Below, piece after piece: positions 1 through 64,000 of a stretch of DNA of 64,000 bases; position 1 is the stretch's first letter, and the number at the start of each line of letters is the position of its first letter. The notes under the pieces were generated by a model that saw only the letters and a list, made by a program, of their open reading frames with translations, had not been told where the DNA came from and did no database searches. This DNA is from Candidatus Giovannonibacteria bacterium RIFCSPHIGHO2_12_FULL_44_22. GTDB lineage: Bacteria; Patescibacteriota; Minisyncoccia; UBA11713; 2-01-FULL-45-33. The stretch spans positions 1,521-65,520 of the forward strand of contig MFHU01000003.1 in NCBI GenBank assembly GCA_001778695.1. The letters are read 5' to 3'. Position numbers and translations under genes: made by a program.

Positions 1-277
1 GGGATGTTCGCGGGGCGGAGGACGGGGACAGTTTCATCATTTAAAACTTTTTCAAAATCTTTTCCTTCAAGCGAATGGTTGCCTCCGGTAAAAATATTAA
101 CTCCCGCCTCACGCAATTCATTAATTTGTTTTATACCGATTCCTTTTCCGTGCGCGATGTTTTCAATGTTGGCAATGACAACGTCCGGAGAAAATTTTTC
201 TCGCCACTTCGGCAAAATCGTTTTCACACCAGCTCTCCCAAGTTTTCCAAAAACATCGCCAAAAATTAAGAGTTTCA
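1..277 (-). CDS. ymdB: YmdB-like metallophosphoesterase (TIGR00282 family), N-terminal part only; gene continues past the window start
   Basis: Reverse-strand translation from the ATG at 277 reads MKLLIFGDVFGKLGRAGVKTILPKWREKFSPDVVIANIENIAHGKGIGIKQINELREAGVNIFTGGNHSLEGKD, the typical YmdB N-terminus. It lies downstream of rny, matching the conserved rny-ymdB pairing. Confidence 0.75.
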
Positions 278-297
278 TATTGTTTCAATATAGGGTT

Positions 298-576
298 TCA
301 CGATTTCACCTTATAAACTTTATCGTGATGATCGAAATCCAAAAAGCGGATTTCGTTTCCTAAAATTTTATAAACTAAAACGAAAGAACCAATATGAACG
401 CGTCTTAGCTGTTTCATATCATAACGAAGCGGTTTGCCCGTTTCTGGATTATTGAGAATTTTATTTATTTGTTCTTCTATTTGGCGCAGGGCTTGCCTAT
501 CTTTCTTTTCTAGTTTTTTTAAAACCCTTTTTAACTTTTCGGAAAAGAATGGAAAATAGTTAGATTGCTCGATCAT
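298..576 (-). CDS. RelE/ParE-family type II toxin
   Basis: 92 aa. C-terminal ...HIGSFVLVYKILGNEIRFLDFDHHDKVY matches the RelE/ParE fold signature. Overlaps the upstream small ORF by 1 nt. Confidence 0.7.
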   Translation of the reverse strand: MIEQSNYFPFFSEKLKRVLKKLEKKDRQALRQIEEQINKILNNPETGKPLRYDMKQLRRVHIGSFVLVYKILGNEIRFLDFDHHDKVYKVKS

Positions 577-809
577 TATGATCTTAACTTATCGAAGTAT
601 GTTTTCAGTTCTTCTCTACTGCGAAACTTAATTCCTTTCCCTTGATCCATCTCGGCGTCTATTTGAGCAAGTTTTTTTAAATATTCTGGCCTTACTTCTT
701 CAAAGGCGTGTTCATCAATGGCTTTTTTGATTATATTTAACTCAACCTCAAATCTTTTTTGAGTCTCCACAACCTTTTTAAGCTCTTTTTGAATAATCGC
801 CGTAGTCAT
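576..809 (-). CDS. putative antitoxin partner of the RelE-like toxin
   Basis: 77 aa helical acidic protein immediately upstream of, and overlapping (ATGA), the toxin ORF. Assignment is by operon position only. Confidence 0.45.
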   Translation of the reverse strand: MTTAIIQKELKKVVETQKRFEVELNIIKKAIDEHAFEEVRPEYLKKLAQIDAEMDQGKGIKFRSREELKTYFDKLRS

Positions 810-830
810 ATTGATTTTATAATATCACAA

Positions 831-2357
831 TTACCGGGCATACTCTATAGCTCTTAGCTCTCTAATTACATTTACTTTTATTTCTCCGGGATATTTTAAT
901 TCGGATTCAATGCGGTCGGCGATATCTCGCGCCATTTTTTTGGCTTCCAGATCGGTAATTTTGTCCGGCGTTATAAAAATTCTTATTTCGCGGCCGGCCT
1001 GAATAGCGTAAGTTTTTTCAACACCCGGGAAAGTATTGGCGATTCTTTCCAAATCTTCCAGCCGTTTTAAATAATTTTCAACGCTGTCTCTCCTGGCGCC
1101 CGGGCGGGATGCAGAAATCGCGTCCGCCGTCTGCACAATGATTGATTCCAAAGTTTCGTAAGGATATTCTTCGTGGTGCGATTGCATGGCTTGAATGACG
1201 CGCTGGTCCACGTTGAATTTTTGCAAAATTCTCCGGCCGATCTCAACATGCGTTCCTTGAATTTCATGGTCCACGGCTTTTCCGATATCGTGAAGAAGCG
1301 CGCCCTTTTTTGCGATGCCAACATCGGCTTTCAATTCCGAAGCCAGCATTCCGGAAATATGCGCCATTTCAACCGAATGTTGCAGAACATTTTGGCCGTA
1401 GGAAGTTCTAAATTTTAATCTGCCGACAAGCATCAGAAGCCTCGGGTCAACATCCAAAATCCTGACTTCGTAAGCCGCTTTTTCTCCCGCGTCTTTGATT
1501 ATTTTTTCAATTTCAACTTTCGCTTTTTCAACCATTTCTTCAATCCGCGCTGGCTGGATTCTGCCGTCTAAAATCAAGTTTTCCAAAGCGACTCTGGCAA
1601 TTTGGCGCCTGACTGGATCAAAACTTGAAATAATAATTACTCCGGGAGTGTCGTCAACGATCAGCTCAACTCCCGCAGCGCGCTCAAAGGCGCGAATGTT
1701 TCTACCTTCTTTTCCGATTATTTTTCCTTTAATATCGTCCGAAGGGATAGTGAGAGACGTCACCGTAACCTCGGAAGCGGTGGAAGAGGCCACGCGCTGG
1801 ATTACGGAAGCAAGAATATCTCGCGCTTTTCTTTCTAAAGTTTCCAAACCGAACTGTTCGATTTTTTGGATGCGGGCTAAAATATCGTTGGAGTGTTTTT
1901 TTTCAACTTCTTCTATAATTTTCGTTTTGGCTTCTTCTTCAGTGAGCCCGGCAACTTTTGCCAGCTCCTCGCGTTTCTGGATTTCAATCGCTTCCAACTG
2001 TTCCTTCATAGATTTCACTTTTTCAAATTTTTCCTGAAGGTTTTGCGTTTCTTTATCCAGCTCCGCGGACTTTTTTTCCAAAATCTCGTCTTTGTGGGCG
2101 AGCCGCTCCTCAATTTTTCTTAGCTCCTTTTCCTGTTCTTTTTGCTCACGCTTGGCCTCTTCCGAGATTTTTTCGGCGCGCGACTTGGCTTCGTCCAATG
2201 TCTTTTGAGCGGATTCTTTCGCATCCAGTAATATTTGTTTGGCTTTAAGCTCCAGCGTGTCCTTCCGCTGCTGAGCGATGATTTGGCGCAGAAAGTAACC
2301 GGCCGCCGCGCCCGCCACTAGCGCAATAGCCGCTTTTACAAGCGTAAGTATATCCAT
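831..2357 (-). CDS. rny: ribonuclease Y
   Basis: 508 aa. N-terminal TM helix, long coiled coil, KH domain (IIGKEGRNIRAFE), HD domain (LLHDIGKAVDHE). Confidence 0.92.
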   Translation of the reverse strand: MDILTLVKAAIALVAGAAAGYFLRQIIAQQRKDTLELKAKQILLDAKESAQKTLDEAKSRAEKISEEAKREQKEQEKELRKIEERLAHKDEILEKKSAELDKETQNLQEKFEKVKSMKEQLEAIEIQKREELAKVAGLTEEEAKTKIIEEVEKKHSNDILARIQKIEQFGLETLERKARDILASVIQRVASSTASEVTVTSLTIPSDDIKGKIIGKEGRNIRAFERAAGVELIVDDTPGVIIISSFDPVRRQIARVALENLILDGRIQPARIEEMVEKAKVEIEKIIKDAGEKAAYEVRILDVDPRLLMLVGRLKFRTSYGQNVLQHSVEMAHISGMLASELKADVGIAKKGALLHDIGKAVDHEIQGTHVEIGRRILQKFNVDQRVIQAMQSHHEEYPYETLESIIVQTADAISASRPGARRDSVENYLKRLEDLERIANTFPGVEKTYAIQAGREIRIFITPDKITDLEAKKMARDIADRIESELKYPGEIKVNVIRELRAIEYAR

Positions 2358-2455
2358 ATATTTGTTTTTGTTCGGTCTTAAAAATCATTGTTAATAAAAT
2401 TATAATCCAATCTTAGCATCCTCTGTTTCAAAAAGCAAGTATTGACTCAGCGGAT

Positions 2456-2725
2456 GTGCTTGCTAGAATGGAGACAATGAGCAATATTCATTACAACTTG
2501 TTTTTACTGCCAGAACCAGAGGGCGGATTTACCGTTGTTGTTCCTGCTTTACCCGGTTGTGTTACTTATGGTAAAAACCTTGCCGAAGCCAAGAAAATGG
2601 CGGCTGACGCGATAAAGGGTTATGTCGCCAGTCTTCGCAAGCACCGAGAATCTATTCCATTGGACGACAGTTTTATAACTTCCATTAATTTAAACTCGCC
2701 TTCTAAAGTTCCAGCGCATGCCTAG
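2456..2725 (+). CDS. hicB: HicB-family antitoxin
   Basis: N-terminus HYNLFLLPEPEGGFTVVVPALPGCVTYGKNLAEA matches the HicB/UPF0150 fold. Overlaps the downstream hicA. Confidence 0.75.
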   Translation: MLARMETMSNIHYNLFLLPEPEGGFTVVVPALPGCVTYGKNLAEAKKMAADAIKGYVASLRKHRESIPLDDSFITSINLNSPSKVPAHA

Positions 2726-2942
2726 GTTGCCGTCTTTATCGCCCAAAAAGATTATAAAAATTTTAAAACAGCATGGCTTCCAGTTGGATCATACTACGGG
2801 AAGCCATTTTATTTTCTACAACCCAGAAACCAAAAAGAGGACGACTGTTGCCTATCATGCCAAAGAACTTCCTCGCGGCACTTTGATTTCTATACTCAAA
2901 CAAACCGGAATTTCAACAGAAAATTTAGAAAAAGCTAAATAA
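2718..2942 (+). CDS. hicA: HicA-family mRNA interferase toxin
   Basis: 74 aa with KILKQHGF...TGSH...AYHAKELPRGTLISILKQTG, the HicA/YcfA signature. Confidence 0.8.
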   Translation: MPRLPSLSPKKIIKILKQHGFQLDHTTGSHFIFYNPETKKRTTVAYHAKELPRGTLISILKQTGISTENLEKAK

Positions 2943-3005
2943 AAAAAGCCCCGCGCGGTTTTACCAGGTAGGGCTATTGGGGTGACCCTTTGCGCATAAC
3001 AGCTA

Positions 3006-3224
3006 TCAATACTTGGACGTGGGGTGAAGCCTTCTGATGTAGAAATGATGATAATCAATATTTTTATCAGCTCGCTCCCAATAGCCTGCGCCAGGCACAT
3101 ATCCCATTTCTTGAGAAAGATGGGTTGTTGCCTCTTCTTCAGAATTAAAAGGTCCAATACACACTATCCTATCATCGGATACTAAAATATGCATAGGTTT
3201 CTCCTTCTCCCCATATGATAGCAA
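3006..3224 (-). CDS. hypothetical small protein
   Basis: 72-aa ORF in an otherwise empty interval. No recognisable motif or ribosome-binding site. Confidence 0.2.
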   Translation of the reverse strand: MLSYGEKEKPMHILVSDDRIVCIGPFNSEEEATTHLSQEMGYVPGAGYWERADKNIDYHHFYIRRLHPTSKY

Positions 3225-3276
3225 TATCTACGATACGTGTCAAGTGGGGTGTAGTGTGGTATAATTGAGTTAAAAT

Positions 3277-4872
3277 ATGGTCAAAAAATACAAGCCAGTT
3301 ATTTTGGTGGTGCTGGATGGGTTTGGGGTGAATGTTGGAAATCCGGAATCAACTTGGAAGCATGCCAAGATGCCAACTTTTCGCGAATTGGAAAAATTTT
3401 TTCCATTCACGACTCTTCAAGCCTCCGGGATCGCGGTGGGTTTGCCATGGGGCGAAGAAGGAAATTCCGAAGTGGGGCATTTAACCCTAGGCGCGGGCAA
3501 ACCCCTGTATCATCATCTGCCGAGAATCATCACCTCCATTCACAACGGGTCTTTTTTTCAAAACCGGGCTTTTTTGGACGCGGCGGATTTTGTAAAAAAA
3601 GGGAATGGAAAAATGCACTTGATGGGGCTTTTTTCTTCGGGTTCTGTGCACGCTTATATTGACCACCTTTACGCGCTTTTAGATTTTTGCAATGGCCAAA
3701 AAGTAAATCAAGTATATCTGCATCTTTTCACTGACGGTAAAGACGCTCCGACAAAAGAAGCAGGTTTATTTTTAAAGCAATTAGATGAACGGCTCGCGGC
3801 CAAATATCCATTTGCCAAAATTGCGACTGTAGCCGGCAGATATTTTGCTTTGGATAGAGATGAAAATTGGGACAGAATTGAAAAATTTTACAAATGCCTA
3901 ACTTTGGGCGAAGGCGAAATTTTTAAAAACGCCCCCGATTACGTTGAGGCGTCTTATGGAAAAAATATCACAGACGAATTGATTCCGCCGGCGTCTTTGG
4001 GCTCCAAAGAAGGCCGGATTGAAGCAGGGGACGCGGTGATTTTTTATAATTATAGAGAAGACTCGGAGCGGGAGCTGACCTCCGCTTTTGTTTTAAATAA
4101 TTTTTCCGGATTTTCAAGGGAAAAAATAAATAATTTGTTTTTTGTGACTATGACGGAGTACGACAAGCGTTTTCCGGCGGAGGTGGCTTTTCCGCCGATG
4201 GACATAAGCTGGCCACTTGCGCGGATAATTTCCGAGGCCGGGCTGAAACAGCTCCACATTGCCGAGACCGAAAAATACGCGCATGTCACTTATTTTTTTA
4301 ACGGCGGGCGGGAAATTCCCTATCCGGGCGAGGAGCGTATTTTGATACCTTCTCCGAAAACGGCGCGCTTTGACCAAACACCGGAGATGTCGGCCGCCAA
4401 AATTACGGACACGGTTCTGGAAAACTGGGACAAGTATGATTTTATTCTGGTGAATTTTTCCAACGGCGACATGGTAGGGCACACCGGAAATTTTGACGCT
4501 ACCGTGAAAGCCGTTGAGGCGCTAGATTTTTCCATCGGGAAAATTATTTTAAAAATTTTAGAAGCTGGCCCGCCTAGACTCGGCGAGGCTGGCGGAGCGA
4601 CGATTATAACGGCCGACCACGGCAATGCGGAAGATAAAGTTTATTCGGCTTCGGGCGAGAAGCGCACCAAGCATACCGCCAATCCAGTGCCGTTTTTTGT
4701 GGCTAGCGCGGATTTAAAAAGCCAAAAACCTCGGCCGGACAACGAAATTTTCTCGCGCTATATGGAGGTGAAGGGCGTGCTCGCCGACATCGCGCCCACG
4801 GTTTTATCTTTGATGGCGCTCCAGCAACCCGCCGATATGTCCGGCGTGAATTTACTTCCGAAGATTTTATAA
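3277..4872 (+). CDS. gpmI: 2,3-bisphosphoglycerate-independent phosphoglycerate mutase
   Basis: 531 aa. N-terminus PVILVVLDGFG...NSEVGHLTLGAGKP and C-terminus ITADHGNAE are hallmark iPGM motifs. Contains an in-frame GC-rich repeat (see repeat at 4567..4599). Confidence 0.9.
   Translation: MVKKYKPVILVVLDGFGVNVGNPESTWKHAKMPTFRELEKFFPFTTLQASGIAVGLPWGEEGNSEVGHLTLGAGKPLYHHLPRIITSIHNGSFFQNRAFLDAADFVKKGNGKMHLMGLFSSGSVHAYIDHLYALLDFCNGQKVNQVYLHLFTDGKDAPTKEAGLFLKQLDERLAAKYPFAKIATVAGRYFALDRDENWDRIEKFYKCLTLGEGEIFKNAPDYVEASYGKNITDELIPPASLGSKEGRIEAGDAVIFYNYREDSERELTSAFVLNNFSGFSREKINNLFFVTMTEYDKRFPAEVAFPPMDISWPLARIISEAGLKQLHIAETEKYAHVTYFFNGGREIPYPGEERILIPSPKTARFDQTPEMSAAKITDTVLENWDKYDFILVNFSNGDMVGHTGNFDATVKAVEALDFSIGKIILKILEAGPPRLGEAGGATIITADHGNAEDKVYSASGEKRTKHTANPVPFFVASADLKSQKPRPDNEIFSRYMEVKGVLADIAPTVLSLMALQQPADMSGVNLLPKIL
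4567..4599. repeat. GC-rich motif CCCGCCTAGACTC...GGCGAGGCTGGCGG inside gpmI; same motif family as at the clpP 3' end
   Basis: Direct sequence match of a 13-mer plus downstream CGAGGCTGNCGG with 6732..6782. Encodes the extra peptide EAGPPRLGEAGGA just upstream of the ITADHGNAE motif. Confidence 0.6.
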
Positions 4873-4881
4873 AAATTAATT

Positions 4882-5160
4882 TTACGAAATTTTGGAGTCG
4901 ACGTACGAGGGGAGCCAGTCCATCAGTTTTTTGCGATGTTTATCTATTGACCATTCGTCGCCGCGTTTAAAAAGCGTCGGGTGCAGAACCTGAAATTCTT
5001 TCAATATTTTTGCCGATACCTTGGGAAAATCCAAAGGAACGCTCTTGTTGTAAGATTCCATAAAATTCGCGAGGGTTGTCGTGTTTTGATTAAGCTCCAG
5101 TTCGCGGTCTTTTTTGCTTCTCATATTTTTAATCCTAGCGCGAATCAATATAAAAAGCAA
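4882..5160 (-). CDS. hypothetical protein
   Basis: ORF of about 80-92 aa. The likely start is an internal Met (MRSKKDRELE...). No known domain recognised. Confidence 0.3.
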   Translation of the reverse strand: MLFILIRARIKNMRSKKDRELELNQNTTTLANFMESYNKSVPLDFPKVSAKILKEFQVLHPTLFKRGDEWSIDKHRKKLMDWLPSYVDSKIS

Positions 5161-5166
5161 GTTTTA

Positions 5167-5238
5167 TGGGCGTTGTAGGGATTGAACCTACGACCTTCTC
5201 GGTGTAAACGAGACGCTCTGCCACTGAGCTAAACGCCC
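5167..5238 (-). tRNA. tRNA-Val (anticodon TAC)
   Basis: Reverse complement GGGCGTTTAGCTCAGTGGCAGAGCGTCTCGTTTACACCGAGAAGGTCGTAGGTTCAATCCCTACAACGCCCA folds as a cloverleaf. Anticodon loop TTTACAC. Confidence 0.8.
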
Positions 5239-5252
5239 GTATATTTTATTTT

Positions 5253-5324
5253 TGCCGCGGGGCAGAATCGAACTGCCGACGCCATCCTCTTCAGGGATGC
5301 GCTCTGCCACTGAGCTACCGCGGC
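5253..5324 (-). tRNA. tRNA-Phe (anticodon GAA)
   Basis: Reverse complement GCCGCGGTAGCTCAGTGGCAGAGCGCATCCCTGAAGAGGATGGCGTCGGCAGTTCGATTCTGCCCCGCGGCA. Anticodon loop CTGAAGA. Confidence 0.85.
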
Positions 5325-5372
5325 AAGCAGTACCACTCCAGCGTAAAAATATATTAGCAGAATTGACCAATC

Positions 5373-6569
5373 TTGGCAAAAAGGATAAGATATTTTCAGA
5401 GGAGACAAAATATGTTTAAAGAAAAAACTGGGTTGTCTGCAATATCGCTTTTTTTGTGTGAAATTAAACAAATTCCTTTGTTGGGCAAAGAGGGAGAGAT
5501 CGCGGCATTCGTAGAGTTGGAAAAAGCAAAAAACGTTTTGTTTAAAAAAGCTCTTTTTCTAAAGCCCGTTCGCGAACAGATGCTCTTTGATTTAAAAAAT
5601 TTTGTTTTGGGTAAGAGCCATAATTCTCGTCCAAAAACGGATGAGGATAAAGATAATATTCGCACCGATCTTAATGCGGCTAAATCGCTCTTTAAGAAAA
5701 TTAGCGGAACTCGCAAATCTTTATGGTGGAATATTATTCAGAATTCCGGAGTTTATTTTTCTCTCTGTAAACTTGAGCGGTGGATTAGCGGTTTGAAAGA
5801 TCAAAATCTTTTTTCGGACGAGCTTGCTATGGTAACCGAAATCAGAAACCGTATAATGAAAGCTAATTTAAGGTTAGTGGTTGATATTGCCAAATCTTAT
5901 CCAGCAAATTCATCTATAGATTTTTTGGATAAAATTAACGAGGGGAACATCGGGCTCATGAAAGCCGTCAGCATGTTCAATCTCTCTCTTGGCTATAAGT
6001 TTAGCACTTACGCTGTGTGGTGGATAAAGCAGTCAATTATTCGAGCTCTAGTTGAAAAAGGCCATGTAATCAGGATTCCAGTGAATAAGGCGCAAGAGAA
6101 AAGTAAAATTTCCCGAGTTTTTCTTGCTTTGGCTCAAAGTTACGGTCGCGAGCCCACCATGGTGGAACTGGCCAAAAAACTTAAGCGGTCTCAAAAACAG
6201 ATTGCGGAAGTTCTGGCAATAGTAAAAGATCCATTTAGCTTAAATGATCCTATTGAGGATGGCGAAGGCGCGGCCGAATTCATTAATATTATAAAAGACA
6301 AAATAACACCTCCACTAGAAGACTCTACGGAAGAAAAAGAGAGAATGGAACTTGTAAACTTGGCGCTGCGCGAGCTTCCGCCACGAGAAGAAATTATTTT
6401 ACGGATGCGTTTCGGAGTCGGATGCAATTATGATCATACCTTGGAAGAAGTGGGAAAAAGTTTTCATATGTCACGTGAACGGGTCAGGCAAATAGAAAAA
6501 ACAGCAAAGAGAAAACTGAGATACCGATTACTTCGCAGAGGAATCCGTCCCAAAGCATTATTTATGTGA
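5373..6569 (+). CDS. rpoD: sigma-70 family RNA polymerase sigma factor (primary-like)
   Basis: Region 2 (LRLVVDIAKSY...NEGNIGLMKAVSMFNLSLGYKFSTYAVWWIKQSI) and region 4 (TLEEVGKSFHMSRERVRQIE) present. Atypical N-terminal 100 aa. Confidence 0.85.
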   Translation: MAKRIRYFQRRQNMFKEKTGLSAISLFLCEIKQIPLLGKEGEIAAFVELEKAKNVLFKKALFLKPVREQMLFDLKNFVLGKSHNSRPKTDEDKDNIRTDLNAAKSLFKKISGTRKSLWWNIIQNSGVYFSLCKLERWISGLKDQNLFSDELAMVTEIRNRIMKANLRLVVDIAKSYPANSSIDFLDKINEGNIGLMKAVSMFNLSLGYKFSTYAVWWIKQSIIRALVEKGHVIRIPVNKAQEKSKISRVFLALAQSYGREPTMVELAKKLKRSQKQIAEVLAIVKDPFSLNDPIEDGEGAAEFINIIKDKITPPLEDSTEEKERMELVNLALRELPPREEIILRMRFGVGCNYDHTLEEVGKSFHMSRERVRQIEKTAKRKLRYRLLRRGIRPKALFM

Positions 6570-6642
6570 TCTCCGAAAAAATATGAACGCCGGTCCCCCG
6601 GCGTTTTTCTATTTGTGAGTATTTTGTTAGCATACATTTATC

Positions 6643-6714
6643 GCGCCCATAGCTCAGTGGTAGAGCGTTTGCATGACACGCAAAAGGCCTGAGGTTCGAT
6701 CCCTCATGGGCGCA
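6643..6714 (+). tRNA. tRNA-Val (anticodon GAC)
   Basis: GCGCCCATAGCTCAGTGGTAGAGCGTTTGCATGACACGCAAAAGGCCTGAGGTTCGATCCCTCATGGGCGCA. Anticodon loop ATGACAC. Confidence 0.85.
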
Positions 6715-6731
6715 AAAATTATTTTTTAGAA

Positions 6732-6782
6732 CCCGCCTAGACTCCCGTCTAGACTCGACGAGGCTGACGGCGAGGCCGGCCG
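6732..6782. repeat. GC-rich repeat CCCGCCTAGACTC (duplicated) ...CGAGGCTGACGGCGAGGCCGGCC at the clpP 3' end
   Basis: Shares a 13-mer and the downstream CGAGGCTGNCGG with gpmI 4567..4599. Contains the internal tandem CTAGACTC x2 and a GGCCGGCC palindrome. Supplies the clpP C-terminal tail and stop region. Confidence 0.6.
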
Positions 6783-7408
6783 TTTTTGGAATTTTTTCCG
6801 AGAGCGTTTTTGGATTTTACGATTTCGTCAATAACGCCGTATTTTTTGGCTTCGTCTGGATCCATATAAAAATTTCTGTCGGCGTCTCGGTCTATCTGGG
6901 AAAAGGGCTGCTTGGTATGGTGCGCTAAAATTTTATTTATTTTTTCCTTAACATGCACGATGTGCTTGGCGTCAATCGCGATATCCGAAGCCTGCCCTTC
7001 GGAGGCGCCTAAAACCTGATGAATCATAATCTCTGAATTAGGCAGAGCGTATCTTTTCCCCGCGGTGCCTCCGGCCAAAAGTATAGCAGCGCCCGAAGCC
7101 GCGAAGCCGACGCAAAGAGTCGCCACATCCGGCTTGATGTGCTGCATTGTGTCATAAACCGCGAGTGTCGCCGAAACAGAGCCTCCAGGAGAATTAATAT
7201 ATAAATAAATATCCTTTTTAGGGTCCTGCAATTCCAAAAACAAAAGCTGGGCAATAATGGTATTAGCCACGGGGTCTATAATGGGGCCGCCCAAAAAAAC
7301 AATGCGGTCCTTGAGCAATCTGGAATAAATGTCGTAGGCGCGTTCGCCGAACTGTTCTTTTTCAATGACCGTTGGGATTAAATAGGTGTTATACATTTCG
7401 TCTTCCAT
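6749..7408 (-). CDS. clpP: ATP-dependent Clp protease proteolytic subunit
   Basis: Core [17 protein letters not shown]...INSPGGSV...MIHQVLGA motifs. Start chosen at the internal Met ([16 protein letters not shown]); the longer ORF to 7507 is less likely. C-terminus carries a basic extension, [16 protein letters not shown], encoded by a GC-rich repeat. Confidence 0.88.
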
Positions 7409-7503
7409 AAAATTTATACTAACAAAAAGCATTTGTGGTTTCAAGGCGTAATATTTTTTAAATAAAAAAGGGGCGCTGATTTCAGCAACCCCGCGAATCC
7501 GTT

Positions 7504-7788
7504 TCAATCTTCATTATCGCCGATCTCAACAAAGAAGCTTCCATCATGAGTTCGGCTAAGAAAAATCGCCTGTCCACTTTCTGTTTTAAGAATCAAGGTT
7601 CCCGGATTACGCCGAGAGAAGAAACTTTCGACCAACAAGGGCGTATTTTCTCCGTCTGTTTTTCGGCCCTCCGCTAAATGGTTTCTGACCTGGCCCTCAA
7701 CAACTCGTCCAATCATTTTTCTCATTATCTTTCTCCTCCTTCCTTCGCAAAATTTTATAAAAATCTCTAATGAACTCAGCTCGTCCAC
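7504..7788 (-). CDS. hypothetical protein
   Basis: ORF of 94 aa, or about 73 aa from the internal [11 protein letters not shown] start. No domain recognised. Confidence 0.3.
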
Positions 7789-7860
7789 ATCCGCGATACA
7801 TTAAAATTTATACTAGCATGGTTGTTTTAAAAAATAAAGAGCCGCCAGGTGGCTGGCAGC

Positions 7861-8184
7861 TTAAGCGGATCGTTGAACGTTTAAATTCAAATGATCTAGG
7901 AATTTAGGTTTAAAGAGCCGGCACCTACCTTCTTCTTTGTAACACAAAACGCAATGCTCATATGCCCGCTCTTCATCCGCGACAGCAATGCCGTCTTTGT
8001 GCCACGAGCGGACAACGCCGTTTTTATCAGGTTTTCTTATGTAAGGTTTTTTCTTGCAAAGAGGATAATATCTCTCTTTTCCCATAAAACACCTTGTCAC
8101 CATGTGAAAAAATCTGCATAGCTCGTGACTAATAGCGTTTCGCCCCTTCTTTTTTGAAAGATCCAATTGTACTACCTCTCCCAT
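7861..8184 (-). CDS. hypothetical Cys/His-rich small protein
   Basis: 107-aa ORF with spaced Cys/His (CRFFHMVTRCF...YPLCKKK...HCVLCYKEEGRC). Possible zinc-binding protein. Confidence 0.3.
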   Translation of the reverse strand: MGEVVQLDLSKKKGRNAISHELCRFFHMVTRCFMGKERYYPLCKKKPYIRKPDKNGVVRSWHKDGIAVADEERAYEHCVLCYKEEGRCRLFKPKFLDHLNLNVQRSA

Positions 8185-8285
8185 TTTCTTTTTCCTTTCC
8201 GTCCATTCTCCGCCATTGTTTTTGTTTGTTTTATGCTTCCTCCTTTTTCACCCTATCATTTTTGTTTTTAAAAATCAAGTCCGCT

Positions 8286-10316
8286 CTAAATTATAAACGG
8301 AATTATGAGGAGGGCGACGATGTTGACCACTTTTATCATCGGATTAATCGCGGGACCGGCGGTGTCTTTGTATGGGTCGCCGACGGTGTCTCCGGTGACG
8401 GCGGCTTTATGCGCGTCCGAACCTTTGCCTCCGTAATTTCCTTCTTCAATAAATTTTTTGGCGTTATCCCAAGCGGCGCCTCCGGAAGTCATTGAGATCG
8501 CCATGAAAAATCCGGTAAGAATCACGCCGATTAAAAGCCCGCCCAAAGCTTTCGGTCCCAAAATAAATCCGACTAAAATTGTAACTAAAATCGGAAGCAA
8601 CGCCGGCAAAATCATTTCTTTCAAGGCCGCGCCGGTTACAATATCCACTGTTTTGGCGTAATCCGGTTTTTGGGTTCCCGCCATGATGCCCGGCAATTCT
8701 TTAAATTGTCTCCGTACTTCTAAAACCACCGCTCCAGCCGCTCTGCCAACCGCGCGCATGGCCAAAGACCCGAAAATATATGGAAGCATCCCGCCGATAA
8801 ATAAACCGGTGATGACCGAGGGGTCGGAAAGCCCAAAAACGGCGCCGGCGCCTTTTGAAATTAATTCCGAAGCGTAAGCGGAAAAAAGCACCATGGCGGC
8901 GAGCCCCGCCGAAGCGATGGCATAGCCCTTTGTGATGGCTTTGGTTGTGTTGCCCACGGCGTCCAATGGGTCGGTAATTTCGCGGACGCTTTTGGGCATA
9001 CCGGCCATCTCGGCGATTCCTCCTGCGTTGTCGGTAATCGGTCCGAATGAATCAATGGCCACGATTATTCCGGTCATGGAAAGCATTGAAACCGCTGAGA
9101 ATGCCACTCCGTAAAGACCAGCGAAATGATACGCGCCCCAAGCGGAAAAAGCGATAAGCAAAGCAGGCAAAGCGGTTGATTCCAAAGAATAGGCCAAGCC
9201 GATTATAATATTCGTGCCGTGGCCGGACTGCGAGCTTTTGGCGATATCTTTAACCGGGCGAAATTTTTTGGAAGTGTAATATTCGGTAATTAAAACAATT
9301 CCCAAAACCACAACGAGCCCCAAAAGAGACGCCAGGAAATAATCCGACGATTTGCCGGGGATTTTTACTATATTTTTAAATAATTCGTTCCCGGAGGTTC
9401 CAGGAACAATTACAAATTCTTTTATTGCGAAATAAAATCCGGCGGCCGAAAGAATCCCCGCCGCCGCCAAGCCTTTATATAATCCCAACATGATTTTTGT
9501 TTTTTCTGACACTTTTACAAAATAAAATCCGATGATTGAAGCAATAATCGCGACGCTGCCCAAAAACAAAGGAAGTAAAATTGCGGCGTCTGAACCGGAA
9601 AAAACCGAAGCGCCTAAAAGCATCGCGGCGATTAAAGTGACGGCGTAAGTTTCAAAAAGATCCGTCGCCATTCCTGCGCAATCGCCGACGTTGTCGCCGA
9701 CCAAATCGGCAATCACCGCGGGGTTCCTGGGGTCGTCCTCCGGAATTCCGACCTCCGTTTTTCCAACCAAATCCGCGCCGACATCAGCCGCTTTGGTGTA
9801 AATTCCTCCGCCCAATCGCGAAAAAACGGAAATCAAAGATCCGCCGAATCCCACGCCGACTAAGGCGGCTAAATCATTTATCCAATTCCAAAATCCCGCG
9901 ACAACCAAAAGGCCCAACCCCACAACCAAAAATCCAGTAACCGCGCCGCCTTTAAACGCCAAAGAAAAAGCCTTTTTTAAACCTGATTTCGCGCCCTCGG
10001 CAACACGGGAATTGGCCATCACGGCGGTTTTCATCCCCAAATAAGCCGCCAAGGACGATGCCAAAGCGCCGATTATGAAACCGATGGCGATATTTTTTCC
10101 CAAAAAAATCCACAAAAGCAGGGCGATTGCTACGCCTACTATTAATACGGATTTAAACTGCCTTTTTAAAAAGGCACCTGACCCAACGCGGATGGCTTCG
10201 GCGATTTCTTTCATTTTGTCATCTCCCTCCGGCGCTCTTTTTACGCTTCTCCTCAAACCCAGCGCGAAAAGTATTGATAATATTCCTGTCCCTATGGCAA
10301 AATATTCTATGGTCAT
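8286..10316 (-). CDS. hppA: membrane-bound proton/sodium-translocating pyrophosphatase
   Basis: 676 aa polytopic protein with [27 protein letters not shown] and [14 protein letters not shown] pyrophosphatase motifs. Confidence 0.92.
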
Positions 10317-10402
10317 ACCAGGTAGTAGAACTTCGCGTTAATGATAATGGCTGCTCGGTAGCGACGCGAAGTTTCACTACCTGGCATAATGGTTATTAGT
10401 AT
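10317..10402 (-). promoter_or_regulatory. long imperfect hairpin in the hppA 5' leader ending at the start codon
   Basis: CAGGTAGTAGAACTTCGCGT ... ACGCGAAGTTTCACTACCTG is an inverted repeat of about 20 bp with a 30-nt loop. The 3' arm abuts the hppA ATG. Confidence 0.4.
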
Positions 10403-10543
10403 AATAAATTTTTATAAAAAATAAAAGCCCCAGTATTGTTACCTGAAGCTTTCCAGATCCTCAGTTTGTTTATCTCTCAATTTTTCTCAAGAGAATGGCC
10501 AGCTTACAGCCTTTTACATGGGTAATCTCGGTTAACCCCACTG

Positions 10544-10900
10544 CTATAGCCATTTTCCGTACATAGCCCTGGTTTTCCCATCTGGCATCTTTTCTGTTTG
10601 ATCAAGCGTTGGCAGATGGCTAAATTGTTTGTTGGGTTCACCGGCAGGCGTGAAATCAAGAGCACATAATAGCCCCTTACTGAGATTGAGTTCATGAGTA
10701 GCCAGATAAATAGAGACATGCGCAACCAGTTTTTCAAACTCAAATCTGGAAAGTCCGGCTTCGAGTTCCATCAAACTTGCTATCGCATTCTCTGCAACTT
10801 TATTCTGACGCATTTCTGTAAGGGTTATCTTGTTACGATCCAATACTGAAGCAAGAAGTCTGTAAAACTGATTTCTTTCCTGTTCATCATTCAGATTCAT
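10544..10900 (-). CDS. hypothetical protein
   Basis: 118-aa ORF. No motif recognised. Confidence 0.35.
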   Translation of the reverse strand: MNLNDEQERNQFYRLLASVLDRNKITLTEMRQNKVAENAIASLMELEAGLSRFEFEKLVAHVSIYLATHELNLSKGLLCALDFTPAGEPNKQFSHLPTLDQTEKMPDGKTRAMYGKWL

Positions 10901-11095
10901 AATTTATTCTCCTTTTTATTTTGTCTTTCTTAGTTATTGTTTTTAAGGTACTTAGTTTCTTGTTCAATGATAGTATATTATTAAACACTTGTCAAGCGCT
11001 TTTGGTAGTTTTTAGCGAAAAAAGACCCAAAATGTCTAAAAAGCCCTTATTTAGAGCCATTTTTTGGACTGGCCATTTTTGGGTTTTAACGCCCC

Positions 11096-11172
11096 CTAGC
11101 CCCCTCTTACATTAAGAGGGGGAATTTTCTCCCCCTTAGAGTAAGGGGGATTAAGGGGGTTACTCCCCCGCG
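11096..11172. repeat. three consecutive G5/C5-stem hairpins spanning the nusA stop codon
   Basis: CCCCCTCTTA-CAT-TAAGAGGGGG; TCCCCCTTA-GAG-TAAGGGGGA; GGGGG-TTACT-CCCCC. No adjacent T-tract. Candidate REP-like element or unconventional terminator. Confidence 0.5.
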
Positions 11173-12443
11173 ATTCCTTCTCCTGAAACTTCGCCTTCGC
11201 TGGTCGCTTCGGCGACGGTTTCGCCAGTGCGCGAGCGGATGTCAATTTTATATCCGGTGAGTTTAGCGGCCAAGCGGACATTCTGCCCGCCTTTGCCGAT
11301 TGCCAGAGAAAGCTGATCTTCGGCCACGGTAACTTTAGCGTGTTTGATATCTTCGTCAATTTCCACTTCCAGCGCTTTGGCCGGAGAAATCGCGGATGAA
11401 ATAAATCTTTCCTTGTCTTCCGACCATGGGATGATGTCTATTTTTTCTCCGCCCAATTCAGCGATCACGGTTGTCACGCGGACGCCTTTTTGCCCGACGC
11501 ATGAGCCGACCGGGTCAATATTTTCTTCTTTGGATGAAACAGCAATTTTGGTGCGGCTACCGGCTTCCCGGGCAACATTTTTTATCTCAACCGCGCCCGA
11601 AGCGATTTCCGGAACTTCAATTTCAAAAAGTTTTGAAACCAGCTGAGGATGCGATCTGGAAAGATAAACACCGGGACCGCGCGGCATTTTTTCCGCTTTT
11701 AAAAGCAATACTTTGATTCTTTCGCCGATTCTGTATCTTTCGCCGCGCACCTGCTCGTCGGGCGGGAGCACGCCGATGGTTCTTCCTAAATCCAAAAATA
11801 CCAGCCGGCCTTCCACTCTTTGCACTATACCGCTGATTACCTCGCCTTCTTTTTCTTTGAATTCGTCAAACACGGAATCTCTTTCGGCTTCGCGGACTCT
11901 TTGCAAAATAACCTGTTTGGCGGTCTGCGCCGCGATTCTTCCGTAATCTTCTTTGGATTCCAGCGGAAAAGTAAGCTCATCGCCGACTTTTGCGTCCTTC
12001 TTGGTTTTTTTGGCGTCGGCCAACATAATGTGCCGGTCGGAGTTGAAGCGGACTTTTCTAATTTCGCCAGCCTCGCCGATTTCGCTTTCTCCGCCCAAAG
12101 CTTCCCGAGCCGCCTCTTTTACAGTCCATTTTTCTGTTTCCCCGCCCAAACCTGCGGATTGTGGCGGGCTCGCCTGAATGCCTTGGCTTTCGGCGAGTTC
12201 CACGGCGATTTCTTCTTCGGATTTAATCATAGATTCGTCCACAACAAGCTTTACCTGCCAAAATTCTGCTTTGCCTGTCGCGATATCAAATTTGGCGCGG
12301 ATTAACTGCGTTTTTTTGCCGTAATCTCTTTTATAAGCGGCGGCCAAAGCCATATCAATCGTCTCCAGAATTTTTTCCTTGGAGATGCCTTTTTCGGAGG
12401 CCAACTGGTCCAACGCCGCGTTGAAATTTTTTATGTCTAACAT
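11160..12443 (-). CDS. nusA: transcription termination/antitermination factor NusA
   Basis: 427 aa with N-terminal domain, S1 (GEVISGIVQRVEG) and two KH domains (KIDIIPWSED..., AIGKGGQNVRLAAKLTGYKIDI). Confidence 0.92.
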   Translation of the reverse strand: MLDIKNFNAALDQLASEKGISKEKILETIDMALAAAYKRDYGKKTQLIRAKFDIATGKAEFWQVKLVVDESMIKSEEEIAVELAESQGIQASPPQSAGLGGETEKWTVKEAAREALGGESEIGEAGEIRKVRFNSDRHIMLADAKKTKKDAKVGDELTFPLESKEDYGRIAAQTAKQVILQRVREAERDSVFDEFKEKEGEVISGIVQRVEGRLVFLDLGRTIGVLPPDEQVRGERYRIGERIKVLLLKAEKMPRGPGVYLSRSHPQLVSKLFEIEVPEIASGAVEIKNVAREAGSRTKIAVSSKEENIDPVGSCVGQKGVRVTTVIAELGGEKIDIIPWSEDKERFISSAISPAKALEVEIDEDIKHAKVTVAEDQLSLAIGKGGQNVRLAAKLTGYKIDIRSRTGETVAEATSEGEVSGEGIAGE

Positions 12444-12453
12444 ATTATTAATA

Positions 12454-13059
12454 TTATTTTGTAAAACCTATCTGTCCTTTTGGTTTACTTTCTTGTATAA
12501 GAAGCTGTTTTAATACGTCAAAAACTTGCCTTAATTTAGCGTCGTATTTTTTTTCCATATTTTCTATCTTTACCCTTAACCCTTTGTTGGTCGCCAGTAA
12601 TTCTCTTAATTTAGTAAAAGTTCTTATAACTTGGATATTTACTTGTATGGCTCTGTCGCTGTTTAAAACGCTGGAAAGCATAGCTACGCCTTGCTCAGTA
12701 AAAGCGTGCGGCAGATAGCGTCTCCCGCCCCAACTTGAGGTTTCAATTTGTGACCTCAAGTTTTTAAATTCCTTTTCTGATAGCTGAAACATAAAATCTG
12801 GCGGGAAGCGGTCAATGTTTCTTTTGACTGCTAGGTTAAGCACTTTGGTTCCAACCTCATACAGCTCGGCGAGATCTTTGTCTATCATCACCCTTCTGCC
12901 CTTGATTAAAAATATCCTACTGATAATCCGCTCGCTCGGTATTGTTATAACGCCTCTTTTATAAAAACCGCTTTTTGTTTTGCCCATATTTTTTAAAATT
13001 AAAAGCCCATCGTAATGATGGACTCTTTTAAGCTTAGCAAGGATAGGAAGAGATGTCAA
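12454..13059 (-). CDS. ORF6N-domain (KilA-N/antirepressor-related) protein
   Basis: IKGRRVMIDKDLAELYEVGTKVLNLAVKRNIDRFPPDFMFQLS...RYLPHAFTEQGVAMLSSVLNSDRAIQVNI matches the ORF6N domain. Such proteins are usually phage or mobile-element associated. Confidence 0.75.
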   Translation of the reverse strand: MTSLPILAKLKRVHHYDGLLILKNMGKTKSGFYKRGVITIPSERIISRIFLIKGRRVMIDKDLAELYEVGTKVLNLAVKRNIDRFPPDFMFQLSEKEFKNLRSQIETSSWGGRRYLPHAFTEQGVAMLSSVLNSDRAIQVNIQVIRTFTKLRELLATNKGLRVKIENMEKKYDAKLRQVFDVLKQLLIQESKPKGQIGFTK

Positions 13060-13092
13060 ATCTCCCGATTCGCTTCAGTGATAATGAAAGCT

Positions 13093-13590
13093 TTATTTAG
13101 CAGAATTTCGCCACTGATTTCTTTTGTTTTCTTCCATTCTTGACCATTGCTTCGCCATAACTTCGTCAGAAAGTTTTTTATCTTTCGGCAACATTATACT
13201 TGCCTTCTCCGATGTAGGCAGATTATCCATATGACGGATGCCGTTTGATGTCATAACAAAATATTCTCCTTCTATTTCTCTTTCTATTTTTATGTATTTG
13301 CTATCGTTTAGTGTGGAGCAATCTTTAATTTCTAGCTTGGAAAGTATTGTTTTTGTCTTATCTCTCGGTGGCAAGTTTTGAATGCGCAGTAAATCTAAAT
13401 ATTTCAATACCATTTTTTCCTCATTACTCAGAAGATTATCGGAGATACTATTAGCAAGAGTAATTTTATCTCTCCCAACAACGTCGCCATCAACATTGGC
13501 TTTTTTAATAACTTGTTTGGTGGAAGGAGAATTCTTTCTATTAAGAAAGTTTAAATGAAGTGCGCCAAGAATTTTATCAATGATATGCAT
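13093..13590 (-). CDS. hypothetical protein
   Basis: 165-aa ORF, very AT-rich. No recognised domain. Confidence 0.4.
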   Translation of the reverse strand: MHIIDKILGALHLNFLNRKNSPSTKQVIKKANVDGDVVGRDKITLANSISDNLLSNEEKMVLKYLDLLRIQNLPPRDKTKTILSKLEIKDCSTLNDSKYIKIEREIEGEYFVMTSNGIRHMDNLPTSEKASIMLPKDKKLSDEVMAKQWSRMEENKRNQWRNSAK

Positions 13591-13595
13591 ATATT

Positions 13596-14039
13596 TTATT
13601 TTTTAAACATCACATCAAGTTTTTCTTGGTTTTTGACTCTATTTATTATTTGTAAATTAGACTTATTTAGTTCCTCTTTTATATATTTAATTGTTTCTGG
13701 ATCTTTTTCTGTTTTTAACAGATCACTTATTATTTCTTTATAAAGTTTAATTGCTTTAATTCTTCCTTTAATACCACTTGCAAAAAAACAAAAAATTAAA
13801 ATCCCTAATGAAACATACCAAGGAAACACAGTTGTTCTAATGGAAACAATAACAGCGACAATAAGAATTGAATAAGCGATATAAAAATAAGCACGCGGGT
13901 TTTTTATAAAACCTTCGGGCGTTTCTGAAAGAAAACCCAACCTTGAAATAGTGAGCCACTCCTCCAGTTTGAGAGAAAACAAGAAATATATTAAAACCAA
14001 AACTAAAAATAATAAATCATACATATAATACCCCACCAT
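13596..14039 (-). CDS. hypothetical membrane protein
   Basis: 147 aa with three predicted TM helices. Confidence 0.45.
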   Translation of the reverse strand: MVGYYMYDLLFLVLVLIYFLFSLKLEEWLTISRLGFLSETPEGFIKNPRAYFYIAYSILIVAVIVSIRTTVFPWYVSLGILIFCFFASGIKGRIKAIKLYKEIISDLLKTEKDPETIKYIKEELNKSNLQIINRVKNQEKLDVMFKK

Positions 14040-14229
14040 AGCTCAAAATCACCTGATTTTCAAGGCGATGGGTATTTTATTAGGTTGAGCCTTGCGCACT
14101 TACAGTTATCAACCTTAAACTTGAATTGTAAGTTTGAGCGCTATCGCCCTCAGATTTAGAATTGGCTTAACACGGTTTTAATAATTTCAAAACCGCCGGG
14201 TTTTCAGGGCGCATGTTATACTTATTCAT

Positions 14230-15186
14230 ATGGCTGGTGGGTTTGTTGAAAGTTTGAATCTTAAAAAAACTTGCGCCGAGTATCGGGTGGGACTTTGGCA
14301 ATGCCCCCAGTTTTTATTTTTGGTAATGGGCGCGGTTATTATTTCGGCCATAATGGTCACTTATATCGTGGCTAGCCGTTACGAAGAGCCGGAAATCGCG
14401 TCCTTGGTGGTTTTAGTTCTCGCCGCGATTTTATTCGCCATCGGTAATTTAATAGTGCGCGCTTTTGAACAAGTGGCTTTGTCTTCGCGTTCCAAATCCG
14501 AGTTTATAAGTATAATGTCTCATCAATTGCGCTCGCCCTTGTCTGCAGTAAAATGGCAGGTGAATTTTTTACTTTCGGATGCTCAAAGAAAAACACCGGA
14601 TGCGGCCTCGATGCAAAAATATCTCCAAACGGTGTATGATCAAAATGAGCGGATGATTAGGTCGGTAAACGATCTTTTAGAGGTCAACCGCATAGAGGAC
14701 AACGACCTTGTTTTGCGCCCTACGCTTTTTTCCATAGAGGATATCACCAAAAAGATCGCGGGCGAATATAAAAGTTTTGCCGCGGCCAGCAATGTTAATA
14801 TAGAAGTAGCCGTCACGGGTTTGGCGCCTACCATATATGCCGATGAAGAAAGAATCAAGTATGTGATGGAGCATCTCATGGACAATGCCGTAAGATACAG
14901 TTCCATGGGTGGTAAGGTTTCCATAAGTATTGCGGTTGAAGGCGGTAAGCTGGTTTGGAAAATTATTGACCAAGGCGCCGGCATTCCGCCAAAAGATCAG
15001 AAAAGGATTTTTGAAAAATTTTTCCGCTCGGACCAAGCTTTGCGATATCAAACAGAGGGTTCGGGCGTGGGGCTTTTTATCGTAAAATCTATTATAAAAA
15101 AATCCGGCGGAGAAGTAGGTTTCACTTCGTCGCTAGGCCAAGGGTCGATGTTTTGGTTCCAATTACCAATTAAAAATAACGTATGA
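14230..15186 (+). CDS. two-component sensor histidine kinase
   Basis: Two N-terminal TM helices, HisKA H-box (SIMSHQLRSPL), HATPase_c (N, G1 DQGAGIP, G2 GSGVGL). Confidence 0.85.
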   Translation: MAGGFVESLNLKKTCAEYRVGLWQCPQFLFLVMGAVIISAIMVTYIVASRYEEPEIASLVVLVLAAILFAIGNLIVRAFEQVALSSRSKSEFISIMSHQLRSPLSAVKWQVNFLLSDAQRKTPDAASMQKYLQTVYDQNERMIRSVNDLLEVNRIEDNDLVLRPTLFSIEDITKKIAGEYKSFAAASNVNIEVAVTGLAPTIYADEERIKYVMEHLMDNAVRYSSMGGKVSISIAVEGGKLVWKIIDQGAGIPPKDQKRIFEKFFRSDQALRYQTEGSGVGLFIVKSIIKKSGGEVGFTSSLGQGSMFWFQLPIKNNV

Positions 15187-15560
15187 AAAAGATTTTATTT
15201 GTTGAAGACGAGGAAGCTCTGCAGCGCGCCATGGGCGACATGCTGGAGCGGGCTGGCTATACTGTGCTCAAGGCTTTGGACGGAGAGGCGGGGCTCGCCA
15301 TGGCCAAAAAAGAAATTCCCGATTTGATTCTTTTGGATTTGGTTTTGCCGAAAAAGAACGGCTTTGAATTTCTTGAGGAAATAAAAAAAGACGCATCTGC
15401 TAAAAATATTCCGGTGATCGTGCTGACCAATTTGGAGGGCAGCGCCGAAGTGGAGCGGGCTTTATCTTTGGGCGCCACCACTTATTTGGTTAAAGCTAAT
15501 TACAAATTAGACGAACTTCTCGGAAAAATTGAGATAATCTTGGGCCATCACGCAAAATAA
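15183..15560 (+). CDS. single-domain response regulator (receiver only)
   Basis: 125-aa CheY-like receiver (DLILLDLVLP, phospho-Asp context, KNIPVIVLT). Translationally coupled to the kinase, and directly upstream of pilB. Confidence 0.85.
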   Translation: MKKILFVEDEEALQRAMGDMLERAGYTVLKALDGEAGLAMAKKEIPDLILLDLVLPKKNGFEFLEEIKKDASAKNIPVIVLTNLEGSAEVERALSLGATTYLVKANYKLDELLGKIEIILGHHAK

Positions 15561-15563
15561 AAA

Positions 15564-17315
15564 ATGAAAATAGAAGAGCAACAATTGAAGGCCTTCCTCT
15601 TAGATTCGGAGCTGGTAAAAAAAGAAGATATTAAAAAGGCCGAAACGGAAGCCAAGAAAAGCGGCAAAAAAATAGACGATGTTCTTTTAGCTTGGGGAAA
15701 AATAAACGAGGAAGAGCTGGCGCGATTAAAAGCTTATATTTTAGGGATTCCCTTCGTGAACCTGGAAGGGGAAAAAATTGACGCGAAAGTGCTGGCCGTG
15801 ATTCCCGAGCCCATCGCCAAAAAACATAATATTGTTTCATTTAAAAAAAACGGCAGCAATTTGGAGGTGGCTATGCTGGATCCAGAAGATCTTGTGACTA
15901 TTGAATTTATCAAAAAAACCGCGGATTTTAAAATTTTTCCACGCCTGACCAATGTCGCTTCCATGAAATACGTCCTTTCGCAGTACCAGAAAAGCTTGGC
16001 GGCGGAATTTGGAGAAATTATAAAAGTGGATAGCGAGACGCTGGCCACGGTGCTTAAAGAACCTGGTGACGAAGTTGATGTTGAAGATTTAAAAAAAACC
16101 GCGGAGGATTTGCCCATCGTCCGCATCGTGGATACTTTAATAAGGCACGCAATTTTACAGCGCTCTTCCGACATTCATATTGAGCCCACGGAAAAAGAAG
16201 TTTTGGTAAGATATCGCATAGACGGAATTTTGCACAACGCCATGGTTCTGCCCAAGCAGGTGACTTCTGGAATTGTGGCTCGCATCAAAGTTTTGGCAAA
16301 TTTAAAATTGGACGAGCATCGCCTGCCGCAGGACGGCCGTTTTAAAATTGAAACTACAGAGTACAAATATTCTTTGCGCGTTTCCATACTGCCTGTTTTT
16401 GACGGCGAAAAAGTCGTAATGCGGCTCCTTCCGGAAAATGCCAAAGGGTTCACTTTAGAAGATTTGGGTTTTCACGGAGAAGCTTTGGAGGCGCTTTATA
16501 AAAATATTAAAAAGCCATTGGGGATGATTTTGGCCACAGGCCCCACGGGCTCCGGGAAAACCACCACGCTTTACACTATTTTATCTTTGCTCAACCTTCC
16601 CGGAGTAAATATTTCAACAATTGAGGACCCGGTTGAATACAGGATGCCAAGAGTCAATCAAACGCAGGTCAGGCCGGATATCGGACTTTCTTTTGCTACT
16701 GGACTTCGTTCGCTGGTTCGCCAGGACCCGGATATTATTATGGTGGGAGAAATTCGCGATACCGAAACCGCCAACTTGGCCATCAATGCGGCGCTCACCG
16801 GCCATTTGGTGCTTTCATCGCTCCACACCAATTCCGCCGCCGGGTCTTTGCCTAGACTTTTGGATATGAAAGTGGAGCCGTTTTTAATAGTTTCCACCAC
16901 CAATGCCATAATTGCCCAAAGATTAGTGCGAAAGCTCTGTGGGGAGCCGGAAAAACATATTCTTACCGAAGCCGAGATAAAAAAATTAGGCGAGCACGTG
17001 GATTTGGAGCGGGTTTTGGAATTTTTGAAAAAAGAAAAAATAGTTTCGCTCAAAGCAGTTTGGAAAGATATTCCCTTTTTTAGGCCGAAGCTTACGGCGG
17101 AATGCCAAGACGGCTATTCCGACCGCATCGGCATTCATGAGGTTTTGGAAATGACTCCGACAATCAAGGATTTGCTTATGAAGAGCGCCACCTCCGACCA
17201 GATTGAGGAGCAGGCAAAAAAAGAAGGCATGATGACCATGGTGGAGGATGGCATAACGAAATGCGTTCAAGGGCTCACAACCATAGAAGAAGTGTTTAGG
17301 GTGACAATGGAATAA
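15564..17315 (+). CDS. pilB: type IV pilus assembly ATPase PilB/GspE
   Basis: 583 aa. N-terminal GSPII_E_N domain, Walker A GPTGSGKTTT, Asp box, His box. Confidence 0.9.
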   Translation: MKIEEQQLKAFLLDSELVKKEDIKKAETEAKKSGKKIDDVLLAWGKINEEELARLKAYILGIPFVNLEGEKIDAKVLAVIPEPIAKKHNIVSFKKNGSNLEVAMLDPEDLVTIEFIKKTADFKIFPRLTNVASMKYVLSQYQKSLAAEFGEIIKVDSETLATVLKEPGDEVDVEDLKKTAEDLPIVRIVDTLIRHAILQRSSDIHIEPTEKEVLVRYRIDGILHNAMVLPKQVTSGIVARIKVLANLKLDEHRLPQDGRFKIETTEYKYSLRVSILPVFDGEKVVMRLLPENAKGFTLEDLGFHGEALEALYKNIKKPLGMILATGPTGSGKTTTLYTILSLLNLPGVNISTIEDPVEYRMPRVNQTQVRPDIGLSFATGLRSLVRQDPDIIMVGEIRDTETANLAINAALTGHLVLSSLHTNSAAGSLPRLLDMKVEPFLIVSTTNAIIAQRLVRKLCGEPEKHILTEAEIKKLGEHVDLERVLEFLKKEKIVSLKAVWKDIPFFRPKLTAECQDGYSDRIGIHEVLEMTPTIKDLLMKSATSDQIEEQAKKEGMMTMVEDGITKCVQGLTTIEEVFRVTME

Positions 17316-17319
17316 ACCT

Positions 17320-18543
17320 ATGCCTCTCTATCATTATAAAGCGCGGGATAAGGAAGGGCGGGATGTTGAAGGTGAAAGGGAAGGAAAAGACAAATATGAT
17401 TTGGCTCATGCTTTGCGCGCGGAGGGAATGACGCCGCTTTTTGTTTTGGAAGCAGGAGTGTCTGGCAGGAAAAAAACTTTAAACAATTATATTCCGGATT
17501 TTCTTAAAAGGATTTCTTTGGAGGAAAAGCTGAATTTCACCAGAAACATCGCCGTGATGATTGGCGCAGGCGTGAGCTTGGCCAAGGCTTTGGAAGTCAT
17601 GGCGCGGCAGACCGCGAACGAAAAATTTAAAATAGTCATACTCACCATGGCAGAGGCCATCAAAAAAGGCAAAAATTTTTCGGACGCTCTGGGGGAGCAC
17701 CCAGAAGTTTTTCCGAAATTTTATCAGGAGATGGCCAGAGCCGGCGAAAAATCTGGAAAACTGGAGGAATCTTTAAAGCTGGTAGCTTTGCAGTTAAAAA
17801 AAGATTACACGCTTCGGAGAAAAATTAGAAGCGCGATGGTATATCCAGCCATTATAATGATTGCCATGGTCGGCATCGGAATTTTAATGATGATTTATGT
17901 GGTGCCGACATTAGTTTCAACTTTTAAAGAGCTTAATGTGACATTGCCGCTCTCAACTAGATTTATTATTTTTATAAGCGAATCTATTTTGCAAAGCGGC
18001 CTGATTTTTTTATTGGCCACGGCTATCTTGGGATATTTTATTTACCGCTGGGGAAAATCACAAATTGGCAAAGAACAGATTGATTGGATTCTTACCCGCC
18101 TGCCGGTGATCAAGGGCATCAACCAAAAATTCAACGCGGCCAGGACTTGCCGCACCTTGAGCTCTCTGATTTCTTCCGGCGTGAATATTTTGGAAGCTAT
18201 ATCAATCACTAAAGAAGTTTTGCAAAATCATTTTTATCAAAATATTTTGGAAGACGCCCGCCTGAAAATCCAGCGCGGCGAAACCATCTCGCGGGCATTT
18301 TTGAGTTCAGAGAGTCTTTACCCTCCACTGGTGGGAGAAATGACGGCCATTGGAGAGGAAACCGGAGAACTTTCCCAGATGCTTTTGCGGCTCGCGTCAT
18401 TTTATGAAAGCGAGGTCAGCCAGGCCACTAAAGACCTCTCCACAATTATTGAGCCCTTGCTGATGATTGTCATTGGCATTATCGTTGGATTTTTCGCCGT
18501 GTCCATGATTTCTCCGATGTATAATTTAGTGGGAGCGTTTTAA
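17320..18543 (+). CDS. pilC: type IV pilus platform protein PilC/GspF
   Basis: 407 aa with duplicated T2SF domains and three TM segments. Confidence 0.88.
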   Translation: MPLYHYKARDKEGRDVEGEREGKDKYDLAHALRAEGMTPLFVLEAGVSGRKKTLNNYIPDFLKRISLEEKLNFTRNIAVMIGAGVSLAKALEVMARQTANEKFKIVILTMAEAIKKGKNFSDALGEHPEVFPKFYQEMARAGEKSGKLEESLKLVALQLKKDYTLRRKIRSAMVYPAIIMIAMVGIGILMMIYVVPTLVSTFKELNVTLPLSTRFIIFISESILQSGLIFLLATAILGYFIYRWGKSQIGKEQIDWILTRLPVIKGINQKFNAARTCRTLSSLISSGVNILEAISITKEVLQNHFYQNILEDARLKIQRGETISRAFLSSESLYPPLVGEMTAIGEETGELSQMLLRLASFYESEVSQATKDLSTIIEPLLMIVIGIIVGFFAVSMISPMYNLVGAF

Positions 18544-18546
18544 TTT

Positions 18547-18993
18547 ATGAAAGGCATAACACTAATTGAGCTTTTGGTGAGTATTTCAATAATCGCGGTA
18601 ATAGCTACGATTTTTATTTCCGCTTTTTCAACATTTCGCGAAAATAGCCAGCTTTCGGAAGCGCAATCCGCGATTATCGGCTTGTTAAAAGACGCGCGGA
18701 GCCGGACGCTTTCTTCGCAAAATAAAAGCAACTACGGCATTCATTTTGAAACGGCCAAAGCAGTTCTTTTTAAGGGCGATATTTATAATTCGGCAGACGC
18801 TTCTAACGAGCCATATTTTCTGCCAACTGCCGTTCAAATTGGCGCCATAAATCTTACCAATGGGGTGGTGGACACGGTTTTTACCCGCCTTTTGGGCACA
18901 ACAACCGCTTCGGGCACCGTGACTATTTCTTCAAAACGCACTGGCGGCTCCTTCCGCGTCATAACGATTCTGGGCACAGGCAACGCGCAATAA
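18547..18993 (+). CDS. prepilin-type N-terminal cleavage/methylation domain pilin
   Basis: MKGITLIELLVSISIIAVIA class III signal sequence. Confidence 0.75.
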   Translation: MKGITLIELLVSISIIAVIATIFISAFSTFRENSQLSEAQSAIIGLLKDARSRTLSSQNKSNYGIHFETAKAVLFKGDIYNSADASNEPYFLPTAVQIGAINLTNGVVDTVFTRLLGTTTASGTVTISSKRTGGSFRVITILGTGNAQ

Positions 18994-19012
18994 TTTATGG
19001 TAAAATAACATC

Positions 19013-19489
19013 ATGAAAGGTTTTGGCATTTTAGAAATTGTAATTGCGGTTTCAATAATCAGCGCCACGATTTTTTCGCTGTCCTTTGTTTTTATTATTT
19101 CCAGCCGCCTGGAAGAAGCATCTTTAAATAAAATCCGGGCCAATTTTCTTGCCGAAGAAGGTCTGGAAGCTACGCGATTTTTGCGCGACCAAAGCTGGGC
19201 AACTAATCTAGGAGGCCTTTCAATCGGCACAACTTATTATCTATCCTTCAACGCAGTAAACTCCGTTTGGTCTATCAATACATCCAACCCTGGCCTTATT
19301 GATAATTTATTTTTAAGAAAAGTGACGGCGGAAAATGTTTGTAGAAACGACTCTTATGACATTGTAAGCTCCTGCGGGACATTGGATCCGGATACAAAAA
19401 AAATAAATGTATCCGTTGAGTGGCTGGAGCGCGGCTCAACCGCAACTATAAGCGCGAGCACGTATTTATCGGATATTTTTGATAATTAA
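19013..19489 (+). CDS. pilin-like (prepilin-type N-terminal domain) protein
   Basis: MKGFGILEIVIAVSIISATIF N-terminus. Confidence 0.65.
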   Translation: MKGFGILEIVIAVSIISATIFSLSFVFIISSRLEEASLNKIRANFLAEEGLEATRFLRDQSWATNLGGLSIGTTYYLSFNAVNSVWSINTSNPGLIDNLFLRKVTAENVCRNDSYDIVSSCGTLDPDTKKINVSVEWLERGSTATISASTYLSDIFDN

Positions 19490-19492
19490 AAT

Positions 19493-19960
19493 ATGCGCGG
19501 ATATACATTATTGGAAACAGTGATCTATGTGGGTATTTTAGCGGTTATCGCCGTCTTGGCTTTGGGGTCAATACTTTCCGTTTACAAAGCTTTCGGAAAA
19601 ACAAAAATAGAAAGAAAACTGGCTTTGAACGGTGACATCGCTGTTGAGAGAATGGTGCGCAGTGTCCGTTCGGCGACCAGCACTGATACATCGGTGAGCG
19701 TTTTCGGCATCCACCCCGGAATTTTAAAAATCGGCGGGACGAAATTTTCGCTTTTGGGGTCGGTTTTACAAGTTACAGAGAACGGAGAAGCTCCGCAAGA
19801 TTTAACATCTGACGTGAATGTCAGCAGTTTAGTATTTTACCGCACAGTTTCCGCGAATTCCGAAATAATAAAAATAGAGCTGGCGCTTCAGGCTGGGACT
19901 GGAATATTCCAAAAAAGTAAAAATTTTTACGGGTCGGCGGTATTAAGAGGAGCGTATTAA
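19493..19960 (+). CDS. pilin-like (prepilin-type N-terminal domain) protein
   Basis: MRGYTLLETVIYVGILAVIAV N-terminus. Confidence 0.65.
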   Translation: MRGYTLLETVIYVGILAVIAVLALGSILSVYKAFGKTKIERKLALNGDIAVERMVRSVRSATSTDTSVSVFGIHPGILKIGGTKFSLLGSVLQVTENGEAPQDLTSDVNVSSLVFYRTVSANSEIIKIELALQAGTGIFQKSKNFYGSAVLRGAY

Positions 19961-19970
19961 ATCTTGAAAC

Positions 19971-21737
19971 ATGAAACTTAAAACGCAAAATCAGGAACAA
20001 GTCCGGCAAAAAACAGGGCAAGCAGCTTTGATTGCGGTGATGCTAATGCTGATAATTATGCTTTCGGCTATTTTTGGAGCTTCGTCAGTTGCTTTAAAAG
20101 AGGCCAAGGTTGCCGAAGAAAATAAAAAATCAAAGCTCTCATTTTTTGCGGCCGAAGCCGGATTGGAAGACGCCGTTTACAGGCTGAAAAGGGGCAAAAT
20201 CGTCAGTTCTTCTTTTTCCATTTTGCTAAACGGCGCGACTTCCAACACCACCGTCACTTCTGCCGGCGGTCGGCGAGACGTGTATTCCGAAGGTGATCTT
20301 GCTGGAAATGTGCGTGCCTTAAACGCCGCGCTTTTAAATAGCGACGGGGTGAGCTTTTATTACGGAGTGCAAGTGGGAGACGGCGGGCTTGAAATGAGCA
20401 ATAACTCCACAATCAACGGCAATGTTTTTTCAAACGGAAGTATTGTCGGAAGCAACGGGACGATTATTACGGGGGACGCGATTGTGGCAGGAGGCATCAA
20501 CACAAATCCCAGCTTGGAATGGGCAATTCAAAATTCGGACAATTTTTTTGCCACAGCGACCGGAAATAGGGATATAACGCAGTCTTTTATCGCCAACGCC
20601 ACCAATAAGCTTAACAAGGTTGCGGTTTATTTGGGAAAAGTCGGCAATCCCACATCAAATATCACTTTGAGAATAAATACCGACAATGGAAATAAGCCAT
20701 CAACAACAAGCATCGCGAGCGCCACAATACAATACACGTCAGTCGGATTGACGCCAGGATGGATAGGTGTCGCGCTTCCTTCCCCGCCGAATATCACTAA
20801 TGGCACAAAATACTGGATAGTTTTGGATTATGGTTCAAACTCCGCTTCCAATTATTGGAATTGGAGAAAAGATTCTTCCGACAATTATTTAAATAACACC
20901 GGCAAATATACTTCAAACTGCTGTTCCGGAAACCCTGTTTGGACGAACGTGGGCGGTGATTTGGCATTTCAAGCTTGGATAGGTGGAGTAAACACAAAAA
21001 TTGATGGATTAACCATAGGAAACGCGAGTTCAGGAACCGGGCGCGCGAATTTATTTGTTAACACAACAATACACGGCTCCGCGTGCCCGAACCAATATTG
21101 CATAGTGGAAAATCCAGCAAGAGAAGAAATGCCTATATCGGCTGGGCTGATACAGGATTGGAAAGACGCTGCGGCGACGGGAGGCATATGTGTACAACCG
21201 CAATGCGATGCACTTGGCAACCTTTTTCTTTCCAATGGAGCATCAGCCAATCTCGGCCCGATAAAAATAAACGGAAATTTAACACTTTCAAATAATGCCA
21301 CATTGACTGTTACTGGAGTCATTTGGGTAGCGGGAAATATAAACGTTTCAAATAATTGCAATGTGCGCTTAAGCCCGAGTTACGGAAGTTTATCTGGCAT
21401 GATAGTTACTGATGGAACGGTGCGCGTGTCTAATAACTGCGTTTTTTCCGGGTCGGGGACTACAGGGAGTTATATAATGCTCCTTTCAGCTAAAAACGCT
21501 CCGACATCCGATGTTATAGAAGTAAACAACAACGCGACCGGAGTAATTTATTACGCCAGCAACGGACGGATTGAATTTGAAAATAACGCTGCCGCCAAAG
21601 AAGCCGTCGCTTACGGAATAGATATGGAAAACGGGGCTACGATTACTTACGAAACCGGCTTGGCTAACATCAATTTTTCCTCCGGACCGTCGGGAGGATG
21701 GGATATTAATAGCTGGCAAGAAACTTTACCGCAATGA
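19971..21737 (+). CDS. large pilus-associated protein with PilX-like N-terminal hydrophobic segment and Asn/Gly/Ser-rich repetitive body (putative minor pilin/tip adhesin)
   Basis: 588 aa. N-terminus QAALIAVMLMLIIMLSAIFGASSVAL. Long low-complexity N/G/S/T-rich beta-rich region. Sits inside the pilus operon. Confidence 0.5.
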   Translation: MKLKTQNQEQVRQKTGQAALIAVMLMLIIMLSAIFGASSVALKEAKVAEENKKSKLSFFAAEAGLEDAVYRLKRGKIVSSSFSILLNGATSNTTVTSAGGRRDVYSEGDLAGNVRALNAALLNSDGVSFYYGVQVGDGGLEMSNNSTINGNVFSNGSIVGSNGTIITGDAIVAGGINTNPSLEWAIQNSDNFFATATGNRDITQSFIANATNKLNKVAVYLGKVGNPTSNITLRINTDNGNKPSTTSIASATIQYTSVGLTPGWIGVALPSPPNITNGTKYWIVLDYGSNSASNYWNWRKDSSDNYLNNTGKYTSNCCSGNPVWTNVGGDLAFQAWIGGVNTKIDGLTIGNASSGTGRANLFVNTTIHGSACPNQYCIVENPAREEMPISAGLIQDWKDAAATGGICVQPQCDALGNLFLSNGASANLGPIKINGNLTLSNNATLTVTGVIWVAGNINVSNNCNVRLSPSYGSLSGMIVTDGTVRVSNNCVFSGSGTTGSYIMLLSAKNAPTSDVIEVNNNATGVIYYASNGRIEFENNAAAKEAVAYGIDMENGATITYETGLANINFSSGPSGGWDINSWQETLPQ

Positions 21738-22786
21738 TGATGCCAAGTTTTTTACGGCTTCCCATTTACGCTTTTGAGCTTTCCGACAAGTCTTACAAAT
21801 ACCTGCGCTTGAAAGAAGAGCGCGGCGGGATTGTGTTGGACGATTTTGGCGAGGGCGAGATCGCCGCCGGAGTTATAGAGCACGGAGAAATCAAAAAAAA
21901 GGACATACTCAAAGCGCTTTTAAAAGAACTTTTTTCCAAAAAAAATATACATTTTACGGCAATTTCTTTGCCGGAAGAAAAAGGATTTTTGGAAAACATC
22001 CAGCTTACGGGAATTAAAGAGAGTGAACTGCGCCAAGCCTTGGAACTGCAATTGGAAGAGCACGTGCCCTTGCCGCCTTCCGAGGTGATTTTTGATTATA
22101 TTTTGGCGCGTAACGAAAAAAATCATTTAGACGTGGCGCTCAACGCTTTTCCGCGCGCTTTGGTTGAAGATTATCTTGAAGTTTTTTCCTCGGCTGGCGT
22201 TTCGCCGACTTTTATGGAATCAGAGCTCACCGCCGCGACAAGATCAATAGTGCCACAGGACTTCGCTTCGCCCGCCATGGTGCTGGATTGGGGCAAAACC
22301 AGAATTAGTTTTTTTATCGTGGAGAACCGCGTTTTAAGATTCGCCTCCACAGTGCCTATAGGCGGCGAGATGCTGGATCAAGCCATAGCCAAAAATTTAA
22401 ACGTGAGCCTTGAAGAAGCCCAAAAATTAAAAGCCAAAAAAGGATTTTTGCAGGACAAGGATTCTTTACCGGTGTTTCAGGCGATTGTGCCAGTTGTTAC
22501 AGCCATACGCGAAGAAGCGGAAAAATATATTAATTTTTGGCAAACCCATTCGGAAAATAAGGAAGCGCCAAAAAAACTTTTTCTTTCGGGTGGGGACGCT
22601 AATCTGCCTGGCTTGCCGCAATATCTGGAGCAAGAGCTGGGTTTGCCGGTGGTTATGGCCAATCCTTGGGTCAACGTGAAATTTCCAAAATACTATCTGC
22701 CCAATTTGGAATTTAAAGACGCCGTCCGTTTCTCGATTTCCATCGGCATGGCTTTGGCCGCGATGGATAAAGAAAAAACCATATGA
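21734..22786 (+). CDS. pilM: type IV pilus assembly protein PilM (actin-like ATPase fold)
   Basis: 350 aa with PilM/FtsA-like architecture. Overlaps the upstream gene by 4 nt. Confidence 0.8.
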   Translation: MMMPSFLRLPIYAFELSDKSYKYLRLKEERGGIVLDDFGEGEIAAGVIEHGEIKKKDILKALLKELFSKKNIHFTAISLPEEKGFLENIQLTGIKESELRQALELQLEEHVPLPPSEVIFDYILARNEKNHLDVALNAFPRALVEDYLEVFSSAGVSPTFMESELTAATRSIVPQDFASPAMVLDWGKTRISFFIVENRVLRFASTVPIGGEMLDQAIAKNLNVSLEEAQKLKAKKGFLQDKDSLPVFQAIVPVVTAIREEAEKYINFWQTHSENKEAPKKLFLSGGDANLPGLPQYLEQELGLPVVMANPWVNVKFPKYYLPNLEFKDAVRFSISIGMALAAMDKEKTI

Positions 22787-23349
22787 ACTTACTTACTCCA
22801 AATTATGAAAAAGAATTCCGCCACGAGAAAATTATCCGTGTTTGGATAAGCTTCCTTATAATTTTGATAATCGTCGCCGCTACCGGACTGGTTTTTATGC
22901 TGCCGTCTTATTTCGCGCTCGCGCTTTCCAAGGACGATATTTTGCGCAGGCTTCAGGCCGAAGAAAAAGTATTTGAAAAAAAAGAATTTAAAAGCCTGGA
23001 AGAAAAAATAACGTCTTTAAACGAGAAAATTTTCACTTTTGAAAAGAGCGAAAAAAGGCGGCATGATTTCGCGCCACTTTTAAATAAAATCGCGATCAAT
23101 ACCGTTTCCGGCATCAGCTTAACTTTGATTACTTTAAGTAAAAATGAGCAGGGGCTCTTCACTTTTTCCGTGACGGGAGAAACGGACGCCAGAGACAATC
23201 TTTTAAAATACATCGATCGTTTGAGAGCGGTTAAGGAATTTTCTTCGATAAATTCTCCAGTTGCTAATTTGCTTAAGGAAAATAAAGCTTCTTTTTCCTT
23301 GGAAATTAAAATTAATCCCGAGGCCTACAAATATGAATCTGTTAAATAA
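22783..23349 (+). CDS. pilN: PilN-like bitopic membrane protein
   Basis: 188 aa with a single TM helix after a short cytoplasmic N-terminus, then coiled coil. Position is after pilM. Confidence 0.55.
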   Translation: MNLLTPNYEKEFRHEKIIRVWISFLIILIIVAATGLVFMLPSYFALALSKDDILRRLQAEEKVFEKKEFKSLEEKITSLNEKIFTFEKSEKRRHDFAPLLNKIAINTVSGISLTLITLSKNEQGLFTFSVTGETDARDNLLKYIDRLRAVKEFSSINSPVANLLKENKASFSLEIKINPEAYKYESVK

Positions 23350-23869
23350 CAAAAAACCCTTTTGGGCGCTGGCGGCGGGATTTACGATACTGGCCATATT
23401 GGGCGCTTTGATTTGGTTTACTTACGGAAAAATACAGCAGGCCAGCGCCGTTTCCGCGGAAGCCGAAGGCAAAATCGCCCTCTTGGAAAAAAAGGAGCGT
23501 GAATTTTCTTTAGCCGAATCAAACCTCAAAGATTTCGGCCCGGAAATTGATCTTTTGGACGGTGCTTTTCTTTCTGAGGGCACTTTCGTTGATTTTTTAC
23601 GCCTTTTGGAAAGCCTGGCCAAAAAAACGGGAGTTAAATTTTCCGCCCAGAACGCCAAGCTGCCTCAATCGGATAAAGAAATAGCCAGCTTGAATTTTGA
23701 AATAACTGGAAATTTCCGCGGAGTTGCCGATTTTTTCGCGCTGCTTGATAAAATTCCCTACGCTGGCATTGTTGATAGCGCCATTATTTCTCCCAAAGCC
23801 GATGGGCAAAAAAGAACCGGCGTGATTACCGCTAGGATAAATTATATTATATTTAATTTCAAAATATGA
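23333..23869 (+). CDS. PilO-like bitopic membrane protein
   Basis: Start set at the internal Met (MNLLNNKKPFWALAAGFTILAILGALIWF). One TM helix plus coiled coil. Position is after pilN. Confidence 0.45.
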   Translation: MNLLNNKKPFWALAAGFTILAILGALIWFTYGKIQQASAVSAEAEGKIALLEKKEREFSLAESNLKDFGPEIDLLDGAFLSEGTFVDFLRLLESLAKKTGVKFSAQNAKLPQSDKEIASLNFEITGNFRGVADFFALLDKIPYAGIVDSAIISPKADGQKRTGVITARINYIIFNFKI

Positions 23870-24162
23870 AGTTAAAAAATTTATTTTCAAAAATAGGGCG
23901 CAGGCCGCAGGGTCCCGTAACCATAGAATCAATCTGGACAGCGGGTTTGGTAATCGCCCTAGTTTTACTTTTAGCGGCGCTTTGGGCGGATTATTTTCTT
24001 ATCTATAAAAAATTCGTGGTGGAGAAATTATTACCGGCGCAATTTGAGGCTTCCGGGTCTTTTCTTAAAAAAACCAATCTGGAAAATGCCGGGAAAAAAC
24101 TCCGCGAGAGAAAAACATTTTTGGATAATCCAACTTCTCAATTTGTGGAAAGCCCTTTTTGA
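23866..24162 (+). CDS. small membrane protein, last gene of the pilus operon
   Basis: 98 aa with one TM helix. Overlaps the upstream gene. Confidence 0.35.
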   Translation: MKLKNLFSKIGRRPQGPVTIESIWTAGLVIALVLLLAALWADYFLIYKKFVVEKLLPAQFEASGSFLKKTNLENAGKKLRERKTFLDNPTSQFVESPF

Positions 24163-24191
24163 TGTTAGAATTTTTCCGAGTACGAGCTTTT

Positions 24192-24263
24192 CTCCTCGTA
24201 GTTCAATGGATAGAACGGCGCTCTTCTAAGGCGTATATGGGGGTTCGATTCCCTCCGAGGGGA
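24192..24263 (+). tRNA. tRNA-Arg (anticodon TCT)
   Basis: Cloverleaf with anticodon loop CTTCTAA and T-arm GGGGGTTCGATTCCCTC. Acceptor has one G-U pair. Confidence 0.65.
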
Positions 24264-24368
24264 TAAAAAATATTTAAATTTAAAAAATCGTATTAAAAAC
24301 TTGCTGTTTTAGGCACAAACATTTGTCGAGTTTGAATGAGAATGTAAGTTATATTATGATTACGATAC

Positions 24369-24617
24369 ATGAGCTATGAACTTACAAAACACGCGAGAGA
24401 ACGAATGGAGGAACGGACTATATCTAAAGAGCTCATTGAGGAGGCCTTGCGTAACCCTACAAAAGTTTGGTATGATGAAGATGGCAGGATTCTTATCAAA
24501 AAGTTATATAAGAAAAAAGACAAGGAAAGGCTTTTGCTCATCATCGGCGAGAAAGCTAACGGAAAATTAAAAATTATTACTATTATTGAGACATCAAAGA
24601 TTAAAAAATATTTATGA
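24369..24617 (+). CDS. DUF4258-family toxin-like protein
   Basis: LTKHARERMEERTISKELIEEAL N-terminus is typical of DUF4258. Translationally coupled to the downstream DUF2283 gene. Confidence 0.55.
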   Translation: MSYELTKHARERMEERTISKELIEEALRNPTKVWYDEDGRILIKKLYKKKDKERLLLIIGEKANGKLKIITIIETSKIKKYL

Positions 24618-24853
24618 AAAAGAATAAACCCAAAATTTCATATGACAAAGAGAGCAAGGTGCTAATGGTAGAACTGAAACCAGCAAAAAGCGTGGATTCA
24701 GATATTCATGGCAACATTGTTATTGATTATGACAAAAAAGGAGAAGCCATCAGAGTTAATTTCTATCAGTTTAACTTTGAGGAATTTGCGAAAGGGCTTA
24801 GATCCTTAAAAGAATTTGCACGAGATTCCCGCGCCGCCCTCATTACCAGATAA
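24614..24853 (+). CDS. DUF2283-family protein (putative antitoxin partner)
   Basis: ISYDKESKVLMVEL...GNIVIDYDKKGEAIRVNF matches the DUF2283 pattern. Confidence 0.6.
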   Translation: MKKNKPKISYDKESKVLMVELKPAKSVDSDIHGNIVIDYDKKGEAIRVNFYQFNFEEFAKGLRSLKEFARDSRAALITR

Positions 24854-24975
24854 AGAACCCGGAGAAAAACATCGGCGCGAACCATATTTTGATTTTGGGG
24901 GACGGGAAATTTTTTAATCCTAGAATCTATAAAATTTAGGCCTTGAAACAGCAGAGATGCTGATTTTTTGTGGGC

Positions 24976-25004
24976 TTGACTTCCAGTCCATAATATGCTA
25001 TTCT
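24976..25004 (+). promoter_or_regulatory. sigma-70-like promoter for the high-GC cassette gene
   Basis: TTGACT, 17-bp spacer, TATTCT, about 95 nt upstream of the ATG. The leader contains the hairpin CCACGAGGGCATCGTGG and a strong GAAGGAGG Shine-Dalgarno. Confidence 0.4.
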
Positions 25005-25097
25005 CAACGGCATCGGAATCATGGTAGAAACCTTGTAAATCCGGTAACCCCGCCACGAGGGCATCGTGGTAACTCAGTACCTTGAAGGAGGAGTCAA

Positions 25098-25463
25098 ATG
25101 ACTCAAAACAATCAGGTCGTTGCCAGTGTTCTGGAAGTTCTCGAAGGAGTGGGGCTCAATCACTCCTGTACGATGGGCAAGGCGGTCATCCTGGAGGGAG
25201 GTCTCAGTGATCACATGAAAGCCCTTCGCGTCTCCACCTTTCGTGACGCCATCACGGGCGGCACCGGATTCATCAACCGCCCTGTCGTCCAGCAGAACAT
25301 GCTTCCGGCTCGCCGAGCTTTGCTCGCCCATGTCGCGAGTGTCCTGCAGGAGAAGGGAGCCACTCTCAAGAGTAAGGAGGACTTTCACGGCCCTACGGTG
25401 GACGAGGTTTACCACTTCGTCATCGAGGGTCAGGAAGTCGACCTCGTGCTCATGCCGGGCTGA
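25098..25463 (+). CDS. hypothetical protein encoded by a high-GC cassette
   Basis: 121-aa ORF. Local GC is far above the window average. Perfect Shine-Dalgarno GAAGGAGG 7 nt upstream. Followed by a strong intrinsic terminator. Confidence 0.6.
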   Translation: MTQNNQVVASVLEVLEGVGLNHSCTMGKAVILEGGLSDHMKALRVSTFRDAITGGTGFINRPVVQQNMLPARRALLAHVASVLQEKGATLKSKEDFHGPTVDEVYHFVIEGQEVDLVLMPG

Positions 25464-25480
25464 ACCAGGCATGCGACATT

Positions 25481-25527
25481 CCCCGAGCCCTTGCGAAACA
25501 CGTTTTCGCTCGGGGCTCTTCTTTTTT
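25481..25527 (+). terminator. rho-independent terminator
   Basis: CCCCGAGC...GCGAAA-CACG-TTTCGC...GCTCGGGG compound hairpin, followed by CTCTTCTTTTTTC. Confidence 0.6.
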
Positions 25528-25730
25528 CTAAAATCATTGTAATTTTCATAAAAATTGATTATTCTTTAGGTATTCGCTTTGCGAATTCTGAATTAGTTGC
25601 CGCCAAAGAAAAATTGGAAATTGTTATCGGTGCGGCTTCGCCGCAAATTCTAAATTTTTTCGTGGGGGGAATTCCTCGCCGCCTGCGGCGGCGAAAACCG
25701 TTCGAACTATCTCAAGAATACCGCGAAAAC

Positions 25731-26075
25731 ATGAAATTGACAGAAAAAATATCAAAAGTATTTATAGAAACACTGCCAATATTTTTTGGAATACTCTTGT
25801 CATATTTATTTTGGGAAAATAATATGTTGCTTTTTATAATTTATCTTGCGTTAACTTTGGGCTTGATTTATTTTCATAAGGACAAAATCGAATTTATTAT
25901 TTTCGCATATGGTATTTTGGTCGGCGCAATCGTTGAAATTATCGGCACTCAAGTTAGTGGCTATCAATCTTTTACGAAACCTGATTTTGGGGGTATTCCT
26001 ATATGGCTGCCTGTTGTTTGGGGATATGGCTTTGTTGCAATGAAACGAATCAGTTTCGTTCTTAAAAACTTATAA
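25731..26075 (+). CDS. hypothetical membrane protein
   Basis: Start set at the internal Met after the terminator. About 114 aa with three or four TM helices. Confidence 0.4.
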   Translation: MKLTEKISKVFIETLPIFFGILLSYLFWENNMLLFIIYLALTLGLIYFHKDKIEFIIFAYGILVGAIVEIIGTQVSGYQSFTKPDFGGIPIWLPVVWGYGFVAMKRISFVLKNL

Positions 26076-26236
26076 GTTTCTAATTTGCAATCTCCACACT
26101 ATAGCTGGCAAATTGCAAATTCTATTTATCGCTAAAAAATTTAATGTGATGAGTATACTCGTTTTTGCTCGATCGTAGCAAATTGAGTATATATGTTTTT
26201 GTCTTTAGTTTCTTTAGTTTTAAGTATTTTTACTAT

Positions 26237-26677
26237 TTACTCATTCTTCACTTTGAGTTTTGAGATGCGGGCTTTGTCCAGTTTGGGGAGTTTGATAGTT
26301 AAAAGGCCGTTTTTCATTGTCGCTTCCGCTTCGTCGGAATCAACTTCCTGCGGAAGCAAAATGGAACGTGAAAACGCGCCCCAATAAAGTTCTTGATAAA
26401 AATAGTCGTTGCCGGAAATTTCCTTTTGGCGCTCGCGCTTTCCGCGGAGCGTTACCATATCATGCGTTACCTCCACATCCAAATCATCTAATCTTACCCC
26501 ACCCACAATCGCTTGCACCATAATTTCTTCCGGCGTTTGCCAGACGTCAATCGTAAGCTGGCCTTCCTCGTCTTGAGGCAGGTCATGTTTCTGGGTTTTG
26601 TGGAGCATTCCGGATTCCTCAACCGGTTCCACTTTAACGCTCCCGGTAAGCCGTTCAAAAAATGATCTTTTTTCCAT
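26237..26677 (-). CDS. Hsp20/alpha-crystallin family small heat-shock protein
   Basis: 146 aa with alpha-crystallin domain (DVWQTPEEIMVQA..., GLLTIKLPK). Confidence 0.88.
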   Translation of the reverse strand: MEKRSFFERLTGSVKVEPVEESGMLHKTQKHDLPQDEEGQLTIDVWQTPEEIMVQAIVGGVRLDDLDVEVTHDMVTLRGKRERQKEISGNDYFYQELYWGAFSRSILLPQEVDSDEAEATMKNGLLTIKLPKLDKARISKLKVKNE

Positions 26678-26682
26678 ATAAG

Positions 26683-27399
26683 TTATATTTTAGCACGTTT
26701 AGCTCTTTCAAATAAAACCAGGGCAATGGCGGCGCCCAAAATTACGAATGATGTAATCCAAATCTGGTTCAGCACGCCACCTACGCTTTTTATTATAAAA
26801 AAATTATAAAAACCGTGCAACAAGGTGGCGAAAAATAACCCAATAAACAGCTCTCGGAGCCGTCGCTCCTTGTGAAAAAACGAAAAAGCGAACGCGGAGC
26901 CTATGATTGCCGTGGCCGAAACGTGAATCAATAGGGCATTGATAAACCGGAAAGCGCTGACCATGACGGATTGGGTTACGCCGACTTTCAGAGACTCGCC
27001 CAAAAATAAAATATTTTCCAGCGCCGCGAAACCCAAAGCGGCCGCGACCATGTAAATCATGGCGTCCACGGGCTCGTCAAAATATTTGCTGCGGATGGCC
27101 GTAAAAAAAGCCGCGGCGGTTTTGGTGATTTCCTCCAAAAAAGCGAACCCGAAAATATTTAATATTGAGAACCAAAAAGCTCCGTATCCGAAAAATTTTT
27201 GGAAAACATTATTTGCCGAAGAAAAACTATTTTCCAAAATTATCGCCACAACCACTCCTAGCATGCCGGCAAGAAACACTAGTAAAATTTCCCGGCGCGG
27301 CTCTGGATGGTCATCCTCTTTCAGCCAAAACCAAAGCCAAAAAAGTGAAGGCAGAAATGCCAGCGCTCCCGCCAAAAAAATATAAGCTAGGAAATCCAT
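26683..27399 (-). CDS. PrsW/CPBP-like intramembrane metalloprotease
   Basis: 238 aa polytopic protein. Motifs EEITK (EExxK), FAALENILF and HGFYN (HxxxN). Confidence 0.6.
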   Translation of the reverse strand: MDFLAYIFLAGALAFLPSLFWLWFWLKEDDHPEPRREILLVFLAGMLGVVVAIILENSFSSANNVFQKFFGYGAFWFSILNIFGFAFLEEITKTAAAFFTAIRSKYFDEPVDAMIYMVAAALGFAALENILFLGESLKVGVTQSVMVSAFRFINALLIHVSATAIIGSAFAFSFFHKERRLRELFIGLFFATLLHGFYNFFIIKSVGGVLNQIWITSFVILGAAIALVLFERAKRAKI

Positions 27400-29459
27400 G
27401 ATTCTGTCATCAGCATAGTCCTGTTAAATTTTTGCCAGACGGTTTCGGTGATGAATGGCATGAAGGGGTGCAAAAGTTTTAAAGATTCTTTTAAGGCGCG
27501 CGCCAAAACTTCCGGGTTTGGATTTTTTTTGGATTCCTCCAGATAAATATCGCAAAAATCGTGCCAGAAAAATTCGTAAAGAATATGGAGCGCTTTCCCG
27601 AAATCGTATTTTTCTATAAGTTTATTAACTTGTTTTTGCGTTTTTCGGAGCCTTACAATAATTTTTTTGTCAGCTACAGTTTTCCCGCCCAGGAAGAAGT
27701 CCGACTTCTTTTGGGATCCGAAGTCGGACTTCGAGGATGGTGGACATTGCCCTAAAACAAATCTCGCAGCGTTCCAAATTTTGTTGCAAAACTTTTTTCC
27801 GGCCATCACGTGTTCTTCAGACCATTTTATATCTTGCCCGCCCATGGCTTGCCAGATAAGCCCGAAACGCGTCGCGTCGGCGCCGTATTTATTTATCAGA
27901 TCCATCGGGTCAATTCCCGTGCCTAAAGATTTGGACATTCTCTCTCCGGATTTTGCTAAAATTGTGGCATGAATGATCACATCAGAAAAAGGCACATAGC
28001 CCAAAAATTCTTCGGATGAAAAAACCATCCGTGCCACCCAAAGATTGATGATATCGCGCGCGGTGGAAAGAACCTGCGTCGGATAATAATTTTTTAAATC
28101 TGCGGAATTTTCTGGCCATCCCAAAATCGCGAACGGCCAAAGGGCGGAAGAAAACCAGGTGTCCAAAACATCGTCAACTCCTTCAATCGGAATTTTGTGC
28201 CCCCACCAGATTTGGCGGGAAATGCACCAATCTCTGACATTTTTTAACCAATCAAAATAAATTTTTTCCCAGCGCTTGGGATGAAATTTTATTTTGCCCT
28301 TTTTGACATCTTGAATCGCTAGCTTGGCGAGCTCTTCCATTTTTAAAAACCATTGTTTACTTCTTAAGGGCTCAATGGCTGTGCCACATCGATAACATTT
28401 GGCTACATTATGCGAATAATCTTCTATTTTTTCTATCAGGCCGAGCTTTTCTAATTTTTTCACAACCTTTTCCCGGGCTTCCAAAATTTTAAGCCCATCA
28501 AATTCTGCGCCGGCTTCTTTTGTCATTCGCCCCTTTTCATTAATAACTTGGATGACAGGCAGTTTGTGGGTAATTGCGATTTGTTCGTCTAGCATATCGT
28601 GCGCGGGAGTAATTTTCACAGCGCCAGTCCCGAAATCTATCTCTATTCTCCTATCGGATACAATCGGGATCTCTTTATTTTGAATTGGTAGAATAACTTT
28701 TTTGCTAATTAAGCTTTTATATTTTTTATCTTTGGGGTTTACCGCCACGGCGGTATCTCCCAGCATAGTTTCAGGTCTTGTCGTAGCAATAATGATGAAT
28801 TTATTTTTTTCTTCCGCCAACAGATATTTAATAAACCAAAGTTTCCCTTTTTCTTCATAATATTCCAATTCCAAATCGGAAAGTGACGTTTGGCATCTTA
28901 CACACCAGTTGATAACGCGCTCGCCTTGGTAAATCCAACTCTTTTTTTGGTAATGCAAAAAAGCGGTTTTCACAGCTTCTTGGTACTCCGGGTCCATAGT
29001 AAAGCGGGTTCTAGACCAATCGCAGCTTGCCCCCAGTTTTTTTAATTGGTCTAAAATGATGTTTCCGTATTTCTCTTTCCACTCCCAAACTTTTTCCAAA
29101 AATTTTTTCCGTCCCAAGTCGTGCCGGCTCACGCCTTGTTTTTTTAAATCTTTTTCAACAACATTTTGCGTGGCGATTCCGGCGTGGTCCGTCCCCGGAA
29201 TCCAAAGGACGCGGTAGCCCTCCATCCTTTTTTTACGGATTAAAATATCTTGGATGGCAGCGTTCAGTGCGTGCCCCATGTGCAATGACCCCGTAATGTT
29301 CGGTGGCGGCAAAGCGATAGTGAAAGTTTTATTTTTATTTGGATTTTCAGCCTGAGGCTGATGCGCCTCGGACGCAAAAAAACCGCTCTTTTCCCAGAGC
29401 TTATATATTTTATCTTCATGTTCTTTCGGGTTATACGGCTTATCAAAATCGGAAAGCAT
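27387..29459 (-). CDS. valS: valine--tRNA ligase (short form, 690 aa)
   Basis: PPPNITGSLHMGHA (HIGH region), KMSKS (MSKSLGTG), editing and anticodon-binding regions. Lacks the long C-terminal coiled coil. Contains the in-frame repeat at 27696..27732. Confidence 0.9.
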   Translation of the reverse strand: MLSDFDKPYNPKEHEDKIYKLWEKSGFFASEAHQPQAENPNKNKTFTIALPPPNITGSLHMGHALNAAIQDILIRKKRMEGYRVLWIPGTDHAGIATQNVVEKDLKKQGVSRHDLGRKKFLEKVWEWKEKYGNIILDQLKKLGASCDWSRTRFTMDPEYQEAVKTAFLHYQKKSWIYQGERVINWCVRCQTSLSDLELEYYEEKGKLWFIKYLLAEEKNKFIIIATTRPETMLGDTAVAVNPKDKKYKSLISKKVILPIQNKEIPIVSDRRIEIDFGTGAVKITPAHDMLDEQIAITHKLPVIQVINEKGRMTKEAGAEFDGLKILEAREKVVKKLEKLGLIEKIEDYSHNVAKCYRCGTAIEPLRSKQWFLKMEELAKLAIQDVKKGKIKFHPKRWEKIYFDWLKNVRDWCISRQIWWGHKIPIEGVDDVLDTWFSSALWPFAILGWPENSADLKNYYPTQVLSTARDIINLWVARMVFSSEEFLGYVPFSDVIIHATILAKSGERMSKSLGTGIDPMDLINKYGADATRFGLIWQAMGGQDIKWSEEHVMAGKKFCNKIWNAARFVLGQCPPSSKSDFGSQKKSDFFLGGKTVADKKIIVRLRKTQKQVNKLIEKYDFGKALHILYEFFWHDFCDIYLEESKKNPNPEVLARALKESLKLLHPFMPFITETVWQKFNRTMLMTESWIS
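27696..27732. repeat. palindromic repeat GAAGTCCGACTTC-TTTTGGGATCC-GAAGTCGGACTTC inside valS
   Basis: Two 13-mers that are exact reverse complements of each other; each is itself a mini-palindrome. In-frame (peptide SSKSDFGSQKKSDFF). Confidence 0.75.
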
Positions 29460-29471
29460 AATCTAAAATTA

Positions 29472-30509
29472 TCATAATTTTAGATTTCCGTCAGCTCTGA
29501 TAGTTTTGGGATTTTTTGAGAATTTTTTAGCTTTGAAACGATAATATCCCGCCACGGCGATCATCGCGGCATTATCGCCGCAAAGCCAGAGAGGGGAGAT
29601 ATAAAGCGAGATTTTGGGGAATGATTTTTTGATCATATTTTCCAAAGCCGAGCGGAGTTTTTTGTTTGCGGCAACGCCTCCGCCGACAACTAACGATTTT
29701 GATTTATATTTTCGCAAAGCATCGCCGGTTTTTTTAACCAAAACATCAACCACGGCTTGCTGAAATTCGTTGGCTACGGCTGATTTATCGGCGTTGGGGT
29801 TATCCCGAAGATAATAAAGAACGGCGGTTTTGAGTCCTGAAAAACTAAAATCAAAATCACTGGAATTAATCATCGGGCGAGGAAATAATCCCTTACCCGA
29901 GGTTTTCAATCTCTCCGCCAATTTTGAAATCAAAGGCCCGCCCGGGTAGCCAAGCTTCAACATTCTCGCTACTTTATCAAATGCTTCGCCGGTGGCGTCG
30001 TCTCTAGTTTCTCCCAAAATTTTATAATCTAGATGTTTTTTCATTAAAACCAATTCCGTATGCCCGCCGGAGACGATTAGGGCAATAAGCGGAAATTGAG
30101 GAGATATGCGTCGGAGCCAGCTCGCATAAATATGCCCTTCCAAATGATTTACCGGGACCAGCGGAACACGCCATTTTTTTGCCAAGTCCTTCGCAAAATT
30201 GATTCCCTCCCAAAGCGCCGGCTCCAAGCCTGGGCCCGAGGTTACGGCTATCGCGTTGAACTTAGACGTCCGACGTCCAAGTGGACGTCGGACGTCTTTC
30301 ATAACCCGCGCGAGAATTATCGGCAGATTTTTTCTGTGTTCTCTCATCGCCAAATTTGGCACTACTCCTCCGAATGGCTTATGTATTTTTATCTGCGACA
30401 AAACTTGATTGGAAAGCAAATTAAACTTAGGTGAATTTTGTTTTTCGCTTATTTCCAAAACCGCGATTGCCGTCTCATCGCAGGATGTCTCAATAGCTAG
30501 GATTTTCAT
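29472..30509 (-). CDS. tsaD: tRNA N6-adenosine threonylcarbamoyltransferase
   Basis: MKILAIETSCDETAIAVL N-terminus, His pair, AIAVTSGPGL motif. Contains the in-frame repeat at 30258..30296. Confidence 0.9.
   Translation of the reverse strand: MKILAIETSCDETAIAVLEISEKQNSPKFNLLSNQVLSQIKIHKPFGGVVPNLAMREHRKNLPIILARVMKDVRRPLGRRTSKFNAIAVTSGPGLEPALWEGINFAKDLAKKWRVPLVPVNHLEGHIYASWLRRISPQFPLIALIVSGGHTELVLMKKHLDYKILGETRDDATGEAFDKVARMLKLGYPGGPLISKLAERLKTSGKGLFPRPMINSSDFDFSFSGLKTAVLYYLRDNPNADKSAVANEFQQAVVDVLVKKTGDALRKYKSKSLVVGGGVAANKKLRSALENMIKKSFPKISLYISPLWLCGDNAAMIAVAGYYRFKAKKFSKNPKTIRADGNLKL
30258..30296. repeat. palindromic repeat ACTTAGACGTCCGACGTC-CAAGTG-GACGTCGGACGTCT inside tsaD
   Basis: GACGTCCGACGTC and its reverse complement GACGTCGGACGTC separated by 6 nt. 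Encodes the extra peptide around DVRRPLGRRTSK, next to the conserved AIAVTSGPG motif. Confidence 0.75.
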
Positions 30510-30554
30510 AACGTATAATTGATTTTACGGCTATTTGTTGTAAAATCAATGCGA

Positions 30555-30628
30555 GGCCCTATCGTCTAGCCTGGTTAGGACACCACGCTTTCAATGTGGG
30601 AACACGGGTTCGAATCCCGTTGGGGCCA
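30555..30628 (+). tRNA. tRNA-Glu (anticodon TTC)
   Basis: GGCCCTATCGTCTAGCCTGGTTAGGACACCACGCTTTCAATGTGGGAACACGGGTTCGAATCCCGTTGGGGCCA. Anticodon loop CTTTCAA. Confidence 0.85.
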
Positions 30629-30634
30629 AAAATT

Positions 30635-31294
30635 ATGGAAATTATTTACGAAGATAAAAATCTTATCGCCCTAAATAAACCGGCTGGGGCGAATTTTGAT
30701 TGGGCACTGAAGGAAAAGCCAGAACTTTTGCCCATCCATAGATTGGATAAAGACACTTCCGGGATTATTCTTTTCGCGAAGAGCGAAAAGACGCAAGAGT
30801 ATTTGAGAGAACTTTTTAAAAATCATAAAATCAAAAAAACTTACAAGGCGCTGGTTGTTGGAAATATAAAAAATAATACGGGAGTGATCGATTTAGCAAT
30901 CGGACGCTCCAAAAAAACTCCACTAAAGCGTGTGGCGATAGGAGAGCAACGCGGAAAAATTCGCGAAGCAATAACGGAGTACAAAGTGCTGAAAAGATTT
31001 AACGGACGTCCGACGTCCACTTGGACGTCGGACGTCCAAGTGGGATTCACGCTTATTGAAGCTTATCCAAAAACTGGTCGCACCCATCAAATTCGTTCGC
31101 ATTTTTCCGCGATCGGGCATCCGATAGTTTGCGACAAGCTTTATGCTGGAAAAAAGTTTATCTGCCCCGCCGGGCTTACTCGTCAATTCCTGCACGCCTA
31201 TGCCATAGAATTTAATTTACAAAACGGCTCTCGATTAAGGCTCGAGGCCGATTTGCCGGAGGATTTGAAAAAAGTTTTAGATATGTTATCTTAA
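30635..31294 (+). CDS. RluA-family pseudouridine synthase
   Basis: LIALNKPAG, HRLDKDTSGIILFAKS (catalytic Asp), KTGRTHQIRSHF. Start moved to the Met after the tRNA. Contains the in-frame repeat at 31004..31044. Confidence 0.85.
   Translation: MEIIYEDKNLIALNKPAGANFDWALKEKPELLPIHRLDKDTSGIILFAKSEKTQEYLRELFKNHKIKKTYKALVVGNIKNNTGVIDLAIGRSKKTPLKRVAIGEQRGKIREAITEYKVLKRFNGRPTSTWTSDVQVGFTLIEAYPKTGRTHQIRSHFSAIGHPIVCDKLYAGKKFICPAGLTRQFLHAYAIEFNLQNGSRLRLEADLPEDLKKVLDMLS
31004..31044. repeat. palindromic repeat GACGTCCGACGTC-CACTTG-GACGTCGGACGTC-CAAGTG inside the rluA-family gene
   Basis: Same 13-mer pair as in tsaD, plus flanking CACTTG/CAAGTG inverted hexamers. In-frame peptide GRPTSTWTSDVQ. Confidence 0.75.
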
Positions 31295-31300
31295 TTCATT

Positions 31301-31753
31301 ATGCCATCGCTAAATTTAATACATTCGCCAGTGGATATTGAAGCTAGAAAAAAGCTTTCTTTTCGGGCCGGAGACACTATTCGCGTCACCCAAAAAGTGA
31401 AGGAGGGCGACCCGTCTCGCAAAGGCGGAGCCGAGGCGGAAAAGACACGCCTCCAAGCCTTTGAGGGGATAGTGCTCGCCAGAAAACATGGCTATGAGCC
31501 GGGTGCTACTTTTACCATGCGCAAAGTTTTGGACGGAATCGGCGTGGAGCGAGTTTTTCCATTGTATTCCCCGGATATTGATAAAATAGAAATCAAATCC
31601 AAGACGAAATTCAAACGGGCCAAGCTTTATTATGTCCGCGACCGCGCCGCCAGAGAAATCAGAAAAAAAATGAAGCAAACCCGTTTTGACCCTCGGCTGG
31701 ATTCGGCCCGACAGACCACCCAACCTCCGCAGGTTGAAGTATCTTCACAATAA
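31301..31753 (+). CDS. rplS: 50S ribosomal protein L19
   Basis: FRAGDTIRVTQKV...FEGIVLARKHG...TFTMRKVLDGIGVERVFPLYSP...AKLYYVRD is the typical bL19 pattern, with a short insertion and C-terminal tail. Confidence 0.88.
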   Translation: MPSLNLIHSPVDIEARKKLSFRAGDTIRVTQKVKEGDPSRKGGAEAEKTRLQAFEGIVLARKHGYEPGATFTMRKVLDGIGVERVFPLYSPDIDKIEIKSKTKFKRAKLYYVRDRAAREIRKKMKQTRFDPRLDSARQTTQPPQVEVSSQ

Positions 31754-31758
31754 AATAC

Positions 31759-31842
31759 GCCCAGGTGGAGGAACTGGCAGACTCGCAGGCTTGAGGTGCC
31801 TGTGGCCGCAAGGCCGTGGGGGTTCAAATCCCCCCTTGGGCA
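31759..31842 (+). tRNA. tRNA-Leu (anticodon GAG)
   Basis: Long variable arm. Anticodon stem CAGGC/GCCTG, loop TTGAGGT. T-arm GGGGGTTCAAATCCCCC. Confidence 0.85.
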
Positions 31843-31934
31843 AAAACGAAATAATTTGACTTGTCGGCGTTTTTTGCTAAGATTAAAGCGCAAGGCCGAG
31901 TTTTATAATTAACATTGCTAAATATTTCAATTTT

Positions 31935-32183
31935 ATGGAAAAAGAAATCGGCAAAATCACCCATTGGTACGATAAATTGGGTGTGGCCGTGTTGGATCTG
32001 AAGGGCTCGCTGAAAGTGGGGAATATCGTGAAAGTGCGGAAAGGCGCCGAAGAATTTGAAGACACAATCGTTTCCATGCAGATTGACCACAAAAACGTTT
32101 CCTCCGCCAAAAAAGGCGACGAGGTGGCTGTGAAATTTTCCCAAAAAACCAAAGAGGGCGCGGTGATTTATAAGGTGGAGTAA
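31935..32183 (+). CDS. hypothetical small beta-barrel protein
   Basis: 82 aa, KVGNIVKVRKG...GDEVAVKF pattern suggestive of an OB or EF-Tu-domain-2-like barrel. No firm assignment. Confidence 0.45.
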   Translation: MEKEIGKITHWYDKLGVAVLDLKGSLKVGNIVKVRKGAEEFEDTIVSMQIDHKNVSSAKKGDEVAVKFSQKTKEGAVIYKVE

Positions 32184-32188
32184 TAGTT

Positions 32189-32263
32189 GGTGCCTATAGC
32201 TTAGTGGTAAAGCACCGCTCTGTGGCAGCGGTAACGAGGGTTCGATCCCCTCTAGGCACCCCA
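32189..32263 (+). tRNA. tRNA-His (anticodon GTG), with encoded G-1 and CCA
   Basis: G-GTGCCTATAGCTTAGTGGTAAAGCACCGCTCTGTGGCAGCGGTAACGAGGGTTCGATCCCCTCTAGGCAC-C-CCA. Anticodon loop CTGTGGC. The 3' end overlaps the recombinase stop. Confidence 0.88.
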
Positions 32264-33865
32264 TCGTGCACGAATGGATGCGAAAGCGTCCATTTTTGCT
32301 TGTGCTGTAAGGGTTTTCTCCAGTTCTAACCTTTTATATTCTTGCTCCAGTGCCGGATAGCCATTATTGATGGGTTGAAACCATTCATTCGGCTCAATAA
32401 AGAGCTTTTCGCCTTGTATTATCGGGGTTTTTCCAAGCGCTAGTAAAATTTCCTTTTGCAGTTCTAACCTTCCTTTCGCTTTTGCCTTAAGAAACTCCGC
32501 ACGGGCGTAAGTTGCGAAATGAAATGTCTTTTCCGTAAGCTCCAGCCATTTATCTGCTCTGCTCTCGGTTTCCCTTAGTTTGCTTTTCATATCGCTTATT
32601 TTGGCTTTAAGCTCGCTTTTTTCTTTGAGGTAAGCCTCATCATCAATAAGTTTGCGGTATCGCATTTTGGTAAGCTCATCTAAATTCGCCTGTGCTTCGG
32701 TTAAAGCCTTGTGGCGAGCTTCGTAAATTTTAGTTCGGTCTTCAATCTCGGTATCATTCTTGCTGTTTAGTCCTTCCAAAGCCCATTCCAAGAACTTCGG
32801 CAAAATAGTGTATTTGTCTATTTCTTGCTTAATTTGCGATTCTAAATTATCTGCCGGTATGTTTTTTATCTGCGGACACTTAAAATCCTTTTTTCTTTTG
32901 GTGCAATGGTAATACGTAAAGGTTTTTGCTTCGCTGGTCTTCTTTATAATTTTAGTATGGCTTTCTGCTGTGTAGAGGCATCCGCATTTCCCGCACCTAA
33001 TCGCTCCAGTAAATGCGAAATTATGCGTTTTGGGTCTAGGTTTGCCACTTTTGCCGAGTATGACTTGCACTTGGTCAAATTCTTCAAGAGAAATCATCGG
33101 TTCGTGCTTGCCTTGATATTGTGAGCCGTCTTTTCGCGCTATAAGCCCTGCGTAAAAAGAATTATTGAAAATTTTGTATATTCCGCTTTGGGAAAGCACG
33201 TTATCACTACTCTTTTTGATTTTTCGTGTCCTAAAACCCCATTCGCTAGTGGCAATTCCCAAAACTTTCATTGCGGAGTAATGACCAGTTAACATCAAAC
33301 TCCACATTTTCTTTACCAAGTTAAATCGCTCTGGGTCTTTGATAATGGTATGGTTAATTTTGTCGTTTAAGTATCCAAGCGGTGCTAGGCTCGGTAGCCA
33401 CCCTTTTTCTAGCTTGCTTTGTAAGCCTCGCTTAGTGTTCTTACTTAAATCCAAAATAAATTGGTTGGCCACGCCGGTCTCAACGCTGAATATCAAGACA
33501 TTGTCTTCCGGCACATACTCTCGGTCTATGGTGCGGATGGATTTTAATATGCCTTGCTGGAGCATCCAGCTTAAGTTCCCGCTATCAATAGGATTGCGGG
33601 ACAAGCGGTTAATTTGCCAGCACAAAATACCTTCTGCCTCACCGCTTTTAATTTTATTTAACACCTCGTCAAATACAGGGCGGTTGTCAGGTTGCTTGGC
33701 TGACTTTGCTTCCGTATAGATTTTTACAATATGCAAATTTAAGTCCTTGGCTAACTGCTTTAGCCGGTTTACTTGGTCATCAATGGACTGCACCTGCCGG
33801 TCTTCGCTTTCCGACGACTTCCTTGCGTATAAAAAGTATTTAATTTTTGGTTTATCTTGATTCAT
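32252..33865 (-). CDS. large serine recombinase (phage-integrase type)
   Basis: 537 aa. Resolvase catalytic domain (YARKSSESEDRQVQSIDDQ with catalytic Ser), recombinase domain, Cys-rich zinc ribbon (CGKCGC...HC), C-terminal coiled coil. Confidence 0.88.
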   Translation of the reverse strand: MNQDKPKIKYFLYARKSSESEDRQVQSIDDQVNRLKQLAKDLNLHIVKIYTEAKSAKQPDNRPVFDEVLNKIKSGEAEGILCWQINRLSRNPIDSGNLSWMLQQGILKSIRTIDREYVPEDNVLIFSVETGVANQFILDLSKNTKRGLQSKLEKGWLPSLAPLGYLNDKINHTIIKDPERFNLVKKMWSLMLTGHYSAMKVLGIATSEWGFRTRKIKKSSDNVLSQSGIYKIFNNSFYAGLIARKDGSQYQGKHEPMISLEEFDQVQVILGKSGKPRPKTHNFAFTGAIRCGKCGCLYTAESHTKIIKKTSEAKTFTYYHCTKRKKDFKCPQIKNIPADNLESQIKQEIDKYTILPKFLEWALEGLNSKNDTEIEDRTKIYEARHKALTEAQANLDELTKMRYRKLIDDEAYLKEKSELKAKISDMKSKLRETESRADKWLELTEKTFHFATYARAEFLKAKAKGRLELQKEILLALGKTPIIQGEKLFIEPNEWFQPINNGYPALEQEYKRLELEKTLTAQAKMDAFASIRARWGA

Positions 33866-33997
33866 AAAAACTTGAAGGGACGGTCTGGTTCACCCAATCA
33901 CTTGCTCCGAAGAGTAGCCTACTGGCAGACCGCCCCTTAAAGGACAGTAAGCAATAAAAAATCTTCGGACATTTATTGTGATTAAAGGTGAACATTA

Positions 33998-35224
33998 TCA
34001 TTGTATATTGTCTTTTTTGTCCTTGCAAGTGGATAAATACTCTAACGAGATTGGCTCAAATTTTTGCAACTCTTGGCCTATGTATAGTGTTCCATCCGAG
34101 AGCGGCAAATCGTTGGCCAGTTTTTGTGCCGTAGCCAACTTTTCATCCAAGCGGCTATCTGATTTTTTAGACCACACCTTGCCCATTTCTTTGCGGAGTG
34201 TTTTTGCCCCGTGTTTTTTTATAATTGAAGCAAGGGCGTAGCTGATAAGTGCCTTATTATAGCTATGGACGCTTTGCTCTTTCTCTTTTGCTCTTTTCAA
34301 AATGTGAAGTAATAAATCTATATCGCCGTTTGAGTTTAATAATGCAATTTGATTTTCTGGTTTAGCAAGTATTCTTTGCCACGATGCATTCAAAATGTCT
34401 TTCCACAAATTTTCGGTAAATAAATCGGAAAGTTTTACAGGCGTGGCATAGGGTCTTTTAAGAAATCGGTTAACTTCACTCCTAATGGTCTGCGCCTTAT
34501 TTAGACGATATTCGTATCTGAAAACCTCCGTATTTTGTAAATTATAAAGTTCAATGACTTCTTTTTCATATGCCGTTTTTTGTTTTTCCAAACTTTTACC
34601 GCTTGGCCGGAGCATTTCTTGTATTTTATCGTAAAAAGCCCATTCTCTAGTTCCGCAAAAAAGATGGAGCGTTTCGTTTTCGTTTTGGTTTTTGCTTCGT
34701 ATGTCCTTTGTATTTCCATACGCCTTGCCAATATCTACGCGCGACAACTCTGCTAATATGGGGCGCAACGGACGGTCTGCGGGCAGTGGTATATTTTTAC
34801 AAAAATGCACCACGGATACAGAAGCATCGGCAATGGTTTGCGAAGTGATGTATATACCAATCTCTGGCAAGCGTTCCATCAGCGTAGTTAACAATTTGTG
34901 GTAGTCGCTCGGTAGGGCTTCCTGTAGGCTGTTTTCGTTTATCAGCTTTGGCGCAGAGAACTTTAATTTCATATCGTAATATATGCTTCTGCTTCGGTTG
35001 TCTGCGTTTTCGTATATTTCAACCCCCGGGTAAGTTAGACCATTATCTATGTCGGCGTGTAGAACAAAACTCCGCAGGTAGGGGACTTTTTTATTGTCTG
35101 CTCGCTTTCGGTCTTTTGGTGTCAAATCCGCGTAAGGTCTGGTGGAAAATTCGTGATTAAACATAGCCCAGTCTGCTACTCGGAATTTATCTATGCCGCG
35201 AATGCGAATTATGACTGTATCCAT
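33998..35224 (-). CDS. putative rolling-circle replication initiator (Rep_trans-like)
   Basis: 408 aa. HLFCGTREWAFYDKIQE resembles the Rep_trans motif (xYIGSRxSxxFxRVYDK). Assignment tentative. Confidence 0.4.
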   Translation of the reverse strand: MDTVIIRIRGIDKFRVADWAMFNHEFSTRPYADLTPKDRKRADNKKVPYLRSFVLHADIDNGLTYPGVEIYENADNRSRSIYYDMKLKFSAPKLINENSLQEALPSDYHKLLTTLMERLPEIGIYITSQTIADASVSVVHFCKNIPLPADRPLRPILAELSRVDIGKAYGNTKDIRSKNQNENETLHLFCGTREWAFYDKIQEMLRPSGKSLEKQKTAYEKEVIELYNLQNTEVFRYEYRLNKAQTIRSEVNRFLKRPYATPVKLSDLFTENLWKDILNASWQRILAKPENQIALLNSNGDIDLLLHILKRAKEKEQSVHSYNKALISYALASIIKKHGAKTLRKEMGKVWSKKSDSRLDEKLATAQKLANDLPLSDGTLYIGQELQKFEPISLEYLSTCKDKKDNIQ

Positions 35225-35229
35225 ATTTA

Positions 35230-35529
35230 TTAAATTATTTTGTTGTCCTTAAATTTCTTGGAATCCTTCTGCGGTGTTTCTTGGCGGTCTCTTTGCACCG
35301 CTTCGTATTCTTCTTGGGTTATCGGCTTATAAACCAGCTCAACTAGACGCATCAGCTTAATCCCTTTTTCAAGGGCTTCTTTCCGGCTGATTTCTTTTCC
35401 GAATTGCTCTTTATAGAGCGTTTGGAATTTGGTTATCTGTGCGTCTGACAGCATATACAGCCATTCTAAAAAACCCTCTAAGCCAAAAAGAGCCAGAGGG
35501 TTTGAGAGGGTTTTTGGGCATTCAGACAC
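35230..35529 (-). CDS. hypothetical small helical protein
   Basis: 99-aa ORF between the rep-like and large hypothetical genes. Confidence 0.35.
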   Translation of the reverse strand: MSECPKTLSNPLALFGLEGFLEWLYMLSDAQITKFQTLYKEQFGKEISRKEALEKGIKLMRLVELVYKPITQEEYEAVQRDRQETPQKDSKKFKDNKII

Positions 35530-35595
35530 AAAAAATAAAAGGGCTTTTTGTCAGCCCCTCAATACCGAAACAAGCTGTTGTCCAAAATTTACTCT

Positions 35596-37239
35596 CTAAC
35601 CCTCTACTTCAAGCCACATATTTTGCTTCCTGTCGTCAAACTGATATTTTAATTTACCCCGTAGTTTCTCGTATCTTTCCTTTTGCAATTCCTTTTTTGT
35701 ATTTTCTATAATCTGCAACATTCTTTGTGCTCTGGTATTAGAATCGTTTAGCGTTGTGTCGTTTTTGTCTTTAGGCAACCTTATTGATTCAAAAACAGAA
35801 GCAATAGTTCTATGTGCGCCAAATGGACTGCAAAGTATATCTAACAACCTATAATGTCTTGAATTTAGCCCGCCTATTTTTATTGGGGTTGCTTGTTTGT
35901 AAAACTTAAAATAACCCTGCCCATTTCTAGCTTCTGTATAGGGTTTAGGGTTGTCTTGCATTAAGACTTCGTCTGCGGCGGGTTTTGGTGATACCATCTC
36001 ACTCACGCTATGCAAAGGCGTAAATGCGTCAAATTGAAGGCGAAGTATATTTATTTTTAATAGAGCATTGTTTTCAAGCTTGAGCACAAATTTATAAATA
36101 AAATCGTCCAGTTGTAACCCCAATTTTTTGCCTTCCGTTTCAAGCCATTCGTTCAAGATTTCTGCTCTGTATTGTTCTGAATCTCTATTAAATTCCCCTG
36201 CCGCTACACCAAACTCTGCGTTTGATATATTTGGACTTTGTGAGCTTTGCGTCCCCTTACGCCTCAACTTGTCTATTTCATAAATTTCATCTCGCAATAT
36301 TACAATAAGTTTTTCTCCAACAATTCTGTTTACGGCGTTCACCATAATTTTAGCTTCTTCTTTATCAAATTCTGCCCTGTTTAGTGTTGATAATGGTATT
36401 TTAACAATGCATTGCAATTTACCGCAGTCAGCTAACTCTATTTGGTTATAAACCAATTCAACAAATTTTTTGATTTTTCTTAAGTTATCTTCAGAAAACC
36501 CGTCTAAATTTGCTTTATTTTTTACTCCGGCTATCATTCTGGTTTGCATTGCCTCGCCAGATTTTTTGGCGGCTGTATATTTTGCCGCTTCTTTCAACCA
36601 TTCTTGGTAGTCGTCTTTGCTGGCTGAGGCGGTCAATACACTATTTATATATTCAAAAAGTTTATTTGCGGTTTCCTTGCCGTTAATATCGTAATAAATA
36701 GGATTGAGAAATTCGGTGAGAACTACCGACAAGGGTTTTGCCCGCTTTCTCGCATAGGCGTGCCGAAACAACAAATCCGTAAGCGTGTAACTTCCCTCAT
36801 TAAGAAACAACGCAACATTATCAAATTGAGCAAATGCGACAACAGCCCTCAACCATTCGTCTTTGCTAAATAATTTTTCAATTTGTTTGGCAATAGAAAA
36901 AACCGCCTCTCTTGGTATAAACGGTGTTTGCCGCAACACATAGTGCTCCTTTAGGTATGCTACTTGCTTTTTGACCGCTTCTTGGTCAACCAGTAATGCG
37001 TCATAAGACATTTCGTGGGCTAGATTCCCATACTTATCCTCAATTTCTACTGGCTTGTCTTCCCAAACAAGCAGTTTCTCATATTCAAATTGCTCGCAAA
37101 TCTCCTTTGCTTCGTTGGCGGTCATATCAAATTGTTTTGCAAAAGCATCGGTTATGTCGGGGAGTTCATAGTAGCCATCCCGCAAAAGTTTTTCTGCGAA
37201 ATAAAGCATTTTTGTGCACGAGAGATAATCAATTTTCAT
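35596..37239 (-). CDS. hypothetical protein (547 aa) with LVWEDKP motif shared with the Type III Mod N-terminus
   Basis: No NTPase or nuclease motif seen. Segment EKLLVWEDKPVEIEDKY parallels KKYGLVWEDKPEDVVEQ at the start of the adjacent mod gene. Confidence 0.45.
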   Translation of the reverse strand: MKIDYLSCTKMLYFAEKLLRDGYYELPDITDAFAKQFDMTANEAKEICEQFEYEKLLVWEDKPVEIEDKYGNLAHEMSYDALLVDQEAVKKQVAYLKEHYVLRQTPFIPREAVFSIAKQIEKLFSKDEWLRAVVAFAQFDNVALFLNEGSYTLTDLLFRHAYARKRAKPLSVVLTEFLNPIYYDINGKETANKLFEYINSVLTASASKDDYQEWLKEAAKYTAAKKSGEAMQTRMIAGVKNKANLDGFSEDNLRKIKKFVELVYNQIELADCGKLQCIVKIPLSTLNRAEFDKEEAKIMVNAVNRIVGEKLIVILRDEIYEIDKLRRKGTQSSQSPNISNAEFGVAAGEFNRDSEQYRAEILNEWLETEGKKLGLQLDDFIYKFVLKLENNALLKINILRLQFDAFTPLHSVSEMVSPKPAADEVLMQDNPKPYTEARNGQGYFKFYKQATPIKIGGLNSRHYRLLDILCSPFGAHRTIASVFESIRLPKDKNDTTLNDSNTRAQRMLQIIENTKKELQKERYEKLRGKLKYQFDDRKQNMWLEVEG

Positions 37240-37394
37240 AGTGATAGTAATTTAACAAACTAAGCCATTTTTCTCAATGTTGTCCCGAATTTTGAGCTAT
37301 TACTTCAATTTGCGCCCAAATAGTGATATTTTACATTTATACAATTAAATATGGTTATTGCCTAACCCTCGTGAATTAAAAACTCCGAGGTATG

Positions 37395-37537
37395 GCAGAA
37401 AAACTGTTCAGGTATATTAAGCTCTTCGTCCAGAGCACCTGAACAGTCATATTCCGAAAGGAGTATGGGTGGCGAAAGCCATCGCTGGCGGAGAGCTTTG
37501 TGTTTTCCGCCAACAAGGCATAAATAAAACTGTTCAG
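37395..37537. promoter_or_regulatory. three copies of a CTGTTCAGGT 10-mer (two direct, one inverted) upstream of mod
   Basis: AAAACTGTTCAGGTAT at about 37400 and again immediately before the mod ATG. ACCTGAACAGT (inverted) at about 37440. Candidate operator or phase-control sites. Confidence 0.35.
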
Positions 37538-37539
37538 GT

Positions 37540-39147
37540 ATGCCAAAAAAATTACAATTACAAGATTGGACAAAAGAGCAACTCGTTGATGAGGTTGCGC
37601 GACTTCGTAAACGCAAGAAATACGGCCTTGTCTGGGAAGATAAGCCGGAAGATGTTGTTGAGCAATGCAAGACGGAATTGCCGGTGCTCAAGGAAGTGAA
37701 GAATAAGGCGATTGCGAAAGACAAAAACGGCCCCGTGAACATTCTGATTGAGGGCGACAATTACCACGCTCTCTCGGTCCTTAATTACACGCATAAAGGC
37801 AAGATTGATGTCATCTACATTGACCCGCCGTATAACACTGGAAATAAAGATTTTATTTACAATGACAATTTTGTAGATGCGGAAGACCCATACCGACATA
37901 GCAAATGGCTTTCGTTTATAGAAAAGCGATTAAAATTGGCACATTCTCTATTAAAAAATAGTGGTGCGATATTTATTTCTATTGATGATAACGAGGTGAC
38001 GCAATTGAAATTATTATGTGATGAGATTTTTGGCAAGAGAAATTTTGTTGAATGTATATCTTGGGAAAAGAAATCATCTGCAAAAGGAGTGCCTCCAAAG
38101 AATATGATTGTAAATGTCCACGAGTATATTTTGGTCTATCAAAAATCAGATAAATTTTCATTCTTGGGCGAGCCGAGAAGTGAAGAAAGTTTTAGCAATC
38201 CAGACAATGACCCACGAGGGCCGTGGCGAAATACGAATATAAAAAGCACGGTAAAGGACAGGTCTCACGCATTTTTAATCACCGACCCAAAAACTGGCAA
38301 TGTTTTTACTGACACTTGGGCGTTTAGCAAAAATGAGCTTGAAAGATTGATAAAAGAAAGGTATTTAATTTTCCCAAAAAATAAAAACGGCCAAGTAAGA
38401 GCAAAAGAATTTTACAATGAATTTAAAAATGCAAACATTCCGATAAAATCATCTTGGGGTTTGTTTGATAATCAAAAAAATACCGAGATGTTAAAAAAAA
38501 TTCTCGGCGATATAGTTTTCTTAAATCCCAAGCCGTTAGATTTGATAATTTATTTACTGAAAAGCGCGGCCAGCAAGGATGCTGTTGTTTTGGATTTTTT
38601 TGCTGGTTCGGGGACAACTGTTCACGCTTTATTAGTGGTTAATAGGCAGGATAAGGGTAAGCGTAAGTTTATTCTTTGCACTAACAATGAAAATAATATC
38701 GCAACCGATGTTTGCTATCCAAGAATAAAAGCAGTGATTGACGGGCATAAAGATTATCGGGACATTACAGGAATACCAAGCAATCTCAAATACTTCCGCA
38801 CAGCGTTTGTCGGCGCAGAGCCGAATGATAAAAACAAAGAAGCGTTGACCAAGCAAGCAACCGAAATGCTCTGTATGCGCGAAGATACCTTTGAGTCGGT
38901 AAAAGAGACAGGTGCGGTAAAGATTTTCAAAAACCCAAAACAGCATACGGGCATTGTTTTTGACGAGGATGCTATCCCCGCACTCAAAAAAGAAATTTCC
39001 AAGATTGGCGGCGTATGGAGCGTGTATATCTTCTCTCTTGGTGATGACACTTTTGAGGACGAGTTTGAGGATATGAAAGAGAAAATAACTGTTGCGCCGA
39101 TACCCGAAGCGATTTTGCGGGTCTATCGGCGTTTATTCAAACCATAA
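37540..39147 (+). CDS. mod: Type III restriction-modification system methyltransferase (Mod), beta-class N6A/N4C MTase
   Basis: DVIYIDPPYN (motif IV) precedes FFAGSGTT (motif I). 535 aa. Confidence 0.85.
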   Translation: MPKKLQLQDWTKEQLVDEVARLRKRKKYGLVWEDKPEDVVEQCKTELPVLKEVKNKAIAKDKNGPVNILIEGDNYHALSVLNYTHKGKIDVIYIDPPYNTGNKDFIYNDNFVDAEDPYRHSKWLSFIEKRLKLAHSLLKNSGAIFISIDDNEVTQLKLLCDEIFGKRNFVECISWEKKSSAKGVPPKNMIVNVHEYILVYQKSDKFSFLGEPRSEESFSNPDNDPRGPWRNTNIKSTVKDRSHAFLITDPKTGNVFTDTWAFSKNELERLIKERYLIFPKNKNGQVRAKEFYNEFKNANIPIKSSWGLFDNQKNTEMLKKILGDIVFLNPKPLDLIIYLLKSAASKDAVVLDFFAGSGTTVHALLVVNRQDKGKRKFILCTNNENNIATDVCYPRIKAVIDGHKDYRDITGIPSNLKYFRTAFVGAEPNDKNKEALTKQATEMLCMREDTFESVKETGAVKIFKNPKQHTGIVFDEDAIPALKKEISKIGGVWSVYIFSLGDDTFEDEFEDMKEKITVAPIPEAILRVYRRLFKP

Positions 39148-39148
39148 T

Positions 39149-41398
39149 ATGGCTTTTCAACTTACAAAATATCAAGACAAAGCGGCCCGCGAACTTCTGA
39201 TTAAATCAGAAGAACTTTTGAGCACTGGCAATCCCAAGACACTTGTCTTTAAGGCACCAACTGGCTCTGGAAAAACAATAATTATAGCAGAGTTTTTGAC
39301 ACGATTTTCGGATGACCACGACCATTCGCCTTGTGCGTTTATATGGGCCGCTCCTCACAAATTGCACGAGCAGAGCAAGGAGAAACTTGAGCAGTATTTT
39401 GAAAACACGCGAGCAATGGAATGTTCGTTTTTTGAGGATTTGGACGACCGGCAAATCGGCGAAAACGAAATCTTATTTTTTAACTGGGAGAGCATCCGGC
39501 GCGAAGACCTTATTTATATCCGAGAAAACGAACAGGACAATAACCTTTCAAGCGTTCTTGAACGAACACACAAAGCTGGACGAAAAATTATTTTAATTAT
39601 TGATGAAAGCCATCTCCACGCACCTGCCGAAACTTCTCAAAATCTCAAAAACGATATTGCGCCTGACCTGATTATAGAAACATCCGCAACCCCAACCCTT
39701 CCCGGAGACGATAATGTTACGGTGCAAATTGAAGCTGTTAAAGCGGAAGAAATGATAAAGAAAGCAGTGATACTCAATGAGGATTTCAAAAGCGTGGTGC
39801 GCCGTGGCCGCACCGAAACCATAAAGAGCGAGCTTGCCGGTAGTACCGATGATACTGTTTTGCGAGAAGCGTTGAAGAAGCGCGAGGAGCTTGTCCGAGC
39901 ATATAAAGCAGAAGGTGTTGCCGTAAATCCATTACTTCTTATCCAGTTGCCGAACCGTATTGGTCAGGCGGAGGAAGACCGCCAAACAATAATTGTACGG
40001 ACTCTCAATGATAAGCACGGCATCAGTGTTGAAAATGGCAAACTTGCCTTCTATATTTCAGAAAATAAAGAGAACTCTGAAAATATCTCTCGGAATGATA
40101 ACGAAGCCGAGGTTTTGATATTCAAGCAGGCCGTTGCACACGGCTGGGATTGCCCGCGAGCGCATATACTTGTGCTCTTTCGTGAGTGGCATAGCCCTGT
40201 GTTTTCCATTCAAACGCTCGGCCGGATTATGAGAGTGTCGGAGCCGGAGCACGGGTATTACGATAACGACATACTCAATTTTGCTTATGTTTATACGAAC
40301 ATTGACGACATTGTAATTCAAGAGGACATCGGTGGCGGATATGTAGTGATACATACCAGCAAACGAATTGCGAAATACAAGTCGGTTGAATTGCCATCGG
40401 TTCACCGCAAACGGCATCGTGAGCAGACGCGCTTGAGCCCGCTTTTTACACGGCTATTTCTTATGGAAGCGCAAAAATATACAAGCAAGGATAAAAAGAA
40501 AAAGGGCCTTGAAAAGATAATAAAACCCAAAGGCCAGCGTGTTCAGCAGGCGTTTATTTCTGACTGGAAAGCAGAAAACATAGATACTATTGCAGGCGAG
40601 CGCATACAAGCAGATGTGCAGATTGAAAGAGCAAGCGATATGGACCTTCAAAGGTTGTTTGATTATTTTGTGCGCAAAAATCTCTCTCCGTTTCACCCCG
40701 AAGACCGGTCCGTGGGCCGTCTGAAAGAGTCAATCTATAAGTTTTTTGATAAAGAGATGAGAATGACGAGGGCCGAGCATTTCCGGGATATCATAAACAT
40801 TGTCTTGAGCGAAGATAACCGGCCGCATTTTGAGGCAGTGATAGATAGTGCCAAACGCGCCTATATTGCGACAGCAGAGAAACGAGAGAAAGAAATAGTG
40901 GAAGATGTTTGGGAAGTGCCGGAGCGTGTCGCTTTCGGAAAAGGATATGTTGAAGCAAAACCAAAAAAGAAAAAATCCGTAATGAAGCCGTTTTTTTCTG
41001 ACGAACGCTGGCAATCTGAAAAAGCATTTATTGACTTTTTGGATAAGCCGCGAAATGATGTATCGTGGTGGTTCAAAAATGGAGACCGAGATGCGACTTT
41101 CTTCGCCGTGCAGTATAAAGATGGCAATGACTCGGCCCCGTTTTATGTTGATTTCGTGGTTATGATGAAAGACGGGAGTATCGGGCTATTTGACCCACAC
41201 GGGCTTCATCTGGCCGATTTTGGTGCGAAATCAGATGGTCTGCGAGCATACATAGCCCACTTGAAGAAAAAGGGCCGCAAGGTATCCGGTGGTATTATTG
41301 CGAATACCAAACCCGATTATACCGGCCAGTGGATGGTCTATGAAGGCAACGGAAAAAACGCGCGAGAGGGCAACTGGGATAACTGGAAACAACTTTAA
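39149..41398 (+). CDS. res: Type III restriction enzyme Res subunit (SF2 helicase-nuclease)
   Basis: Walker A KAPTGSGKTII, DEAH-like IIDESH, further helicase motifs. Start immediately after the mod stop. Confidence 0.82.
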   Translation: MAFQLTKYQDKAARELLIKSEELLSTGNPKTLVFKAPTGSGKTIIIAEFLTRFSDDHDHSPCAFIWAAPHKLHEQSKEKLEQYFENTRAMECSFFEDLDDRQIGENEILFFNWESIRREDLIYIRENEQDNNLSSVLERTHKAGRKIILIIDESHLHAPAETSQNLKNDIAPDLIIETSATPTLPGDDNVTVQIEAVKAEEMIKKAVILNEDFKSVVRRGRTETIKSELAGSTDDTVLREALKKREELVRAYKAEGVAVNPLLLIQLPNRIGQAEEDRQTIIVRTLNDKHGISVENGKLAFYISENKENSENISRNDNEAEVLIFKQAVAHGWDCPRAHILVLFREWHSPVFSIQTLGRIMRVSEPEHGYYDNDILNFAYVYTNIDDIVIQEDIGGGYVVIHTSKRIAKYKSVELPSVHRKRHREQTRLSPLFTRLFLMEAQKYTSKDKKKKGLEKIIKPKGQRVQQAFISDWKAENIDTIAGERIQADVQIERASDMDLQRLFDYFVRKNLSPFHPEDRSVGRLKESIYKFFDKEMRMTRAEHFRDIINIVLSEDNRPHFEAVIDSAKRAYIATAEKREKEIVEDVWEVPERVAFGKGYVEAKPKKKKSVMKPFFSDERWQSEKAFIDFLDKPRNDVSWWFKNGDRDATFFAVQYKDGNDSAPFYVDFVVMMKDGSIGLFDPHGLHLADFGAKSDGLRAYIAHLKKKGRKVSGGIIANTKPDYTGQWMVYEGNGKNAREGNWDNWKQL

Positions 41399-41400
41399 CT

Positions 41401-41586
41401 TTGAATATGGCAACATTTGGTAGCGGGACGCCGGAGAGCCCGGACAACAAATCTATAAGAGCCCAGCTTGAGGAGCTCAAGAAGCTCAACTCATCTACTG
41501 CTTCTTACAACAAGCTCATCATTGGCATAGCGTTGTCCACGCTTATCGTGAGCATTGTCGGCGTGATAATTGCGCTATGGAAATAA
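41401..41586 (+). CDS. small single-TM protein
   Basis: 61 aa with a C-terminal TM helix. Tightly packed after res. Confidence 0.3.
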   Translation: MNMATFGSGTPESPDNKSIRAQLEELKKLNSSTASYNKLIIGIALSTLIVSIVGVIIALWK

Positions 41587-42098
41587 ACAAAGAAACAATA
41601 AAAGAGTATGCCAATAGATACGATAGGCGTAGTAAGGGAACAGATGATGAGATTGCGGCAAATGAAATAACGAAATGGTTTAAGACGCATAGGTATTTGG
41701 ACAAGGAAAGATTTATGAGAGTTGCGCTTTGGAAGTCAAAAAGACCACAAAGGCATTACGCAAGCAATGACAATGCGATTGTTAAAGAAATCACCCAGTT
41801 TAGTTTGGCAACGAAAAACGAGGAGGTAAGATTAAAAGTCCTTTTTGCCATCAACGGCGTGTCATATCCTATCGCCTCGGTCATTCTTCACTTCGCATTT
41901 CCAGATAAATACCCGATATTGGATTTCAGAGTGATATGGTCTCTCGGTATAAAACAGCCCAAAAGCTATAATTTTGCTTTTTGGCAAAAGTATTGTGATA
42001 ATGTAAGGGATATTTCAAAAGAAATGGGCGAAAGCATAAGAACGGTGGATAAAGCTCTATGGGAGTATTCAAAAGAGCATCAAACTAAAGAGAAATAA
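41577..42098 (+). CDS. hypothetical protein with helix-hairpin-helix-like segment (OGG/EndoIII-like pattern)
   Basis: LKVLFAINGVSYPIASVILHFAFPDKYPILDFRVIWSLGI resembles the LxGVGxxTAxxIL...PVDxHV HhH-GPD pattern. Tentative. Confidence 0.35.
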   Translation: MEINKETIKEYANRYDRRSKGTDDEIAANEITKWFKTHRYLDKERFMRVALWKSKRPQRHYASNDNAIVKEITQFSLATKNEEVRLKVLFAINGVSYPIASVILHFAFPDKYPILDFRVIWSLGIKQPKSYNFAFWQKYCDNVRDISKEMGESIRTVDKALWEYSKEHQTKEK

Positions 42099-42266
42099 TG
42101 ATGTAATCACTTTGCATTTCTTCCCAATAGTAATTGAAGATATATATTTAGATTGGGAATCAAAAATAAAAGAAGATGGGACTATTGAAGTTTTGCTCAC
42201 CAATTTTTATAAGCCATAAATAACACAATTAGTGCGAGATGGTAAATGGTATAGTATGTTAGAAAT

Positions 42267-42710
42267 ATGACCAAATTATTAAAGGAGCAATTTGTTCAGG
42301 ATTGTATTTCTAACTATTTATCAAAACTCGGCTACCACAAACAAGAGCCGAAAGGATTAAGAGAGCACGGAGTTGATATAAAAGTTAAGCATAAAAATTT
42401 CGGCAGGTATTATTTGGTTGAGGTTAAGGGAGACCCCGGTAAAGACGTAAAATCACCGGGCGGTAGCAGGAATAGCTGTATGAACTCGGCAATCGGGCAA
42501 ATTATTACCAGAATGCATACCAACCGCAAAAGGGGCTATAAATATGGTTACAAATACGGCATCGGTTTCCCGATTTCTTTTAAGGAAAGAGTTATTAACA
42601 AAATACCCTACGATGTCTGCGACAAACTAAATCTTAATTTGTTTTTTGTTCACCCGTCTGGGGTAGTTGAAGCATATAATGATAAAAAATTAAAAGCATT
42701 ACAAAAATGA
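42267..42710 (+). CDS. hypothetical PD-(D/E)xK-like nuclease-fold protein
   Basis: HGVDIKVKH...YYLVEVKGD gives a D...E-x-K arrangement typical of restriction-endonuclease-like folds. Tentative. Confidence 0.35.
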   Translation: MTKLLKEQFVQDCISNYLSKLGYHKQEPKGLREHGVDIKVKHKNFGRYYLVEVKGDPGKDVKSPGGSRNSCMNSAIGQIITRMHTNRKRGYKYGYKYGIGFPISFKERVINKIPYDVCDKLNLNLFFVHPSGVVEAYNDKKLKALQK

Positions 42711-42988
42711 TTTCCAATTCAAACGAAGAAAAATCAGCGAAGAAAACCGATGATTTTAAGTTGAGCGATTTGTGTAAGTGCGGACATACATACGGCTCGC
42801 ATCCCTTCCTAAAAATACGCACCGAAGGCTTTCCAATGCCGCCCGCTTATTCTTGCATTAGTTGTAAATGCCAAAAATTTGAACTAAGTAGCAAGTATAT
42901 TACCGAAGACCGGAAACAAGAACTGCAACAGCTATTAGTAAATGCCGTGAAAGAAAAGCTAAGGAACAAGAGTGAAAATAACGAGTAG
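42707..42988 (+). CDS. Cys-rich small protein (putative zinc-binding)
   Basis: CKCGH...CISCKC arrangement. 93 aa. Confidence 0.4.
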   Translation: MISNSNEEKSAKKTDDFKLSDLCKCGHTYGSHPFLKIRTEGFPMPPAYSCISCKCQKFELSSKYITEDRKQELQQLLVNAVKEKLRNKSENNE

Positions 42989-43027
42989 CGGTAGAAAAAC
43001 TTTTTAGAACAAGTTAGATTTGGCTAT

Positions 43028-43225
43028 ATGAAAACAATCAAAGAAATATCGGAAAAGTGGGTTAAAAACTCACTTCGGGCATATCTTGAGGGCGAAAAAG
43101 ACCTCAAGTGGATTCAAGGCATTTTACGAGGAATGAGCAAGAACGAAGTAATGGGGCTTTTAAGCTCTCTACAATATGGCTTACCGGAGAGGCGCAATGA
43201 ATTGAATCAATGGCTCAATACTTAG
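43028..43225 (+). CDS. hypothetical small protein
   Basis: 65-aa ORF in a co-directional tight array. Confidence 0.3.
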   Translation: MKTIKEISEKWVKNSLRAYLEGEKDLKWIQGILRGMSKNEVMGLLSSLQYGLPERRNELNQWLNT

Positions 43226-43237
43226 TTAAGATAATTT

Positions 43238-43510
43238 ATGTTTTTCAAAAGCAGATTAAAGGAAATAGAAGAGGAAATTCTGAGAAAACGGAATGGTATT
43301 TTTGGGGATGGCACTGTCAATTTTGGCAATTCTTTTAATGCACGAAAAACAGAAATTGAGGCACAGGTTGCGATTTTAGAAGCGGAAAGACGTTTCATTA
43401 TAGATAGGAGAAATGGTTGGAAACCGAAAGTTATTTGGGATGTGCTTGTCCCAATTGTCGTAGCTGTGGCAACTGCTTATATCGTGGCCACTTTCGTCTC
43501 CGGGGCTTAA
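43238..43510 (+). CDS. hypothetical protein with C-terminal TM anchor
   Basis: 90 aa. Coiled-coil N-terminus, then TM helix (VIWDVLVPIVVAVATAYIVATFV). Confidence 0.35.
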   Translation: MFFKSRLKEIEEEILRKRNGIFGDGTVNFGNSFNARKTEIEAQVAILEAERRFIIDRRNGWKPKVIWDVLVPIVVAVATAYIVATFVSGA

Positions 43511-43689
43511 TAGTTTATGACCAAACATTACGACAAAGAAACGAGCGAAGAAATAGACGAAAATATCCACGAGCTGATGGAAAGCCACAATTTAGACAAA
43601 GATGAAGCGGAAAAAGTCCAAGAAATTATGGACGATTACGACTTGGACGAAAGCGATGCCGTTGAACTCAAAGATGACTTATAAAATTT

Positions 43690-43965
43690 ATGTTAAATTT
43701 CAGCCCCAAAAAATGCCTTTGTAATGTTGCCGATTGCGGCAAATGTTTAACTCTGGGGTGCACAAATGATAGCTGTAGCACTCATCGCATAGTAACTAAA
43801 TGGCGATACAGAAAACACCTTTTGGAAAGTTTAACAAACAAGATTGAAAAAATGCGTGACAGCAAACCTGAAAAAGAATTGGCGACTTTACGAAAAGATA
43901 TAAAAACTTGCAAAGAAGAAGTTAAAAGGTTGGGCGAGGTTATGGGTATGAAAAATAATGAGTAG
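43690..43965 (+). CDS. zinc-ribbon small protein
   Basis: N-terminal CLCNVADCGKCLTLGCTNDSCSTH (six Cys plus His), then a coiled coil. Confidence 0.4.
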   Translation: MLNFSPKKCLCNVADCGKCLTLGCTNDSCSTHRIVTKWRYRKHLLESLTNKIEKMRDSKPEKELATLRKDIKTCKEEVKRLGEVMGMKNNE

Positions 43966-44015
43966 CGGGATGAGGCTGAGTAGTAAAAATTACAAAAACC
44001 TGATATTTATTAAAT

Positions 44016-44612
44016 ATGCCTTTGGACAATTCTCAAAATCAAGCAACAAACGCAATCTATGTCTTTATTGACGCATCCAATTTGTGGGAGGCATTCAAGG
44101 CGAAGGGTAGATTTTTAGATTTTGAGAAGACGACAAAGTATATTAAAGAAAAGTTTAGCGGAACATCTATAAAAGCTTTTTACTATACGGCTTATCCAGC
44201 AGAGGGCACAAGAAATTACAGTTTGGACGGCAAACATAAATTTTTTACATACCTAAAAAAGGCATTGGGATTCGCAGTTATAAAGAAGGAGCTGAAAAGA
44301 ATCAGTGTAATAAATGAGCACGGCGAAGCAATAGAAGAAAAAGGCAATATGGATGTAGAGATGACCATAGATGCTATGCTTCATTTCAAAAAATATGACA
44401 CGGCGATTTTCTTTACTGGAGATTCCGATTTTCTGGCACTTGTAACATATTTGAAAAATCACGGGAAAAAAGTTTTTATATTTTCTTCAGAAAACAATGT
44501 GTCGCAGGAGTTGAGAACTGGCGCAAATGGCTATACCGATATTCTGGATGTTGATGGTGTCTGGGGCAAAGAGTTGAAACACAGAGCCGAATTAGAAAAG
44601 GAGGGTAGATAA
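44016..44612 (+). CDS. NYN-domain (LabA-like PIN-fold) putative RNase
   Basis: IYVFIDASNL, VEMTIDAM and FTGDSDF acidic residues match the NYN/LabA pattern. Confidence 0.78.
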   Translation: MPLDNSQNQATNAIYVFIDASNLWEAFKAKGRFLDFEKTTKYIKEKFSGTSIKAFYYTAYPAEGTRNYSLDGKHKFFTYLKKALGFAVIKKELKRISVINEHGEAIEEKGNMDVEMTIDAMLHFKKYDTAIFFTGDSDFLALVTYLKNHGKKVFIFSSENNVSQELRTGANGYTDILDVDGVWGKELKHRAELEKEGR

Positions 44613-44615
44613 AAA

Positions 44616-44639
44616 GCAACCCTCCTCGCGGAGGGTTGC
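44616..44639 (+). terminator. stem-loop after the NYN gene (terminator-like, no T-tract)
   Basis: GCAACCCTCC-TCGC-GGAGGGTTGC perfect 10-bp stem. Confidence 0.4.
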
Positions 44640-45060
44640 CCTTGGATGTTATACCCTTTCAGTTATGACTAACCGAAAGACAATATTAGTGTAGCAAATC
44701 AGCATACCCCGTCAATAACAAGTATTGGGTATAAATAGTGAATAGCGGGGGCGGGGTAAGTTTATGCGTTGGAGTAAGTTCTTAAATCCGGCACATAAAT
44801 ATATTCCTTTTGTCTTGCTATAATAGTTCTAACGTCCTCTACAATGCGACCCAAAATTATAAAAACAAAATTTCTAAATAAAAAAGGGCCCCGCGCGTGA
44901 AAGCGAAGGGCCTCAAAAGATGATAAACATAGCAAAGATAATTTTTTAATCGCAAGTCAGGATTATTAGTCCGACTAAAGTCTTTCGACTTCCCGCAAGG
45001 TTTGATCTTATCTCCCCCGGGGCCAATTAATATTTTATATTTGCCAGTTTTGTTTGGAAA

Positions 45061-45876
45061 CTACGCTGCTTCAAGGTCTTCTATATAGACCTGGGCGTAA
45101 TGTATGTCGTCTAAATGCCCACCACAATTTTGGTCCTTAAGATTATTCTCTCCACAAAGGGGGCAACAACGGCGTGGAACTATTTTCCCGGACGCGCTTA
45201 GATCGGACCTGTTAGAAATCGGAAATGTATATTTTTTTCCGAATTTCCAAACAATAATGCTATGATCTACAATCTCTTTGTTTCTGAGATTCCAATGGTT
45301 TATCCCAAGAGCCCCTCCTAGGCCAAGTATGAAAGCAACAATTAACCATACCTGATCCATAAAAGACCATTCGCCAAACCTAGTCACGGTCTGTTCCTTG
45401 GCGAGCAAGGCCTCCTTTAGCTTAACGTTTTCTACGCTCAACCTATCTCTTTCGCGAGCTCTTTCAACCAGTTCTTGACGTATTCTTTGTAATTCGTTTT
45501 CTTTCTTGTCGCGATCCGCGTTGGCCGTTTTTAGGTCATTTTCAAGCGTCGCTATCCGCGCAGATCTAGCTTGGTTTTCACCTCTTTCAGCATCCGCCAT
45601 ATAAATTTGGGCGGACACATTGGCCATTCTCTCTTCCGGAGATTGGCTGCAATTTTTCGGTAGAACAATCTCTTGGCCGATTGGTAATTTTCGCGGGTTG
45701 GCCAACGTCAAATTGCTGTCAATCATTATATCCGCAATCCATCCCGGATGGCAACCGGCTTTTTTCATAACAGAACTTAATGTCTGGCCTCTGGCCAGCT
45801 TCACAACATCTTGCGCTGAAGCCATTCGCGGCTCCAGCGCTCCAAACAAAATAAACAAACCGAGTACTAATTTCAT
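45061..45876 (-). CDS. LysM-domain membrane protein with coiled coil and C-terminal Cys cluster
   Basis: Start at the Met after FtsZ. Signal/TM N-terminus, LysM-like VKLARGQTLSSVMKK...IGQEIVLP, coiled coil, TM helix, C-terminus RRCCPLCGEN...CGGH. Confidence 0.55.
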   Translation of the reverse strand: MKLVLGLFILFGALEPRMASAQDVVKLARGQTLSSVMKKAGCHPGWIADIMIDSNLTLANPRKLPIGQEIVLPKNCSQSPEERMANVSAQIYMADAERGENQARSARIATLENDLKTANADRDKKENELQRIRQELVERARERDRLSVENVKLKEALLAKEQTVTRFGEWSFMDQVWLIVAFILGLGGALGINHWNLRNKEIVDHSIIVWKFGKKYTFPISNRSDLSASGKIVPRRCCPLCGENNLKDQNCGGHLDDIHYAQVYIEDLEAA

Positions 45877-45877
45877 A

Positions 45878-47311
45878 TCACCGTCCTCCTTTGTTGGTAT
45901 TGATTCCAATGAAATGCGGTTGATCGGCCGCTTCCACTTTCCTTTGGTTACTATCATTTCCATCGGCAATTCTTTTGCCGGTGTATGCCTCTACTCTTTT
46001 TCGGACATCTTCTTTTCTATCTATAAATTCTTGGCGGGGTTTTTTCCCACACCACCTAGGAAGAATGCCCCTTTGCATTTCCAACCACTCATTCGCTAAA
46101 GATTGAGGAACTTTAAGCTGGGTCATCTTCGCGGAGCTCCTGCCATTTTCTGCGACTATGACAGGAAAAGATATTGACACCAGAGCATCCTCCGTGTCTT
46201 CAGGAAACGGTACTTTGATCACCGGTTTGAGCCGGACGATTTCCGGCGGCTTTTCTTTTTTAGCCACGCCAACAACTCCAGTTTTTTCAATTGGCTGATC
46301 AGATGGCGGTTCCTTTGCTACAACGATCATGGCAACCCATTTCTTGCGGTCCTCAACTTGTTCGCGAGTGCTTACGTGAAATTCTACATTCGGCCTTCTG
46401 TCAGGATTTATAGCCTCTTTCACTTGGCCCGTAACTTTTTCAACTTCTCCCACAGACCAATTTCCATGAAATAAAATTAGTCCGCTTTCGGCCTTTTTCA
46501 CTATCTCTGTATCCTGATATCTGTTCTGAACGAGCTCTTTTCCTATTATTTTAGGATCGCACGGGGCGTCTTTATCTTCAAAGAAAAAGCTCCCGTACTG
46601 GACGTAATGTCCAAGAGCCAGGCGCGTCGTATAATCTTTAAGATCGGAATTTATGCCGTCTCCGACCTCCAGAATTAATTCGCGGAGAAAAACCATTACC
46701 AGCTGTTCTAAACAGCTTTTATTGATTATATTCCACGCTTCGCTTACCAATACATCCCTGTTCTCGATGTTATTATTGTATATCACAATCGTCGGAACAG
46801 CGTCTCGTATCGTATTTAAAGCGTCGTTGGCCCTGTTCATCCTGCCTTCAAATGGAAAGGGCATTGTGACTATTGTCAGCATGGGGATCTCTTTATCTTT
46901 CGCCATTTGCGCCACCGCTGGAACACCGCCAGTGCCCGTTCCGCCTCCGAGTCCCGCAACAATCAAGAGCGTTTGCAGTTTGTCTAAAAAATGCGATATC
47001 TCTTCTCTATCTTCTTCGATGGCTTTGGCTCCTATTTGCGGATCGCCACCAGCGCCCAGGCCTTTCGTTAGTTCATAGCCCAATTGGCACATGTACAACC
47101 TCTCGCTATTTTCCCATCCCTCGCAGCCTTTATTCTCTTGAAACAGTTTTAAATGTCCGGCATCTGTGTTCGCGGCCAAAATGTGCACGTGAGGATGATT
47201 TTCCGGCGGGAATGAATTAATTATTAGGCCGGCGTTGTTCACGCCGCACCCGCCAATAAACGCTATTCCTAAATTAACCGGACCTGTTTTTAGTTCTTTG
47301 TTTGGCTCCAT
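45878..47311 (-). CDS. ftsZ: FtsZ/tubulin-family GTPase with long charged C-terminal extension
   Basis: IGGCGVNNAG, NTDAGHL, AGLGGGTGTGGVPAVAQMAKD (tubulin signature GGGTGTG), T7-loop region. About 160 extra C-terminal residues rich in K/E/P. Confidence 0.8.
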   Translation of the reverse strand: MEPNKELKTGPVNLGIAFIGGCGVNNAGLIINSFPPENHPHVHILAANTDAGHLKLFQENKGCEGWENSERLYMCQLGYELTKGLGAGGDPQIGAKAIEEDREEISHFLDKLQTLLIVAGLGGGTGTGGVPAVAQMAKDKEIPMLTIVTMPFPFEGRMNRANDALNTIRDAVPTIVIYNNNIENRDVLVSEAWNIINKSCLEQLVMVFLRELILEVGDGINSDLKDYTTRLALGHYVQYGSFFFEDKDAPCDPKIIGKELVQNRYQDTEIVKKAESGLILFHGNWSVGEVEKVTGQVKEAINPDRRPNVEFHVSTREQVEDRKKWVAMIVVAKEPPSDQPIEKTGVVGVAKKEKPPEIVRLKPVIKVPFPEDTEDALVSISFPVIVAENGRSSAKMTQLKVPQSLANEWLEMQRGILPRWCGKKPRQEFIDRKEDVRKRVEAYTGKRIADGNDSNQRKVEAADQPHFIGINTNKGGR

Positions 47312-47706
47312 GTCATACTACCTCCATTTTTTTGGATTTTTGTTATTTTTAACCCTACTAAGAATTTTGGGCCGTTATTGGTCGTATCTCTAATGAAGAT
47401 CGTTGCCGCATTTTTGACCTCTTCTTTTTTGATTTCTTCGGAGAGCAAAGATATTTCAAGAACGATTCGTGAAAAGCGTCTTAAAATCAGACCTTCTCTT
47501 CTCCAAATTTTTTCAACGCGGGAATGGATTTTCATCCCGTCTCTAAGTCGAGGTGAAACAGAGTTTATGAAAAGATTGTGAAGAGTTTTCGCTAAACTCT
47601 TTCCATCTTCTTCAAGCTTATCGGTACGTTCTTTTTTCCCGATATATTTGATGTATGCAATAAACCCCGCAATCAGAACCGCAAAAAACACAAAGAATTT
47701 ATTCAT
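47290..47706 (-). CDS. small membrane-anchored hypothetical protein
   Basis: 138 aa with N-terminal TM helix. Lies upstream of, and overlapping, the ftsZ-like gene. Confidence 0.4.
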   Translation of the reverse strand: MNKFFVFFAVLIAGFIAYIKYIGKKERTDKLEEDGKSLAKTLHNLFINSVSPRLRDGMKIHSRVEKIWRREGLILRRFSRIVLEISLLSEEIKKEEVKNAATIFIRDTTNNGPKFLVGLKITKIQKNGGSMTWSQTKN

Positions 47707-47869
47707 TTTCCCCCCTTTTCTGTTATTCGGTTTTAGTTTGTTTATTTTCCTTTAGTTTTCAAGGTATTTGAACCTGAAACGATGCTAGCAAATAGCCGAT
47801 TTTCTGTCAATATCTGCTTTTTTATTTGAAATAAAAAATATATAATGGATATGTTAGCAGAAAATTATT

Positions 47870-48382
47870 ATGTCAAGGACAAGTTTTTACATCGGCGATC
47901 TGGTTTTAGGCGCGAACGACGGAATTATCACTTCTTTCGCCGTCATCTCTGGCGCGGCTGGAGCGGGGCTGCCAGCTTTTGTGGTTATTGTTTTGGGCTT
48001 GGCGAATTTGGTAGCCGACGGCATCTCCATGGGCCTTTCAAATTATTTATCTTTAGAGTCAATGAAAGAAGCCGAGGAAATGGTAGGTGTCAGTGAAAAA
48101 AGATTGGATCATCCTTCAAAGCATGGCTTGGCTACCGCGTTCGCGTTCAGCTCCGCCGGAATTCTCCCGCTCATTCCTTATTTTTTTAACATTTCTCCGA
48201 GTACGCAATTTTTTGTGGCGATTGCGGCAACGGCAATCTCTCTTTTTGCGGTCGGCGCTTCAAGGACAATCGTAACAGGCGCGCATTGGTTTCGCTCTGG
48301 CATGGAAATGCTTTTAGTGGGCGGGTTCGCTGCTCTGGCGGCTTACAGCGTGGGAGCGGCGGTCAAAGCATATCTCGGATGA
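47870..48382 (+). CDS. VIT1/CCC1-family membrane protein (putative iron/manganese transporter)
   Basis: GANDGIITSFAVISG...LANLVADGISMG motifs and TM topology. Confidence 0.78.
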   Translation: MSRTSFYIGDLVLGANDGIITSFAVISGAAGAGLPAFVVIVLGLANLVADGISMGLSNYLSLESMKEAEEMVGVSEKRLDHPSKHGLATAFAFSSAGILPLIPYFFNISPSTQFFVAIAATAISLFAVGASRTIVTGAHWFRSGMEMLLVGGFAALAAYSVGAAVKAYLG

Positions 48383-48888
48383 ACTTCTGCGACGCCTGTT
48401 TTTTTATTTACATATCTGGCCAAAACGAAAAGCAGGCTGGAAAGGCGGTTTAAATATGCGAGCGACGCCGGACTTATTTTTTCTTTTACGGATGCCACGC
48501 GCCTTTCGGCTTTCCGCGCGAGCGCCCTTGCGTAGTCTAGGCGCGCCGAAAGAGGATTGCCTCCGGGGATTGTAAATTTAGTTATTTGTCCGACGAAGCC
48601 ACCGAATTCATCAATTGTTTTTTCCAAATTTTTAGTTTTATCTTCGGCTAATGCCATATTTTTAGCCCCTCCGAGCTCAGCTTGTATTATAAACAAATTT
48701 TCCTGCGCGTTTTCCAGCGCGCTTTTAATGTTATCTCCGTCGGCCAGCGATTTACATACCCCCAAATACGAATTTAACTCATCTAGCGCGCCCAAAGCTT
48801 CAAACCTCGGGTCGGTTTTTGGTATTCTGTCGCCTGAACCGAAAAGTGCGGTTTGTCCGTTATCTCCTTGCCCTGTATAAAATCTCAT
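48343..48888 (-). CDS. PduO-type ATP:cob(I)alamin adenosyltransferase family protein
   Basis: [18 protein letters not shown]...DELNSYLG...[15 protein letters not shown] matches the Cob_adeno_trans pattern. Confidence 0.78.
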
Positions 48889-48903
48889 ACTATTATATTC
48901 TAT

Positions 48904-50229
48904 ATGAATAAAAAATATTTTATAGCTTTAGCTATCGCCAGTTTCCTTGTGGCTAGCGCGTCTTATGCGCACGATGTGGATTTGGGCGTTGACCCGGGCA
49001 CTTTACCCACAAGCCCATTTTATTTCGTTAAAGAGTGGCGGCGCGCTATCCAGCGGGTGTTTACTTTCAACGCCATCAAAAGGGCGGATTTGGAGCTCAA
49101 TATTTTAAACGAACGGGCGGCCGAGGCGCAAAAAATAAGCGAGGACGACTCGCAAAATATTGAGGCGGTGAAAAGCGCGCTCCAAAACTATATAGAGGCG
49201 CATAACCGCTTGGCTAATAAATTGAAGGCGCTTAAAGAAACCTCTCAAAATCCAAATATGGACAAATTGCTTGATAAGCTGGTTGAAAAAACCGCGAAAC
49301 ACAAAAAACTTTTTGAAGACGTCTCTAAAGAGTTTGATGATAACGACGAAATCAAAAAGCTCACGAAGTTCGCGCAAGACAACTTGGATGAAACAGTTTC
49401 TTTGGCCTCGGAAAAGGACGAAGAAAAAAAATTCTCCGAGCGCCTAAAGAAAGACGCCGAAGAGGAGATTGATGACAAAGAAGACGCTTACGAAAAAGTC
49501 GCGGAGCAGATAAAAGAGGCGGAGGAGAAGATAAATGAGCTTGAAAAGAAAATAATAAAGAAAGCGTCATCAACGCCGGAGCTTGCTACAAACTTGGCGG
49601 CGAAGCATTTAATGTCTGCTAAAGAGCATCTAGGCGCGGCTAAAAAAGCTTTTGAAGAAAAGAAATATGGCGAGGCATTCGGTCAGGCGCGCTCGGCAGA
49701 GGTTTTGGCCAGAAACGGAATGAAAGTTTTGGAACGTGAAGAAGAAGAGGAAGAAGAAAAAGAAGAAATTAAAGACGATAAAGATGATGAAGATTTTAGC
49801 AATGTAGTTTGCACTCAAGAGTTTAAGCCGGTTTGCGGGGCGGATGGAAAAACTTATTCCAATTCTTGCCATGCTAGAGTCGCGGGAATAACTATAAAGC
49901 GCGAAGGAGAATGCGCAGTTGCGCCCAGTCCGGTTTCTAGGGACGAATTGATGAGTGTTTTTGTGGTAATTGATGAAAGCGGAAAATTTTCGCCGAGGGA
50001 AATTAAAATAAAAAAAGGCGGGAAAGTTACCTGGGTCAATAAAAGCCAGAATCGAGTTTGGCCGGCGTCCAACCCGCATCCAATTCACACTGACTACTCC
50101 GGCTTTGACGCTTTGCGCGGCTTAGCTGCCGGAGAATCATATTCATTCACCTTTGAAAAAGTTGGCTCGTGGGGTTATCACGACCATTTCAACCCCGGCA
50201 CGAGAGGCGAGGTAAAAGTTGTTGAGTAA
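48904..50229 (+). CDS. secreted protein with coiled-coil region, Kazal-type inhibitor domain and C-terminal cupredoxin-like domain
   Basis: Signal peptide [22 protein letters not shown]. Kazal signature [22 protein letters not shown]...GEC. C-terminus [17 protein letters not shown]...[15 protein letters not shown] is cupredoxin-like. Confidence 0.6.
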
Positions 50230-50242
50230 ATAGAAATTCTTA

Positions 50243-51148
50243 ATGAATAAAAAACTTTTAGCTTTTCTGATATTTTTGGCTTTGGGGGCTTACTTGATTT
50301 ACGGCAATTTTTTCAAGAACGCTCTGCCGGCAGTACCGGTTTACACTCCTAACAAGGTTGCGGAGCAGGCCAAAGACTTGCCCAAAAAAGAAGTTGCCGC
50401 CCCGCCACCATTAAAAGCCAAGAAAGAAGCGCCGACCGCCGAGATAATTTTGACTGCCGACGGAGTTTTCTTTCGGGCAAATCAAGAAAGAAAAAAAGCC
50501 GATTTGCCAGATCTGGCGCCAAATTCTAAACTTACAGCTTCTGCCTTGGCCAAAATCCGCGATATGTTTAAAAATCAATATTTCGCGCACGAATCGCCTG
50601 CGGGCAAAGGAGTCGGCGATTTGGCGGAAACAGAAGGTTACGATTTTATTTTAATCGGCGAAAATCTCGCCTTGGGAAATTTTGAAGGGGATAATGCGTT
50701 GGTGGATGCTTGGATGGCGAGTCCCGGACACCGCGCCAATATTTTGGGGAGCCGTTATAAAGAAATTGGCATCGCGGTGGGGCGGGGAATGTTTCCCGCC
50801 GAAGGCGGGTCCGCCTTTGGCGGAGAAATTCGGGAGACCTGGCTCGCGGTCCAGCATTTCGGGCTTCCGCTTTCGACTTGCCTCAAACCCGATGAAAATT
50901 TAAAAACCGGCATTGAATCTTTTGAAGCGCAGATTAAAAAATTAGGAGTTACTGCTTCGGCCCTTAAAGCCGAACTTGAATCCGAAAAACCGCAAAACAG
51001 AAACGAATACGAGGCCTATAACACCAAAGTTGAAGAATACAACGCTCTAGCTCAACAAATGAATTCTTTAATTGACCAGGTAAAGAGCATTATTCCTGTT
51101 TATAACCAGCAAATAAAAACATTCAACCAATGCGCGGGAATAAATTAA
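50243..51148 (+). CDS. secreted CAP/SCP/PR1-domain protein
   Basis: Signal/TM N-terminus. GENLALGNF...WMASPGHRANIL...YKEIGIAV is the CAP signature. Confidence 0.75.
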   Translation: MNKKLLAFLIFLALGAYLIYGNFFKNALPAVPVYTPNKVAEQAKDLPKKEVAAPPPLKAKKEAPTAEIILTADGVFFRANQERKKADLPDLAPNSKLTASALAKIRDMFKNQYFAHESPAGKGVGDLAETEGYDFILIGENLALGNFEGDNALVDAWMASPGHRANILGSRYKEIGIAVGRGMFPAEGGSAFGGEIRETWLAVQHFGLPLSTCLKPDENLKTGIESFEAQIKKLGVTASALKAELESEKPQNRNEYEAYNTKVEEYNALAQQMNSLIDQVKSIIPVYNQQIKTFNQCAGIN

Positions 51149-51741
51149 TTTCTACGTATTTTTTTAGCAGCTTTTTTTACTTGTGTTTTCCAGTTTTGGG
51201 AGGTGGTGTCAATTTCGGCAATAAATTTTATCGGCAATTTTTTTAGTAAAAATGTCCCGCCGTTTTTTTCAGACCATCGGTAGTGATGCGGAGTTCTTCG
51301 CCACATCTCGCGCAAAGCTACCACCGCGCCTTTATTTTTCCCCAGCCAATCGGTTGATGCGCCTCCAAATAAATCATTCGGCGTGTATTTTGCGGAAATT
51401 AGGCGACCAATCATGATATCCCGATCGGAGAAAACGCGGATGTAAAAAACTTTTATGCCGTTTGCCCGAGCCGTTTTTTCCAAACTTTTACATTTTTTGG
51501 GGTCAACAAAATCCGAATCCAAAACCACGCTTTGTTCATTTTTTAATGTTGAAGTAGCAGTTTTTTCAACAATATTTCTCACTTGCCCGAAATTTTTGCC
51601 GTGTTTTCTAAGCGCGACCCGAACAACATCTCCCTCTATTACTTTTGCGTTTATTGCTTTGGCCAATGCCTTAGCAACCGAACTTTTGCCTGAACCGACT
51701 AAACCGACTATCGCCACGACTTTAGGTTTTTTAGATTTCAT
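51145..51741 (-). CDS. P-loop NTPase, putative small-molecule or nucleotide kinase (AAA_33-like)
   Basis: VVAIVGLVGSGKSSVAKALA Walker A. About 200 aa. Confidence 0.55.
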   Translation of the reverse strand: MKSKKPKVVAIVGLVGSGKSSVAKALAKAINAKVIEGDVVRVALRKHGKNFGQVRNIVEKTATSTLKNEQSVVLDSDFVDPKKCKSLEKTARANGIKVFYIRVFSDRDIMIGRLISAKYTPNDLFGGASTDWLGKNKGAVVALREMWRRTPHHYRWSEKNGGTFLLKKLPIKFIAEIDTTSQNWKTQVKKAAKKIRRN

Positions 51742-51743
51742 GC

Positions 51744-52319
51744 TTGAATATTATCATGAAACAGGTTCCGCGCGCAATGGTTTTGGGTCAAAAATTTTTT
51801 AATCGGACGGCGATTAAGGTGGCGCGGGAACTTTTGGGAAAATTTTTATGCCGCCGAGCCTCACTTAGACGTCGGACGTCTAAGTGCTATATGGTCACTG
51901 AAACCGAAGCTTATGTCGGGCCGGAAGATAAAGCTTCGCACGCGCACAGAGGAAAAACTTTGCGTAATACTCCTATGTTTGGCCCCGCCGGCCGGTGGTA
52001 TGTTTATTTTACTTACGGAATGCATTGGATGCTCAATATTGTAACCGGATCAGATGGTTATCCGGCGGCGGTTTTAATCCGTGCTCTTGGAAGTCCGACT
52101 TCCCCTGGAAGTATGACTTCCGTAGACGGCCCAGGGCGCGTTACTAAATTTTTAAAAATTGATAGGCGTTTTAACGATAAAAGGGCTGATAAAAAGATTG
52201 GATTATGGATAGAAAACCATGGAATTAAAATAAAAAAGCATAAAATTAAAAGTATGCCGCGCGTGGGCGTAGATTATGCCGGAAAATGGGCAAAAAAACC
52301 GCTTCGCTTTACTTTTTAG
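51744..52319 (+). CDS. mpg: DNA-3-methyladenine glycosylase (Mpg/AAG family)
   Basis: ARELLGKFL...VTETEAY...ASHAHRGKT...MFGP...VYFTYGMHWMLNIV...AVLIRAL. Carries two in-frame repeat insertions. Confidence 0.85.
   Translation: MNIIMKQVPRAMVLGQKFFNRTAIKVARELLGKFLCRRASLRRRTSKCYMVTETEAYVGPEDKASHAHRGKTLRNTPMFGPAGRWYVYFTYGMHWMLNIVTGSDGYPAAVLIRALGSPTSPGSMTSVDGPGRVTKFLKIDRRFNDKRADKKIGLWIENHGIKIKKHKIKSMPRVGVDYAGKWAKKPLRFTF
51862..51886. repeat. 25-nt perfect palindrome CACTTAGACGTC-G-GACGTCTAAGTG inside mpg
   Basis: Related to the tsaD and rluA units (GACGTC core, ACTTAG/CAAGTG flanks). Encodes RRASLRRRTSKC, inserted between the LLGKFL and VTETEAY motifs. Confidence 0.75.
52089..52121. repeat. GGAAGTCCGACTTCC-CCTG-GAAGTATGACTTCC imperfect palindromic repeat inside mpg
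   Basis: Same GAAGTCCGACTTC unit as in valS. Encodes GSPTSPGSMTSVDG, inserted after the AVLIRAL motif. Confidence 0.7.
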
Positions 52320-52343
52320 TTGTTTCTCATCTATAATAAATAT

Positions 52344-52580
52344 ATGAAAAAAGTTTCAATTTACTCAACTCCCTGGTGCGTCTACTGCAAGATGGCCAAA
52401 AAGTTTTTTGAGGCCAATAAAATTGCTTTTGAAGAGCATGATGTTGCAACGGACGTCAAAAGCCGAGATGAGATGATAAAAAAAACCGGCCAGATGGGCG
52501 TTCCTGTGATTGATATCGACGGCGAGCTGACCATCGGCTTCGATCAGCCCAAATTAAAAGAGCTTTTGGGGTTAAAATAA
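52344..52580 (+). CDS. glutaredoxin-like protein (NrdH/YruB-like)
   Basis: VSIYSTPWCVYCKMAKKFF...GVPVIDIDGE has the thioredoxin fold with a CxxC motif. Confidence 0.8.
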   Translation: MKKVSIYSTPWCVYCKMAKKFFEANKIAFEEHDVATDVKSRDEMIKKTGQMGVPVIDIDGELTIGFDQPKLKELLGLK

Positions 52581-52586
52581 AAAAAT

Positions 52587-53648
52587 TTAGCTAAATTTCG
52601 CGCGGTCTTCCAGTTTGACGCTGAAAGACATATTTTTTCCGTGCCGCAGAACTCCGAGTTTCAGCTCGTCTCCGATCGCGCAGGTGTCCAAAACGTCTTC
52701 CAGGGTTTCTTTTTCCGTAATTTCTTTATTATTTGCGGTTAAAATTATGTCGTGCTCTTTTAAGCCCGCTTCATAGGCTGCGCTCCCTGGCAAAACGGCG
52801 TGATCTCCCGGGAGCTCTTCCCGCACAATGAGGGCGCCCCGCTCCACCGGAATTTTAAAATGCCGGCCGATATTTTTATTCAATAAAACATATCTTATTC
52901 CCAAAAATGGCGCCCGGATGTGCCCGTATTTTTTAATTTCATCCAGATCTTTTTTCGCGCGGTCAATCGGTATGGCGAATCCAATATTTTGCGCGCCGTA
53001 GACCACGGCCGCGTTGATGCCGATGGCGTTTCCTTCCAAATTTATCAATGGTCCGCCGGAGTTTCCGGGGTTTATCGCGGCGTCGGTTTGGATGAGTCCC
53101 CGCAACCTTTGCTGGTGACCTTCAATATCAGTAATGGCGGAAAGAAGCCGCGAAAGGCCAGAAACGATGCCGGTGGAAACCGTGTTTTGAAATTCTCCCA
53201 AAGCGTTGCCGATGGCGATGACGGTTCTGCCTAATTTTATATTTTTGGAAGTTCCCAAAGAAATTACGGTGAGATCTTTAGGCGGGTTCACGATTTTTAA
53301 TATGGCGATATCTGCCAAGGGGTCTGCTCCCACAATTTCCACGTCATATTTATCTTCTCCGATGACGGCTTTATAATGAGCTTCTTTATCTTGAATAACA
53401 TGTTTATTGGTAAGAATGATCCCGGATGAGTCCACAATAAACCCCGAACCGCCAGATACCGAAACATTGCCTTTTTTATCGGCTTCGCCGAAAAGTTTTT
53501 CTTCAAACATCTTCAGGTCCATGCCTATTTTCATTAAATCTTTTTCAACCAGTTCAACATTTTTGGAGGCGGCGATGCTTACCACTCCGGGAAGAACGCG
53601 CTCTATTATTTTTATAATTTTTTCTTCGTGTTCGGTCATCTTCTTCAA
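52587..53648 (-). CDS. htrA: HtrA/DegP-family serine protease with PDZ domain
   Basis: GSGFIVDSSGIILTNKHV (His), catalytic Asp region, GNSGGPL (Ser), C-terminal PDZ. Confidence 0.88.
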   Translation of the reverse strand: MKKMTEHEEKIIKIIERVLPGVVSIAASKNVELVEKDLMKIGMDLKMFEEKLFGEADKKGNVSVSGGSGFIVDSSGIILTNKHVIQDKEAHYKAVIGEDKYDVEIVGADPLADIAILKIVNPPKDLTVISLGTSKNIKLGRTVIAIGNALGEFQNTVSTGIVSGLSRLLSAITDIEGHQQRLRGLIQTDAAINPGNSGGPLINLEGNAIGINAAVVYGAQNIGFAIPIDRAKKDLDEIKKYGHIRAPFLGIRYVLLNKNIGRHFKIPVERGALIVREELPGDHAVLPGSAAYEAGLKEHDIILTANNKEITEKETLEDVLDTCAIGDELKLGVLRHGKNMSFSVKLEDRAKFS

Positions 53649-53680
53649 TATAACAAAAATTTATGCTATAAGGAAACTAT

Positions 53681-53752
53681 TGCCCCCATAGTTCAAGGGA
53701 TAGAACGAGGGACTCCTAAGCCCTAGATCTCCGTTCAACTCGGGGTGGGGGC
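53681..53752 (+). tRNA. tRNA-Arg (anticodon CCT)
   Basis: GCCCCCATAGTTCAAGGGATAGAACGAGGGACTCCTAAGCCCTAGATCTCCGTTCAACTCGGGGTGGGGGCA. Anticodon loop CTCCTAA. One mismatch at the base of the anticodon stem. Confidence 0.6.
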
Positions 53753-53796
53753 ACAATTTGACAGCATAGTTTGATAAAGATATGCTTTAAAATATT

Positions 53797-53970
53797 ATGG
53801 TCAAGAAAAAATTTAATGCGGTTTATGAATTAAACAAAGCGATAAAAAACGGTTTCGATGTTGCTAGAAAATCAGATACCGATAAGCTAATTGGACGCCG
53901 CGAATTTAAAAACGCCTTGGCGCGCATTTCTCTTTTGGAGAAAAAGGTTGGCGTAAAAAGCGGGAAATAA
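53797..53970 (+). CDS. hypothetical small protein (57 aa)
   Basis: ATGGTCAAGAAAAAATTT... ORF. Below the ORF-track size cutoff. Codon usage looks native. Low confidence. Confidence 0.25.
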   Translation: MVKKKFNAVYELNKAIKNGFDVARKSDTDKLIGRREFKNALARISLLEKKVGVKSGK

Positions 53971-54156
53971 AACCATATTTTAGGAGAAAAAAGAAAAGAA
54001 AATTTTTTCATAATGATTTTGGAACAGAAACTCGAAAAGGGTTTCTTTATTGTTTTGGTTGATTTTTCTTGGCATCTTTGTTAATGTAGTTTTAGTAATC
54101 AGCTGGATAATCTGACTGTGATCGTACATTCCCAACCGAAAAGGAGGTGAACGGAA

Positions 54157-54558
54157 ATGAAAAATGGTATCAAACTTCTCTTGGAGCCTGGGACTGGGGT
54201 GCGAGACTGGGTCAGGTATCAAACACTAAATGTCGAGATTGGCCGAGAACGGCTCAATGGAAGAAGTGTCAGTTTTGTTAAGATTCGCAATGGGGAAGCA
54301 CAGTTCTTTCCCAGTGGTGGTGTCGAGGTGAAGATGCCCGGCGCTGATGAGTTCCGGGTCGCGTTTCAACCACGGAAGGTTCTGGAGATTCGCGACCTAA
54401 AAGGGAGCCTCATCGAGCGTAACCACTATCTCTGCACCGAGTGCGCTACTCTCACCGGCAAAATGGAAAACTACGAGCCGAGTACCGTCGTCGCTGGTCG
54501 TGTGAATGCAAACTTCAAGTGCACCAAGTGCGGACATCAATGGGAGAAGAGGGTATGA
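54157..54558 (+). CDS. hypothetical protein with C-terminal zinc ribbon, encoded by a high-GC cassette
   Basis: 133 aa. CTEC...CTKCGH zinc ribbon. Elevated GC. Strong AAAGGAGGTG Shine-Dalgarno. Candidate promoter TTGGCA-N17-TTAGTA upstream. Confidence 0.55.
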   Translation: MKNGIKLLLEPGTGVRDWVRYQTLNVEIGRERLNGRSVSFVKIRNGEAQFFPSGGVEVKMPGADEFRVAFQPRKVLEIRDLKGSLIERNHYLCTECATLTGKMENYEPSTVVAGRVNANFKCTKCGHQWEKRV

Positions 54559-54732
54559 CATCTTCCTTCTGTGCTCCCGATCCAAGGGGCCGTGCGCGAA
54601 TTCTTGCGCCGGCTCTTTTTCTTTTCAAAGAATTTGCCGCCAAACCCACCAAAAGTTTCGTATTTAGGCGGGCAGAGAAAAACTTGAAATTGGCAACTGG
54701 AAATTTTGGCCGATAGATGCTAGTATAAAAAC

Positions 54733-54978
54733 ATGAATAATTGGTTTTATGGTTCATATGGCCATTGGGCCAGCCCCTTTTGGGGAGGATTTGGCGTGGG
54801 ATTTTTGGCGCCGATTTTATTGGTTTTGATTCTGTGGAGTTTCTATTGGAAAACCAGAGCCTTGTGGCGCGCCGCCAAAAACGGGGACAAAGCTTGGTTT
54901 GTCGTTTTGATTTTGGTCCAATCCCTCGGTCTTCTGGACATTCTCTACCTCTACGTTTTCGGCAAAAAATCGGAGTAA
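54733..54978 (+). CDS. small two-TM membrane protein
   Basis: 81 aa with two hydrophobic helices (FGVGFLAPILLVLILWSF, WFVVLILVQSLGLLDILYLYVF). Confidence 0.4.
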   Translation: MNNWFYGSYGHWASPFWGGFGVGFLAPILLVLILWSFYWKTRALWRAAKNGDKAWFVVLILVQSLGLLDILYLYVFGKKSE

Positions 54979-55278
54979 GGGGCCTACCCCCACACCAACT
55001 TATGTTTTATGTGTATGTTCTGAAAAGCAAGAAAGATGGCGAGTTTTACATTGGCTCTACCAACGATTTACGTAGAAGGTTTAAAGAACATAATGATGGA
55101 AAGGTTTTTTCAACAAAATCTCACATACCATTTGAAATTATTTATTACGAGGCGTATAAAAAAGAGGAAGATGCTAGACGCAGAGAATCAAATCTGAAGT
55201 TGCGATCGCGAGCCTTTGCACAACTTAAGAAACGAATAGGCGCATCTTCCAAAACATAAGTTGGTGTGGGGGCCTATA
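54979..55278. mobile_element. GIY-YIG mini-element: nuclease gene flanked by about 20-bp inverted repeats, abutting the tRNA-Ala 5' end
   Basis: Left GGGGCCTA-CCCCCACACCAACTTATG; right CATAAGTTGGTGTGGGGG-CCTA. The right repeat merges into the tRNA-Ala acceptor (GGGCCTA). The left end carries a copy of GGGGCCTA, a possible target duplication. Confidence 0.45.
55002..55259 (+). CDS. GIY-YIG nuclease-family protein
   Basis: FYVYVLKSKKDGEFYIGSTNDLRRRFKEHNDG... is the classic GIY-YIG (UPF0213-like) motif. 85 aa. Confidence 0.8.
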   Translation: MFYVYVLKSKKDGEFYIGSTNDLRRRFKEHNDGKVFSTKSHIPFEIIYYEAYKKEEDARRRESNLKLRSRAFAQLKKRIGASSKT

Positions 55279-55340
55279 GTAAAATGGTATTACGCGTCCA
55301 TGGCATGGACGAGGTGCGAGTTCGATTCTCGCTAGGTCCA
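55270..55340 (+). tRNA. tRNA-Ala (anticodon GGC)
   Basis: GGGCCTATAGTAAAATGGTATTACGCGTCCATGGCATGGACGAGGTGCGAGTTCGATTCTCGCTAGGTCCA. G3:U70 identity pair present. Anticodon loop ATGGCAT. Confidence 0.82.
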
Positions 55341-55360
55341 AAACAATAAATTATTATTTT

Positions 55361-55395
55361 ATCAACCTCCACACCAACACATTTTGGTGTGGGGG
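55361..55395. repeat. third copy of the CCACACCAA / TTGGTGTGGGGG hairpin downstream of tRNA-Ala
   Basis: CTCCACACCAACAC-ATTT-TGGTGTGGGGGTC. Same arm sequence as the GIY-YIG element inverted repeats. Confidence 0.45.
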
Positions 55396-55442
55396 TCAAG
55401 ATAGCGGGTAGAGAAAAGTTATGGTATTTTAAATTTATTAAT

Positions 55443-56027
55443 ATGTATTTGGATTTGAAGACAAATTTCGCGGATCTCGCGGACGATGAAATTCTGAAGA
55501 AGTCACAGGACAATCCTTCGCTTTTTTCGGTTTTGATTGATAAATACCAGCTTCCTTTCGTGAGAAAAGCGCAGGGAATAGTCCACTCCAAAGAGGAAGC
55601 CGAAGACATTGTGCAGGAGACTTTCACCAAAATTTATTTAAACGCGGGAAAATTTAAAAAACAGCCGGGCGTGGAATTTAAAAGCTGGGCCTGGCGGATT
55701 TTGGTGAATACTTCACTTACTCATTATAGAAAGCTCAAAAAAAGTTTCGGAGACGTAGGTTATCTGGACGAAATTTTGGCGGACGACGAAAAAACCGAAT
55801 CGCTTTTTTCCATGGAAGATAATCTGGACAGAAACGAGAATATAGGCGAGGTGCGTGAGGCGATTGAGAAAATGCCTTCCGAGGCGGCCGAGCTTTTGCG
55901 GGCGCATTATGTGGAGGACCGGCCTTACGCCGAAATTGCCAGAAAACAGGGGATTTCCATAGGCGCTTTAAAGATGAAACTTTTTCGCGCGCGCAAGGTT
56001 TTAAAGGATATCATGAAGCAGGCTTAA
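55443..56027 (+). CDS. ECF-type (sigma-24 family) RNA polymerase sigma factor
   Basis: Region 2 (EEAEDIVQETFTKIY...WAWRILVNTSLTHYR) and region 4 (PYAEIARKQGISIGALKMKLFRAR). Start at the internal Met. Confidence 0.8.
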   Translation: MYLDLKTNFADLADDEILKKSQDNPSLFSVLIDKYQLPFVRKAQGIVHSKEEAEDIVQETFTKIYLNAGKFKKQPGVEFKSWAWRILVNTSLTHYRKLKKSFGDVGYLDEILADDEKTESLFSMEDNLDRNENIGEVREAIEKMPSEAAELLRAHYVEDRPYAEIARKQGISIGALKMKLFRARKVLKDIMKQA

Positions 56028-56031
56028 ACTG

Positions 56032-56388
56032 ATGGCTAACGATCTAAAAAAGCGAATAATGAGGCGGGTTTACGGGATTTGGTTCGTCAAACGGGTCATT
56101 CCCATGGCTGGCGGTAGCGCTCTTTTTATGGGTATTGCCATGAAAGAGACAGCCGGTAGGTTTTTTGTGGCCAAAATCTTCTCCAATTTTATGGAAGTGG
56201 CCGGAACCAACGCTTGGGCGATTCCAAATTTCATCGCTTCGGCATTAAATAAACTTGAGCCTTCGGCGCTGGTTTTGACGGCTGGAGCCGGATTGGTTGG
56301 TTTTGTCTTGGCGGTAAAGTTATTGCGAAGCATTAGAGTAATGTCGCAAAATCCAGGAATGGTACGCGCCGCGTACGCCAAGAAGTAA
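56032..56388 (+). CDS. small membrane protein, candidate anti-sigma factor
   Basis: 118 aa with two TM helices, immediately downstream of the ECF sigma gene. Positional inference only. Confidence 0.35.
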   Translation: MANDLKKRIMRRVYGIWFVKRVIPMAGGSALFMGIAMKETAGRFFVAKIFSNFMEVAGTNAWAIPNFIASALNKLEPSALVLTAGAGLVGFVLAVKLLRSIRVMSQNPGMVRAAYAKK

Positions 56389-56416
56389 TTTAATTTGAAA
56401 GGTCGTTTTTAATAAA

Positions 56417-56443
56417 TTAAGAAAATCTCCGCAAGAGCGGAGG
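56417..56443 (+). terminator. rho-independent terminator
   Basis: CTCCGC-AAGA-GCGGAG, followed by GTTTTCTTTTT. Confidence 0.7.
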
Positions 56444-56479
56444 TTTTCTTTTTGGTAAAAAGTTGTATAATTTCAAAAT

Positions 56480-56552
56480 CCGCCCATAGCTCAATTGGCA
56501 GAGCAGGTCCCTCTTAAGGACAAGGTTGTAGGTTCAACTCCTACTGGGCGGA
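56480..56552 (+). tRNA. tRNA-Lys (anticodon CTT)
   Basis: CCGCCCATAGCTCAATTGGCAGAGCAGGTCCCTCTTAAGGACAAGGTTGTAGGTTCAACTCCTACTGGGCGGA. Anticodon loop CTCTTAA. C1:G72 and one anticodon-stem mismatch. Confidence 0.7.
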
Positions 56553-56560
56553 AAAATATT

Positions 56561-56648
56561 GGAGGTGTGGCTGAGTGGTTGAAGGCGCCGCTCTCGAAAA
56601 GCGGTGTCGCCGACAAGGCGACCGGAGGTTCGAATCCTCCCACCTCCG
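56561..56648 (+). tRNA. tRNA-Ser (anticodon CGA)
   Basis: Class II tRNA with long variable arm. Anticodon stem CCGCT/AGCGG, loop CTCGAAA. Acceptor GGAGGTG/CACCTCC. Confidence 0.85.
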
Positions 56649-56665
56649 AAAATAAATTAAAATAA

Positions 56666-57202
56666 ATGAAACAAAATTTAAAAAAAGAATTTATGGAATT
56701 TGAAATATTGGCTTGGTCGATAATAGCTGGTTTTTCGAGAGGCATAAATATATATAAAAACAACACAGAGGATTTTAACAAGGCAGAGTTCAAAAAATTT
56801 TTAAAGAAAGAGCTTCGTGATAGATTTGGAAACAATTACCATACTGATTCAAAGACTCATATTAAAAAGCTAAGCAAATTAAAAGAAGATATCGATAGAA
56901 AATTTGGTAAAATATTGGATAACGGAGAGCAAATTTATTTCGGTCGGGTACAAAAAATTGTAAATCTTTATCTTAAATACCGTTGGGTATGTTTTAATGA
57001 ACGCAAACCTGTCCATTGCCCCTTCGATTCCAATATTTTGAATGAGTTGGGTTTGTTTGGTATTAGATTTACTAGAATGACAGAAGATCAGTATAGAGAA
57101 GCTATAAAAAAAGTTGAAGAAAAAGCTAACAGATTTGAGAATATTGCTGAATGGGAAATAAAAGTATTTAATAGTAAAAATCCGTTTTATCAGAACTTAT
57201 AG
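56666..57202 (+). CDS. hypothetical protein (178 aa), very AT-rich
   Basis: ORF directly after the tRNA pair. No domain recognised. Composition is AT-skewed relative to neighbours. Confidence 0.4.
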   Translation: MKQNLKKEFMEFEILAWSIIAGFSRGINIYKNNTEDFNKAEFKKFLKKELRDRFGNNYHTDSKTHIKKLSKLKEDIDRKFGKILDNGEQIYFGRVQKIVNLYLKYRWVCFNERKPVHCPFDSNILNELGLFGIRFTRMTEDQYREAIKKVEEKANRFENIAEWEIKVFNSKNPFYQNL

Positions 57203-57246
57203 TATTTTCTTTTAATCTGTTTTTATGTTAAGCTTTTTATATTCAA

Positions 57247-57723
57247 ATGAACCAGCTGATAAACTTATTCGCTAAATACGGGTTTTATTTTTTTCTGGGG
57301 CTTTTGGCGCTGGAGGCGACCACTTTGATATGGATGTTTGTTTTGCGCAAGAATTTCAGAAAAATTTTCGGCGGCTCTCCGGCAGGCGGAGTGAATCTGG
57401 AAAAAATCCTTTTGGAACTGCGGGAAAACCAGAATATCTCGGCTGTAAATTTTGATGAGCTGAAAAAGAGAATCGAGATTTTAGAAGAAGCTTTGCCAAA
57501 AAATTTAAGAAAAATCGGGCTCGTGAGATACAATCCATTTTCCGACGCCGGCGGCGACCAAAGCTTCGCTTTAGCATTGCTTAATGAAAAAAATGACGGC
57601 TTAATAATTTCATCGCTTTACGGCCGGGAAATGAACCGCGTTTACGCCAAGCCGATTATGAACGGCGTCTCACAATATCAATTAACAGACGAGGAAAAAG
57701 AGGCGATACAAAATGCACAATGA
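57247..57723 (+). CDS. DUF4446-like membrane-anchored protein
   Basis: N-terminal TM helix. VRYNPFSDAGGDQSFALALLNEKNDGLIISSLYGREMNRVYAKP resembles the DUF4446 core. Confidence 0.5.
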   Translation: MNQLINLFAKYGFYFFLGLLALEATTLIWMFVLRKNFRKIFGGSPAGGVNLEKILLELRENQNISAVNFDELKKRIEILEEALPKNLRKIGLVRYNPFSDAGGDQSFALALLNEKNDGLIISSLYGREMNRVYAKPIMNGVSQYQLTDEEKEAIQNAQ

Positions 57724-59261
57724 AAGAAGAAACAAAAAAAATCTCGCGCCCGCCGATCGTGGTAATAATGGGCCATATTGACCATGGCAAGACCACGCTT
57801 TTGGATTACATCAGAAAATCCAGCGTCGCGGCTTCGGAAGCGGGAGGCATCACTCAGCATATTGGCGCTTATGAAGTGAAAATCCCGACGCCAGCTAACG
57901 CTGGGTCGGAACCCCGACCGCAAGCGTCGGGGATCACTTTTCTGGACACGCCGGGGCATGAAGCTTTTTCTAAAATGCGATCCCGCGGCGCGAAAGTTGC
58001 CGACATTGCTATTTTAGTTGTGGCGGCGGACGACGGAGTGAAGCCCCAAACCAAGGAAGCGTTGGAAGCAATAAAAAATGCCGCGATTCCATTTATGGTG
58101 GCGATTAATAAAATAGACAAGCCAGCGGTGGATTTGGAAAAAGTAAAAAACGAACTGGCGGAACAGCAAGTTTTCTTGGAAGGGCGGGGAGGAACGGTTC
58201 CCTGCGCCGAAATTTCGGCAAAACAAGGAATCGGAGTTGACCATCTTTTGGAAATAATTTTACTTTTGGCCGAGATGGAAGATATCACAGCCGATCCGAA
58301 AAGTTTCGCTTCCGGCTTGGTGATAGAATCGCACAGGGACCCCAAAAGAGGCGTCACCTCAACTTTGCTTATCATAAATGGCACGCTGAAAAAAGGGGAA
58401 TACGTGGCGGCCGGGGAAGCCGTGGCCAAGGTCAAGATTTTGGAAAATTTCAAAGGCGAGGCGATGGATTTGGCAGGGCCATCCCAGCCAGCGGTGGTTG
58501 TCGGCTTTGATAAAACTCCACAAGTTGGGGCGGAATTCAAAACTTTTTTTTCGCAAAAAGACGCTTTACTGGCTTCTTCGGTATCGGTAGAAAAAAACGC
58601 GCCCAAAAAACAAAATGAAGCAAAAACCGCGGAGACTCCATCAACAATTCTAGGCGTGGTTATAAAAACCGATGTTTTGGGCTCGGCTGAAGCTATTTTG
58701 CATGAAATTGAAAAACTGAAAAACGAAAAACTTGACCTTAAAATTTTGCGCGCCGGAGCCGGTGATTTGTCCGAAGACGATATTAAAATGGCAGCTTCTT
58801 CCGCCCTGCCCCTAGCTGTCGCTTTTAAAGTTGAGATTTCTGCGGCCACCCGGGAGCTGGCTCGGCGCATGGGAGTGGAGATTGCCGAATTCGAAATTAT
58901 TTATGACGTCGCTGATTTTTTGAAAAAGAAAATTGAAGCAATTTTGCCCAAGGAGGAAAATAAAATTCTTTTGGGGCGCGCCAAGATTTTAAAAATTTTT
59001 CACGCCAAAGCCGCGACTGCGCCGCGGGGGCAGATTATCGGCGGGAAAGTATCAGAGGGAGTTTTGAAAAAGGGAGCTGTTTTTGATGTTTTAAGGCGCA
59101 ATAAAAAAATCGGCGAAGGTAAAATTGAAAATCTGCAGCAGGGGAAAATCAATATCCCTGAGGTTCCGGCGGGCGGGGAATTCGGGGCGCTGGCAAATTC
59201 CAAAATTTCAATAGCCGAAGGAGATGAATTGGAAACCTTTTCCGCCAAAGGCGGAGAATAA
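57720..59261 (+). CDS. infB: translation initiation factor IF-2, minimal form lacking N-terminal domains
   Basis: G domain begins at residue 10 (PPIVVIMGHIDHGKTTLLD). DTPGHEAF, NKID, then beta-barrel and C-terminal domains. Only 513 aa. Carries a GC-rich in-frame insert at 57884..57932. Confidence 0.9.
   Translation: MKEETKKISRPPIVVIMGHIDHGKTTLLDYIRKSSVAASEAGGITQHIGAYEVKIPTPANAGSEPRPQASGITFLDTPGHEAFSKMRSRGAKVADIAILVVAADDGVKPQTKEALEAIKNAAIPFMVAINKIDKPAVDLEKVKNELAEQQVFLEGRGGTVPCAEISAKQGIGVDHLLEIILLLAEMEDITADPKSFASGLVIESHRDPKRGVTSTLLIINGTLKKGEYVAAGEAVAKVKILENFKGEAMDLAGPSQPAVVVGFDKTPQVGAEFKTFFSQKDALLASSVSVEKNAPKKQNEAKTAETPSTILGVVIKTDVLGSAEAILHEIEKLKNEKLDLKILRAGAGDLSEDDIKMAASSALPLAVAFKVEISAATRELARRMGVEIAEFEIIYDVADFLKKKIEAILPKEENKILLGRAKILKIFHAKAATAPRGQIIGGKVSEGVLKKGAVFDVLRRNKKIGEGKIENLQQGKINIPEVPAGGEFGALANSKISIAEGDELETFSAKGGE
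57884..57932. repeat. GC-rich nested palindrome inside the infB G domain
   Basis: CCCGACG-CCAGC-TAA-GCTGG-GTCGG-AACC-CCGACC-GCAAG-CGTCGGGG. Encodes KIPTPANAGSEPRPQASG, an insertion between the switch region and DTPGHEAF. Confidence 0.6.
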
Positions 59262-59262
59262 A

Positions 59263-59598
59263 ATGGCGCACCAACAAGAAAGATTCGCGTCGTTTTTAAG
59301 AAAAGAAATTGCCGGATTTCTCCAGCAAAACACTCCGCATAATGAAGACGCGTTTATATCTGTAACCAGAGTTATTACAAAGGAGCGGTCGGACAAAGCC
59401 GATGTATTAATTTCTATTTTCCCGGATAAAAACGCTGACGCGATTTTTCACAACATAAAACGGATGGAAAAAAGCGCTCGCAAATACATTGCTTCCAGGT
59501 CGCGCCGGCATTTTATACCGCTGATTAAATTTGTTTTATACGGTGGAGACAAATCGGCTAACCTTGAAAATTTGTTGGAAAAAGTCAAGAATGAATAA
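59263..59598 (+). CDS. rbfA: ribosome-binding factor A
   Basis: Position immediately after infB. FISVTRVITKERSDKADVLISIF and RRHFIPLIKFV are consistent with the RbfA KH-like fold. Confidence 0.75.
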   Translation: MAHQQERFASFLRKEIAGFLQQNTPHNEDAFISVTRVITKERSDKADVLISIFPDKNADAIFHNIKRMEKSARKYIASRSRRHFIPLIKFVLYGGDKSANLENLLEKVKNE

Positions 59599-59600
59599 AT

Positions 59601-59672
59601 GGCGCCGTAGCCAAGTGGTAAGGCAAGGGACTGCAAATCCCTTATACGAGGGTTCAATTCCCTCCGGCGCCT
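59601..59672 (+). tRNA. tRNA-Cys (anticodon GCA)
   Basis: GGCGCCGTAGCCAAGTGGTAAGGCAAGGGACTGCAAATCCCTTATACGAGGGTTCAATTCCCTCCGGCGCCT. Anticodon loop CTGCAAA. U73 discriminator. Confidence 0.85.
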
Positions 59673-59683
59673 CAAAATCTTTC

Positions 59684-59765
59684 GCCGGGGTGGTGAAATT
59701 GGCAGACACACTAGCTTTAGGAGCTAGCGCCGAAAGGCATGCGGGTCCAAATCCCGCCCCCGGCA
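59684..59765 (+). tRNA. tRNA-Leu (anticodon TAG)
   Basis: Class II tRNA. Anticodon stem CTAGC/GCTAG, loop TTTAGGA. Long variable arm. Confidence 0.85.
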
Positions 59766-59772
59766 TTAGAAC

Positions 59773-59843
59773 GCGGCCATGGTTTAGTGGCAGAACATAT
59801 CCTTGCCAAGGATAGGATGGGGGTTCGATTCCCCCTGGCCGCA
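59773..59843 (+). tRNA. tRNA-Gly (anticodon GCC)
   Basis: GCGGCCATGGTTTAGTGGCAGAACATATCCTTGCCAAGGATAGGATGGGGGTTCGATTCCCCCTGGCCGCA. Anticodon loop TTGCCAA. Confidence 0.85.
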
Positions 59844-59906
59844 AAAAATTAGAAAAATAAAACTTAAAATCGTGACTATGCCAGCTTTCGGTTGTTATTA
59901 TAAAAT

Positions 59907-60185
59907 ATGGCTCAAAAAAGAATAACCGCCCGCATCGCGGGGCGGGTGCAGATGGTAATGTTTCGGGATTTCGCTTCCAGAAAAGCGCGGGGGTTGGGGC
60001 TCACGGGATTTGTAAAAAATGACGCCGACGGAAGCGTAAAAGTTGTGGCGGAGGGCGATGAGGACGTTCTTAAGCAATTTATTGAGTTATTGCGCGAAGG
60101 GCCTCTCTTTGCTAAAGTAGAAAACATTATGGTTGATTGGGAAGAGCCGACTTTTGAATTTACTTCGTTTGAAATTATCTATTAA
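59907..60185 (+). CDS. acyP: acylphosphatase
   Basis: ARIAGRVQMVMFRDFASRKARGLGLTGFVKNDADGSVKVVAEG is the acylphosphatase signature. Confidence 0.85.
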   Translation: MAQKRITARIAGRVQMVMFRDFASRKARGLGLTGFVKNDADGSVKVVAEGDEDVLKQFIELLREGPLFAKVENIMVDWEEPTFEFTSFEIIY

Positions 60186-60205
60186 ATTAAACAATTTTCA
60201 CGGTT

Positions 60206-60874
60206 ATGAATTGCATCGGCATTATTATGGACGGCAACCGGCGATGGGCAAAAGAAAAAAACCTCCCGCAATTTGCTGGCCACGAAGCAGGTTATCAAAA
60301 ATTACTTGAAGTTCTAGGGTGGGCGCGCGAAGCCGGAGCGCGCAATTTGATTGTCTACGCGTTTTCCACGGAAAACTGGAACCGTCCCGATGAAGAAGTT
60401 TCATATCTAATGAAGCTGATTGAGATGGTTATTGAAGAGCGCGTCCAAAAAATCGCGGAAGAAAAGGTGCGGGTTCGGTTCATTGGGGAACTTGATAAAT
60501 TTCCCGAGCGCGTTAGGAAAAGCATGAGAGTGCTTGAAGAAAAAACTGCAATTTTTAAAGAGTACACTTTGGGAATCGCTGTTTCTTACGGAGGAAAAGC
60601 GGAAATCATCTCCGCTGTAAAGCGCCTCCCGCAGAATATTATGCAAAATTTGACCGAAGAAGAATTTTCAAAATATTTATGGACCGGCGATTTTCCGGAT
60701 CCGGAGCTTATCATACGCACCGGCGGGCAAAAACGCCTTTCTAATTTTCTTTTGTGGCGGGCCGCTTATTCCGAACTTTATTTTACCGATACCTATTGGC
60801 CGGCACTTTCTAAAGAAGAATTTTTATCGGCAATAAAATTTTTCGCCGGAACCCAGCGCAATTTCGGGAAATAA
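60206..60874 (+). CDS. uppS: undecaprenyl-diphosphate synthase (isoprenyl transferase)
   Basis: IIMDGNRRWA...LIVYAFSTENW...LRTGG..RLSNFLLWRAAYSELYF motifs. Confidence 0.9.
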   Translation: MNCIGIIMDGNRRWAKEKNLPQFAGHEAGYQKLLEVLGWAREAGARNLIVYAFSTENWNRPDEEVSYLMKLIEMVIEERVQKIAEEKVRVRFIGELDKFPERVRKSMRVLEEKTAIFKEYTLGIAVSYGGKAEIISAVKRLPQNIMQNLTEEEFSKYLWTGDFPDPELIIRTGGQKRLSNFLLWRAAYSELYFTDTYWPALSKEEFLSAIKFFAGTQRNFGK

Positions 60875-60886
60875 AAATTTACCATA

Positions 60887-60967
60887 TGCCGGAGGAGAGA
60901 TTCGAACTCTCACGCCTTTCGGCACTCGATCTTAAGTCGAGCGTGTCTGCCATTTCACCACTCCGGC
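60887..60967 (-). tRNA. tRNA-Leu (anticodon TAA)
   Basis: Reverse complement GCCGGAGTGGTGAAATGGCAGACACGCTCGACTTAAGATCGAGTGCCGAAAGGCGTGAGAGTTCGAATCTCTCCTCCGGCA. Anticodon loop CTTAAGA. Confidence 0.85.
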
Positions 60968-61043
60968 AAAATTAGTGCGGAGAAAAAATTAACTATTCGC
61001 ATCCCGGTTGGCCTAACATGCCTGGCCCGCAACGGTTGAAGGT

Positions 61044-61286
61044 TCAAGTATTAAATAGCGTATTCCTGACTGCCGTAACAATTCCCCACATTGAGAGCAT
61101 CACAAAAAGCCCGACCAATCCGTAGATTATATATTTTTTCCCTTCCGCCAGTTTCTTTTCATCTCCTGAAGCAAGGATATATTGTATCACTCCCCACAAA
61201 AATGCAAGAGTGGCGACAATAAATAAAAGTCCAATCAGCTGATTGAGCACTAGGGTTATATTGCCGAAGAGTTTGGATATAGTCAT
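61044..61286 (-). CDS. VirB2/TrbC-like T4SS-pilin-family small membrane protein (paralog 1)
   Basis: 80 aa. Two hydrophobic helices flanking W-GVIQYILASGDEKKLAEGKK. The pattern recurs in the adjacent paralogs. Confidence 0.5.
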   Translation of the reverse strand: MTISKLFGNITLVLNQLIGLLFIVATLAFLWGVIQYILASGDEKKLAEGKKYIIYGLVGLFVMLSMWGIVTAVRNTLFNT

Positions 61287-61287
61287 A

Positions 61288-61581
61288 TTAGGTGAAAAAA
61301 TTTTGTAATATGGCGATAATGGCTTTTACGGAAACCATAATCAAAAGGCCAAAAAGCCCCCATACAATATGTTTTTTCCCTCTGGCGCGAGTGGCGTAGC
61401 TTATGCTCCCGGATGAAGAAGTCTGGCCTGCCGAGGCTCCGGCGATAAACTCCACCACGCCGTAAAGAAACACCACCCCGCCCAAGACCAGAAGCAAATT
61501 AGTGATAGGGTCTAAAATGGATTGTTGTATAGTGACGATTAGTTCGTCAATGGTTTTAGCAGATGCTATGGCAATCATCAC
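61288..61581 (-). CDS. T4SS-pilin-like small membrane protein (paralog 2)
   Basis: 97 aa. Similar architecture (LLVLGGVVFLYGVVEFIAGASAG...HIVWGLFGLLIMVSV). Confidence 0.45.
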   Translation of the reverse strand: MMIAIASAKTIDELIVTIQQSILDPITNLLLVLGGVVFLYGVVEFIAGASAGQTSSSGSISYATRARGKKHIVWGLFGLLIMVSVKAIIAILQNFFT

Positions 61582-61593
61582 TTTGTTTGGTGA

Positions 61594-61944
61594 TTATGGC
61601 GAAGGCCTTACGTCTCCAGGACCCGGCGGGATTATTCCTCCTCCTACTCCGAATTGGGAAACCAGCGCTCGGACTACTCCCCAGATCGCCACCATAACGA
61701 AAAGGCCGATCAAGCCAAAAACTATAAATCTGCGCCCTTCGGTTAATTTTTCCTCGTCACCGCTCGCGGTAATATATCTGATAACGCCCCAAAGGAAAAC
61801 AATGGTGGCGATAATCATAAGAATCGGAATAACCCTGTTCAAAATGATTTCCGTTTGTTGAAGAATTGAGGTCACATCTGCGGCGTAGGCGAAAAGCGGC
61901 GCCAGCAATGCTGTTGAAAGCGAAATCTTAGCTAATGTTTTCAT
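61594..61944 (-). CDS. T4SS-pilin-like small membrane protein (paralog 3) with signal peptide and Gly/Pro-rich tail
   Basis: 116 aa. Signal peptide, FLWGVIRYITASGDEEKLTEGRRFIVFGLIGLFVMVAIWGVV, closely similar to paralog 1. Confidence 0.55.
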   Translation of the reverse strand: MKTLAKISLSTALLAPLFAYAADVTSILQQTEIILNRVIPILMIIATIVFLWGVIRYITASGDEEKLTEGRRFIVFGLIGLFVMVAIWGVVRALVSQFGVGGGIIPPGPGDVRPSP

Positions 61945-62011
61945 AATACTAATCTACTAATTTATACTAATGCTACTAATAATTTTTTTACTAACTCGAC
62001 CTTTTTATATT

Positions 62012-62437
62012 TTATAATTTTTCGGCGAAATTTACTATAGCCGAGGCGATGGCATAAGCGCCCACTAAAATAGCCGTGCCCACTACTGTCCAGTAAAATG
62101 TGCCTTTGGCTTTTTTAAGCTGATCGTCGTTGCCTCTCGCGGTCACAAAAAGCAAGCCCGACCAGATAAGAAAAACCGTCGCTATGGGGATGCCTATTTT
62201 GGTAAGAAGCTGGGCGAATTTTTCCACAACCTGCCCGAAAGTCCCGGCGTTTATGGGATTAACCAGCATATATTCTTCCGCGTAAGCCGTGCCTATGTTT
62301 AACATAGCATAAATTATAGAAAAAAGGAAGATTTTTGTTTTGTTTATAAACATGGTTTTATTATAACTCATTTTTATAGTTATTATAATTAAATTTAAGG
62401 CCAAACAACATGTACGTGGCTTGTCCCCCCGTCGCAA
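62012..62437 (-). CDS. T4SS-pilin-like membrane protein (paralog 4)
   Basis: 141 aa. Signal peptide, FLIWSGLLFVTARGNDDQLKKAKGTFYWTVVGTAILV. Same motif arrangement. Confidence 0.45.
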   Translation of the reverse strand: MRRGDKPRTCCLALNLIIITIKMSYNKTMFINKTKIFLFSIIYAMLNIGTAYAEEYMLVNPINAGTFGQVVEKFAQLLTKIGIPIATVFLIWSGLLFVTARGNDDQLKKAKGTFYWTVVGTAILVGAYAIASAIVNFAEKL

Positions 62438-63270
62438 TTAGAATATCGTATAGTGCCACCTGAATTTTCACAATAAGCTTGCCCACCAAGACCGCTAATT
62501 TGATTTCTTAATTGTAGAAAATCTGATGGCGTGTTGTTACGCGGAGTGCCGCCAGTTGGTGTTGCTGGTACTAAATCTACAACCGGCTTGCCTGACCCAT
62601 GCTCTTTATGACCGACTTCAGTTCCTCCTATTATAAAAAAGTTTAATCCTGTAGTTTTTAGATCCGTTAAGTGTTGAGCCGTTGAAATTGGCAATCCCAC
62701 AACACTAGTGCAGCCAGGGTCTGATTGAATATGGCAATTACTTCCGCTCTGATTTATAACTAATATGCCCGCTTTATTTAGAAAAGTCTCACCTTCAGTT
62801 TCGGTGCTGAATACCGCTCCAATTGGCTTTGGAATTGTAGTAATTCCTCCGCTCGGGGTTCCGCCGATTGGGGCGGTTTGTATTGCTACTGGGCATTGTT
62901 CCATTTCATTCCAGCTAATAATACCCTTCCCTTCGGCTAAAGTTTGAATTATGGAATTGACTATTAGCCATCCACCGAAAGCAATGAAAATCCCGACTAT
63001 TGAAGATGTTAAGATTTTTTTGCCTTTTTCAATTTGCGCTGGATTTCCGGAGCTAGTAAGCCATACAATTCCTCCAGCCAAGAGGGCAATCACTAAAATT
63101 GGAGTTGCCAATTGAAATAATAAAAAACTTACAATACGGCTTGACAGCAGCCATAAATGGCAAGGCGTGCACGGGATAAATTGCGTGCCGCAAGGAACAA
63201 GCGGTAGAGCGAAAACTGGCAATGCCAAAATCAATAAAAGACCGCTGATTAATAAAATTTTATTTTTCAT
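62395..63270 (-). CDS. pilin-like N-terminal module fused to a Gly/Thr-rich C-terminal domain (paralog 5, candidate tip or adhesin subunit)
   Basis: 291 aa. N-terminus ILVIALLAGGIVWLTSSGNPAQIEKGKKILTSSIVGIFIAFGGWLIV repeats the pilin-like pattern. C-terminal 180 aa domain with Cys pairs and GGT repeats. Confidence 0.45.
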   Translation of the reverse strand: MKNKILLISGLLLILALPVFALPLVPCGTQFIPCTPCHLWLLSSRIVSFLLFQLATPILVIALLAGGIVWLTSSGNPAQIEKGKKILTSSIVGIFIAFGGWLIVNSIIQTLAEGKGIISWNEMEQCPVAIQTAPIGGTPSGGITTIPKPIGAVFSTETEGETFLNKAGILVINQSGSNCHIQSDPGCTSVVGLPISTAQHLTDLKTTGLNFFIIGGTEVGHKEHGSGKPVVDLVPATPTGGTPRNNTPSDFLQLRNQISGLGGQAYCENSGGTIRYSNCDGGTSHVHVVWP

Positions 63271-64000
63271 TTTAATTCCATAAACCTGGCTTTAGCTTTT
63301 TCCAAAGAATCCCGCAAAGTGAATCGCCCAATAGCCATGTCTTCTATTAAAGTTCTGAAAATTTGGTCGGCGCGCTGGGGGTCGGGATTCGGCCAAAGCT
63401 TAAGCGCCAAAACCGAATTCGCGAAAACCGAGAGTATGGACTCTTTTTGATAAACCGGCAGGACATCGCGCCGCGGAGAAACATTTCCGGTTTTATCCGC
63501 ATAGCTGGCTGAATTTTCCGCGCTAGCCAAAAATTGTATGAATTGCCAGGCTTGCAGTTGCGCTTTTGAAGCCTTTGGCACGGCCAGGGCGAAAATTTCC
63601 CCGCCGGTCACGGGGCGCTGGGCCCCTGCCAATTGCGGCAAGAGCGCCACGGAAAAAGACAGATGCGCGTTTTTATTTTTTATTTCATTATATTCCGAAA
63701 TTTTGCCGAAATACATAGCCAGTTTTCCATTTATGAAAGCATCTCTGGCTTCCGGCAGCGCCCCCGACCAACTTTGAGAATTTTTCTTAGGATTCGCGAA
63801 ATCGATAACGAACTGCAAAGAAGATTCGGCAGGATGAAGCGTAACTTCGCCGATGTTAAGCGGTTCGTTTAGCGTGATTTCTCCGGAATCATTTATAATT
63901 TTTTCTCCGGATTGCAAAAAAAGCGTGGTTAAAATAAGCGGGGCGTTTTGTATGTTTTCCGCTCTGCCCAAAGCCGCTCCGGATATCACGATATTTCCGG
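63267..64000 (-). CDS. ABC-transporter extracellular solute-binding protein (C-terminal part; gene continues beyond the window end)
   Basis: C-terminal region typical of family-1 solute-binding proteins (GKLAMYFG, FALAVPKASK, AWQFIQFL). N-terminus lies outside the window. Confidence 0.55.
   Translation of the reverse strand, partial: GNIVISGAALGRAENIQNAPLILTTLFLQSGEKIINDSGEITLNEPLNIGEVTLHPAESSLQFVIDFANPKKNSQSWSGALPEARDAFINGKLAMYFGKISEYNEIKNKNAHLSFSVALLPQLAGAQRPVTGGEIFALAVPKASKAQLQAWQFIQFLASAENSASYADKTGNVSPRRDVLPVYQKESILSVFANSVLALKLWPNPDPQRADQIFRTLIEDMAIGRFTLRDSLEKAKARFMELK

Follow-up and report, generated by a model that had tools for sequence, protein, structure and literature searches.

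The window, by which we mean the whole 64-kb stretch of DNA that we analyzed, is part of the genome of a Rifle aquifer member of Candidatus Giovannonibacteria (CPR). Two of its genes, gpmI and clpP, share a GC-rich repeat (Table 1). The first-pass annotation had described this repeat as a 13-mer, CCCGCCTAGACTC, followed by a second motif part, and we found both at both loci: the 13-mer exactly at 4569-4581 and 6732-6744, and the second part as CGAGGCTGGCGG at 4584-4595 and CGAGGCTGACGG at 6759-6770. A further copy of the 13-mer with 1 mismatch lies at 6744-6756, and 4 matches at ≤2 mismatches were obtained in 0 of 100 shuffled sequences. What the two genes share is a discrete element, an imperfect palindrome of 24 nt, CCCGCCTAGACTCGGCGAGGCTGG (hereafter the unit), of which the window holds 3 at two loci.

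Table 1. Features of the gpmI and clpP loci; positions are counted from the first base of the window.
Feature	Position	Strand	Remarks
gpmI, cofactor-independent phosphoglycerate mutase	3277..4872	+	host gene; Pfam Metalloenzyme and iPGM_N
24-nt unit, consensus copy CCCGCCTAGACTCGGCGAGGCTGG	4569..4592	+	in frame in gpmI; encodes (G)PPRLGEA(G)
tRNA-Val(GAC)	6643..6714	+	convergent with clpP; element lies between the tRNA and the conserved part of clpP
Relic of ancestral ClpP end (TCT AAA AAA TAA = SKK*)	6719..6730	-	from comparison with L132, L128 and L129
Outer unit, left half CCCGCCTAGACT	6732..6743	+	together with 6768-6779 matches consensus at 23/24
Inner unit, variant CCCGTCTAGACTCGACGAGGCTGA	6744..6767	+	3 mismatches, including paired C4>T / G23>A
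Outer unit, right half CGGCGAGGCCGG	6768..6779	+	followed by CCG TTTTT on the + strand
clpP, longest ORF	6749..7507	-	true start probably internal; last ~10 codons and stop are element-derived

Filled and empty sites in gpmI and clpP

The reading frame around the gpmI insert runs ...KILEAGPPRLGEAGGATIITADHGNAE, and the unit in it has exactly the consensus sequence of the 120 copies that we collected in other genomes. The insert had been put at 13 residues, a figure that has to be corrected to 8 codons (24 nt); the flanking residues 'EA..GGA' are ancestral, being present in 59 of 59 aligned orthologues and in close relatives, and the insert is absent from the aligned orthologues (n = 59). A relative whose GpmI is 96.7% identical (L125) has an empty site, and all copies that are ≥99% identical are filled. 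Empty-site DNA was recovered from three loci (L125, L126, and L123), and comparison of the L125 sequence, GAA GCC GGC GGC GCG, with the filled sequence, GAA GCT GG[24]C GGA GCG, gave a difference of exactly +24 nt, seamless and without target duplication. The insert occupies a helix-to-strand loop 8 residues before the metal ligands D447/H448. In an AF2 model that is otherwise confident, residues 431-440 (pLDDT 69) lie between a helix at 406-429 and a strand at 441-445. A single recent insertion in gpmI thus lengthened a surface loop. Just before the insert stands GAAGCTGG, a sequence similar to the 3' end of the insert itself, GAGGCTGG.

At clpP the repeat had been called partly duplicated. 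Two copies are indeed present, but the arrangement is better written A-A'-B'-B'', one unit being nested in the center of the other, and once the inner 24 nt are taken out, the remainder matches the gpmI unit at 23/24 positions. This 48-nt nested dimer (6732-6779) lies four codons before the ancestral stop. In a relative the empty site reads ...AAC AAT TCT AAA AAA TAA, and the window has 48 additional nt in frame at that point, without target duplication. The inner unit carries a TAG (CTA at 6749-6751 on the + strand) that is the present ClpP stop, and the ancestral SKK* is still in frame downstream of it; the element thus supplies both the tail and the stop, as the first-pass annotation had proposed. 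Its wider claim, that one element produced an internal insertion in gpmI and a new C-terminus in clpP, is borne out by the empty sites that relatives show for both genes. A tail conserved among relatives had been named as evidence to the contrary; the tails of relatives proved to be Lys/Asn-rich, variable in length (3-25 residues), and not conserved. An exact look-up of the protein from a shorter ClpP start (218 aa) returned nothing on record. The dimer inserted into the disordered, Lys-rich tail in a frame that contains a stop, replacing NSKK with an element-encoded tail and providing the new stop, and was tolerated because only four residues were lost. Another Giovannonibacteria genome (L065) has an identical kind of nested dimer, inner variant included, in frame in a gene for a cupin-type PGI, a locus that tblastn ruled out as an orthologue of clpP.

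The unit is predicted to fold into a hairpin on both strands, in keeping with the imperfect GC-rich palindromes of REP type. A pairing register of 3-24 is supported by co-variation of T4 with A23, since all three T4 copies (the inner unit of the window, L065, and L036) have A23 too, and by the pyrimidine at +24. Fold z-scores were modest (-1.3 to -1.9). Positions 6716-6800 fold into a long nested hairpin (-24.7 kcal/mol, z = -1.6), which on the + strand is followed by the T-run, as in an intrinsic terminator, and which may terminate tRNA-Val; a consensus terminator scan gave no call. The gpmI copy and most others, in contrast, lie inside ORFs without a T-run, and hairpin plus T-run was not found together at gpmI or other intragenic copies.

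Recurrence and placement in other genomes

We searched 596 Gb of sequence with an 18-base pattern and found the unit, nearly invariant, in 119 or more stretches that belong to other genomes, against ~17 matches expected by chance (an estimate). Most were Patescibacteria of several classes; genomes labeled Ignavibacteriales, Bdellovibrionales, and Gammaproteobacteria possibly hold copies also. The unit occurs at least 12 times in MAG223 and at least 4 times in one 813-kb genome. The first-pass annotation had inferred active spread of a coding-compatible repeat and had named absence of the motif elsewhere as counter-evidence; the matches contradict such an absence and uphold the spread, although its restriction to "this genome" underestimated a family found across Patescibacteria. 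A scan of IMG/VR viral contigs gave 0 matches and therefore no support for a phage vector. Rfam returned only tRNA matches for region 4300-7000, with no family for the unit. Searches of a literature library found no paper containing the unit sequence on either strand and nothing specific on in-frame palindromes in CPR.

Among 120 copies, positions 0-23 were 90-100% conserved between unrelated flanks, including positions left free by the search pattern. In the sequence logo the unit begins CCCGCC... and ends ...GCTGG, with CTAG internal only. Of the flanking bases, only a purine at -1 (81%) and a pyrimidine at +24 (93%) stood out in a search for a target-site motif; the upstream 5-mers were diverse, and GCTGG upstream of the unit mostly reflects tandem copies. 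Degenerate copies were rare in the loci collected.

These data bear on whether the repeat could be a chance similarity of GC-rich codons, a palindrome made by slippage or template switching, or an assembly or adapter artefact. A single shared 13-mer would, by our estimate, be expected many times in 64 kb, and the resemblance of the sequence before the gpmI insert to the insert's 3' end would suit a local duplication. The two window copies, however, have 25 of 27 bases in common, and the excess of matches, the conservation of free positions, and the unrelated flanks all tell against chance. Nor would an artefact readily account for copies that are in frame with clean empty sites, for the same filled GpmI protein in 62 assembly blocks, or for the presence of the unit both in MAGs of many studies and in a genome sequenced from a single cell. 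We consider these explanations refuted by the recurrence elsewhere, the assembly blocks, and the empty sites, and extremely improbable.

Seventy-seven of the 120 copies (~64%) fall within ORFs that are at least 120 codons long, with ≥15 codons between the copy and each end, a placement opposite to that of REPs, which are predominantly extragenic and downstream of genes. Intragenic copies use both orientations and all four stop-free frames, giving PPRLGEA, RLDSARL, PASPSLGG, or SLAESRR. As 24 is divisible by three, and as four of the six frames are free of stops, genic copies are simply translated as an extra 8-residue loop. The 72 host ORFs hold 86 different Pfam families and include RNA polymerase beta (rpoB), PGK, TsaD, RF2, SSB, UvrC/D, ArgRS, and MsrB. 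Among copies in a stop frame we found no convincing gene interrupted internally, and we infer that copies in the two stop frames, like those at positions that do not tolerate an insert, are purged by selection. In RF2, empty K-N/G-xYG and filled K-N-PPRLGEA-G sites differ by exactly 24 nt, without duplication. The distribution there is patchy, the closest relatives of P0241 being empty and the unit occurring in 0 of 78 unbiased metagenomic orthologues.

Tandem copies were seen at four loci (L011, L082, L092, and L033), and the unit is often nested in CCCGCTTCGCC..., in CGTC-type palindromes, and in others. CGTC-type REPs (TGTCATTCCCGCGAAAGCGGGAATCCAG-like) occur in the same CPR loci, sometimes with the unit nested in their loops. 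When we looked for a longer stem around the unit, ungapped pairing of the flanks did not rise above a shuffled-pair control; nesting is real but not general. A hairpin scan of the window revealed several further palindrome families inserted in frame, and in other lineages the RF2 and clpP sites are occupied by quite different palindromes. What is shared is therefore the site, not the sequence.

Mobilization or function

Our preferred reading, to which we assign a probability of roughly 0.78, is that the repeat is selfish DNA, a REP/RPE-like mini-element that spreads by copy-and-paste; it is an imperfect palindrome of 24 nt that inserts seamlessly and is translated when genic. It inserts as exactly 24 nt without target-site duplication, and its copies also land head-to-tail or in the loops of other palindromes, giving rise to tandem arrays and nested dimers; selection for tolerated loops would filter the result. 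HUH enzymes (IS200/IS605, TnpA-REP) carry out seamless hairpin insertion. The mechanism that we favor is mobilization in trans on single-stranded DNA by a putative hairpin-recognizing enzyme of HUH/Y1 type (RAYT/IS200-like), which would explain why insertion is seamless, why empty sites are clean, and why extruded hairpin loops would be preferred.

RAYT-like PF01797 (Y1_Tnp) genes with YHxxxR...LMPNHFHL...YIHxNP motifs were present at 7 loci, 1-5 kb from the unit. In one relative (L126/L127) such a gene lies directly upstream of gpmI; the others are in L095, L061, L049, L097, L118, and L066, that is, in 6 of ~119 8-kb loci, which exceeds the 1-2% estimated for random placement. This enrichment, the neighbor of gpmI, and the HUH-like seamless insertion would suit a classical REP-RAYT system in which the local RAYT-like Y1 transposases have the unit as their cognate REP. 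We nevertheless think such a system unlikely. The unit flanks 0 of the 7 Y1 genes, each of which has a different hairpin of its own (for example, GGGTTGGAAGCTAGATAACCCTCCGGGTTGCTTAGGTT in L049), and we rejected RAYT as its cognate enzyme on this ground; in addition, no Y1 gene was found within the 64-kb window, and the GTAG tag that marks REPs associated with RAYTs is missing from the unit. The distance of 1-5 kb and the different flanking hairpins also count against the selfish reading itself. For both readings, a unit that is nearly identical in distant lineages fits poorly with enzymes that are only 30-40% identical to one another.

A further difficulty for the selfish reading is that a neutral insert should decay. 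At orthologous filled sites in proteins 65-83% identical (sets L059/L014, L078/L102/L107, L099/L116, and L082/L016), the unit was 100% identical while flanking synonymous sites had diverged; these sets were ascertained with the exact pattern, which biases them toward unit identity. Degenerate copies are few, copy number per genome looks low, and the fold z-scores are modest. The invariance, the few decayed copies, the conservation across several CPR classes, and the terminator position of the clpP copy after tRNA-Val, before TTTTT, would all accord with a selected functional DNA or RNA site (protein-binding, parS-like, uptake-like, or regulatory/terminator) whose genic location is incidental. 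Such a site is hard to square with a recent gain in gpmI, patchy presence in RF2, the use of both orientations and four frames across 86 unrelated protein families, the tandem and nested copies, and the different palindromes that hold the RF2 and clpP sites in other lineages. Its density is also far below that of uptake sequences, it has no Rfam match, and part of the invariance may reflect the ascertainment. We regard a functional site as very unlikely.

A bolder proposition, which we hold to be doubtful, is that one 24-nt sequence stays essentially invariant across Patescibacteria classes, and possibly beyond, while moving in and out of essential genes. If so, it would be the smallest known autonomous-looking mobile DNA, and would imply either conserved host machinery that recognizes the exact hairpin or continual horizontal spread at the community level (for example, by CPR DNA uptake). 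In combination with the RF2 and ClpP hot spots, which several palindrome families have entered, it would be the sign of a general process, as yet undescribed, in which inserted palindromes remodel CPR housekeeping proteins.

Relation to known palindromic elements

Ogata and colleagues reportedly described the Rickettsia palindromic elements (RPEs) in 2000. The Patescibacteria unit is a bacterial counterpart of these elements. Like RPEs, it is a palindrome lying in frame in functional protein genes, including those of DNA replication and repair, and translated as surface segments; the intact conserved genes gpmI, RF2, ArgRS, MsrB, rpoB, PGK, and TsaD all contain it in frame, and in both cases a single reduced genome holds more than one such family. 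The unit differs in its 24 nt, against 100-150 bp for RPE-1, and in its nearly identical occurrence across several Patescibacteria classes, perhaps beyond, whereas RPEs are known only from Rickettsia. No resemblance in sequence between the unit and RPEs was apparent on inspection. How RPE-like palindromes enter genes has been asked since 2000, and, to our knowledge, no culturable system has allowed the matter to be studied. The unit offers a tractable case, being tiny and sharply defined and occurring in hundreds of public genomes, with clean filled and empty alleles in one aquifer population and candidate enzymes nearby. The unit also matters for the annotation of CPR genomes and the modeling of their proteins: additional loops of 8 residues, changed C-termini, and spurious extensions of ORFs, the ClpP tail among them, derive from the element and are not lineage-specific protein features. 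The RF2 loop and the ClpP spot have each been colonized repeatedly by different palindrome families, and in this way nature has mapped where essential proteins tolerate insertions.

The unit also resembles REPs of the GTAG and CGTC super-families, which are 20-40-nt GC-rich imperfect palindromes, often at the 3' ends of convergent genes, that form dimers and clusters, with some families in several phyla and some copies genic. REPs are dispersed in many copies within a genome, as the unit may be too. These super-families are defined by an unpaired terminal tag, with a CCA-like tail for CGTC; intragenic REPs are known, CGTC REPs occur in 5 phyla without a known transposase, and RPE-4 and RPE-6 have been identified as the REPs CGTC-4 and CGTC-1 (Di Nocera et al. 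2013; PMC3733652). In contrast, the logo of 120 copies has no terminal GTAG or CGTC tag, ~64% of unit copies are intragenic, the unit forms head-to-tail tandems and center-nested dimers rather than head-head dimers, and, unlike the REPs and REPINs of REP-RAYT systems, it was not found flanking RAYT genes.

Three other classes were rejected. MITEs are 70-300 bp long, with IS terminal inverted repeats and target-site duplication, whereas the unit has 24 nt and no duplication in gpmI, RF2, or clpP. DNA uptake sequences (DUS/USS; 9-12 nt) occur about once per kb and arise by point mutation, as opposed to 24-nt insertions at two loci in 64 kb. CRISPR repeats are direct repeats at regular intervals with unique spacers between them; unit copies are solitary, directly tandem (period 24), or nested, and no spacer arrays were seen. 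The GC clusters of yeast mitochondria (e.g., the optional cluster in var1) and 'byp' elements are mobile, organellar, and eukaryotic. The yeast clusters share with the unit their short GC-rich palindromes, which spread in an AT-richer genome and can lie inside coding sequence that stays intact, but they make short target duplications, whereas the unit is seamless. Byps are bypassed by the ribosome, and the unit, in contrast, is read through in frame.

The repeat unit and its insertions in gpmI and clpP

The first-pass annotation had reported a GC-rich repeat shared by the interior of gpmI and the 3' end of clpP, and its coordinates and translations held when the 13-mer, the second-half positions and the gene limits were located again. 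The 13-mer CCCGCCTAGACTC is followed at both sites by a second half, CGAGGCTGRCGG, and its number of matches in the window was equalled in 0 of 100 shuffles. Aligning the window copies by eye gave a 24-nt unit, CCCGCCTAGACTCGGCGAGGCTGG. At clpP an inner variant, CCCGTCTAGACTCGACGAGGCTGA, lies at the exact centre of an outer unit, and the site without the inner 24 nt matches the gpmI copy at 23/24 positions. The strands of the unit fold to hairpins with modest z-scores (-1.3 to -1.9). Position 23 is A in each of the three copies that have T at position 4, which fits a stem joining positions 3-5 with 22-24. The window has a G+C content of 42.8% and is matched by Rifle aquifer metagenome contigs, and the closest proteins to its GpmI and ClpP are from Candidatus Giovannonibacteria.

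Positions of the unit, its host genes and associated features in the window and in stretches from other genomes (L-numbers); P-numbers are related proteins
Feature	Record	Position	Strand	Remark
gpmI	window	3277-4872	+	
Consensus unit in gpmI	window	4569-4592		
GpmI peptide spanning insert	window			...KILEAGPPRLGEAGGATIITADHGNAEDK
clpP end	window	6749	minus	
13-mer	window	4569-4581, 6732-6744		exact
13-mer	window	6744-6756		1 mismatch
Second half	window	4584-4595, 6759-6770		
Outer unit at clpP, split in two	window	6732-6743, 6768-6779		layout A-A'-B'-B''
Inner variant unit	window	6744-6767		
tRNA-Val(GAC)	window	6643-6714	+	
tRNA-Val(GAC)	L132	1001-1075		
Other clpP palindrome	L128	2137-2160		
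RAYT-like Y1 gene	L126	3246-3917		relative with 91.6% identical GpmI
RAYT-like Y1 gene	L127	1256-1927		relative with 91.6% identical GpmI
HicA/HicB pair, small ORFs	window	2456-3224		
Extended ORF N-terminus	L092	5466-5640		
Second palindrome family	window	30260-30297, 31004-31041, 51849-51886		
Small GC-rich palindromes	window	50796-50823, 44616-44639, 11100-11150		
RF2 genes	L116, L099, L135, L150, L158, L159, L162, L163, L166, L172, L179, L194			
RF2 proteins	P0241-P0360			
MAG223 composite repeat	L006, L020, L021, L034, L042, L072, L080, L091, L115			

Both window copies are recent insertions. Among 60 GpmI homologues aligned, only the query had the extra residues. The insertion first noted is real, and its length is 8 residues rather than the 13 originally proposed, because the bordering 'EA' and 'GGA' are ancestral. 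Within the 90% cluster, GpmI proteins of at least 99% identity were all 531 aa and filled (carrying the unit); P0373 (96.7% identity) and others were 523 aa and empty. The DNA of empty sites reads GAA GCC GGC GGC GCG (L125), GAA GCG GGG GGT GCT (L126) or GAG GCC GGA GGA GCG (L123), and that of the window GAA GCT GG[24 nt]C GGA GCG, a seamless gain of 24 nt without target duplication. In an AlphaFold2 model of GpmI (mean pLDDT 86.7, 69 at the insert) the added residues lie in the loop from helix 406-429 to strand 441-445, directly N-terminal of D447/H448.

The ClpP tails of relatives are variable and Lys/Asn-rich, for example ...GKNSKNNSKK. In relative L132 clpP ends ...AAA AAC AAT TCT AAA AAA TAA, followed by tRNA-Val, and the window has ...AAA AAC G[48 nt]GT TCT AAA AAA TAA; the nested dimer has thus added 48 nt in frame, 4 codons upstream of the old stop. 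Because the unit has a TAG in the orientation and frame of clpP, the stop is now at 6749-6751, and a relic SKK* of the old end persists at 6719-6730. Two stretches with 89% ClpP identity, L128 and L129, have a different palindrome, GGCCTGCCTCGCGGCAAGACAGGC, at the exact spot of the nested dimer; it is translated without a stop as GLPRGKTG, and the ancestral SKK* follows. The left arm of this palindrome, GCCTGCCTCGC, is identical to the outer-unit left arm in L065, a stretch from another Giovannonibacteria genome. We also observed that tRNA-Val(GAC) is convergent with clpP in the window and L128 and co-directional, i.e. inverted, in L132, with breakpoints at the self-complementary acceptor-stem ends GCGCCCAT...ATGGGCGC.

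Distribution, hosts and arrangement of the unit

When 185,579 species-representative genomes were scanned for exact matches to CCGNCTAGACTCGNCGAGGC, at least 119 stretches were found, compared with ~17 expected by chance by our own estimate. The matches listed were mostly from several classes of Patescibacteria, including Giovannoni-, Nomura-, Moran-, Falkow-, Buchanan-, Levy-, Gottesman- and Curtissbacteria, Saccharibacteria-labelled MAGs and one single-cell genome. Others were in records labelled Gammaproteobacteria, Bdellovibrionales, Ignavibacteriales or Bacteroidetes; going by the labels as recorded, intact units occur outside Patescibacteria in L059/L014, L010, L026 and L114, and if these four labels are correct the range of the unit exceeds that group. 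L023, also without a CPR label, places an intact unit in a closed-MAG chromosome (OZ218778.1, 2.88 Mb). Three high-GC matches (L005, L039, L096) appear fortuitous. Mis-binning is suggested for L019, labelled Bathyarchaeia, since its flanks and those of Moranbacteria contig L068 are identical.

The flanks of the matches listed are unrelated to one another. Across 120 listed copies with distinct flanks, positions left free by the pattern were still 90-98% conserved; position -1 was a purine in 81% and position +24 a pyrimidine in 93%. Among these listed copies, 77 of 120 fell in ORFs of at least 120 codons, with 15 or more codons between the copy and each ORF end, and all four stop-free frames were used (PPRLGEA, 26; PASPSLGG, 28; RLDSARL, 17; SLAESRR, 6). 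The 72 host ORFs listed matched 86 Pfam families, including RNA polymerase beta, PGK, TsaD, RF-1/PCRF, SSB, UvrC, UvrD, TrmD, P-type ATPase and aminotransferases. Like clpP, a few listed ORFs have the TAG of the unit as their stop, and the matches listed held no convincing case of an internal gene split by the two TAG-containing frames. Such a pattern of frames and hosts is expected if insertion is indiscriminate and disruptive copies are purged by selection.

Copies stand in tandem, head to tail with a period of 24, in L011, where there are three, and in L082, L092 and L033. The unit is often nested in other GC-rich palindromes, such as the CCCGCTTCGCC...GGCGAGGCGAGC family and CGTC-type REPs (e.g. 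CGTCATTCC..GGGAATCCAG). The nested dimer found at clpP, identical also in its inner variant, recurs in L065, in frame within a cupin-type PGI gene; its presence in both genes indicates that the dimer behaves as a unit. In MAG223 (JAYEHH01) the unit is central in a longer repeat, ...GAATCGCCAGCCAGAGG(unit)CTGGTCGCTCTTCGAGCGAGATTCCCG..., with at least 10 copies, which looks like a composite repeat amplified whole. In L092 (Giovannonibacteria RIFCSPLOWO2_02_FULL_45_28) a beta-lactamase-fold ORF, which we take to be RNase J-like, has an N-terminal extension of two tandem units and a partial one (DPPRLGEAGPPRLGEAGPPSRG...), followed by an Arg/Pro-rich low-complexity stretch; this extension may reflect a mis-placed start codon or a new N-terminus made by the elements.

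Orthologous sites and the nature of the element

The unit occupies an identical codon position in orthologous hosts of 65-83% identity; its own sequence is 100% conserved there despite differences at flanking synonymous sites, although these pairs were ascertained with the exact pattern, which biases toward identity. An RF2 survey independent of the unit tells more. The nearest relatives of RF2 protein P0241 (84-87% identity) were empty, a few more distant ones carried PPRLGEA, PPRLGKA or PSRTGEA, and ~35 of 120 had other inserts of 4-24 residues at the same site. Among 78 metagenomic orthologues gathered by protein similarity, none had the unit there, ~67 were empty and 11 had other small palindromes (e.g. 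TCCGCCAACTGGCGGA, CCTGCCTGCCGGCAGGCAGG and CCGCCAAAGGCGG-type sequences). The varied inserts and the absence of the unit from these 78 show a multi-family hot spot at which the unit is patchy. The loop in question lies between G-K and xYG, with the SPF motif ~20 residues downstream. It holds six or more unrelated palindromic inserts, 4-24 residues long, in different Patescibacteria lineages and forms a natural hot spot for insertion. The patchiness speaks for repeated gain at permissive loops, or for gain with clean loss there, rather than for one ancient selected insertion, and we consider it improbable that the unit is a selected functional site.

Our preferred reading, with a probability of about 0.78, is that the unit is a palindromic mini-element, selfish, mobile and in-frame-compatible. 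The repeat first noted is real, and the proposed spread of coding-compatible repeats is supported and extended by the insertions at gpmI and clpP and by at least 119 stretches elsewhere. REPs of the GTAG and CGTC super-families are 20-40 nt long, some families are common to several phyla and some copies lie inside genes, among them genes of replication and repair; Rickettsia palindromic elements RPE-4/6 are CGTC members, and the transposase of CGTC REPs is not known (Di Nocera et al. 2013, PMC3733652). The unit works like these elements, but it lacks GTAG/CGTC tags, is shorter, is mostly intragenic, forms head-to-tail and centre-nested arrangements and has no RAYT flanks. On these five differences from the published descriptions we class it with the REP/RPE elements, as a new form outside the named families. 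The unit sequence was not found in the literature searched, had no Rfam family match and had no copies in IMG/VR viral contigs.

Movement of the unit by an HUH/Y1-type enzyme is conceivable but doubtful. In L126 and L127 the gene immediately preceding gpmI encodes a 223-aa PF01797 Y1_Tnp (RAYT-like) protein and is bordered by GTTC(A/G)AGTTTTGACA repeats, and homologues occur in six more unit-bearing loci among the matches listed; there is none within the 64-kb window. All lie 1-5 kb from the unit, each with its own different flanking repeats. We rejected the unit as their cognate REP, since by the usual flanking criterion these genes are bordered by other repeats. Where L126 and L127 have the Y1 gene, the window carries a HicA/HicB pair and small ORFs.

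Other palindromes in the window

A second palindrome family, (GA)CGTCCGACGTCC-AAGT-GGACGTCGGACGTC, shares the CGTC REP layout of CGTC-tag, 8-bp stem and 4-nt loop. It lies in frame in TsaD-like (KDVRRPLGRRTSK), RluA-like (GRPTSTWTSDVQV) and Mpg-like (CRRASLRRRTSKC) ORFs, and its core, GACGTCGGACGTC, is also present in L013. The window has further small GC-rich palindromes: CCGCCGAAGGCGGGTCCGCCTTTGGCGG is in frame within a 304-aa ORF (PAEGGSAFGG), GCAACCCTCCTCGCGGAGGGTTGC is exactly 24 nt long, and two hairpins of the CCCCCTCTTA..TAAGAGGGGG type form a pair. Relatives of these small families sit at the RF2 hot spot in other genomes.

What the first reader, a model, noticed from the sequence alone, without database searches (positions are those of the whole stretch)
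24976..25527. High-GC single-gene cassette with its own promoter, strong Shine-Dalgarno and terminator
The 121-aa ORF 25098..25463 has strikingly higher GC than its surroundings and a perfect GAAGGAGG ribosome-binding site, while native genes here have weak ones. It has a candidate TTGACT-N17-TATTCT promoter with a structured leader, and a long compound terminator hairpin. All of this points to recent horizontal acquisition of a self-contained expression unit, possibly from a high-GC host-associated bacterium.
Basis: seen in the sequence. Interest (0 to 1): 0.55.

Follow-up and report, generated by a model that had tools for sequence, protein, structure and literature searches.

The report
Horizontally acquired small gene in hotspot
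A real, GC-rich 121-residue protein gene of unknown function was recently picked up from another ultra-small (Patescibacteria) bacterium and sits in a swap-prone spot between a tRNA gene and a heat-shock gene, which is an ordinary kind of event involving an uncharacterised protein family.

Summary
ORF 25098..25463 is the GC peak of the whole 64-kb window: GC 0.58 against 0.43, and GC3 0.70 against 0.44 ± 0.05. Its Shine-Dalgarno site is the second strongest of 69 ORFs. A promoter-like site and a hairpin plus T-run terminator flank it.

It is a genuine protein gene. dN/dS is about 0.25, substitutions pile up at third codon positions, and the AlphaFold model has pLDDT 92.8.

Horizontal acquisition is well supported:
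- The closest sister genome is collinear on both sides but lacks window 24305..26235.
- Copies in distant Patescibacteria are about 80% identical in DNA (pS 0.39–0.49), while RNase Y and ClpP against the same Kaiserbacteria genome are saturated (pS 0.82–0.83).
- Three independent assemblies are identical across the junctions, so it is not a chimera.

- All named relatives are Patescibacteria, so there is no sign of a high-GC host donor.
- Only the SD and the CDS are homologous between copies. The promoter, leader and terminator are not shared.
- The leader is not significantly structured.

The function is unknown. The family matches no Pfam, NCBIfam, PADLOC, PHROG or PDB entry. Some relatives are fused to sigma-70 region 4, which hints weakly at a transcription-associated binding domain.

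The parts
24191..24264 (+). tRNA-Arg (TCT), the left anchor of the variable hotspot
   Evidence: ARAGORN and Rfam tRNA, 61.9 bits. It is conserved next to hsp20 in relatives L014, L015 and L017.
24305..26235 (.). 1931-bp variable islet that the sister genome lacks
   Evidence: The window and L014 are collinear at 83.6% nt identity up to 24304 and again from 26236. In between, L014 has an unrelated 361-bp segment.
24369..24853 (+). DUF4258 / DUF2283 gene pair (toxin-antitoxin-like), a separate low-GC module of the islet
   Evidence: Pfam PF14076 at 3.4e-10 and PF10049 at 2.2e-9. GC is 0.345 and 0.371. A terminator-like hairpin with a T-run lies at 24949-24972.
24976..25004 (+). Promoter-like site TTGACT-N17-TATTCT with TG extension
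   Evidence: Consensus scan, 9 of 12 matches. It is not homologous to the upstream regions of other copies. This is an inference, not a demonstration.
25005..25083 (+). 5' leader with two local hairpins, neither conserved nor significantly structured
   Evidence: Fold z = -1.25. The only Rfam match is an 11-bit chance-level hit. No homology in L001 or L007.
25084..25091 (+). Shine-Dalgarno GAAGGAGG, 6 nt before the ATG, conserved with the CDS in other copies
   Evidence: Energy -12.1 kcal/mol, second of 69 ORFs. GGAGGAGTCRAATG is shared with L100. The homology with L001 starts at 25085.
25098..25463 (+). 121-aa protein gene of a new Patescibacteria-restricted family: an acidic alpha/beta domain
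   Evidence: dN/dS 0.25. Third-position excess of substitutions. AF2 pLDDT 92.8. There are 25 clusters at 50% identity among 1.84 G representatives. No Pfam, NCBIfam, PADLOC, PHROG or PDB match.
25482..25529 (+). Intrinsic-terminator-like compound hairpin plus T-rich tail
   Evidence: Sequence. Centroid fold -20.3 kcal/mol. Other copies have their own, non-homologous terminators.
25598..25728 (+). Conserved ~130-nt intergenic element of unknown role, next to the cassette
   Evidence: A covariance-model search finds it in the window (152 bits), L016, L104 and L059 (41 bits), plus three weak hits. It is not in Rfam.
25731..26075 (+). 114-aa hydrophobic ORF, a third module of the islet with low GC
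   Evidence: ORF list. GC 0.313. No family match.
26237..26677 (-). hsp20, the right anchor of the hotspot (native gene)
   Evidence: Pfam HSP20 in the precomputed calls. It is 92.5% aa identical to the L014 copy.

Best explanation
ORF 25098..25463 is a genuine monocistronic protein gene that this Giovannonibacteria lineage gained by horizontal transfer from another, GC-richer member of the Patescibacteria. The transfer dates to about the time this species split from its sister species. The gene landed in a recombination-prone intergenic hotspot between tRNA-Arg(TCT) and hsp20. In this genome that hotspot holds a 1.9-kb mosaic of three compositionally different modules: a DUF4258/DUF2283 pair, this gene, and a small membrane ORF. 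What is shown: the gene is coding, it is foreign, and the site is variable. What is inferred: it is transcribed from its own sigma-70-type promoter, translated efficiently from a near-perfect SD that travels with the CDS, and terminated at its own hairpin. The product is a 121-aa acidic alpha/beta domain. My best guess, at low confidence (about 0.2-0.25), is that it is a non-enzymatic binding or regulatory module acting with the transcription machinery. That guess rests on three points. In about a quarter of family clusters the same domain follows an N-terminal sigma-70 region-4 helix-turn-helix. The closest relatives sit divergently next to TrmB-type regulators. And the acidic residues an enzyme would need are not conserved, whereas an Arg-Arg pair on the long helix is.
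For: Coding: dN/dS is 0.25 against L007 and L001. Differences at codon positions 1/2/3 are 17/11/37, 19/16/36 and 20/7/42. The antisense ORF 25074-25472 is broken in homologues. AF2 gives pLDDT 92.8 and pTM 0.86.
Foreign origin: GC3 is 0.697 against 0.444±0.050, with GC2 unchanged. It is the GC maximum of the window. The sister genome L014 (flanks 83.6% identical) lacks 24305-26235. L017 has the tRNA directly beside hsp20, and L015 has other genes there. pS between the window and the Kaiserbacteria copy is 0.40, against 0.83 for RNase Y and 0.82 for ClpP between the same two genomes. pS to L007, L001 and L094 (0.39-0.49) equals that of native genes between the window and its sister species (hsp20 0.53, PrsW 0.43). 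The close subfamily keeps GC 0.52-0.59 in hosts of 0.44-0.54. The adjacent TrmB genes of three loci are only 27-40% identical and host-like in GC, while the neighbouring ORF copies are 75-80% identical to the window's ORF.
Not an artefact: ENA, JGI and NCBI assemblies are 100% identical over 22100-28400.
Expression signals.
Function hints: Sigma70_r4 in P0013 at 5.5e-17 and RpoD C-terminus matches at 2e-22. The fused model has two independent domains, with pTM 0.65 and a low-confidence linker. In the 25-sequence alignment only G19 is invariant; R72, R73, L75, G87 and L118 are at least 90% conserved, and E33, D38 and D102 vary. HGT among Patescibacteria is reported to be common (PMC12455944).
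Confidence: 0.8

Rival explanations
1. The gene is native and vertically inherited. Its high GC3, strong SD and low synonymous divergence reflect codon selection in a very highly expressed gene.
For: It has a strong SD, its own promoter and its own terminator. Three close homologues share a TrmB neighbour. A second small GC-rich, strong-SD gene exists at 54157-54558.
Against: It is absent from the syntenic site of the sister species. No native ORF of at least 200 codons exceeds GC3 0.514, and that set includes FtsZ, ClpP, RNase Y and RpoD. The family is very sparse, with 25 clusters among 1.84 G representatives. GC1 is raised as well. pN is higher than in native genes.
Confidence: 0.08
2. The GC-rich segment is an assembly or binning chimera from another organism.
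For: The compositional change is abrupt.
Against: The ENA (MEGAHIT), JGI and NCBI assemblies are 100% identical over 6.3 kb spanning both junctions. The exact protein occurs on more than 50 contigs of up to 206 kb.
Confidence: 0.01
3. The region is really a structured non-coding RNA or a riboswitch-controlled unit, and the ORF is incidental to high GC.
For: High GC in an AT-rich genome is a classic ncRNA signal. ORFs are open on both strands. The leader has hairpins.
Against: Substitutions follow a codon-periodic pattern with dN/dS 0.25. The antisense frame is broken in homologues. The protein model is confident. There is no Rfam match, and the leader is neither conserved nor significantly stable.
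Confidence: 0.03
4. The gene came from a high-GC non-Patescibacteria host or partner organism.
For: The gene's GC (0.58) exceeds that of every Patescibacteria host seen here (up to 0.54).
Against: No homologue outside Patescibacteria-type contigs turned up in any search. None turned up in phages, plasmids or viral contigs. L100 (host about 0.54, gene 0.58) shows that a near-matching Patescibacteria background exists.
Confidence: 0.05
5. The product is a minimal nucleotidyltransferase (Pol-beta/MNT/RelA-SpoT-like) enzyme, for example the antitoxin-like partner of a neighbouring gene.
For: The top weak fold matches are all NTase-fold proteins: SpoT, FAM46, OAS1, cGLR, Pol mu, TUTase, and phage 'nucleotidyltransferases' with TM 0.5-0.55. 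A beta-strand followed by GG and a helix resembles the hG[GS] motif.
Against: No Foldseek hit reaches E < 1e-3. There is no NTP_transf or RelA_SpoT Pfam match in any of 25 members. The candidate carboxylates E33, D38 and D102 are not conserved. The sequence link through P0033 collapsed, with hhalign probability 4.8%. The strand order differs from the canonical core.
Confidence: 0.08

Closest known systems
tRNA-linked genomic islets and integration hotspots carrying horizontally acquired orphan genes
   Same: It lies next to a tRNA gene and is compositionally deviant. It is absent from the sister genome at a precisely bounded site. A toxin-antitoxin-like pair accompanies it. Different relatives carry different cargo at the same site.
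   Different: It has no integrase, no tRNA-3' direct repeat and no phage genes. The islet is only 1.9 kb and is a mosaic of three separately composed modules.
Integron gene cassettes
   Same: Single small ORFs appear to be exchangeable at one locus. ORF121 sits there in this window, an ORF133-family gene sits there in L104 and L105, and a 38-codon ORF sits there in L014. A conserved element follows the cassette in two genomes.
   Different: Each unit carries its own promoter-like site and terminator. No attC-like imperfect palindrome and no IntI gene were seen. The conserved element is missing from most other loci of both families.
Pol-beta-type minimal nucleotidyltransferase fold (MNT, RelA/SpoT synthetase)
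   Same: It is a small alpha/beta domain, and its best (weak) structural neighbours belong to this fold.
   Different: The catalytic carboxylates are not conserved, the topology is not canonical, and no profile match exists.
One-component regulators with a sigma-70 region-4 / LuxR-type HTH plus an effector domain
   Same: Relatives P0013, P0006, P0007 and P0010-12 have an N-terminal region-4 HTH followed by this domain through a flexible linker.
   Different: The window's protein is the stand-alone domain without any HTH. In the fused relatives the HTH is N-terminal, and in P0013 it is closest to the RpoD C-terminus rather than to LuxR/GerE.

Membership tests
Horizontally acquired islet at a tRNA-linked hotspot | Composition deviates from the host genome | tested here: met
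   GC 0.579 against 0.428. GC3 is about 5 sd above the mean of long ORFs. It is the GC maximum of the window.
Horizontally acquired islet at a tRNA-linked hotspot | Absent from the syntenic site in a close relative, with sharp boundaries | tested here: met
   L014 is collinear up to 24304 and from 26236, with an unrelated 361 bp in between.
Horizontally acquired islet at a tRNA-linked hotspot | Gene history conflicts with genome history | tested here: met
   pS is 0.40 for the ORF, against 0.82-0.83 for RNase Y and ClpP, between the window and the Kaiserbacteria genome. It is similar to native-gene pS against the sister species.
Horizontally acquired islet at a tRNA-linked hotspot | Mobility machinery or att-type direct repeats | tested here: not met
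   There is no second copy of the tRNA 3' end. Only short AT-rich chance repeats were found. The islet has no integrase ORF.
Integron gene cassette | Promoterless ORF followed by an attC recombination site, next to intI | tested here: not met
   It has its own promoter-like site and terminator. No attC-like palindrome or integrase was found.
Riboswitch or structured cis-regulatory leader | Conserved, stable structure upstream of the homologous genes | tested here: not met
   z = -1.25. No Rfam family matched. The upstream regions of L001 and L007 are not homologous.
Pol-beta-like nucleotidyltransferase fold | hG[GS] motif plus conserved [DE]x[DE] and a third carboxylate | tested here: not met
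   GG follows beta1, but E33, D38 and D102 vary across the family. No Pfam match in 25 members.
Pol-beta-like nucleotidyltransferase fold | Significant structural similarity to solved members | tested here: inconclusive
Sigma-70 family / region-4 HTH proteins | Presence of a region-4 helix-turn-helix | tested here: not met
   The window protein has no Pfam hit. Region 4 is present only in longer relatives such as P0013.
DUF4258/DUF2283 toxin-antitoxin module | Co-transcribed, co-conserved partner of the pair | tested here: not met
   A terminator-like site and a new promoter-like site separate them. No homologous locus pairs the ORF with these genes. Their GC differs by more than 20 points.
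Known anti-phage defence or phage protein families | Match to PADLOC or PHROG profiles, or presence on phage or plasmid records | tested here: not met

The most novel reading that the evidence does not exclude
ORF121 and the unrelated ORF133 family (54157-54558) belong to a shared pool of self-expressed, GC-rich mini-cassettes (promoter, strong SD, small ORF, terminator). These cassettes would be exchanged between Patescibacteria at a few preferred sites: downstream of tRNAs, beside hsp20, and beside DUF3800 genes. The conserved ~130-nt element (CCGCCAAAGAAAAACTTGAAATTG...GTTCGAACTAYTYAAGAATAC) that follows the cassette in this window and in L104 would then serve as a recombination or targeting site. 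That would be an integron-like but integrase-less cassette system in ultra-small bacteria. Its cargo, including this sigma-region-4-linked domain, might modulate host transcription.
Probability: 0.1. Interest if true: 0.7.

Novelty: new member of a known kind. Interest (0 to 1): 0.3.

Why it matters
This is a clean, datable example of gene gain in a streamlined Patescibacteria genome. It comes with an empty-site control, and it defines a variable hotspot between tRNA-Arg and hsp20. It also flags a small, confidently folded protein family confined to Patescibacteria. The family has no annotation, is sometimes fused to sigma-70 region 4, and would be a reasonable candidate for a Pfam entry and for a pull-down experiment. 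It does not reveal a new kind of genetic system.

Tried and rejected
- Rfam, on the whole window at gathering thresholds and on the region at E ≤ 10, found nothing for the leader or terminator. An 11-bit RT-7 hit and a 12.6-bit DUF3800-XI hit are chance-level.
- Pfam, PHROG, PADLOC and NCBIfam on the protein and on 25 family members gave no family.
- PDB sequence searches with the profile and with three members gave nothing meaningful.
- Foldseek against PDB and BFVD gave only weak NTase-like and partial glyoxalase-module matches.
- A possible RelA/SpoT link through P0033 was rejected by hhalign, with probability 4.8%.
- AF2 on a sigma-4 fusion, to look for an intramolecular interface, returned independent domains (pTM 0.65), so it gives no support for direct sigma-4 binding.
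- Phage, plasmid and IMG/VR searches for a vector found none.
- The JGI metagenome scan added only 4 loci.
- att-type repeats of the tRNA 3' end and flanking direct or inverted repeats were not credible.
- The idea that TrmB travels with the gene was rejected: the TrmB copies are only 27-40% identical and host-like in GC.
- The antisense 132-aa ORF was rejected as coding.
- ORF121 and ORF133 are unrelated in sequence.

Full report
**What is there.**
The window is from a Candidatus Giovannonibacteria genome. The ORF product is 100% identical to a protein of RIFCSPLOWO2_01_FULL_4x and of several GW2011 MAGs.

ORF 25098..25463 (+, 121 aa) is real and compositionally extreme:
- Its GC is 0.579 against 0.428 for the window.
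- The highest-GC 366-nt stretch of all 64 kb starts at 25151.
- GC1/GC2/GC3 are 0.672/0.369/0.697. The 37 ORFs of at least 200 codons average 0.491/0.366/0.444, and their highest GC3 is 0.514.

Expression signals:
- GAAGGAGG (25084-25091) pairs with the anti-SD at -12.1 kcal/mol, the second strongest of 69 ORFs. Most native genes have weak sites.
- TTGACT-N17-TATTCT with a TG extension lies at 24976-25004, directly after a terminator-like hairpin that closes the upstream gene pair.
- A compound hairpin (25482-25515) with a T-rich tail follows the stop codon.
- The leader is not significantly structured (z = -1.25) and matches no Rfam family.

**It is a protein gene.**
- Against its closest homologues, differences fall mainly on third codon positions (17/11/37, 19/16/36 and 20/7/42).
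- dN/dS is about 0.25.
- The fully open antisense ORF (25074-25472) is interrupted in homologues.
- AlphaFold2 with a 25-sequence alignment gives pLDDT 92.8 and pTM 0.86. The model has an N-terminal helix, a strand followed by GG, two short helices, a long helix carrying the conserved ARRALLAH motif, and a three-stranded meander.

**It was acquired horizontally.**
- Empty site. The closest relative found is L014 (GW2011_GWC1_45_13), whose PrsW is 90% identical. It is collinear with the window at 83.6% nt identity up to 24304 and again from 26236. Window 24305-26235 (1931 bp) is replaced there by an unrelated 361 bp. L017 has the tRNA directly beside hsp20, and L015 carries other genes. The interval between tRNA-Arg(TCT) and hsp20 is therefore a variable hotspot.
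- Mosaic islet. The DUF4258/DUF2283 pair has GC 0.35-0.37, this gene 0.58, and a 114-aa hydrophobic ORF 0.31.
- Distant copies are too similar. Copies in distant lineages are 78-82% identical in DNA, with pS 0.39-0.49. RNase Y and ClpP between the window and the same Kaiserbacteria contig have pS 0.83 and 0.82, which is saturated, and 59% nt identity. The ORF's pS to these distant copies equals that of native genes between the window and its sister species (hsp20 0.53, PrsW 0.43). This fits a gain at about the time of that split.
- The gene keeps its own composition. The close subfamily has GC 0.52-0.59 and GC3 0.64-0.71 in hosts of 0.44-0.54 GC.
- No chimera. Three independent assemblies (ENA, JGI, NCBI) are identical over 22100-28400.
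- HGT among Patescibacteria is reported to be frequent (PMC12455944).

- All named family members are Patescibacteria. The family is tiny, with 25 clusters at 50% identity among 1.84 billion representatives. Nothing was found in phages, plasmids or IMG/VR. A high-GC host donor therefore has no support.
- L100, with host GC about 0.54 and gene GC 0.58, shows that a near-matching Patescibacteria background exists.
- Homology between copies covers only the SD and the CDS (25085/25093 to 25476/25467). The SD-to-ATG string GGAGGAGTCRAATG is shared with L100. Every copy has its own non-homologous promoter-like site and terminator.
- No integrase or att repeat was found, so the insertion mechanism is unknown.

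**Function.**
- No Pfam, NCBIfam, PADLOC, PHROG or PDB-sequence match exists for any member.
- Foldseek gives only weak hits. Against PDB the best E-value is 0.04: SpoT, FAM46, OAS1, cGLR, Pol mu and TUTase, plus glyoxalase-type modules over the C-terminal half. Against BFVD the best is E = 0.007 with TM up to 0.55, to phage 'nucleotidyltransferases'.
- The carboxylates that an NTase would need are not conserved. R72, R73, L75, G87 and L118 are. I do not file it as an NTase.
- Six family clusters carry an N-terminal extension. In P0013 this is a clear sigma-70 region 4 (Pfam 5.5e-17; RpoD C-terminus 2e-22). The AF2 model of the fusion shows two independent domains (pTM 0.65).
- The three closest homologues lie divergently beside TrmB-type regulators. 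Those are only 27-40% identical to each other and have host-like GC.
- L100's copy lies just upstream of a CIRCE-controlled hrcA-grpE-hsp20-dnaK operon.
- My best guess, at about 0.2-0.25, is a non-enzymatic binding or regulatory domain connected with transcription.

**Side findings.**
- A second GC-rich, strongest-SD small gene (54157-54558, 133 aa, C-terminal CxxC...CxxC) lies after another tRNA. Its family is also confined to Patescibacteria-type contigs and has no Pfam match. It is GC-rich relative to its hosts.
- In L104 and L105 that family occupies the same hsp20-PrsW-ValRS hotspot that holds ORF121 here.
- A ~130-nt element with conserved ends follows the cassette in the window (25598-25728) and in L104. 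It also occurs in L016 and L059.
- These points allow, but do not establish, a cassette-exchange reading. The element is missing from most other loci of both families.

**Verdict.**
The donor guess and the structured leader are not supported. This is an ordinary kind of event, an orphan gene gained in a hotspot, involving an uncharacterised protein family. Interest is modest.

Noticed in passing
window 54157-54558 (with the tRNA at 53682-53753 and a terminator near 54575-54620): This is a second GC-rich single-gene unit: a 133-aa ORF with GC 0.517 and GC3 0.575, the strongest SD in the window (AAAGGAGGTG, -13.1 kcal/mol), a C-terminal CxxC...CxxC zinc-ribbon-like end, and its own terminator. 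Its family has about 28 clusters on Patescibacteria-type contigs and no Pfam match. It is GC-rich relative to its hosts (L106: 0.514 against 0.379). It is unrelated in sequence to ORF121.
   Followed up: partly
L104 4001-4402 and L105 106-507: A homologue of the window's ORF133 occupies the same hsp20-PrsW-ValRS hotspot that holds ORF121 in this window. Different small GC-rich genes therefore alternate at this site in different genomes.
   Followed up: partly
window 25598-25728 (+); also L104 4491-4611, L016 278-405 (-), L059 10520-10602 (-); weak hits at window 17610-17739, L001 269-380 and L095 4095-4207; degenerate copy at window 54636-54692: This is a conserved ~130-nt intergenic element. 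Its 5' block is CCGCCAAAGAAAAACTTGAAATTGTYA, its middle holds variable GC-rich hairpins, and its 3' block is GTTCGRACTAWYTYAAGAATACYGC. It lies just after the cassette terminators and is not in Rfam. Only 3-4 full copies were available, so structure and strand are unresolved.
   Followed up: partly
L014 9168-9528 (reverse strand), the sister genome's content at the hotspot: In place of the 1.9-kb islet the sister genome has a 361-bp unit. It consists of a perfect TTGACA-N17-TATAAT, a leader hairpin, AAAGGAGGG, a GC-rich ORF of about 38 codons, and a terminator. It matched no Rfam family apart from the flanking tRNA.
   Followed up: partly
L007 2640-2900 and L106/L107: Homologues of both ORF121 (L007) and ORF133 (L106, L107) lie next to DUF3800 genes. 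L007 also has two similar GC-rich hairpin-containing repeats (…CGGCGACAAATCCC…) downstream of the ORF. The window's 25665-25700 (-) gives a chance-level 12.6-bit DUF3800-XI RNA hit.
   Followed up: no
L094 1413-2440: The ORF121 homologue (79% identical) is preceded in frame by a stretch of about 90 codons with its own SD and ATG, and by an internal AGGAGG-GTG start at the domain boundary. A diverged tandem paralogue (P0020) follows it.
   Followed up: partly
L100 4001-4520: The ORF121 homologue (63% identical) lies immediately upstream of hrcA-grpE-hsp20-dnaK, which has a textbook CIRCE operator (TTAGCACTC-N9-GAGTGCTAA). With the window's hsp20 neighbour, two independent contexts lie close to heat-shock genes.
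   Followed up: no
window 37359-37483 (+): LOOT RNA (Rfam RF03000), 91.2 bits against a gathering score of 46.4.
   Followed up: no
window 54741-55256 (+) and L001 5589-5870: A GIY-YIG domain ORF (Pfam 1.1e-16) lies about 200 bp downstream of the ORF133 unit. A GIY-YIG gene also lies 1.7 kb from the ORF121 homologue in L001.
   Followed up: no
window 5367-6566 (+) and 45881-47317 (-): These are an RpoD-like primary sigma factor (regions 2, 3 and 4) and FtsZ. Both have ordinary GC3, which makes them useful native comparators.
   Followed up: no

Follow-up and report, generated by a model that had tools for sequence, protein, structure and literature searches.

Short palindromes situated within genes were analyzed in a window of 64,000 nucleotides, i.e. 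the whole stretch of DNA considered, from Candidatus Giovannonibacteria bacterium RIFCSPHIGHO2_12_FULL_44_22, an ultra-small bacterium of groundwater. Palindromes are present at five loci in four genes, whose identities were verified (Table 1). As an earlier sequence-only reading had proposed, the loci have building blocks in common: the 13-mer GACGTC[C/G]GACGTC or GAAGTC[C/G]GACTTC is found at each of the five, the reading frame is kept and no stop codon occurs. The listed GTG start of the RluA-family gene overlaps tRNA-Glu (30555-30628), and its true start is probably the ATG at 30635. The publicly recorded form of Mpg has 180 aa and begins at M12 (P0121).

Table 1. Host genes and palindromic units of the window
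Feature	Position	Strand	Description
F2	11100..11150	-	two adjacent hairpins, CCCCCTCTTAcatTAAGAGGGGG and TCCCCCTTAgagTAAGGGGGA; intergenic, directly 3' of the nusA stop codon
valS	27387..29459	-	host gene, 690 aa
valS palindrome	27696..27732	-	arms GAAGTCCGACTTC / GAAGTCGGACTTC, 11-nt loop; peptide SKSDFGSQKKSDF
tsaD	29472..30509	-	host gene, 345 aa
tsaD double F1 unit	30260..30297	-	coding strand GACGTCCGACGTC-CACTTG-GACGTCGGACGTC-TAAGT; peptide DVRRPLGRRTSK
RluA-family pseudouridine synthase	30596..31294	+	host gene
RluA-family double F1 unit	31004..31043	+	peptide GRPTSTWTSDVQV
mpg	51777..52319	+	host gene, 3-methyladenine DNA glycosylase
mpg site 1, single F1 unit	51862..51886	+	perfect 25-nt palindrome CACTTAGACGTCgGACGTCTAAGTG; peptide SLRRRTSKC
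mpg site 2	52089..52121	+	tandem 15-nt self-palindromic units; peptide GSPTSPGSMTS
F3 hairpin	55365..55396	+	ACCTCCACACCAAcacattTTGGTGTGGGGGT; overlaps the start of a sigma-70 ORF

Units of the F1 family, to which all five loci are assigned, exist in two forms. Single units (23-25 nt) follow the pattern [C]ACTTRG-N3-TC-S-GA-N3-CYAAGT[G], and double units (34-39 nt) are composed of a 13-nt core, CACTTG and the complementary core. The ACTTRG/CYAAGT foot is conserved over about ten host sites; the valS palindrome, whose arms (27696-27708 and 27720-27732) are complementary at 13 of 13 positions, has the F1 core and lacks the foot. In tsaD the hairpin (30264-30297) has 16-nt arms with 100% complementarity and a 2-nt centre, the ACTTAG foot starting at 30260. 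In the RluA-family gene a hairpin with 16-nt arms (31004-31037) overlaps a 27-nt palindrome (31017-31043). The pairing of a 13-mer with its reverse complement, previously described for all five loci, applies to these three genes and not to mpg: site 1 is one self-palindromic unit, and site 2, a hypervariable insertion hot-spot, is a tandem self-palindromic pair made of GGAAGTCCGACTTCC (52089-52103) and its decayed direct copy GGAAGTATGACTTCC (52107-52121).

These 13-mer palindromes are far above chance expectation. With up to two mismatches the 13-mer has 13 matches against 0.43 expected, a number reached in none of 100 shuffles, and the window contains six perfect hairpins with arms of at least 12 nt against 0.06 in locally shuffled sequence. 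The units do fold as hairpins: as single-stranded DNA they reach -10.7 to -21.4 kcal/mol (z = -3.6 to -6.9). Their earlier description as GC-rich islands is only moderately true (52-68% GC against 43% for the genome). Naturally reverse-complementary codon pairs (Leu CTT/Lys AAG, Gly GGC/Ala GCC) could seed quasi-palindromes, but an explanation by chance, coding-sequence constraint or an assembly or amplification artefact is extremely improbable. It is effectively refuted by the large excess over shuffles, by a codon-level identity at the mpg 25-mer beyond what the amino-acid sequence demands, and by the identity of the window sequence in independent assemblies (ENA, JGI and NCBI); moreover, related palindromes occur in genomes from unrelated studies.

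In Giovannonibacteria and related Parcubacteria (CPR), conserved proteins accommodate the F1 units in their surface loops without a change of frame. The translation of a dispersed palindromic family into loop peptides is borne out by the AlphaFold model of Mpg, in which residues 40-44 and 121-124, within the two inserts and between beta strands, have a pLDDT below 50. The notion of an added peptide has to be qualified: compared with solved homologues, TsaD is longer by only 5 residues net and Mpg site 1 by only 2, and the palindromes partly take the place of a variable loop rather than being pure additions. In the RluA-family gene the insert is a 39-nt (13-codon) excess relative to the related locus L005. 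F1 units are shown to occupy loop hot-spots tolerant of insertion.

Orthologues of 55-85% identity carry palindromes at matching positions. The Mpg peptide SLRRRTSKC is present in at least nine orthologues, and the corresponding 25-mer is nucleotide-identical in three species (window, L037 and L041), all synonymous positions included, although the remainder of mpg is only 65-67% nucleotide-identical between species; such identity would call for selection or repeated conversion. Other species have different perfect palindromes at this site (ACTTGGCAACCcGGTTGCCAAGT in L040, CACTTGGCGTCCaGGACGCCAAGTG in L042, CACTTGGCGGTGgCACCGCCAAGTG in L043). For ValRS the arms of L010 and L003 are identical to those of the window, L004 has one C.A mismatch, and in L002 all changes are compensated (GAAACCTGGTTTT-11 nt-AAAACCAGGTTTC). 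At the TsaD site, L002 (peptide PLGSRTSKF) and L003 hold perfect hairpins differing in sequence from the window, and L001, L010 and L025 other GC-rich hairpins. The RluA-family site contains a single compensated unit in L004 (ACTTGGGTGTCcGACACCCAAGT) and an unrelated hairpin in L002. Empty sites are also observed: TsaD in L007 and L027, the RluA-family gene in L005 and ValRS in L040; the CobA site is filled in L037 and L043 only, and the site-1 unit is missing from a mosaic allele of the window's mpg. The clonal population to which the window belongs showed no polymorphism. Comparison with orthologues shows that F1 palindromes are old and vertically inherited at many sites. The copies of L037, L041, L010, L003 and L002, which share peptides or palindromes with the window at equivalent positions of Mpg, ValRS and TsaD, contradict the recent spread put forward by the sequence-only reading. 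A recent invasion by a jumping gene was also rejected, orthologous sites already holding palindromes whose arms have changed in step.

Perfect compensatory co-variation of the arms between species is a key feature which had been overlooked in that reading. The sites compared, located via protein homology and not by palindrome search, were Mpg site 1, TsaD site 1 (window, L002 and L003), ValRS (L002 and window) and CobA (L037 and L043); all of them hold perfect palindromes, and the sequences differ. In double units 99% of the cells are paired and 12 of 16 pairs have changes on both sides, which none of 500 shuffles matches; in single units 27 cells differ on both sides where 7.9 would be expected. 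These numbers are small, and many copies are orthologous, hence not independent; for the part of the palindrome set found via a perfect-palindrome search, the percentage of paired cells is true by construction. Perfect co-variation of the two arms between species can be regarded as shown. Arms changing in step indicate that the DNA symmetry itself is copied and maintained.

Compensatory co-variation is also the classic sign of a selected structure. The units could be functional cis-elements under selection, intragenic because a compact genome has little intergenic space, and acting either as DNA sites (cruciform or binding of a dimeric protein) or as mRNA structures (translation pausing that helps folding, RNase III, control of stability). 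The conservation of each synonymous position of the Mpg 25-mer in three species agrees with this, as do the many lineages holding some hairpin at identical loop positions and the maintenance of the palindrome despite an amino-acid cost, e.g. F/S in QIARLAQxA. We nevertheless consider it unlikely, since close orthologues at three of the sites and the mosaic mpg allele do without the hairpin, and unrelated hairpin families and simple tandem repeats interchange. In addition, the pairs are almost exclusively Watson-Crick, with one G.T in the 120 cells formed by the 10 most central pairs of the single-unit stem and none in double-unit stems, which argues against a constraint at the RNA level, expected to tolerate G.U. 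Complementarity reaches the 1-2 nt centre, where folds indicate that the innermost pairs are unable to form in a hairpin, and copying fits this better than thermodynamic selection. In Rfam no family matches the five loci; there is no U-tract, and the sense strand is not terminator-like. The centre itself is flipped between copies: C or G in Mpg and TsaD-2 units, and CT in L043 against AG in L037 for CobA.

Some palindromes, situated at the loop hot-spots also occupied by F1, are plainly built from adjoining host codons. In TsaD of L009, L016, L018 and L021 the conserved IYANF codons are followed by their own reverse complement, and the inverted copy matches each species' own synonymous codons. 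A synonymous change (CAA/CAG) within QIARLAQ[F/S]A has an F/S amino-acid change as its mirror image. Tandem slippage expansions of CCAAAATT are found at the TsaD hot-spot of the IYANF inverted copies. Growth in place is suggested by same-length Mpg forms such as KLGGRTAKY, found beside the ancestral-type RLGGRTVRL. Between strains a single indel was found: L038 lacks 47 nt compared with L037 (99.96% identical). This deletion breaks the frame, is bounded by an 8-nt direct repeat (AAATTTGG) and looks like slippage stimulated by the hairpin, not excision.

Identical units are found at unrelated loci. The tsaD and RluA-family copies have 32 of 32 nt in common, ACTTAGACGTCsGACGTCTAAGT is present both in Mpg (window, L037 and L041) and, in L001, at another site of TsaD, and CTTAGCAATCgGATTGCTAAG is shared by TsaD of L001 and a different gene in L019. 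Families F2 and F3 occur both in frame and between genes: near-identical sequences are in frame in TsaD of L010 for F2, and for F3 in TsaD of L040 and, within the window's own genome, in mfd (L074, 254-284). Because identical units recur in unrelated genes and genomes, and F2 and F3 in both contexts, units are to some extent copied from locus to locus. One candidate is a selfish mobile element of the RPE, REP/RAYT or MITE kind: a transposase or nuclease encoded elsewhere in the genome would act in trans to insert F1, F2 and F3, and only in-frame loop copies would survive. The presence of the same unit in mpg also and at non-orthologous sites of different genomes, the patchy filling of the RluA, ValRS and CobA sites and the replacement of one hairpin family by another at one TsaD site are in line with such elements, and a foot that stays conserved below an apical stem of variable yet complementary sequence recalls structure-specific recognition in REP/RAYT systems. 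This mobilisation in trans, also envisaged in the sequence-only reading, is doubtful. No transposase, of Y1/IS200-type or other, was found among the 60 window ORFs (Pfam scan) or in the gene tables of related loci; the sole recombinase is an island-type serine recombinase. Neither terminal inverted repeats distinct from the palindrome nor a clean target-site duplication were seen at the units, and F1 is absent from the viral contigs searched. Furthermore, copies at orthologous sites persist over deep divergence, F1 copies are heterogeneous within one genome (L002/L041), some palindromes derive from host codons as described above, and the sole strain-level indel is a frame-breaking deletion.

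The evidence points to fold-back or template-switch copying with arm-to-arm conversion, rather than to selection on RNA structure or classical transposition: inverted copies of neighbouring host codons, Watson-Crick pairing, flips and the unfoldable centre all argue for copying at the DNA level. We propose, with moderate confidence, that F1 units are self-perpetuating coding palindromes, combining arm copying in DNA, an in-frame filter and a second step between loci. Palindromes would be created, extended and kept perfect by copying one arm from the other, through intra-strand template switching or fold-back synthesis while DNA is replicated, which amounts to quasi-palindrome correction with conversion from arm to arm. 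Only stop-free, in-frame loop versions would survive purifying selection acting on the host protein, and removal of the whole hairpin via slippage, usually out of frame, would be selected against; the outcome would be an essentially parasitic sequence. Purely local template switching is insufficient, since it does not by itself spread a unit and identical sequences lie at unrelated loci. Units would be copied between loci in a further step that is defined less clearly (ectopic template switching, short-patch gene conversion or some enzyme), and this would explain why unrelated genes and genomes hold identical units.

In template switching or quasi-palindrome correction one event produces a perfect stem together with multi-base compensatory changes and an inverted loop (PMC8794818, PMC5453318), products which match the perfect-to-centre arms, spacer flips and inverted host-codon copies of the F1 sites. 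That literature treats a mutational process on RNA genes and genomes generally, and does not describe it as generating in-frame protein insertions. Perfect palindromes in coding sequences of Nematomorpha mitochondria, for which the same logic of repeat conversion or template switching has been proposed, are likewise either perfect or absent, dynamically gained and lost among species, and parasitic in character; they reach 284 bp, have conserved protein regions in both arms and form no dispersed families (PMC6649704). F1-F3, in contrast, are tiny, mostly lineage-specific loop insertions, dispersed in families on a bacterial chromosome. Rickettsia palindromic elements (RPE) are, as previously suggested, the closest analogues in behaviour: these palindromic repeats keep the frame of the unrelated housekeeping genes that hold them, likewise in a small genome, the loop peptides translated from them leave the protein functional, and no transposase is known. 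Membership in RPE does not follow, since these are about 150 bp long, are grouped in ten families with one conserved peptide each (Ogata et al. 2000, summarised in PMC10969869) and were found to lose repeat identity over time (PMC6649704), whereas F1 units are 23-39 nt, perfect, co-varying between species, variable in peptide and from a different phylum. F1 resembles RPE and the Nematomorpha palindromes in behaviour and belongs to neither.

No published description of such coding palindromes in CPR bacteria was found. REP/BIME and MITE are also short dispersed palindromes with a conserved foot and variable stem. REPs lie outside genes, are imperfect and numerous, and go with a RAYT transposase gene. 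MITEs measure 50-500 bp and possess terminal inverted repeats and target-site duplications, and some (ERIC, RPE) lie inside genes (PMC10969869). None of these distinguishing REP or MITE features was found for the present units. Yeast mitochondrial GC-rich palindromic clusters and "byp" elements are, like our units, GC-richer hairpins in coding genes of an AT-richer compact genome. Byps are untranslated, the ribosome hopping over them, whereas the units described here are stop-free, in frame and have peptides conserved in orthologues; the Magnusiomyces byp case is cited in PMC6649704. In Borg proteins, in-frame tandem repeats create disordered regions (PMC9879509), another case of replication-error-derived repeats tolerated in frame, comparable to the tandem expansions at the TsaD hot-spot; these are however direct and not inverted repeats, and the Borg host is an archaeal extrachromosomal element. 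In a survey of the tree of life, the top inverted-repeat densities of all phyla are those of the CPR groups Ca. Campbellbacteria and Ca. Gracilibacteria (bioRxiv 10.1101/2024.09.29.615628).

All five palindromic loci that the sequence-only reading had placed in valS, tsaD, an RluA-family synthase gene and, twice, in mpg were confirmed at those places and in frame. The window has a GC content of 43% and derives from a Candidatus Giovannonibacteria (Parcubacteria, CPR) genome that is abundant in groundwater of the Rifle aquifer. The 13-mer of these repeats occurs in it 13 times with up to 2 mismatches, for 0.43 expected, and perfect hairpins whose arms reach 12 nt or more number 6, compared with 0.06 in locally shuffled sequence. 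Folding the units as hairpins, a check suggested by the same reading, gave -10.7 to -21.4 kcal/mol for single-stranded DNA, with z values of -3.6 to -6.9. The basic unit of this family (F1) is a palindrome of 23-25 nt, [C]ACTTRG-N3-TC-S-GA-N3-CYAAGT[G], the outer ACTTRG...CYAAGT being its foot. A "double" form is found in tsaD and rluA (13-nt core with centre C, CACTTG, the same core with centre G, YAAGT), with 32/32 nt in common between the two genes. In valS and at mpg site 2 the foot is absent and the core is a related one, GAAGTC-S-GACTTC; mpg site 2 consists of two units in tandem, one of them decayed. F1 units of the window measure 23-39 nt. In 82 kb of the source genome F1 is present at the five reported loci only, and every genuine copy found (a regular-expression false match, L041 137, is excluded from the count) sits in a long stop-free frame.

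The same sites were then compared in the orthologous DNA of 28 TsaD neighbourhoods from GTDB representative genomes and of several Mpg loci (L001-L074 are fetched loci of related genomes or contigs). TsaD site 1 reads AGACGTCCGACGTCCActTGGACGTCGGACGTCT in the window, GGAAGTCCGGCTTCCactcGGAAGCCGGACTTCC in L002 and AGAAGCCAAGCTTCCActTGGAAGCTTGGCTTCT in L003; different GC-rich hairpins occupy it in L001, L010 and L025, and no hairpin is present in L007 and L027. The ValRS arms are the same in the window, L010 and L003, show one C.A mismatch in L004 and are wholly compensated, i.e. changed in step, in L002 (GAAACCTGGTTTT-11 nt-AAAACCAGGTTTC), the site being empty in L040. At the RluA site the window has 39 nt more than the empty L005, L004 carries a single compensated unit and L002 an unrelated hairpin. 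At Mpg site 1 the same 25-mer is found in the window, L037 and L041, with 100% identity compared to 65-67% nucleotide identity for the remaining mpg; codons for the same amino acids elsewhere in the gene are just 51-59% identical. Three other perfect palindromes, with an unchanged foot, take its place in L040, L042 and L043. A comparison of 36 Mpg orthologues shows 'SLRRRTSKC' or a near variant recurring at site 1; site 2 is a hot-spot of hypervariable sequence, where inserts can reach about 45 residues in these proteins. At site 1, at least 12 variants of the pattern L[GRS]xxx[AS]K exist, and 3 or more codon pairs compatible with reverse complementarity are present in 31 of 88 orthologues, for a background of 0.75% per position. 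The recent spread that had been proposed for these repeats must therefore be abandoned under the refuting condition that the sequence-only reading itself had named: orthologues hold the peptides or palindromes at the same positions.

Double units are 99% paired, and single units 95%, both figures being inflated because part of the unit set came from a search for perfect palindromes. Compensatory (mirror) changes occur in 12 of 16 pairs of the double units, and both-side changes in 27 cells of the single units, compared to 7.9 in shuffles. Orthologous palindromes reached by homology are perfect in 17 cases out of a small sample of 18 (Mpg site 1 6/6, TsaD site 1 3/3, ValRS 4/5, CobA, the PduO-type adenosyltransferase, 2/2, RluA 2/2). 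Compensatory covariation of this kind may be read as functional structure, and a hairpin selected for its function has to be considered. Three features bear on this explanation: pairs are Watson-Crick with the exception of a single G.T, complementarity extends to the 1-2-nt centre, which is unable to pair in a hairpin, and the asymmetric centre is inverted between copies. They argue for DNA and not RNA, and for copying and not thermodynamic selection. A selected functional hairpin is, in our opinion, unlikely. At the gathering thresholds of Rfam, a scan of the window matched only tRNAs and the LOOT RNA, and no structured-RNA family at the units. A protein-level RRxS/T motif was discarded, since the Mpg site 1 peptides vary (SLRRRTSKC, QLGNPVAKC, PLGVQDAKC, SLGGGTAKC) while the symmetry of the DNA stays constant. 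A terminator role was also set aside (the T-tract is absent and the sense strand is unflagged), as was a restriction-site role: GACGTC is present 15 times, 10 of them within F1, for about 11 expected, and shows neither avoidance nor enrichment once F1 is removed.

How such palindromes may arise is seen from others in the same protein loops. In TsaD of four species, the reverse complement of the conserved IYANF codons comes after them, and each inverted copy reflects the synonymous codons of its species. In 'QIARLAQ[F/S]A', a synonymous change of a Gln codon is mirrored as a Phe/Ser change. Judged from these sequences, both palindromes plainly appear to have formed in situ. Tandem slippage expansions of CCAAAATT lie in the same TsaD loop as the palindromes, so that slippage and inverted duplication share one hot-spot. 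In L009, L007, L021, L028 and L014, in-frame tandem expansions of units similar to CCAAAATT are located between HIYANF/HIYASW and PKFP and encode NPKSQIQNPK and similar peptides; this loop carries palindromes in other species. The hallmarks of template switching are present, in a comparison that is unpolarised: an arm complementary to adjacent sequence, multi-base mirror changes and centre flips. The inverted copies of host codons and the mirrored changes match the signatures published for replication template switching (PMC8794818), and the coding palindromes of Nematomorpha were explained by the same reasoning (PMC6649704). As in Nematomorpha, arms are perfect and coding without an excess of imperfect copies (17/18, a small sample). 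In Nematomorpha, however, conserved protein regions are encoded by each of the two arms, whereas most copies here are in lineage-specific loop insertions, the exceptions being the IYANF and QIARLA palindromes, with one arm corresponding to a conserved motif. We hold with moderate confidence that the units are coding palindromes generated by template switching and maintained by conversion, with limited copying between loci.

Copies at unrelated loci concern F1 and two further hairpin families, F2 and F3. F1a, a version of F1, is present in Mpg and, in L001 and L010, at a second site of TsaD; CTTAGCAATCgGATTGCTAAG occurs in the TsaD of L001 and in a different gene of L019, and a unit related to it at a third TsaD site of L006. 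The PduO-type adenosyltransferase gene contains F1 units in L037 and L043, and none in the window and L040. The F2 pair located after nusA in the window is nested in an outer CCCCC/GGGGG stem (-22.4 kcal/mol). F2 is found in frame in the TsaD of L010, L040, L001, L019 and L020, the L010 copy (7742-7771) being nearly the same as the post-nusA sequence. F3 is in frame in mfd (TRCF) of the same genome, about 9 kb past the end of the window (L074 254-284), and in the TsaD of L040 (CP066687.1, 18019-18049). On sequence grounds, we take these identical or near-identical units at unrelated sites as evidence of inter-locus copying.

Copying between loci also raises the question of an element mobilised in trans, comparable to the Rickettsia palindromic elements (RPE) to which the sequence-only reading had likened the units. 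What stands of this comparison is the behaviour, i.e. in-frame insertion into unrelated conserved genes at surface loops where it is tolerated. The comparison fails on recency, mechanism and family membership: RPE measure about 100-150 bp (PMC10969869) against 23-39 nt for F1 units, each RPE family encodes a conserved peptide whereas peptides here vary at one orthologous site, and orthologous sites are shared. Mpg site 2 of L037, L041 and L042 contains about 135 nt inserted in frame, the two ends being a long-range inverted repeat (AATATTTTTCAAGAC ... GTCTTGAAAAAT); this insert is RPE-sized, in contrast to the short units of the window. The units also differ from REP, which are extragenic, F1 copies being all in long stop-free frames, and from MITE, where terminal inverted repeats surround an internal region, as here the whole unit is a palindrome. 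No transposase was detected among 60 ORFs of the window scanned against Pfam and the gene tables of its flanks, nor any Y1 (IS200-like) RAYT gene in these ORFs and about 18 kb of flanks, for a genome of about 0.65 Mb. Filled and empty sites revealed no consistent target-site duplication. In viral contigs the F1a pattern and that of another F1 version, F1b, gave 0 matches; the general F1 pattern gave 26, of which 0 were palindromic, all in a few conserved phage genes. Mobilisation in trans seems to us improbable.

In a strain-level comparison, L037 and L038 are 99.96% identical, and L038 lacks 47 nt containing the CobA hairpin, an F1 hairpin with 20-bp arms (L037 4521-4562 compared to L038 4118-4125). 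This indel is flanked by an 8-nt direct repeat, AAATTTGG, and fits hairpin-stimulated slippage and not clean excision, because the shorter allele, that of L038, is frameshifted. The window's own population is clonal: over 20 kb it differs at 0-2 positions, and at none of the palindromes; window 41777-62319 is matched at 100% identity by the ENA scaffold L044. P0001, a Mpg protein derived from reads (SRR3989338), is a mosaic allele with respect to window 51744-51975: its 115 C-terminal residues (77-191) are 100% identical to the window, against about 53% for residues 13-76 (64 aligned), where the site 1 unit is absent. The two alleles, as aligned, indicate homologous recombination with a putative breakpoint near codon 73-77.

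The protein context of F1 units is that of surface loops in unrelated conserved genes. The net length added relative to solved homologues is 5 residues in TsaD and 2 residues at Mpg site 1. The AlphaFold model of Mpg has a pTM of 0.82, with pLDDT values under 50 for residues 40-44 and 121-124, as well as for the N-terminal residues 4-8; the first two segments are predicted to lie inside the palindrome-encoded peptides (about 40-48 and 116-126), in inter-strand loops. The symmetric reading phase (x-L-G/R...K-x) is used at 8 independent sites and the T-W...Q-V phase at 3, with TGG and CAA every time, which avoids the stops TAG and TAA; no F1 site among those compared used the third phase. This preference is a weak trend. 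Mpg read from M12 corresponds to P0121 (KKS23559.1 and others), a form in public records; neither the TTG-start Mpg ORF nor P0001 had an exact match on record. The listed rluA-family ORF (GTG start 30596) has its first 33 nt covered by a tRNA-Glu (30555-30628); the gene probably starts at ATG 30635, as orthologue alignments begin at M14.

CPR bacteria account for much of bacterial diversity, and unexplained lineage-specific insertions abound in their proteins. The literature searched, which was incomplete, contained no account of in-frame palindromes for this group. Many of the insertions in essential genes considered here (TsaD, ValRS, RluA, Mpg, PduO-type adenosyltransferase and Mfd) proved to be DNA palindromes that are translated, or else copies of adjacent codons, in tandem or inverted, which would tie protein-length evolution directly to mutation at the level of replication. 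A more speculative extension, to which we give little weight at present, is that Parcubacteria have a lineage-wide active process that continuously seeds, extends, flips, copies and homogenises short perfect palindromes in coding loops. It could be a peculiarity of a reduced replication and repair machinery, or the work of a dedicated enzyme that is structure-specific and recognises the ACTTRG/CYAAGT foot. If true, this process would be a major unrecognised source of lineage-specific insertions in CPR proteins, and perhaps the reason why inverted repeats are reported at very high density in CPR phyla; in one survey, two of these, Ca. Campbellbacteria and Ca. Gracilibacteria, have the highest densities of any phyla (bioRxiv 10.1101/2024.09.29.615628). 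The units offer a natural test of a long-standing question, whether compensatory covariation denotes functional structure or whether template switching is sufficient: orthologous sites are numerous, pairing is strictly Watson-Crick, and the coding constraint serves as internal control. CPR hairpins may likewise be a confounder for covariation-based RNA discovery, protein alignment and annotation.

Features located in the window
Feature	Position	Strand	Score	Description
F2 (CCCCCTTA...TAAGGGGG)	11100-11150			two adjacent C5/G5 hairpins directly 3' of the nusA stop codon
Large serine recombinase	32252-33865	-		tRNA-His island
LOOT RNA	37359-37483		91 bits	tRNA-His island
N6/N4 DNA methylase	37540-39147			tRNA-His island
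ResIII helicase	39092-41398			tRNA-His island
NYN-domain protein	44016-44612			tRNA-His island
mpg site 1 unit (F1)	51862-51886			perfect copy of the basic palindrome
F3 (ACC(T/C)CCACACCAA...TTGGTGTGGGGGT; ACCCCCACACCAA...TTGGTGTGGGGGT)	55365-55396			overlaps the start of the sigma-70 ORF

Other features of the window were recorded. The region 32190-45000, adjoining a tRNA-His (32190-32263) and of lower GC content (37-41%), is a probable integrated island; a search for an att direct repeat found none, and two of its large ORFs have no Pfam match. At its right edge, the intergenic segment 44950-45000 contains TTAGTCCGACTAA and AAGTC...GACTT fragments, which may be a decayed F1-like copy. A GC-rich palindrome with one mismatch, CCGCCGAAGGCGGgtCCGCCTTTGGCGG, is present at 50796-50823 inside a CAP-domain ORF (50243-51148). 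A protein with a GIY-YIG (T5orf172-type) nuclease domain (54741-55259) adjoins the sigma factor, in a synteny kept in L042 and L044; it is the sole nuclease-like candidate of the window, and no link to the palindromes was found. A type IV pilus or competence-like cluster extends over 15564-23900, with PilB-like T2SSE, PilC-like T2SSF, a pseudopilin with its N-methylation motif and PilM, and T4SS pilin genes are located at 62012-63270.
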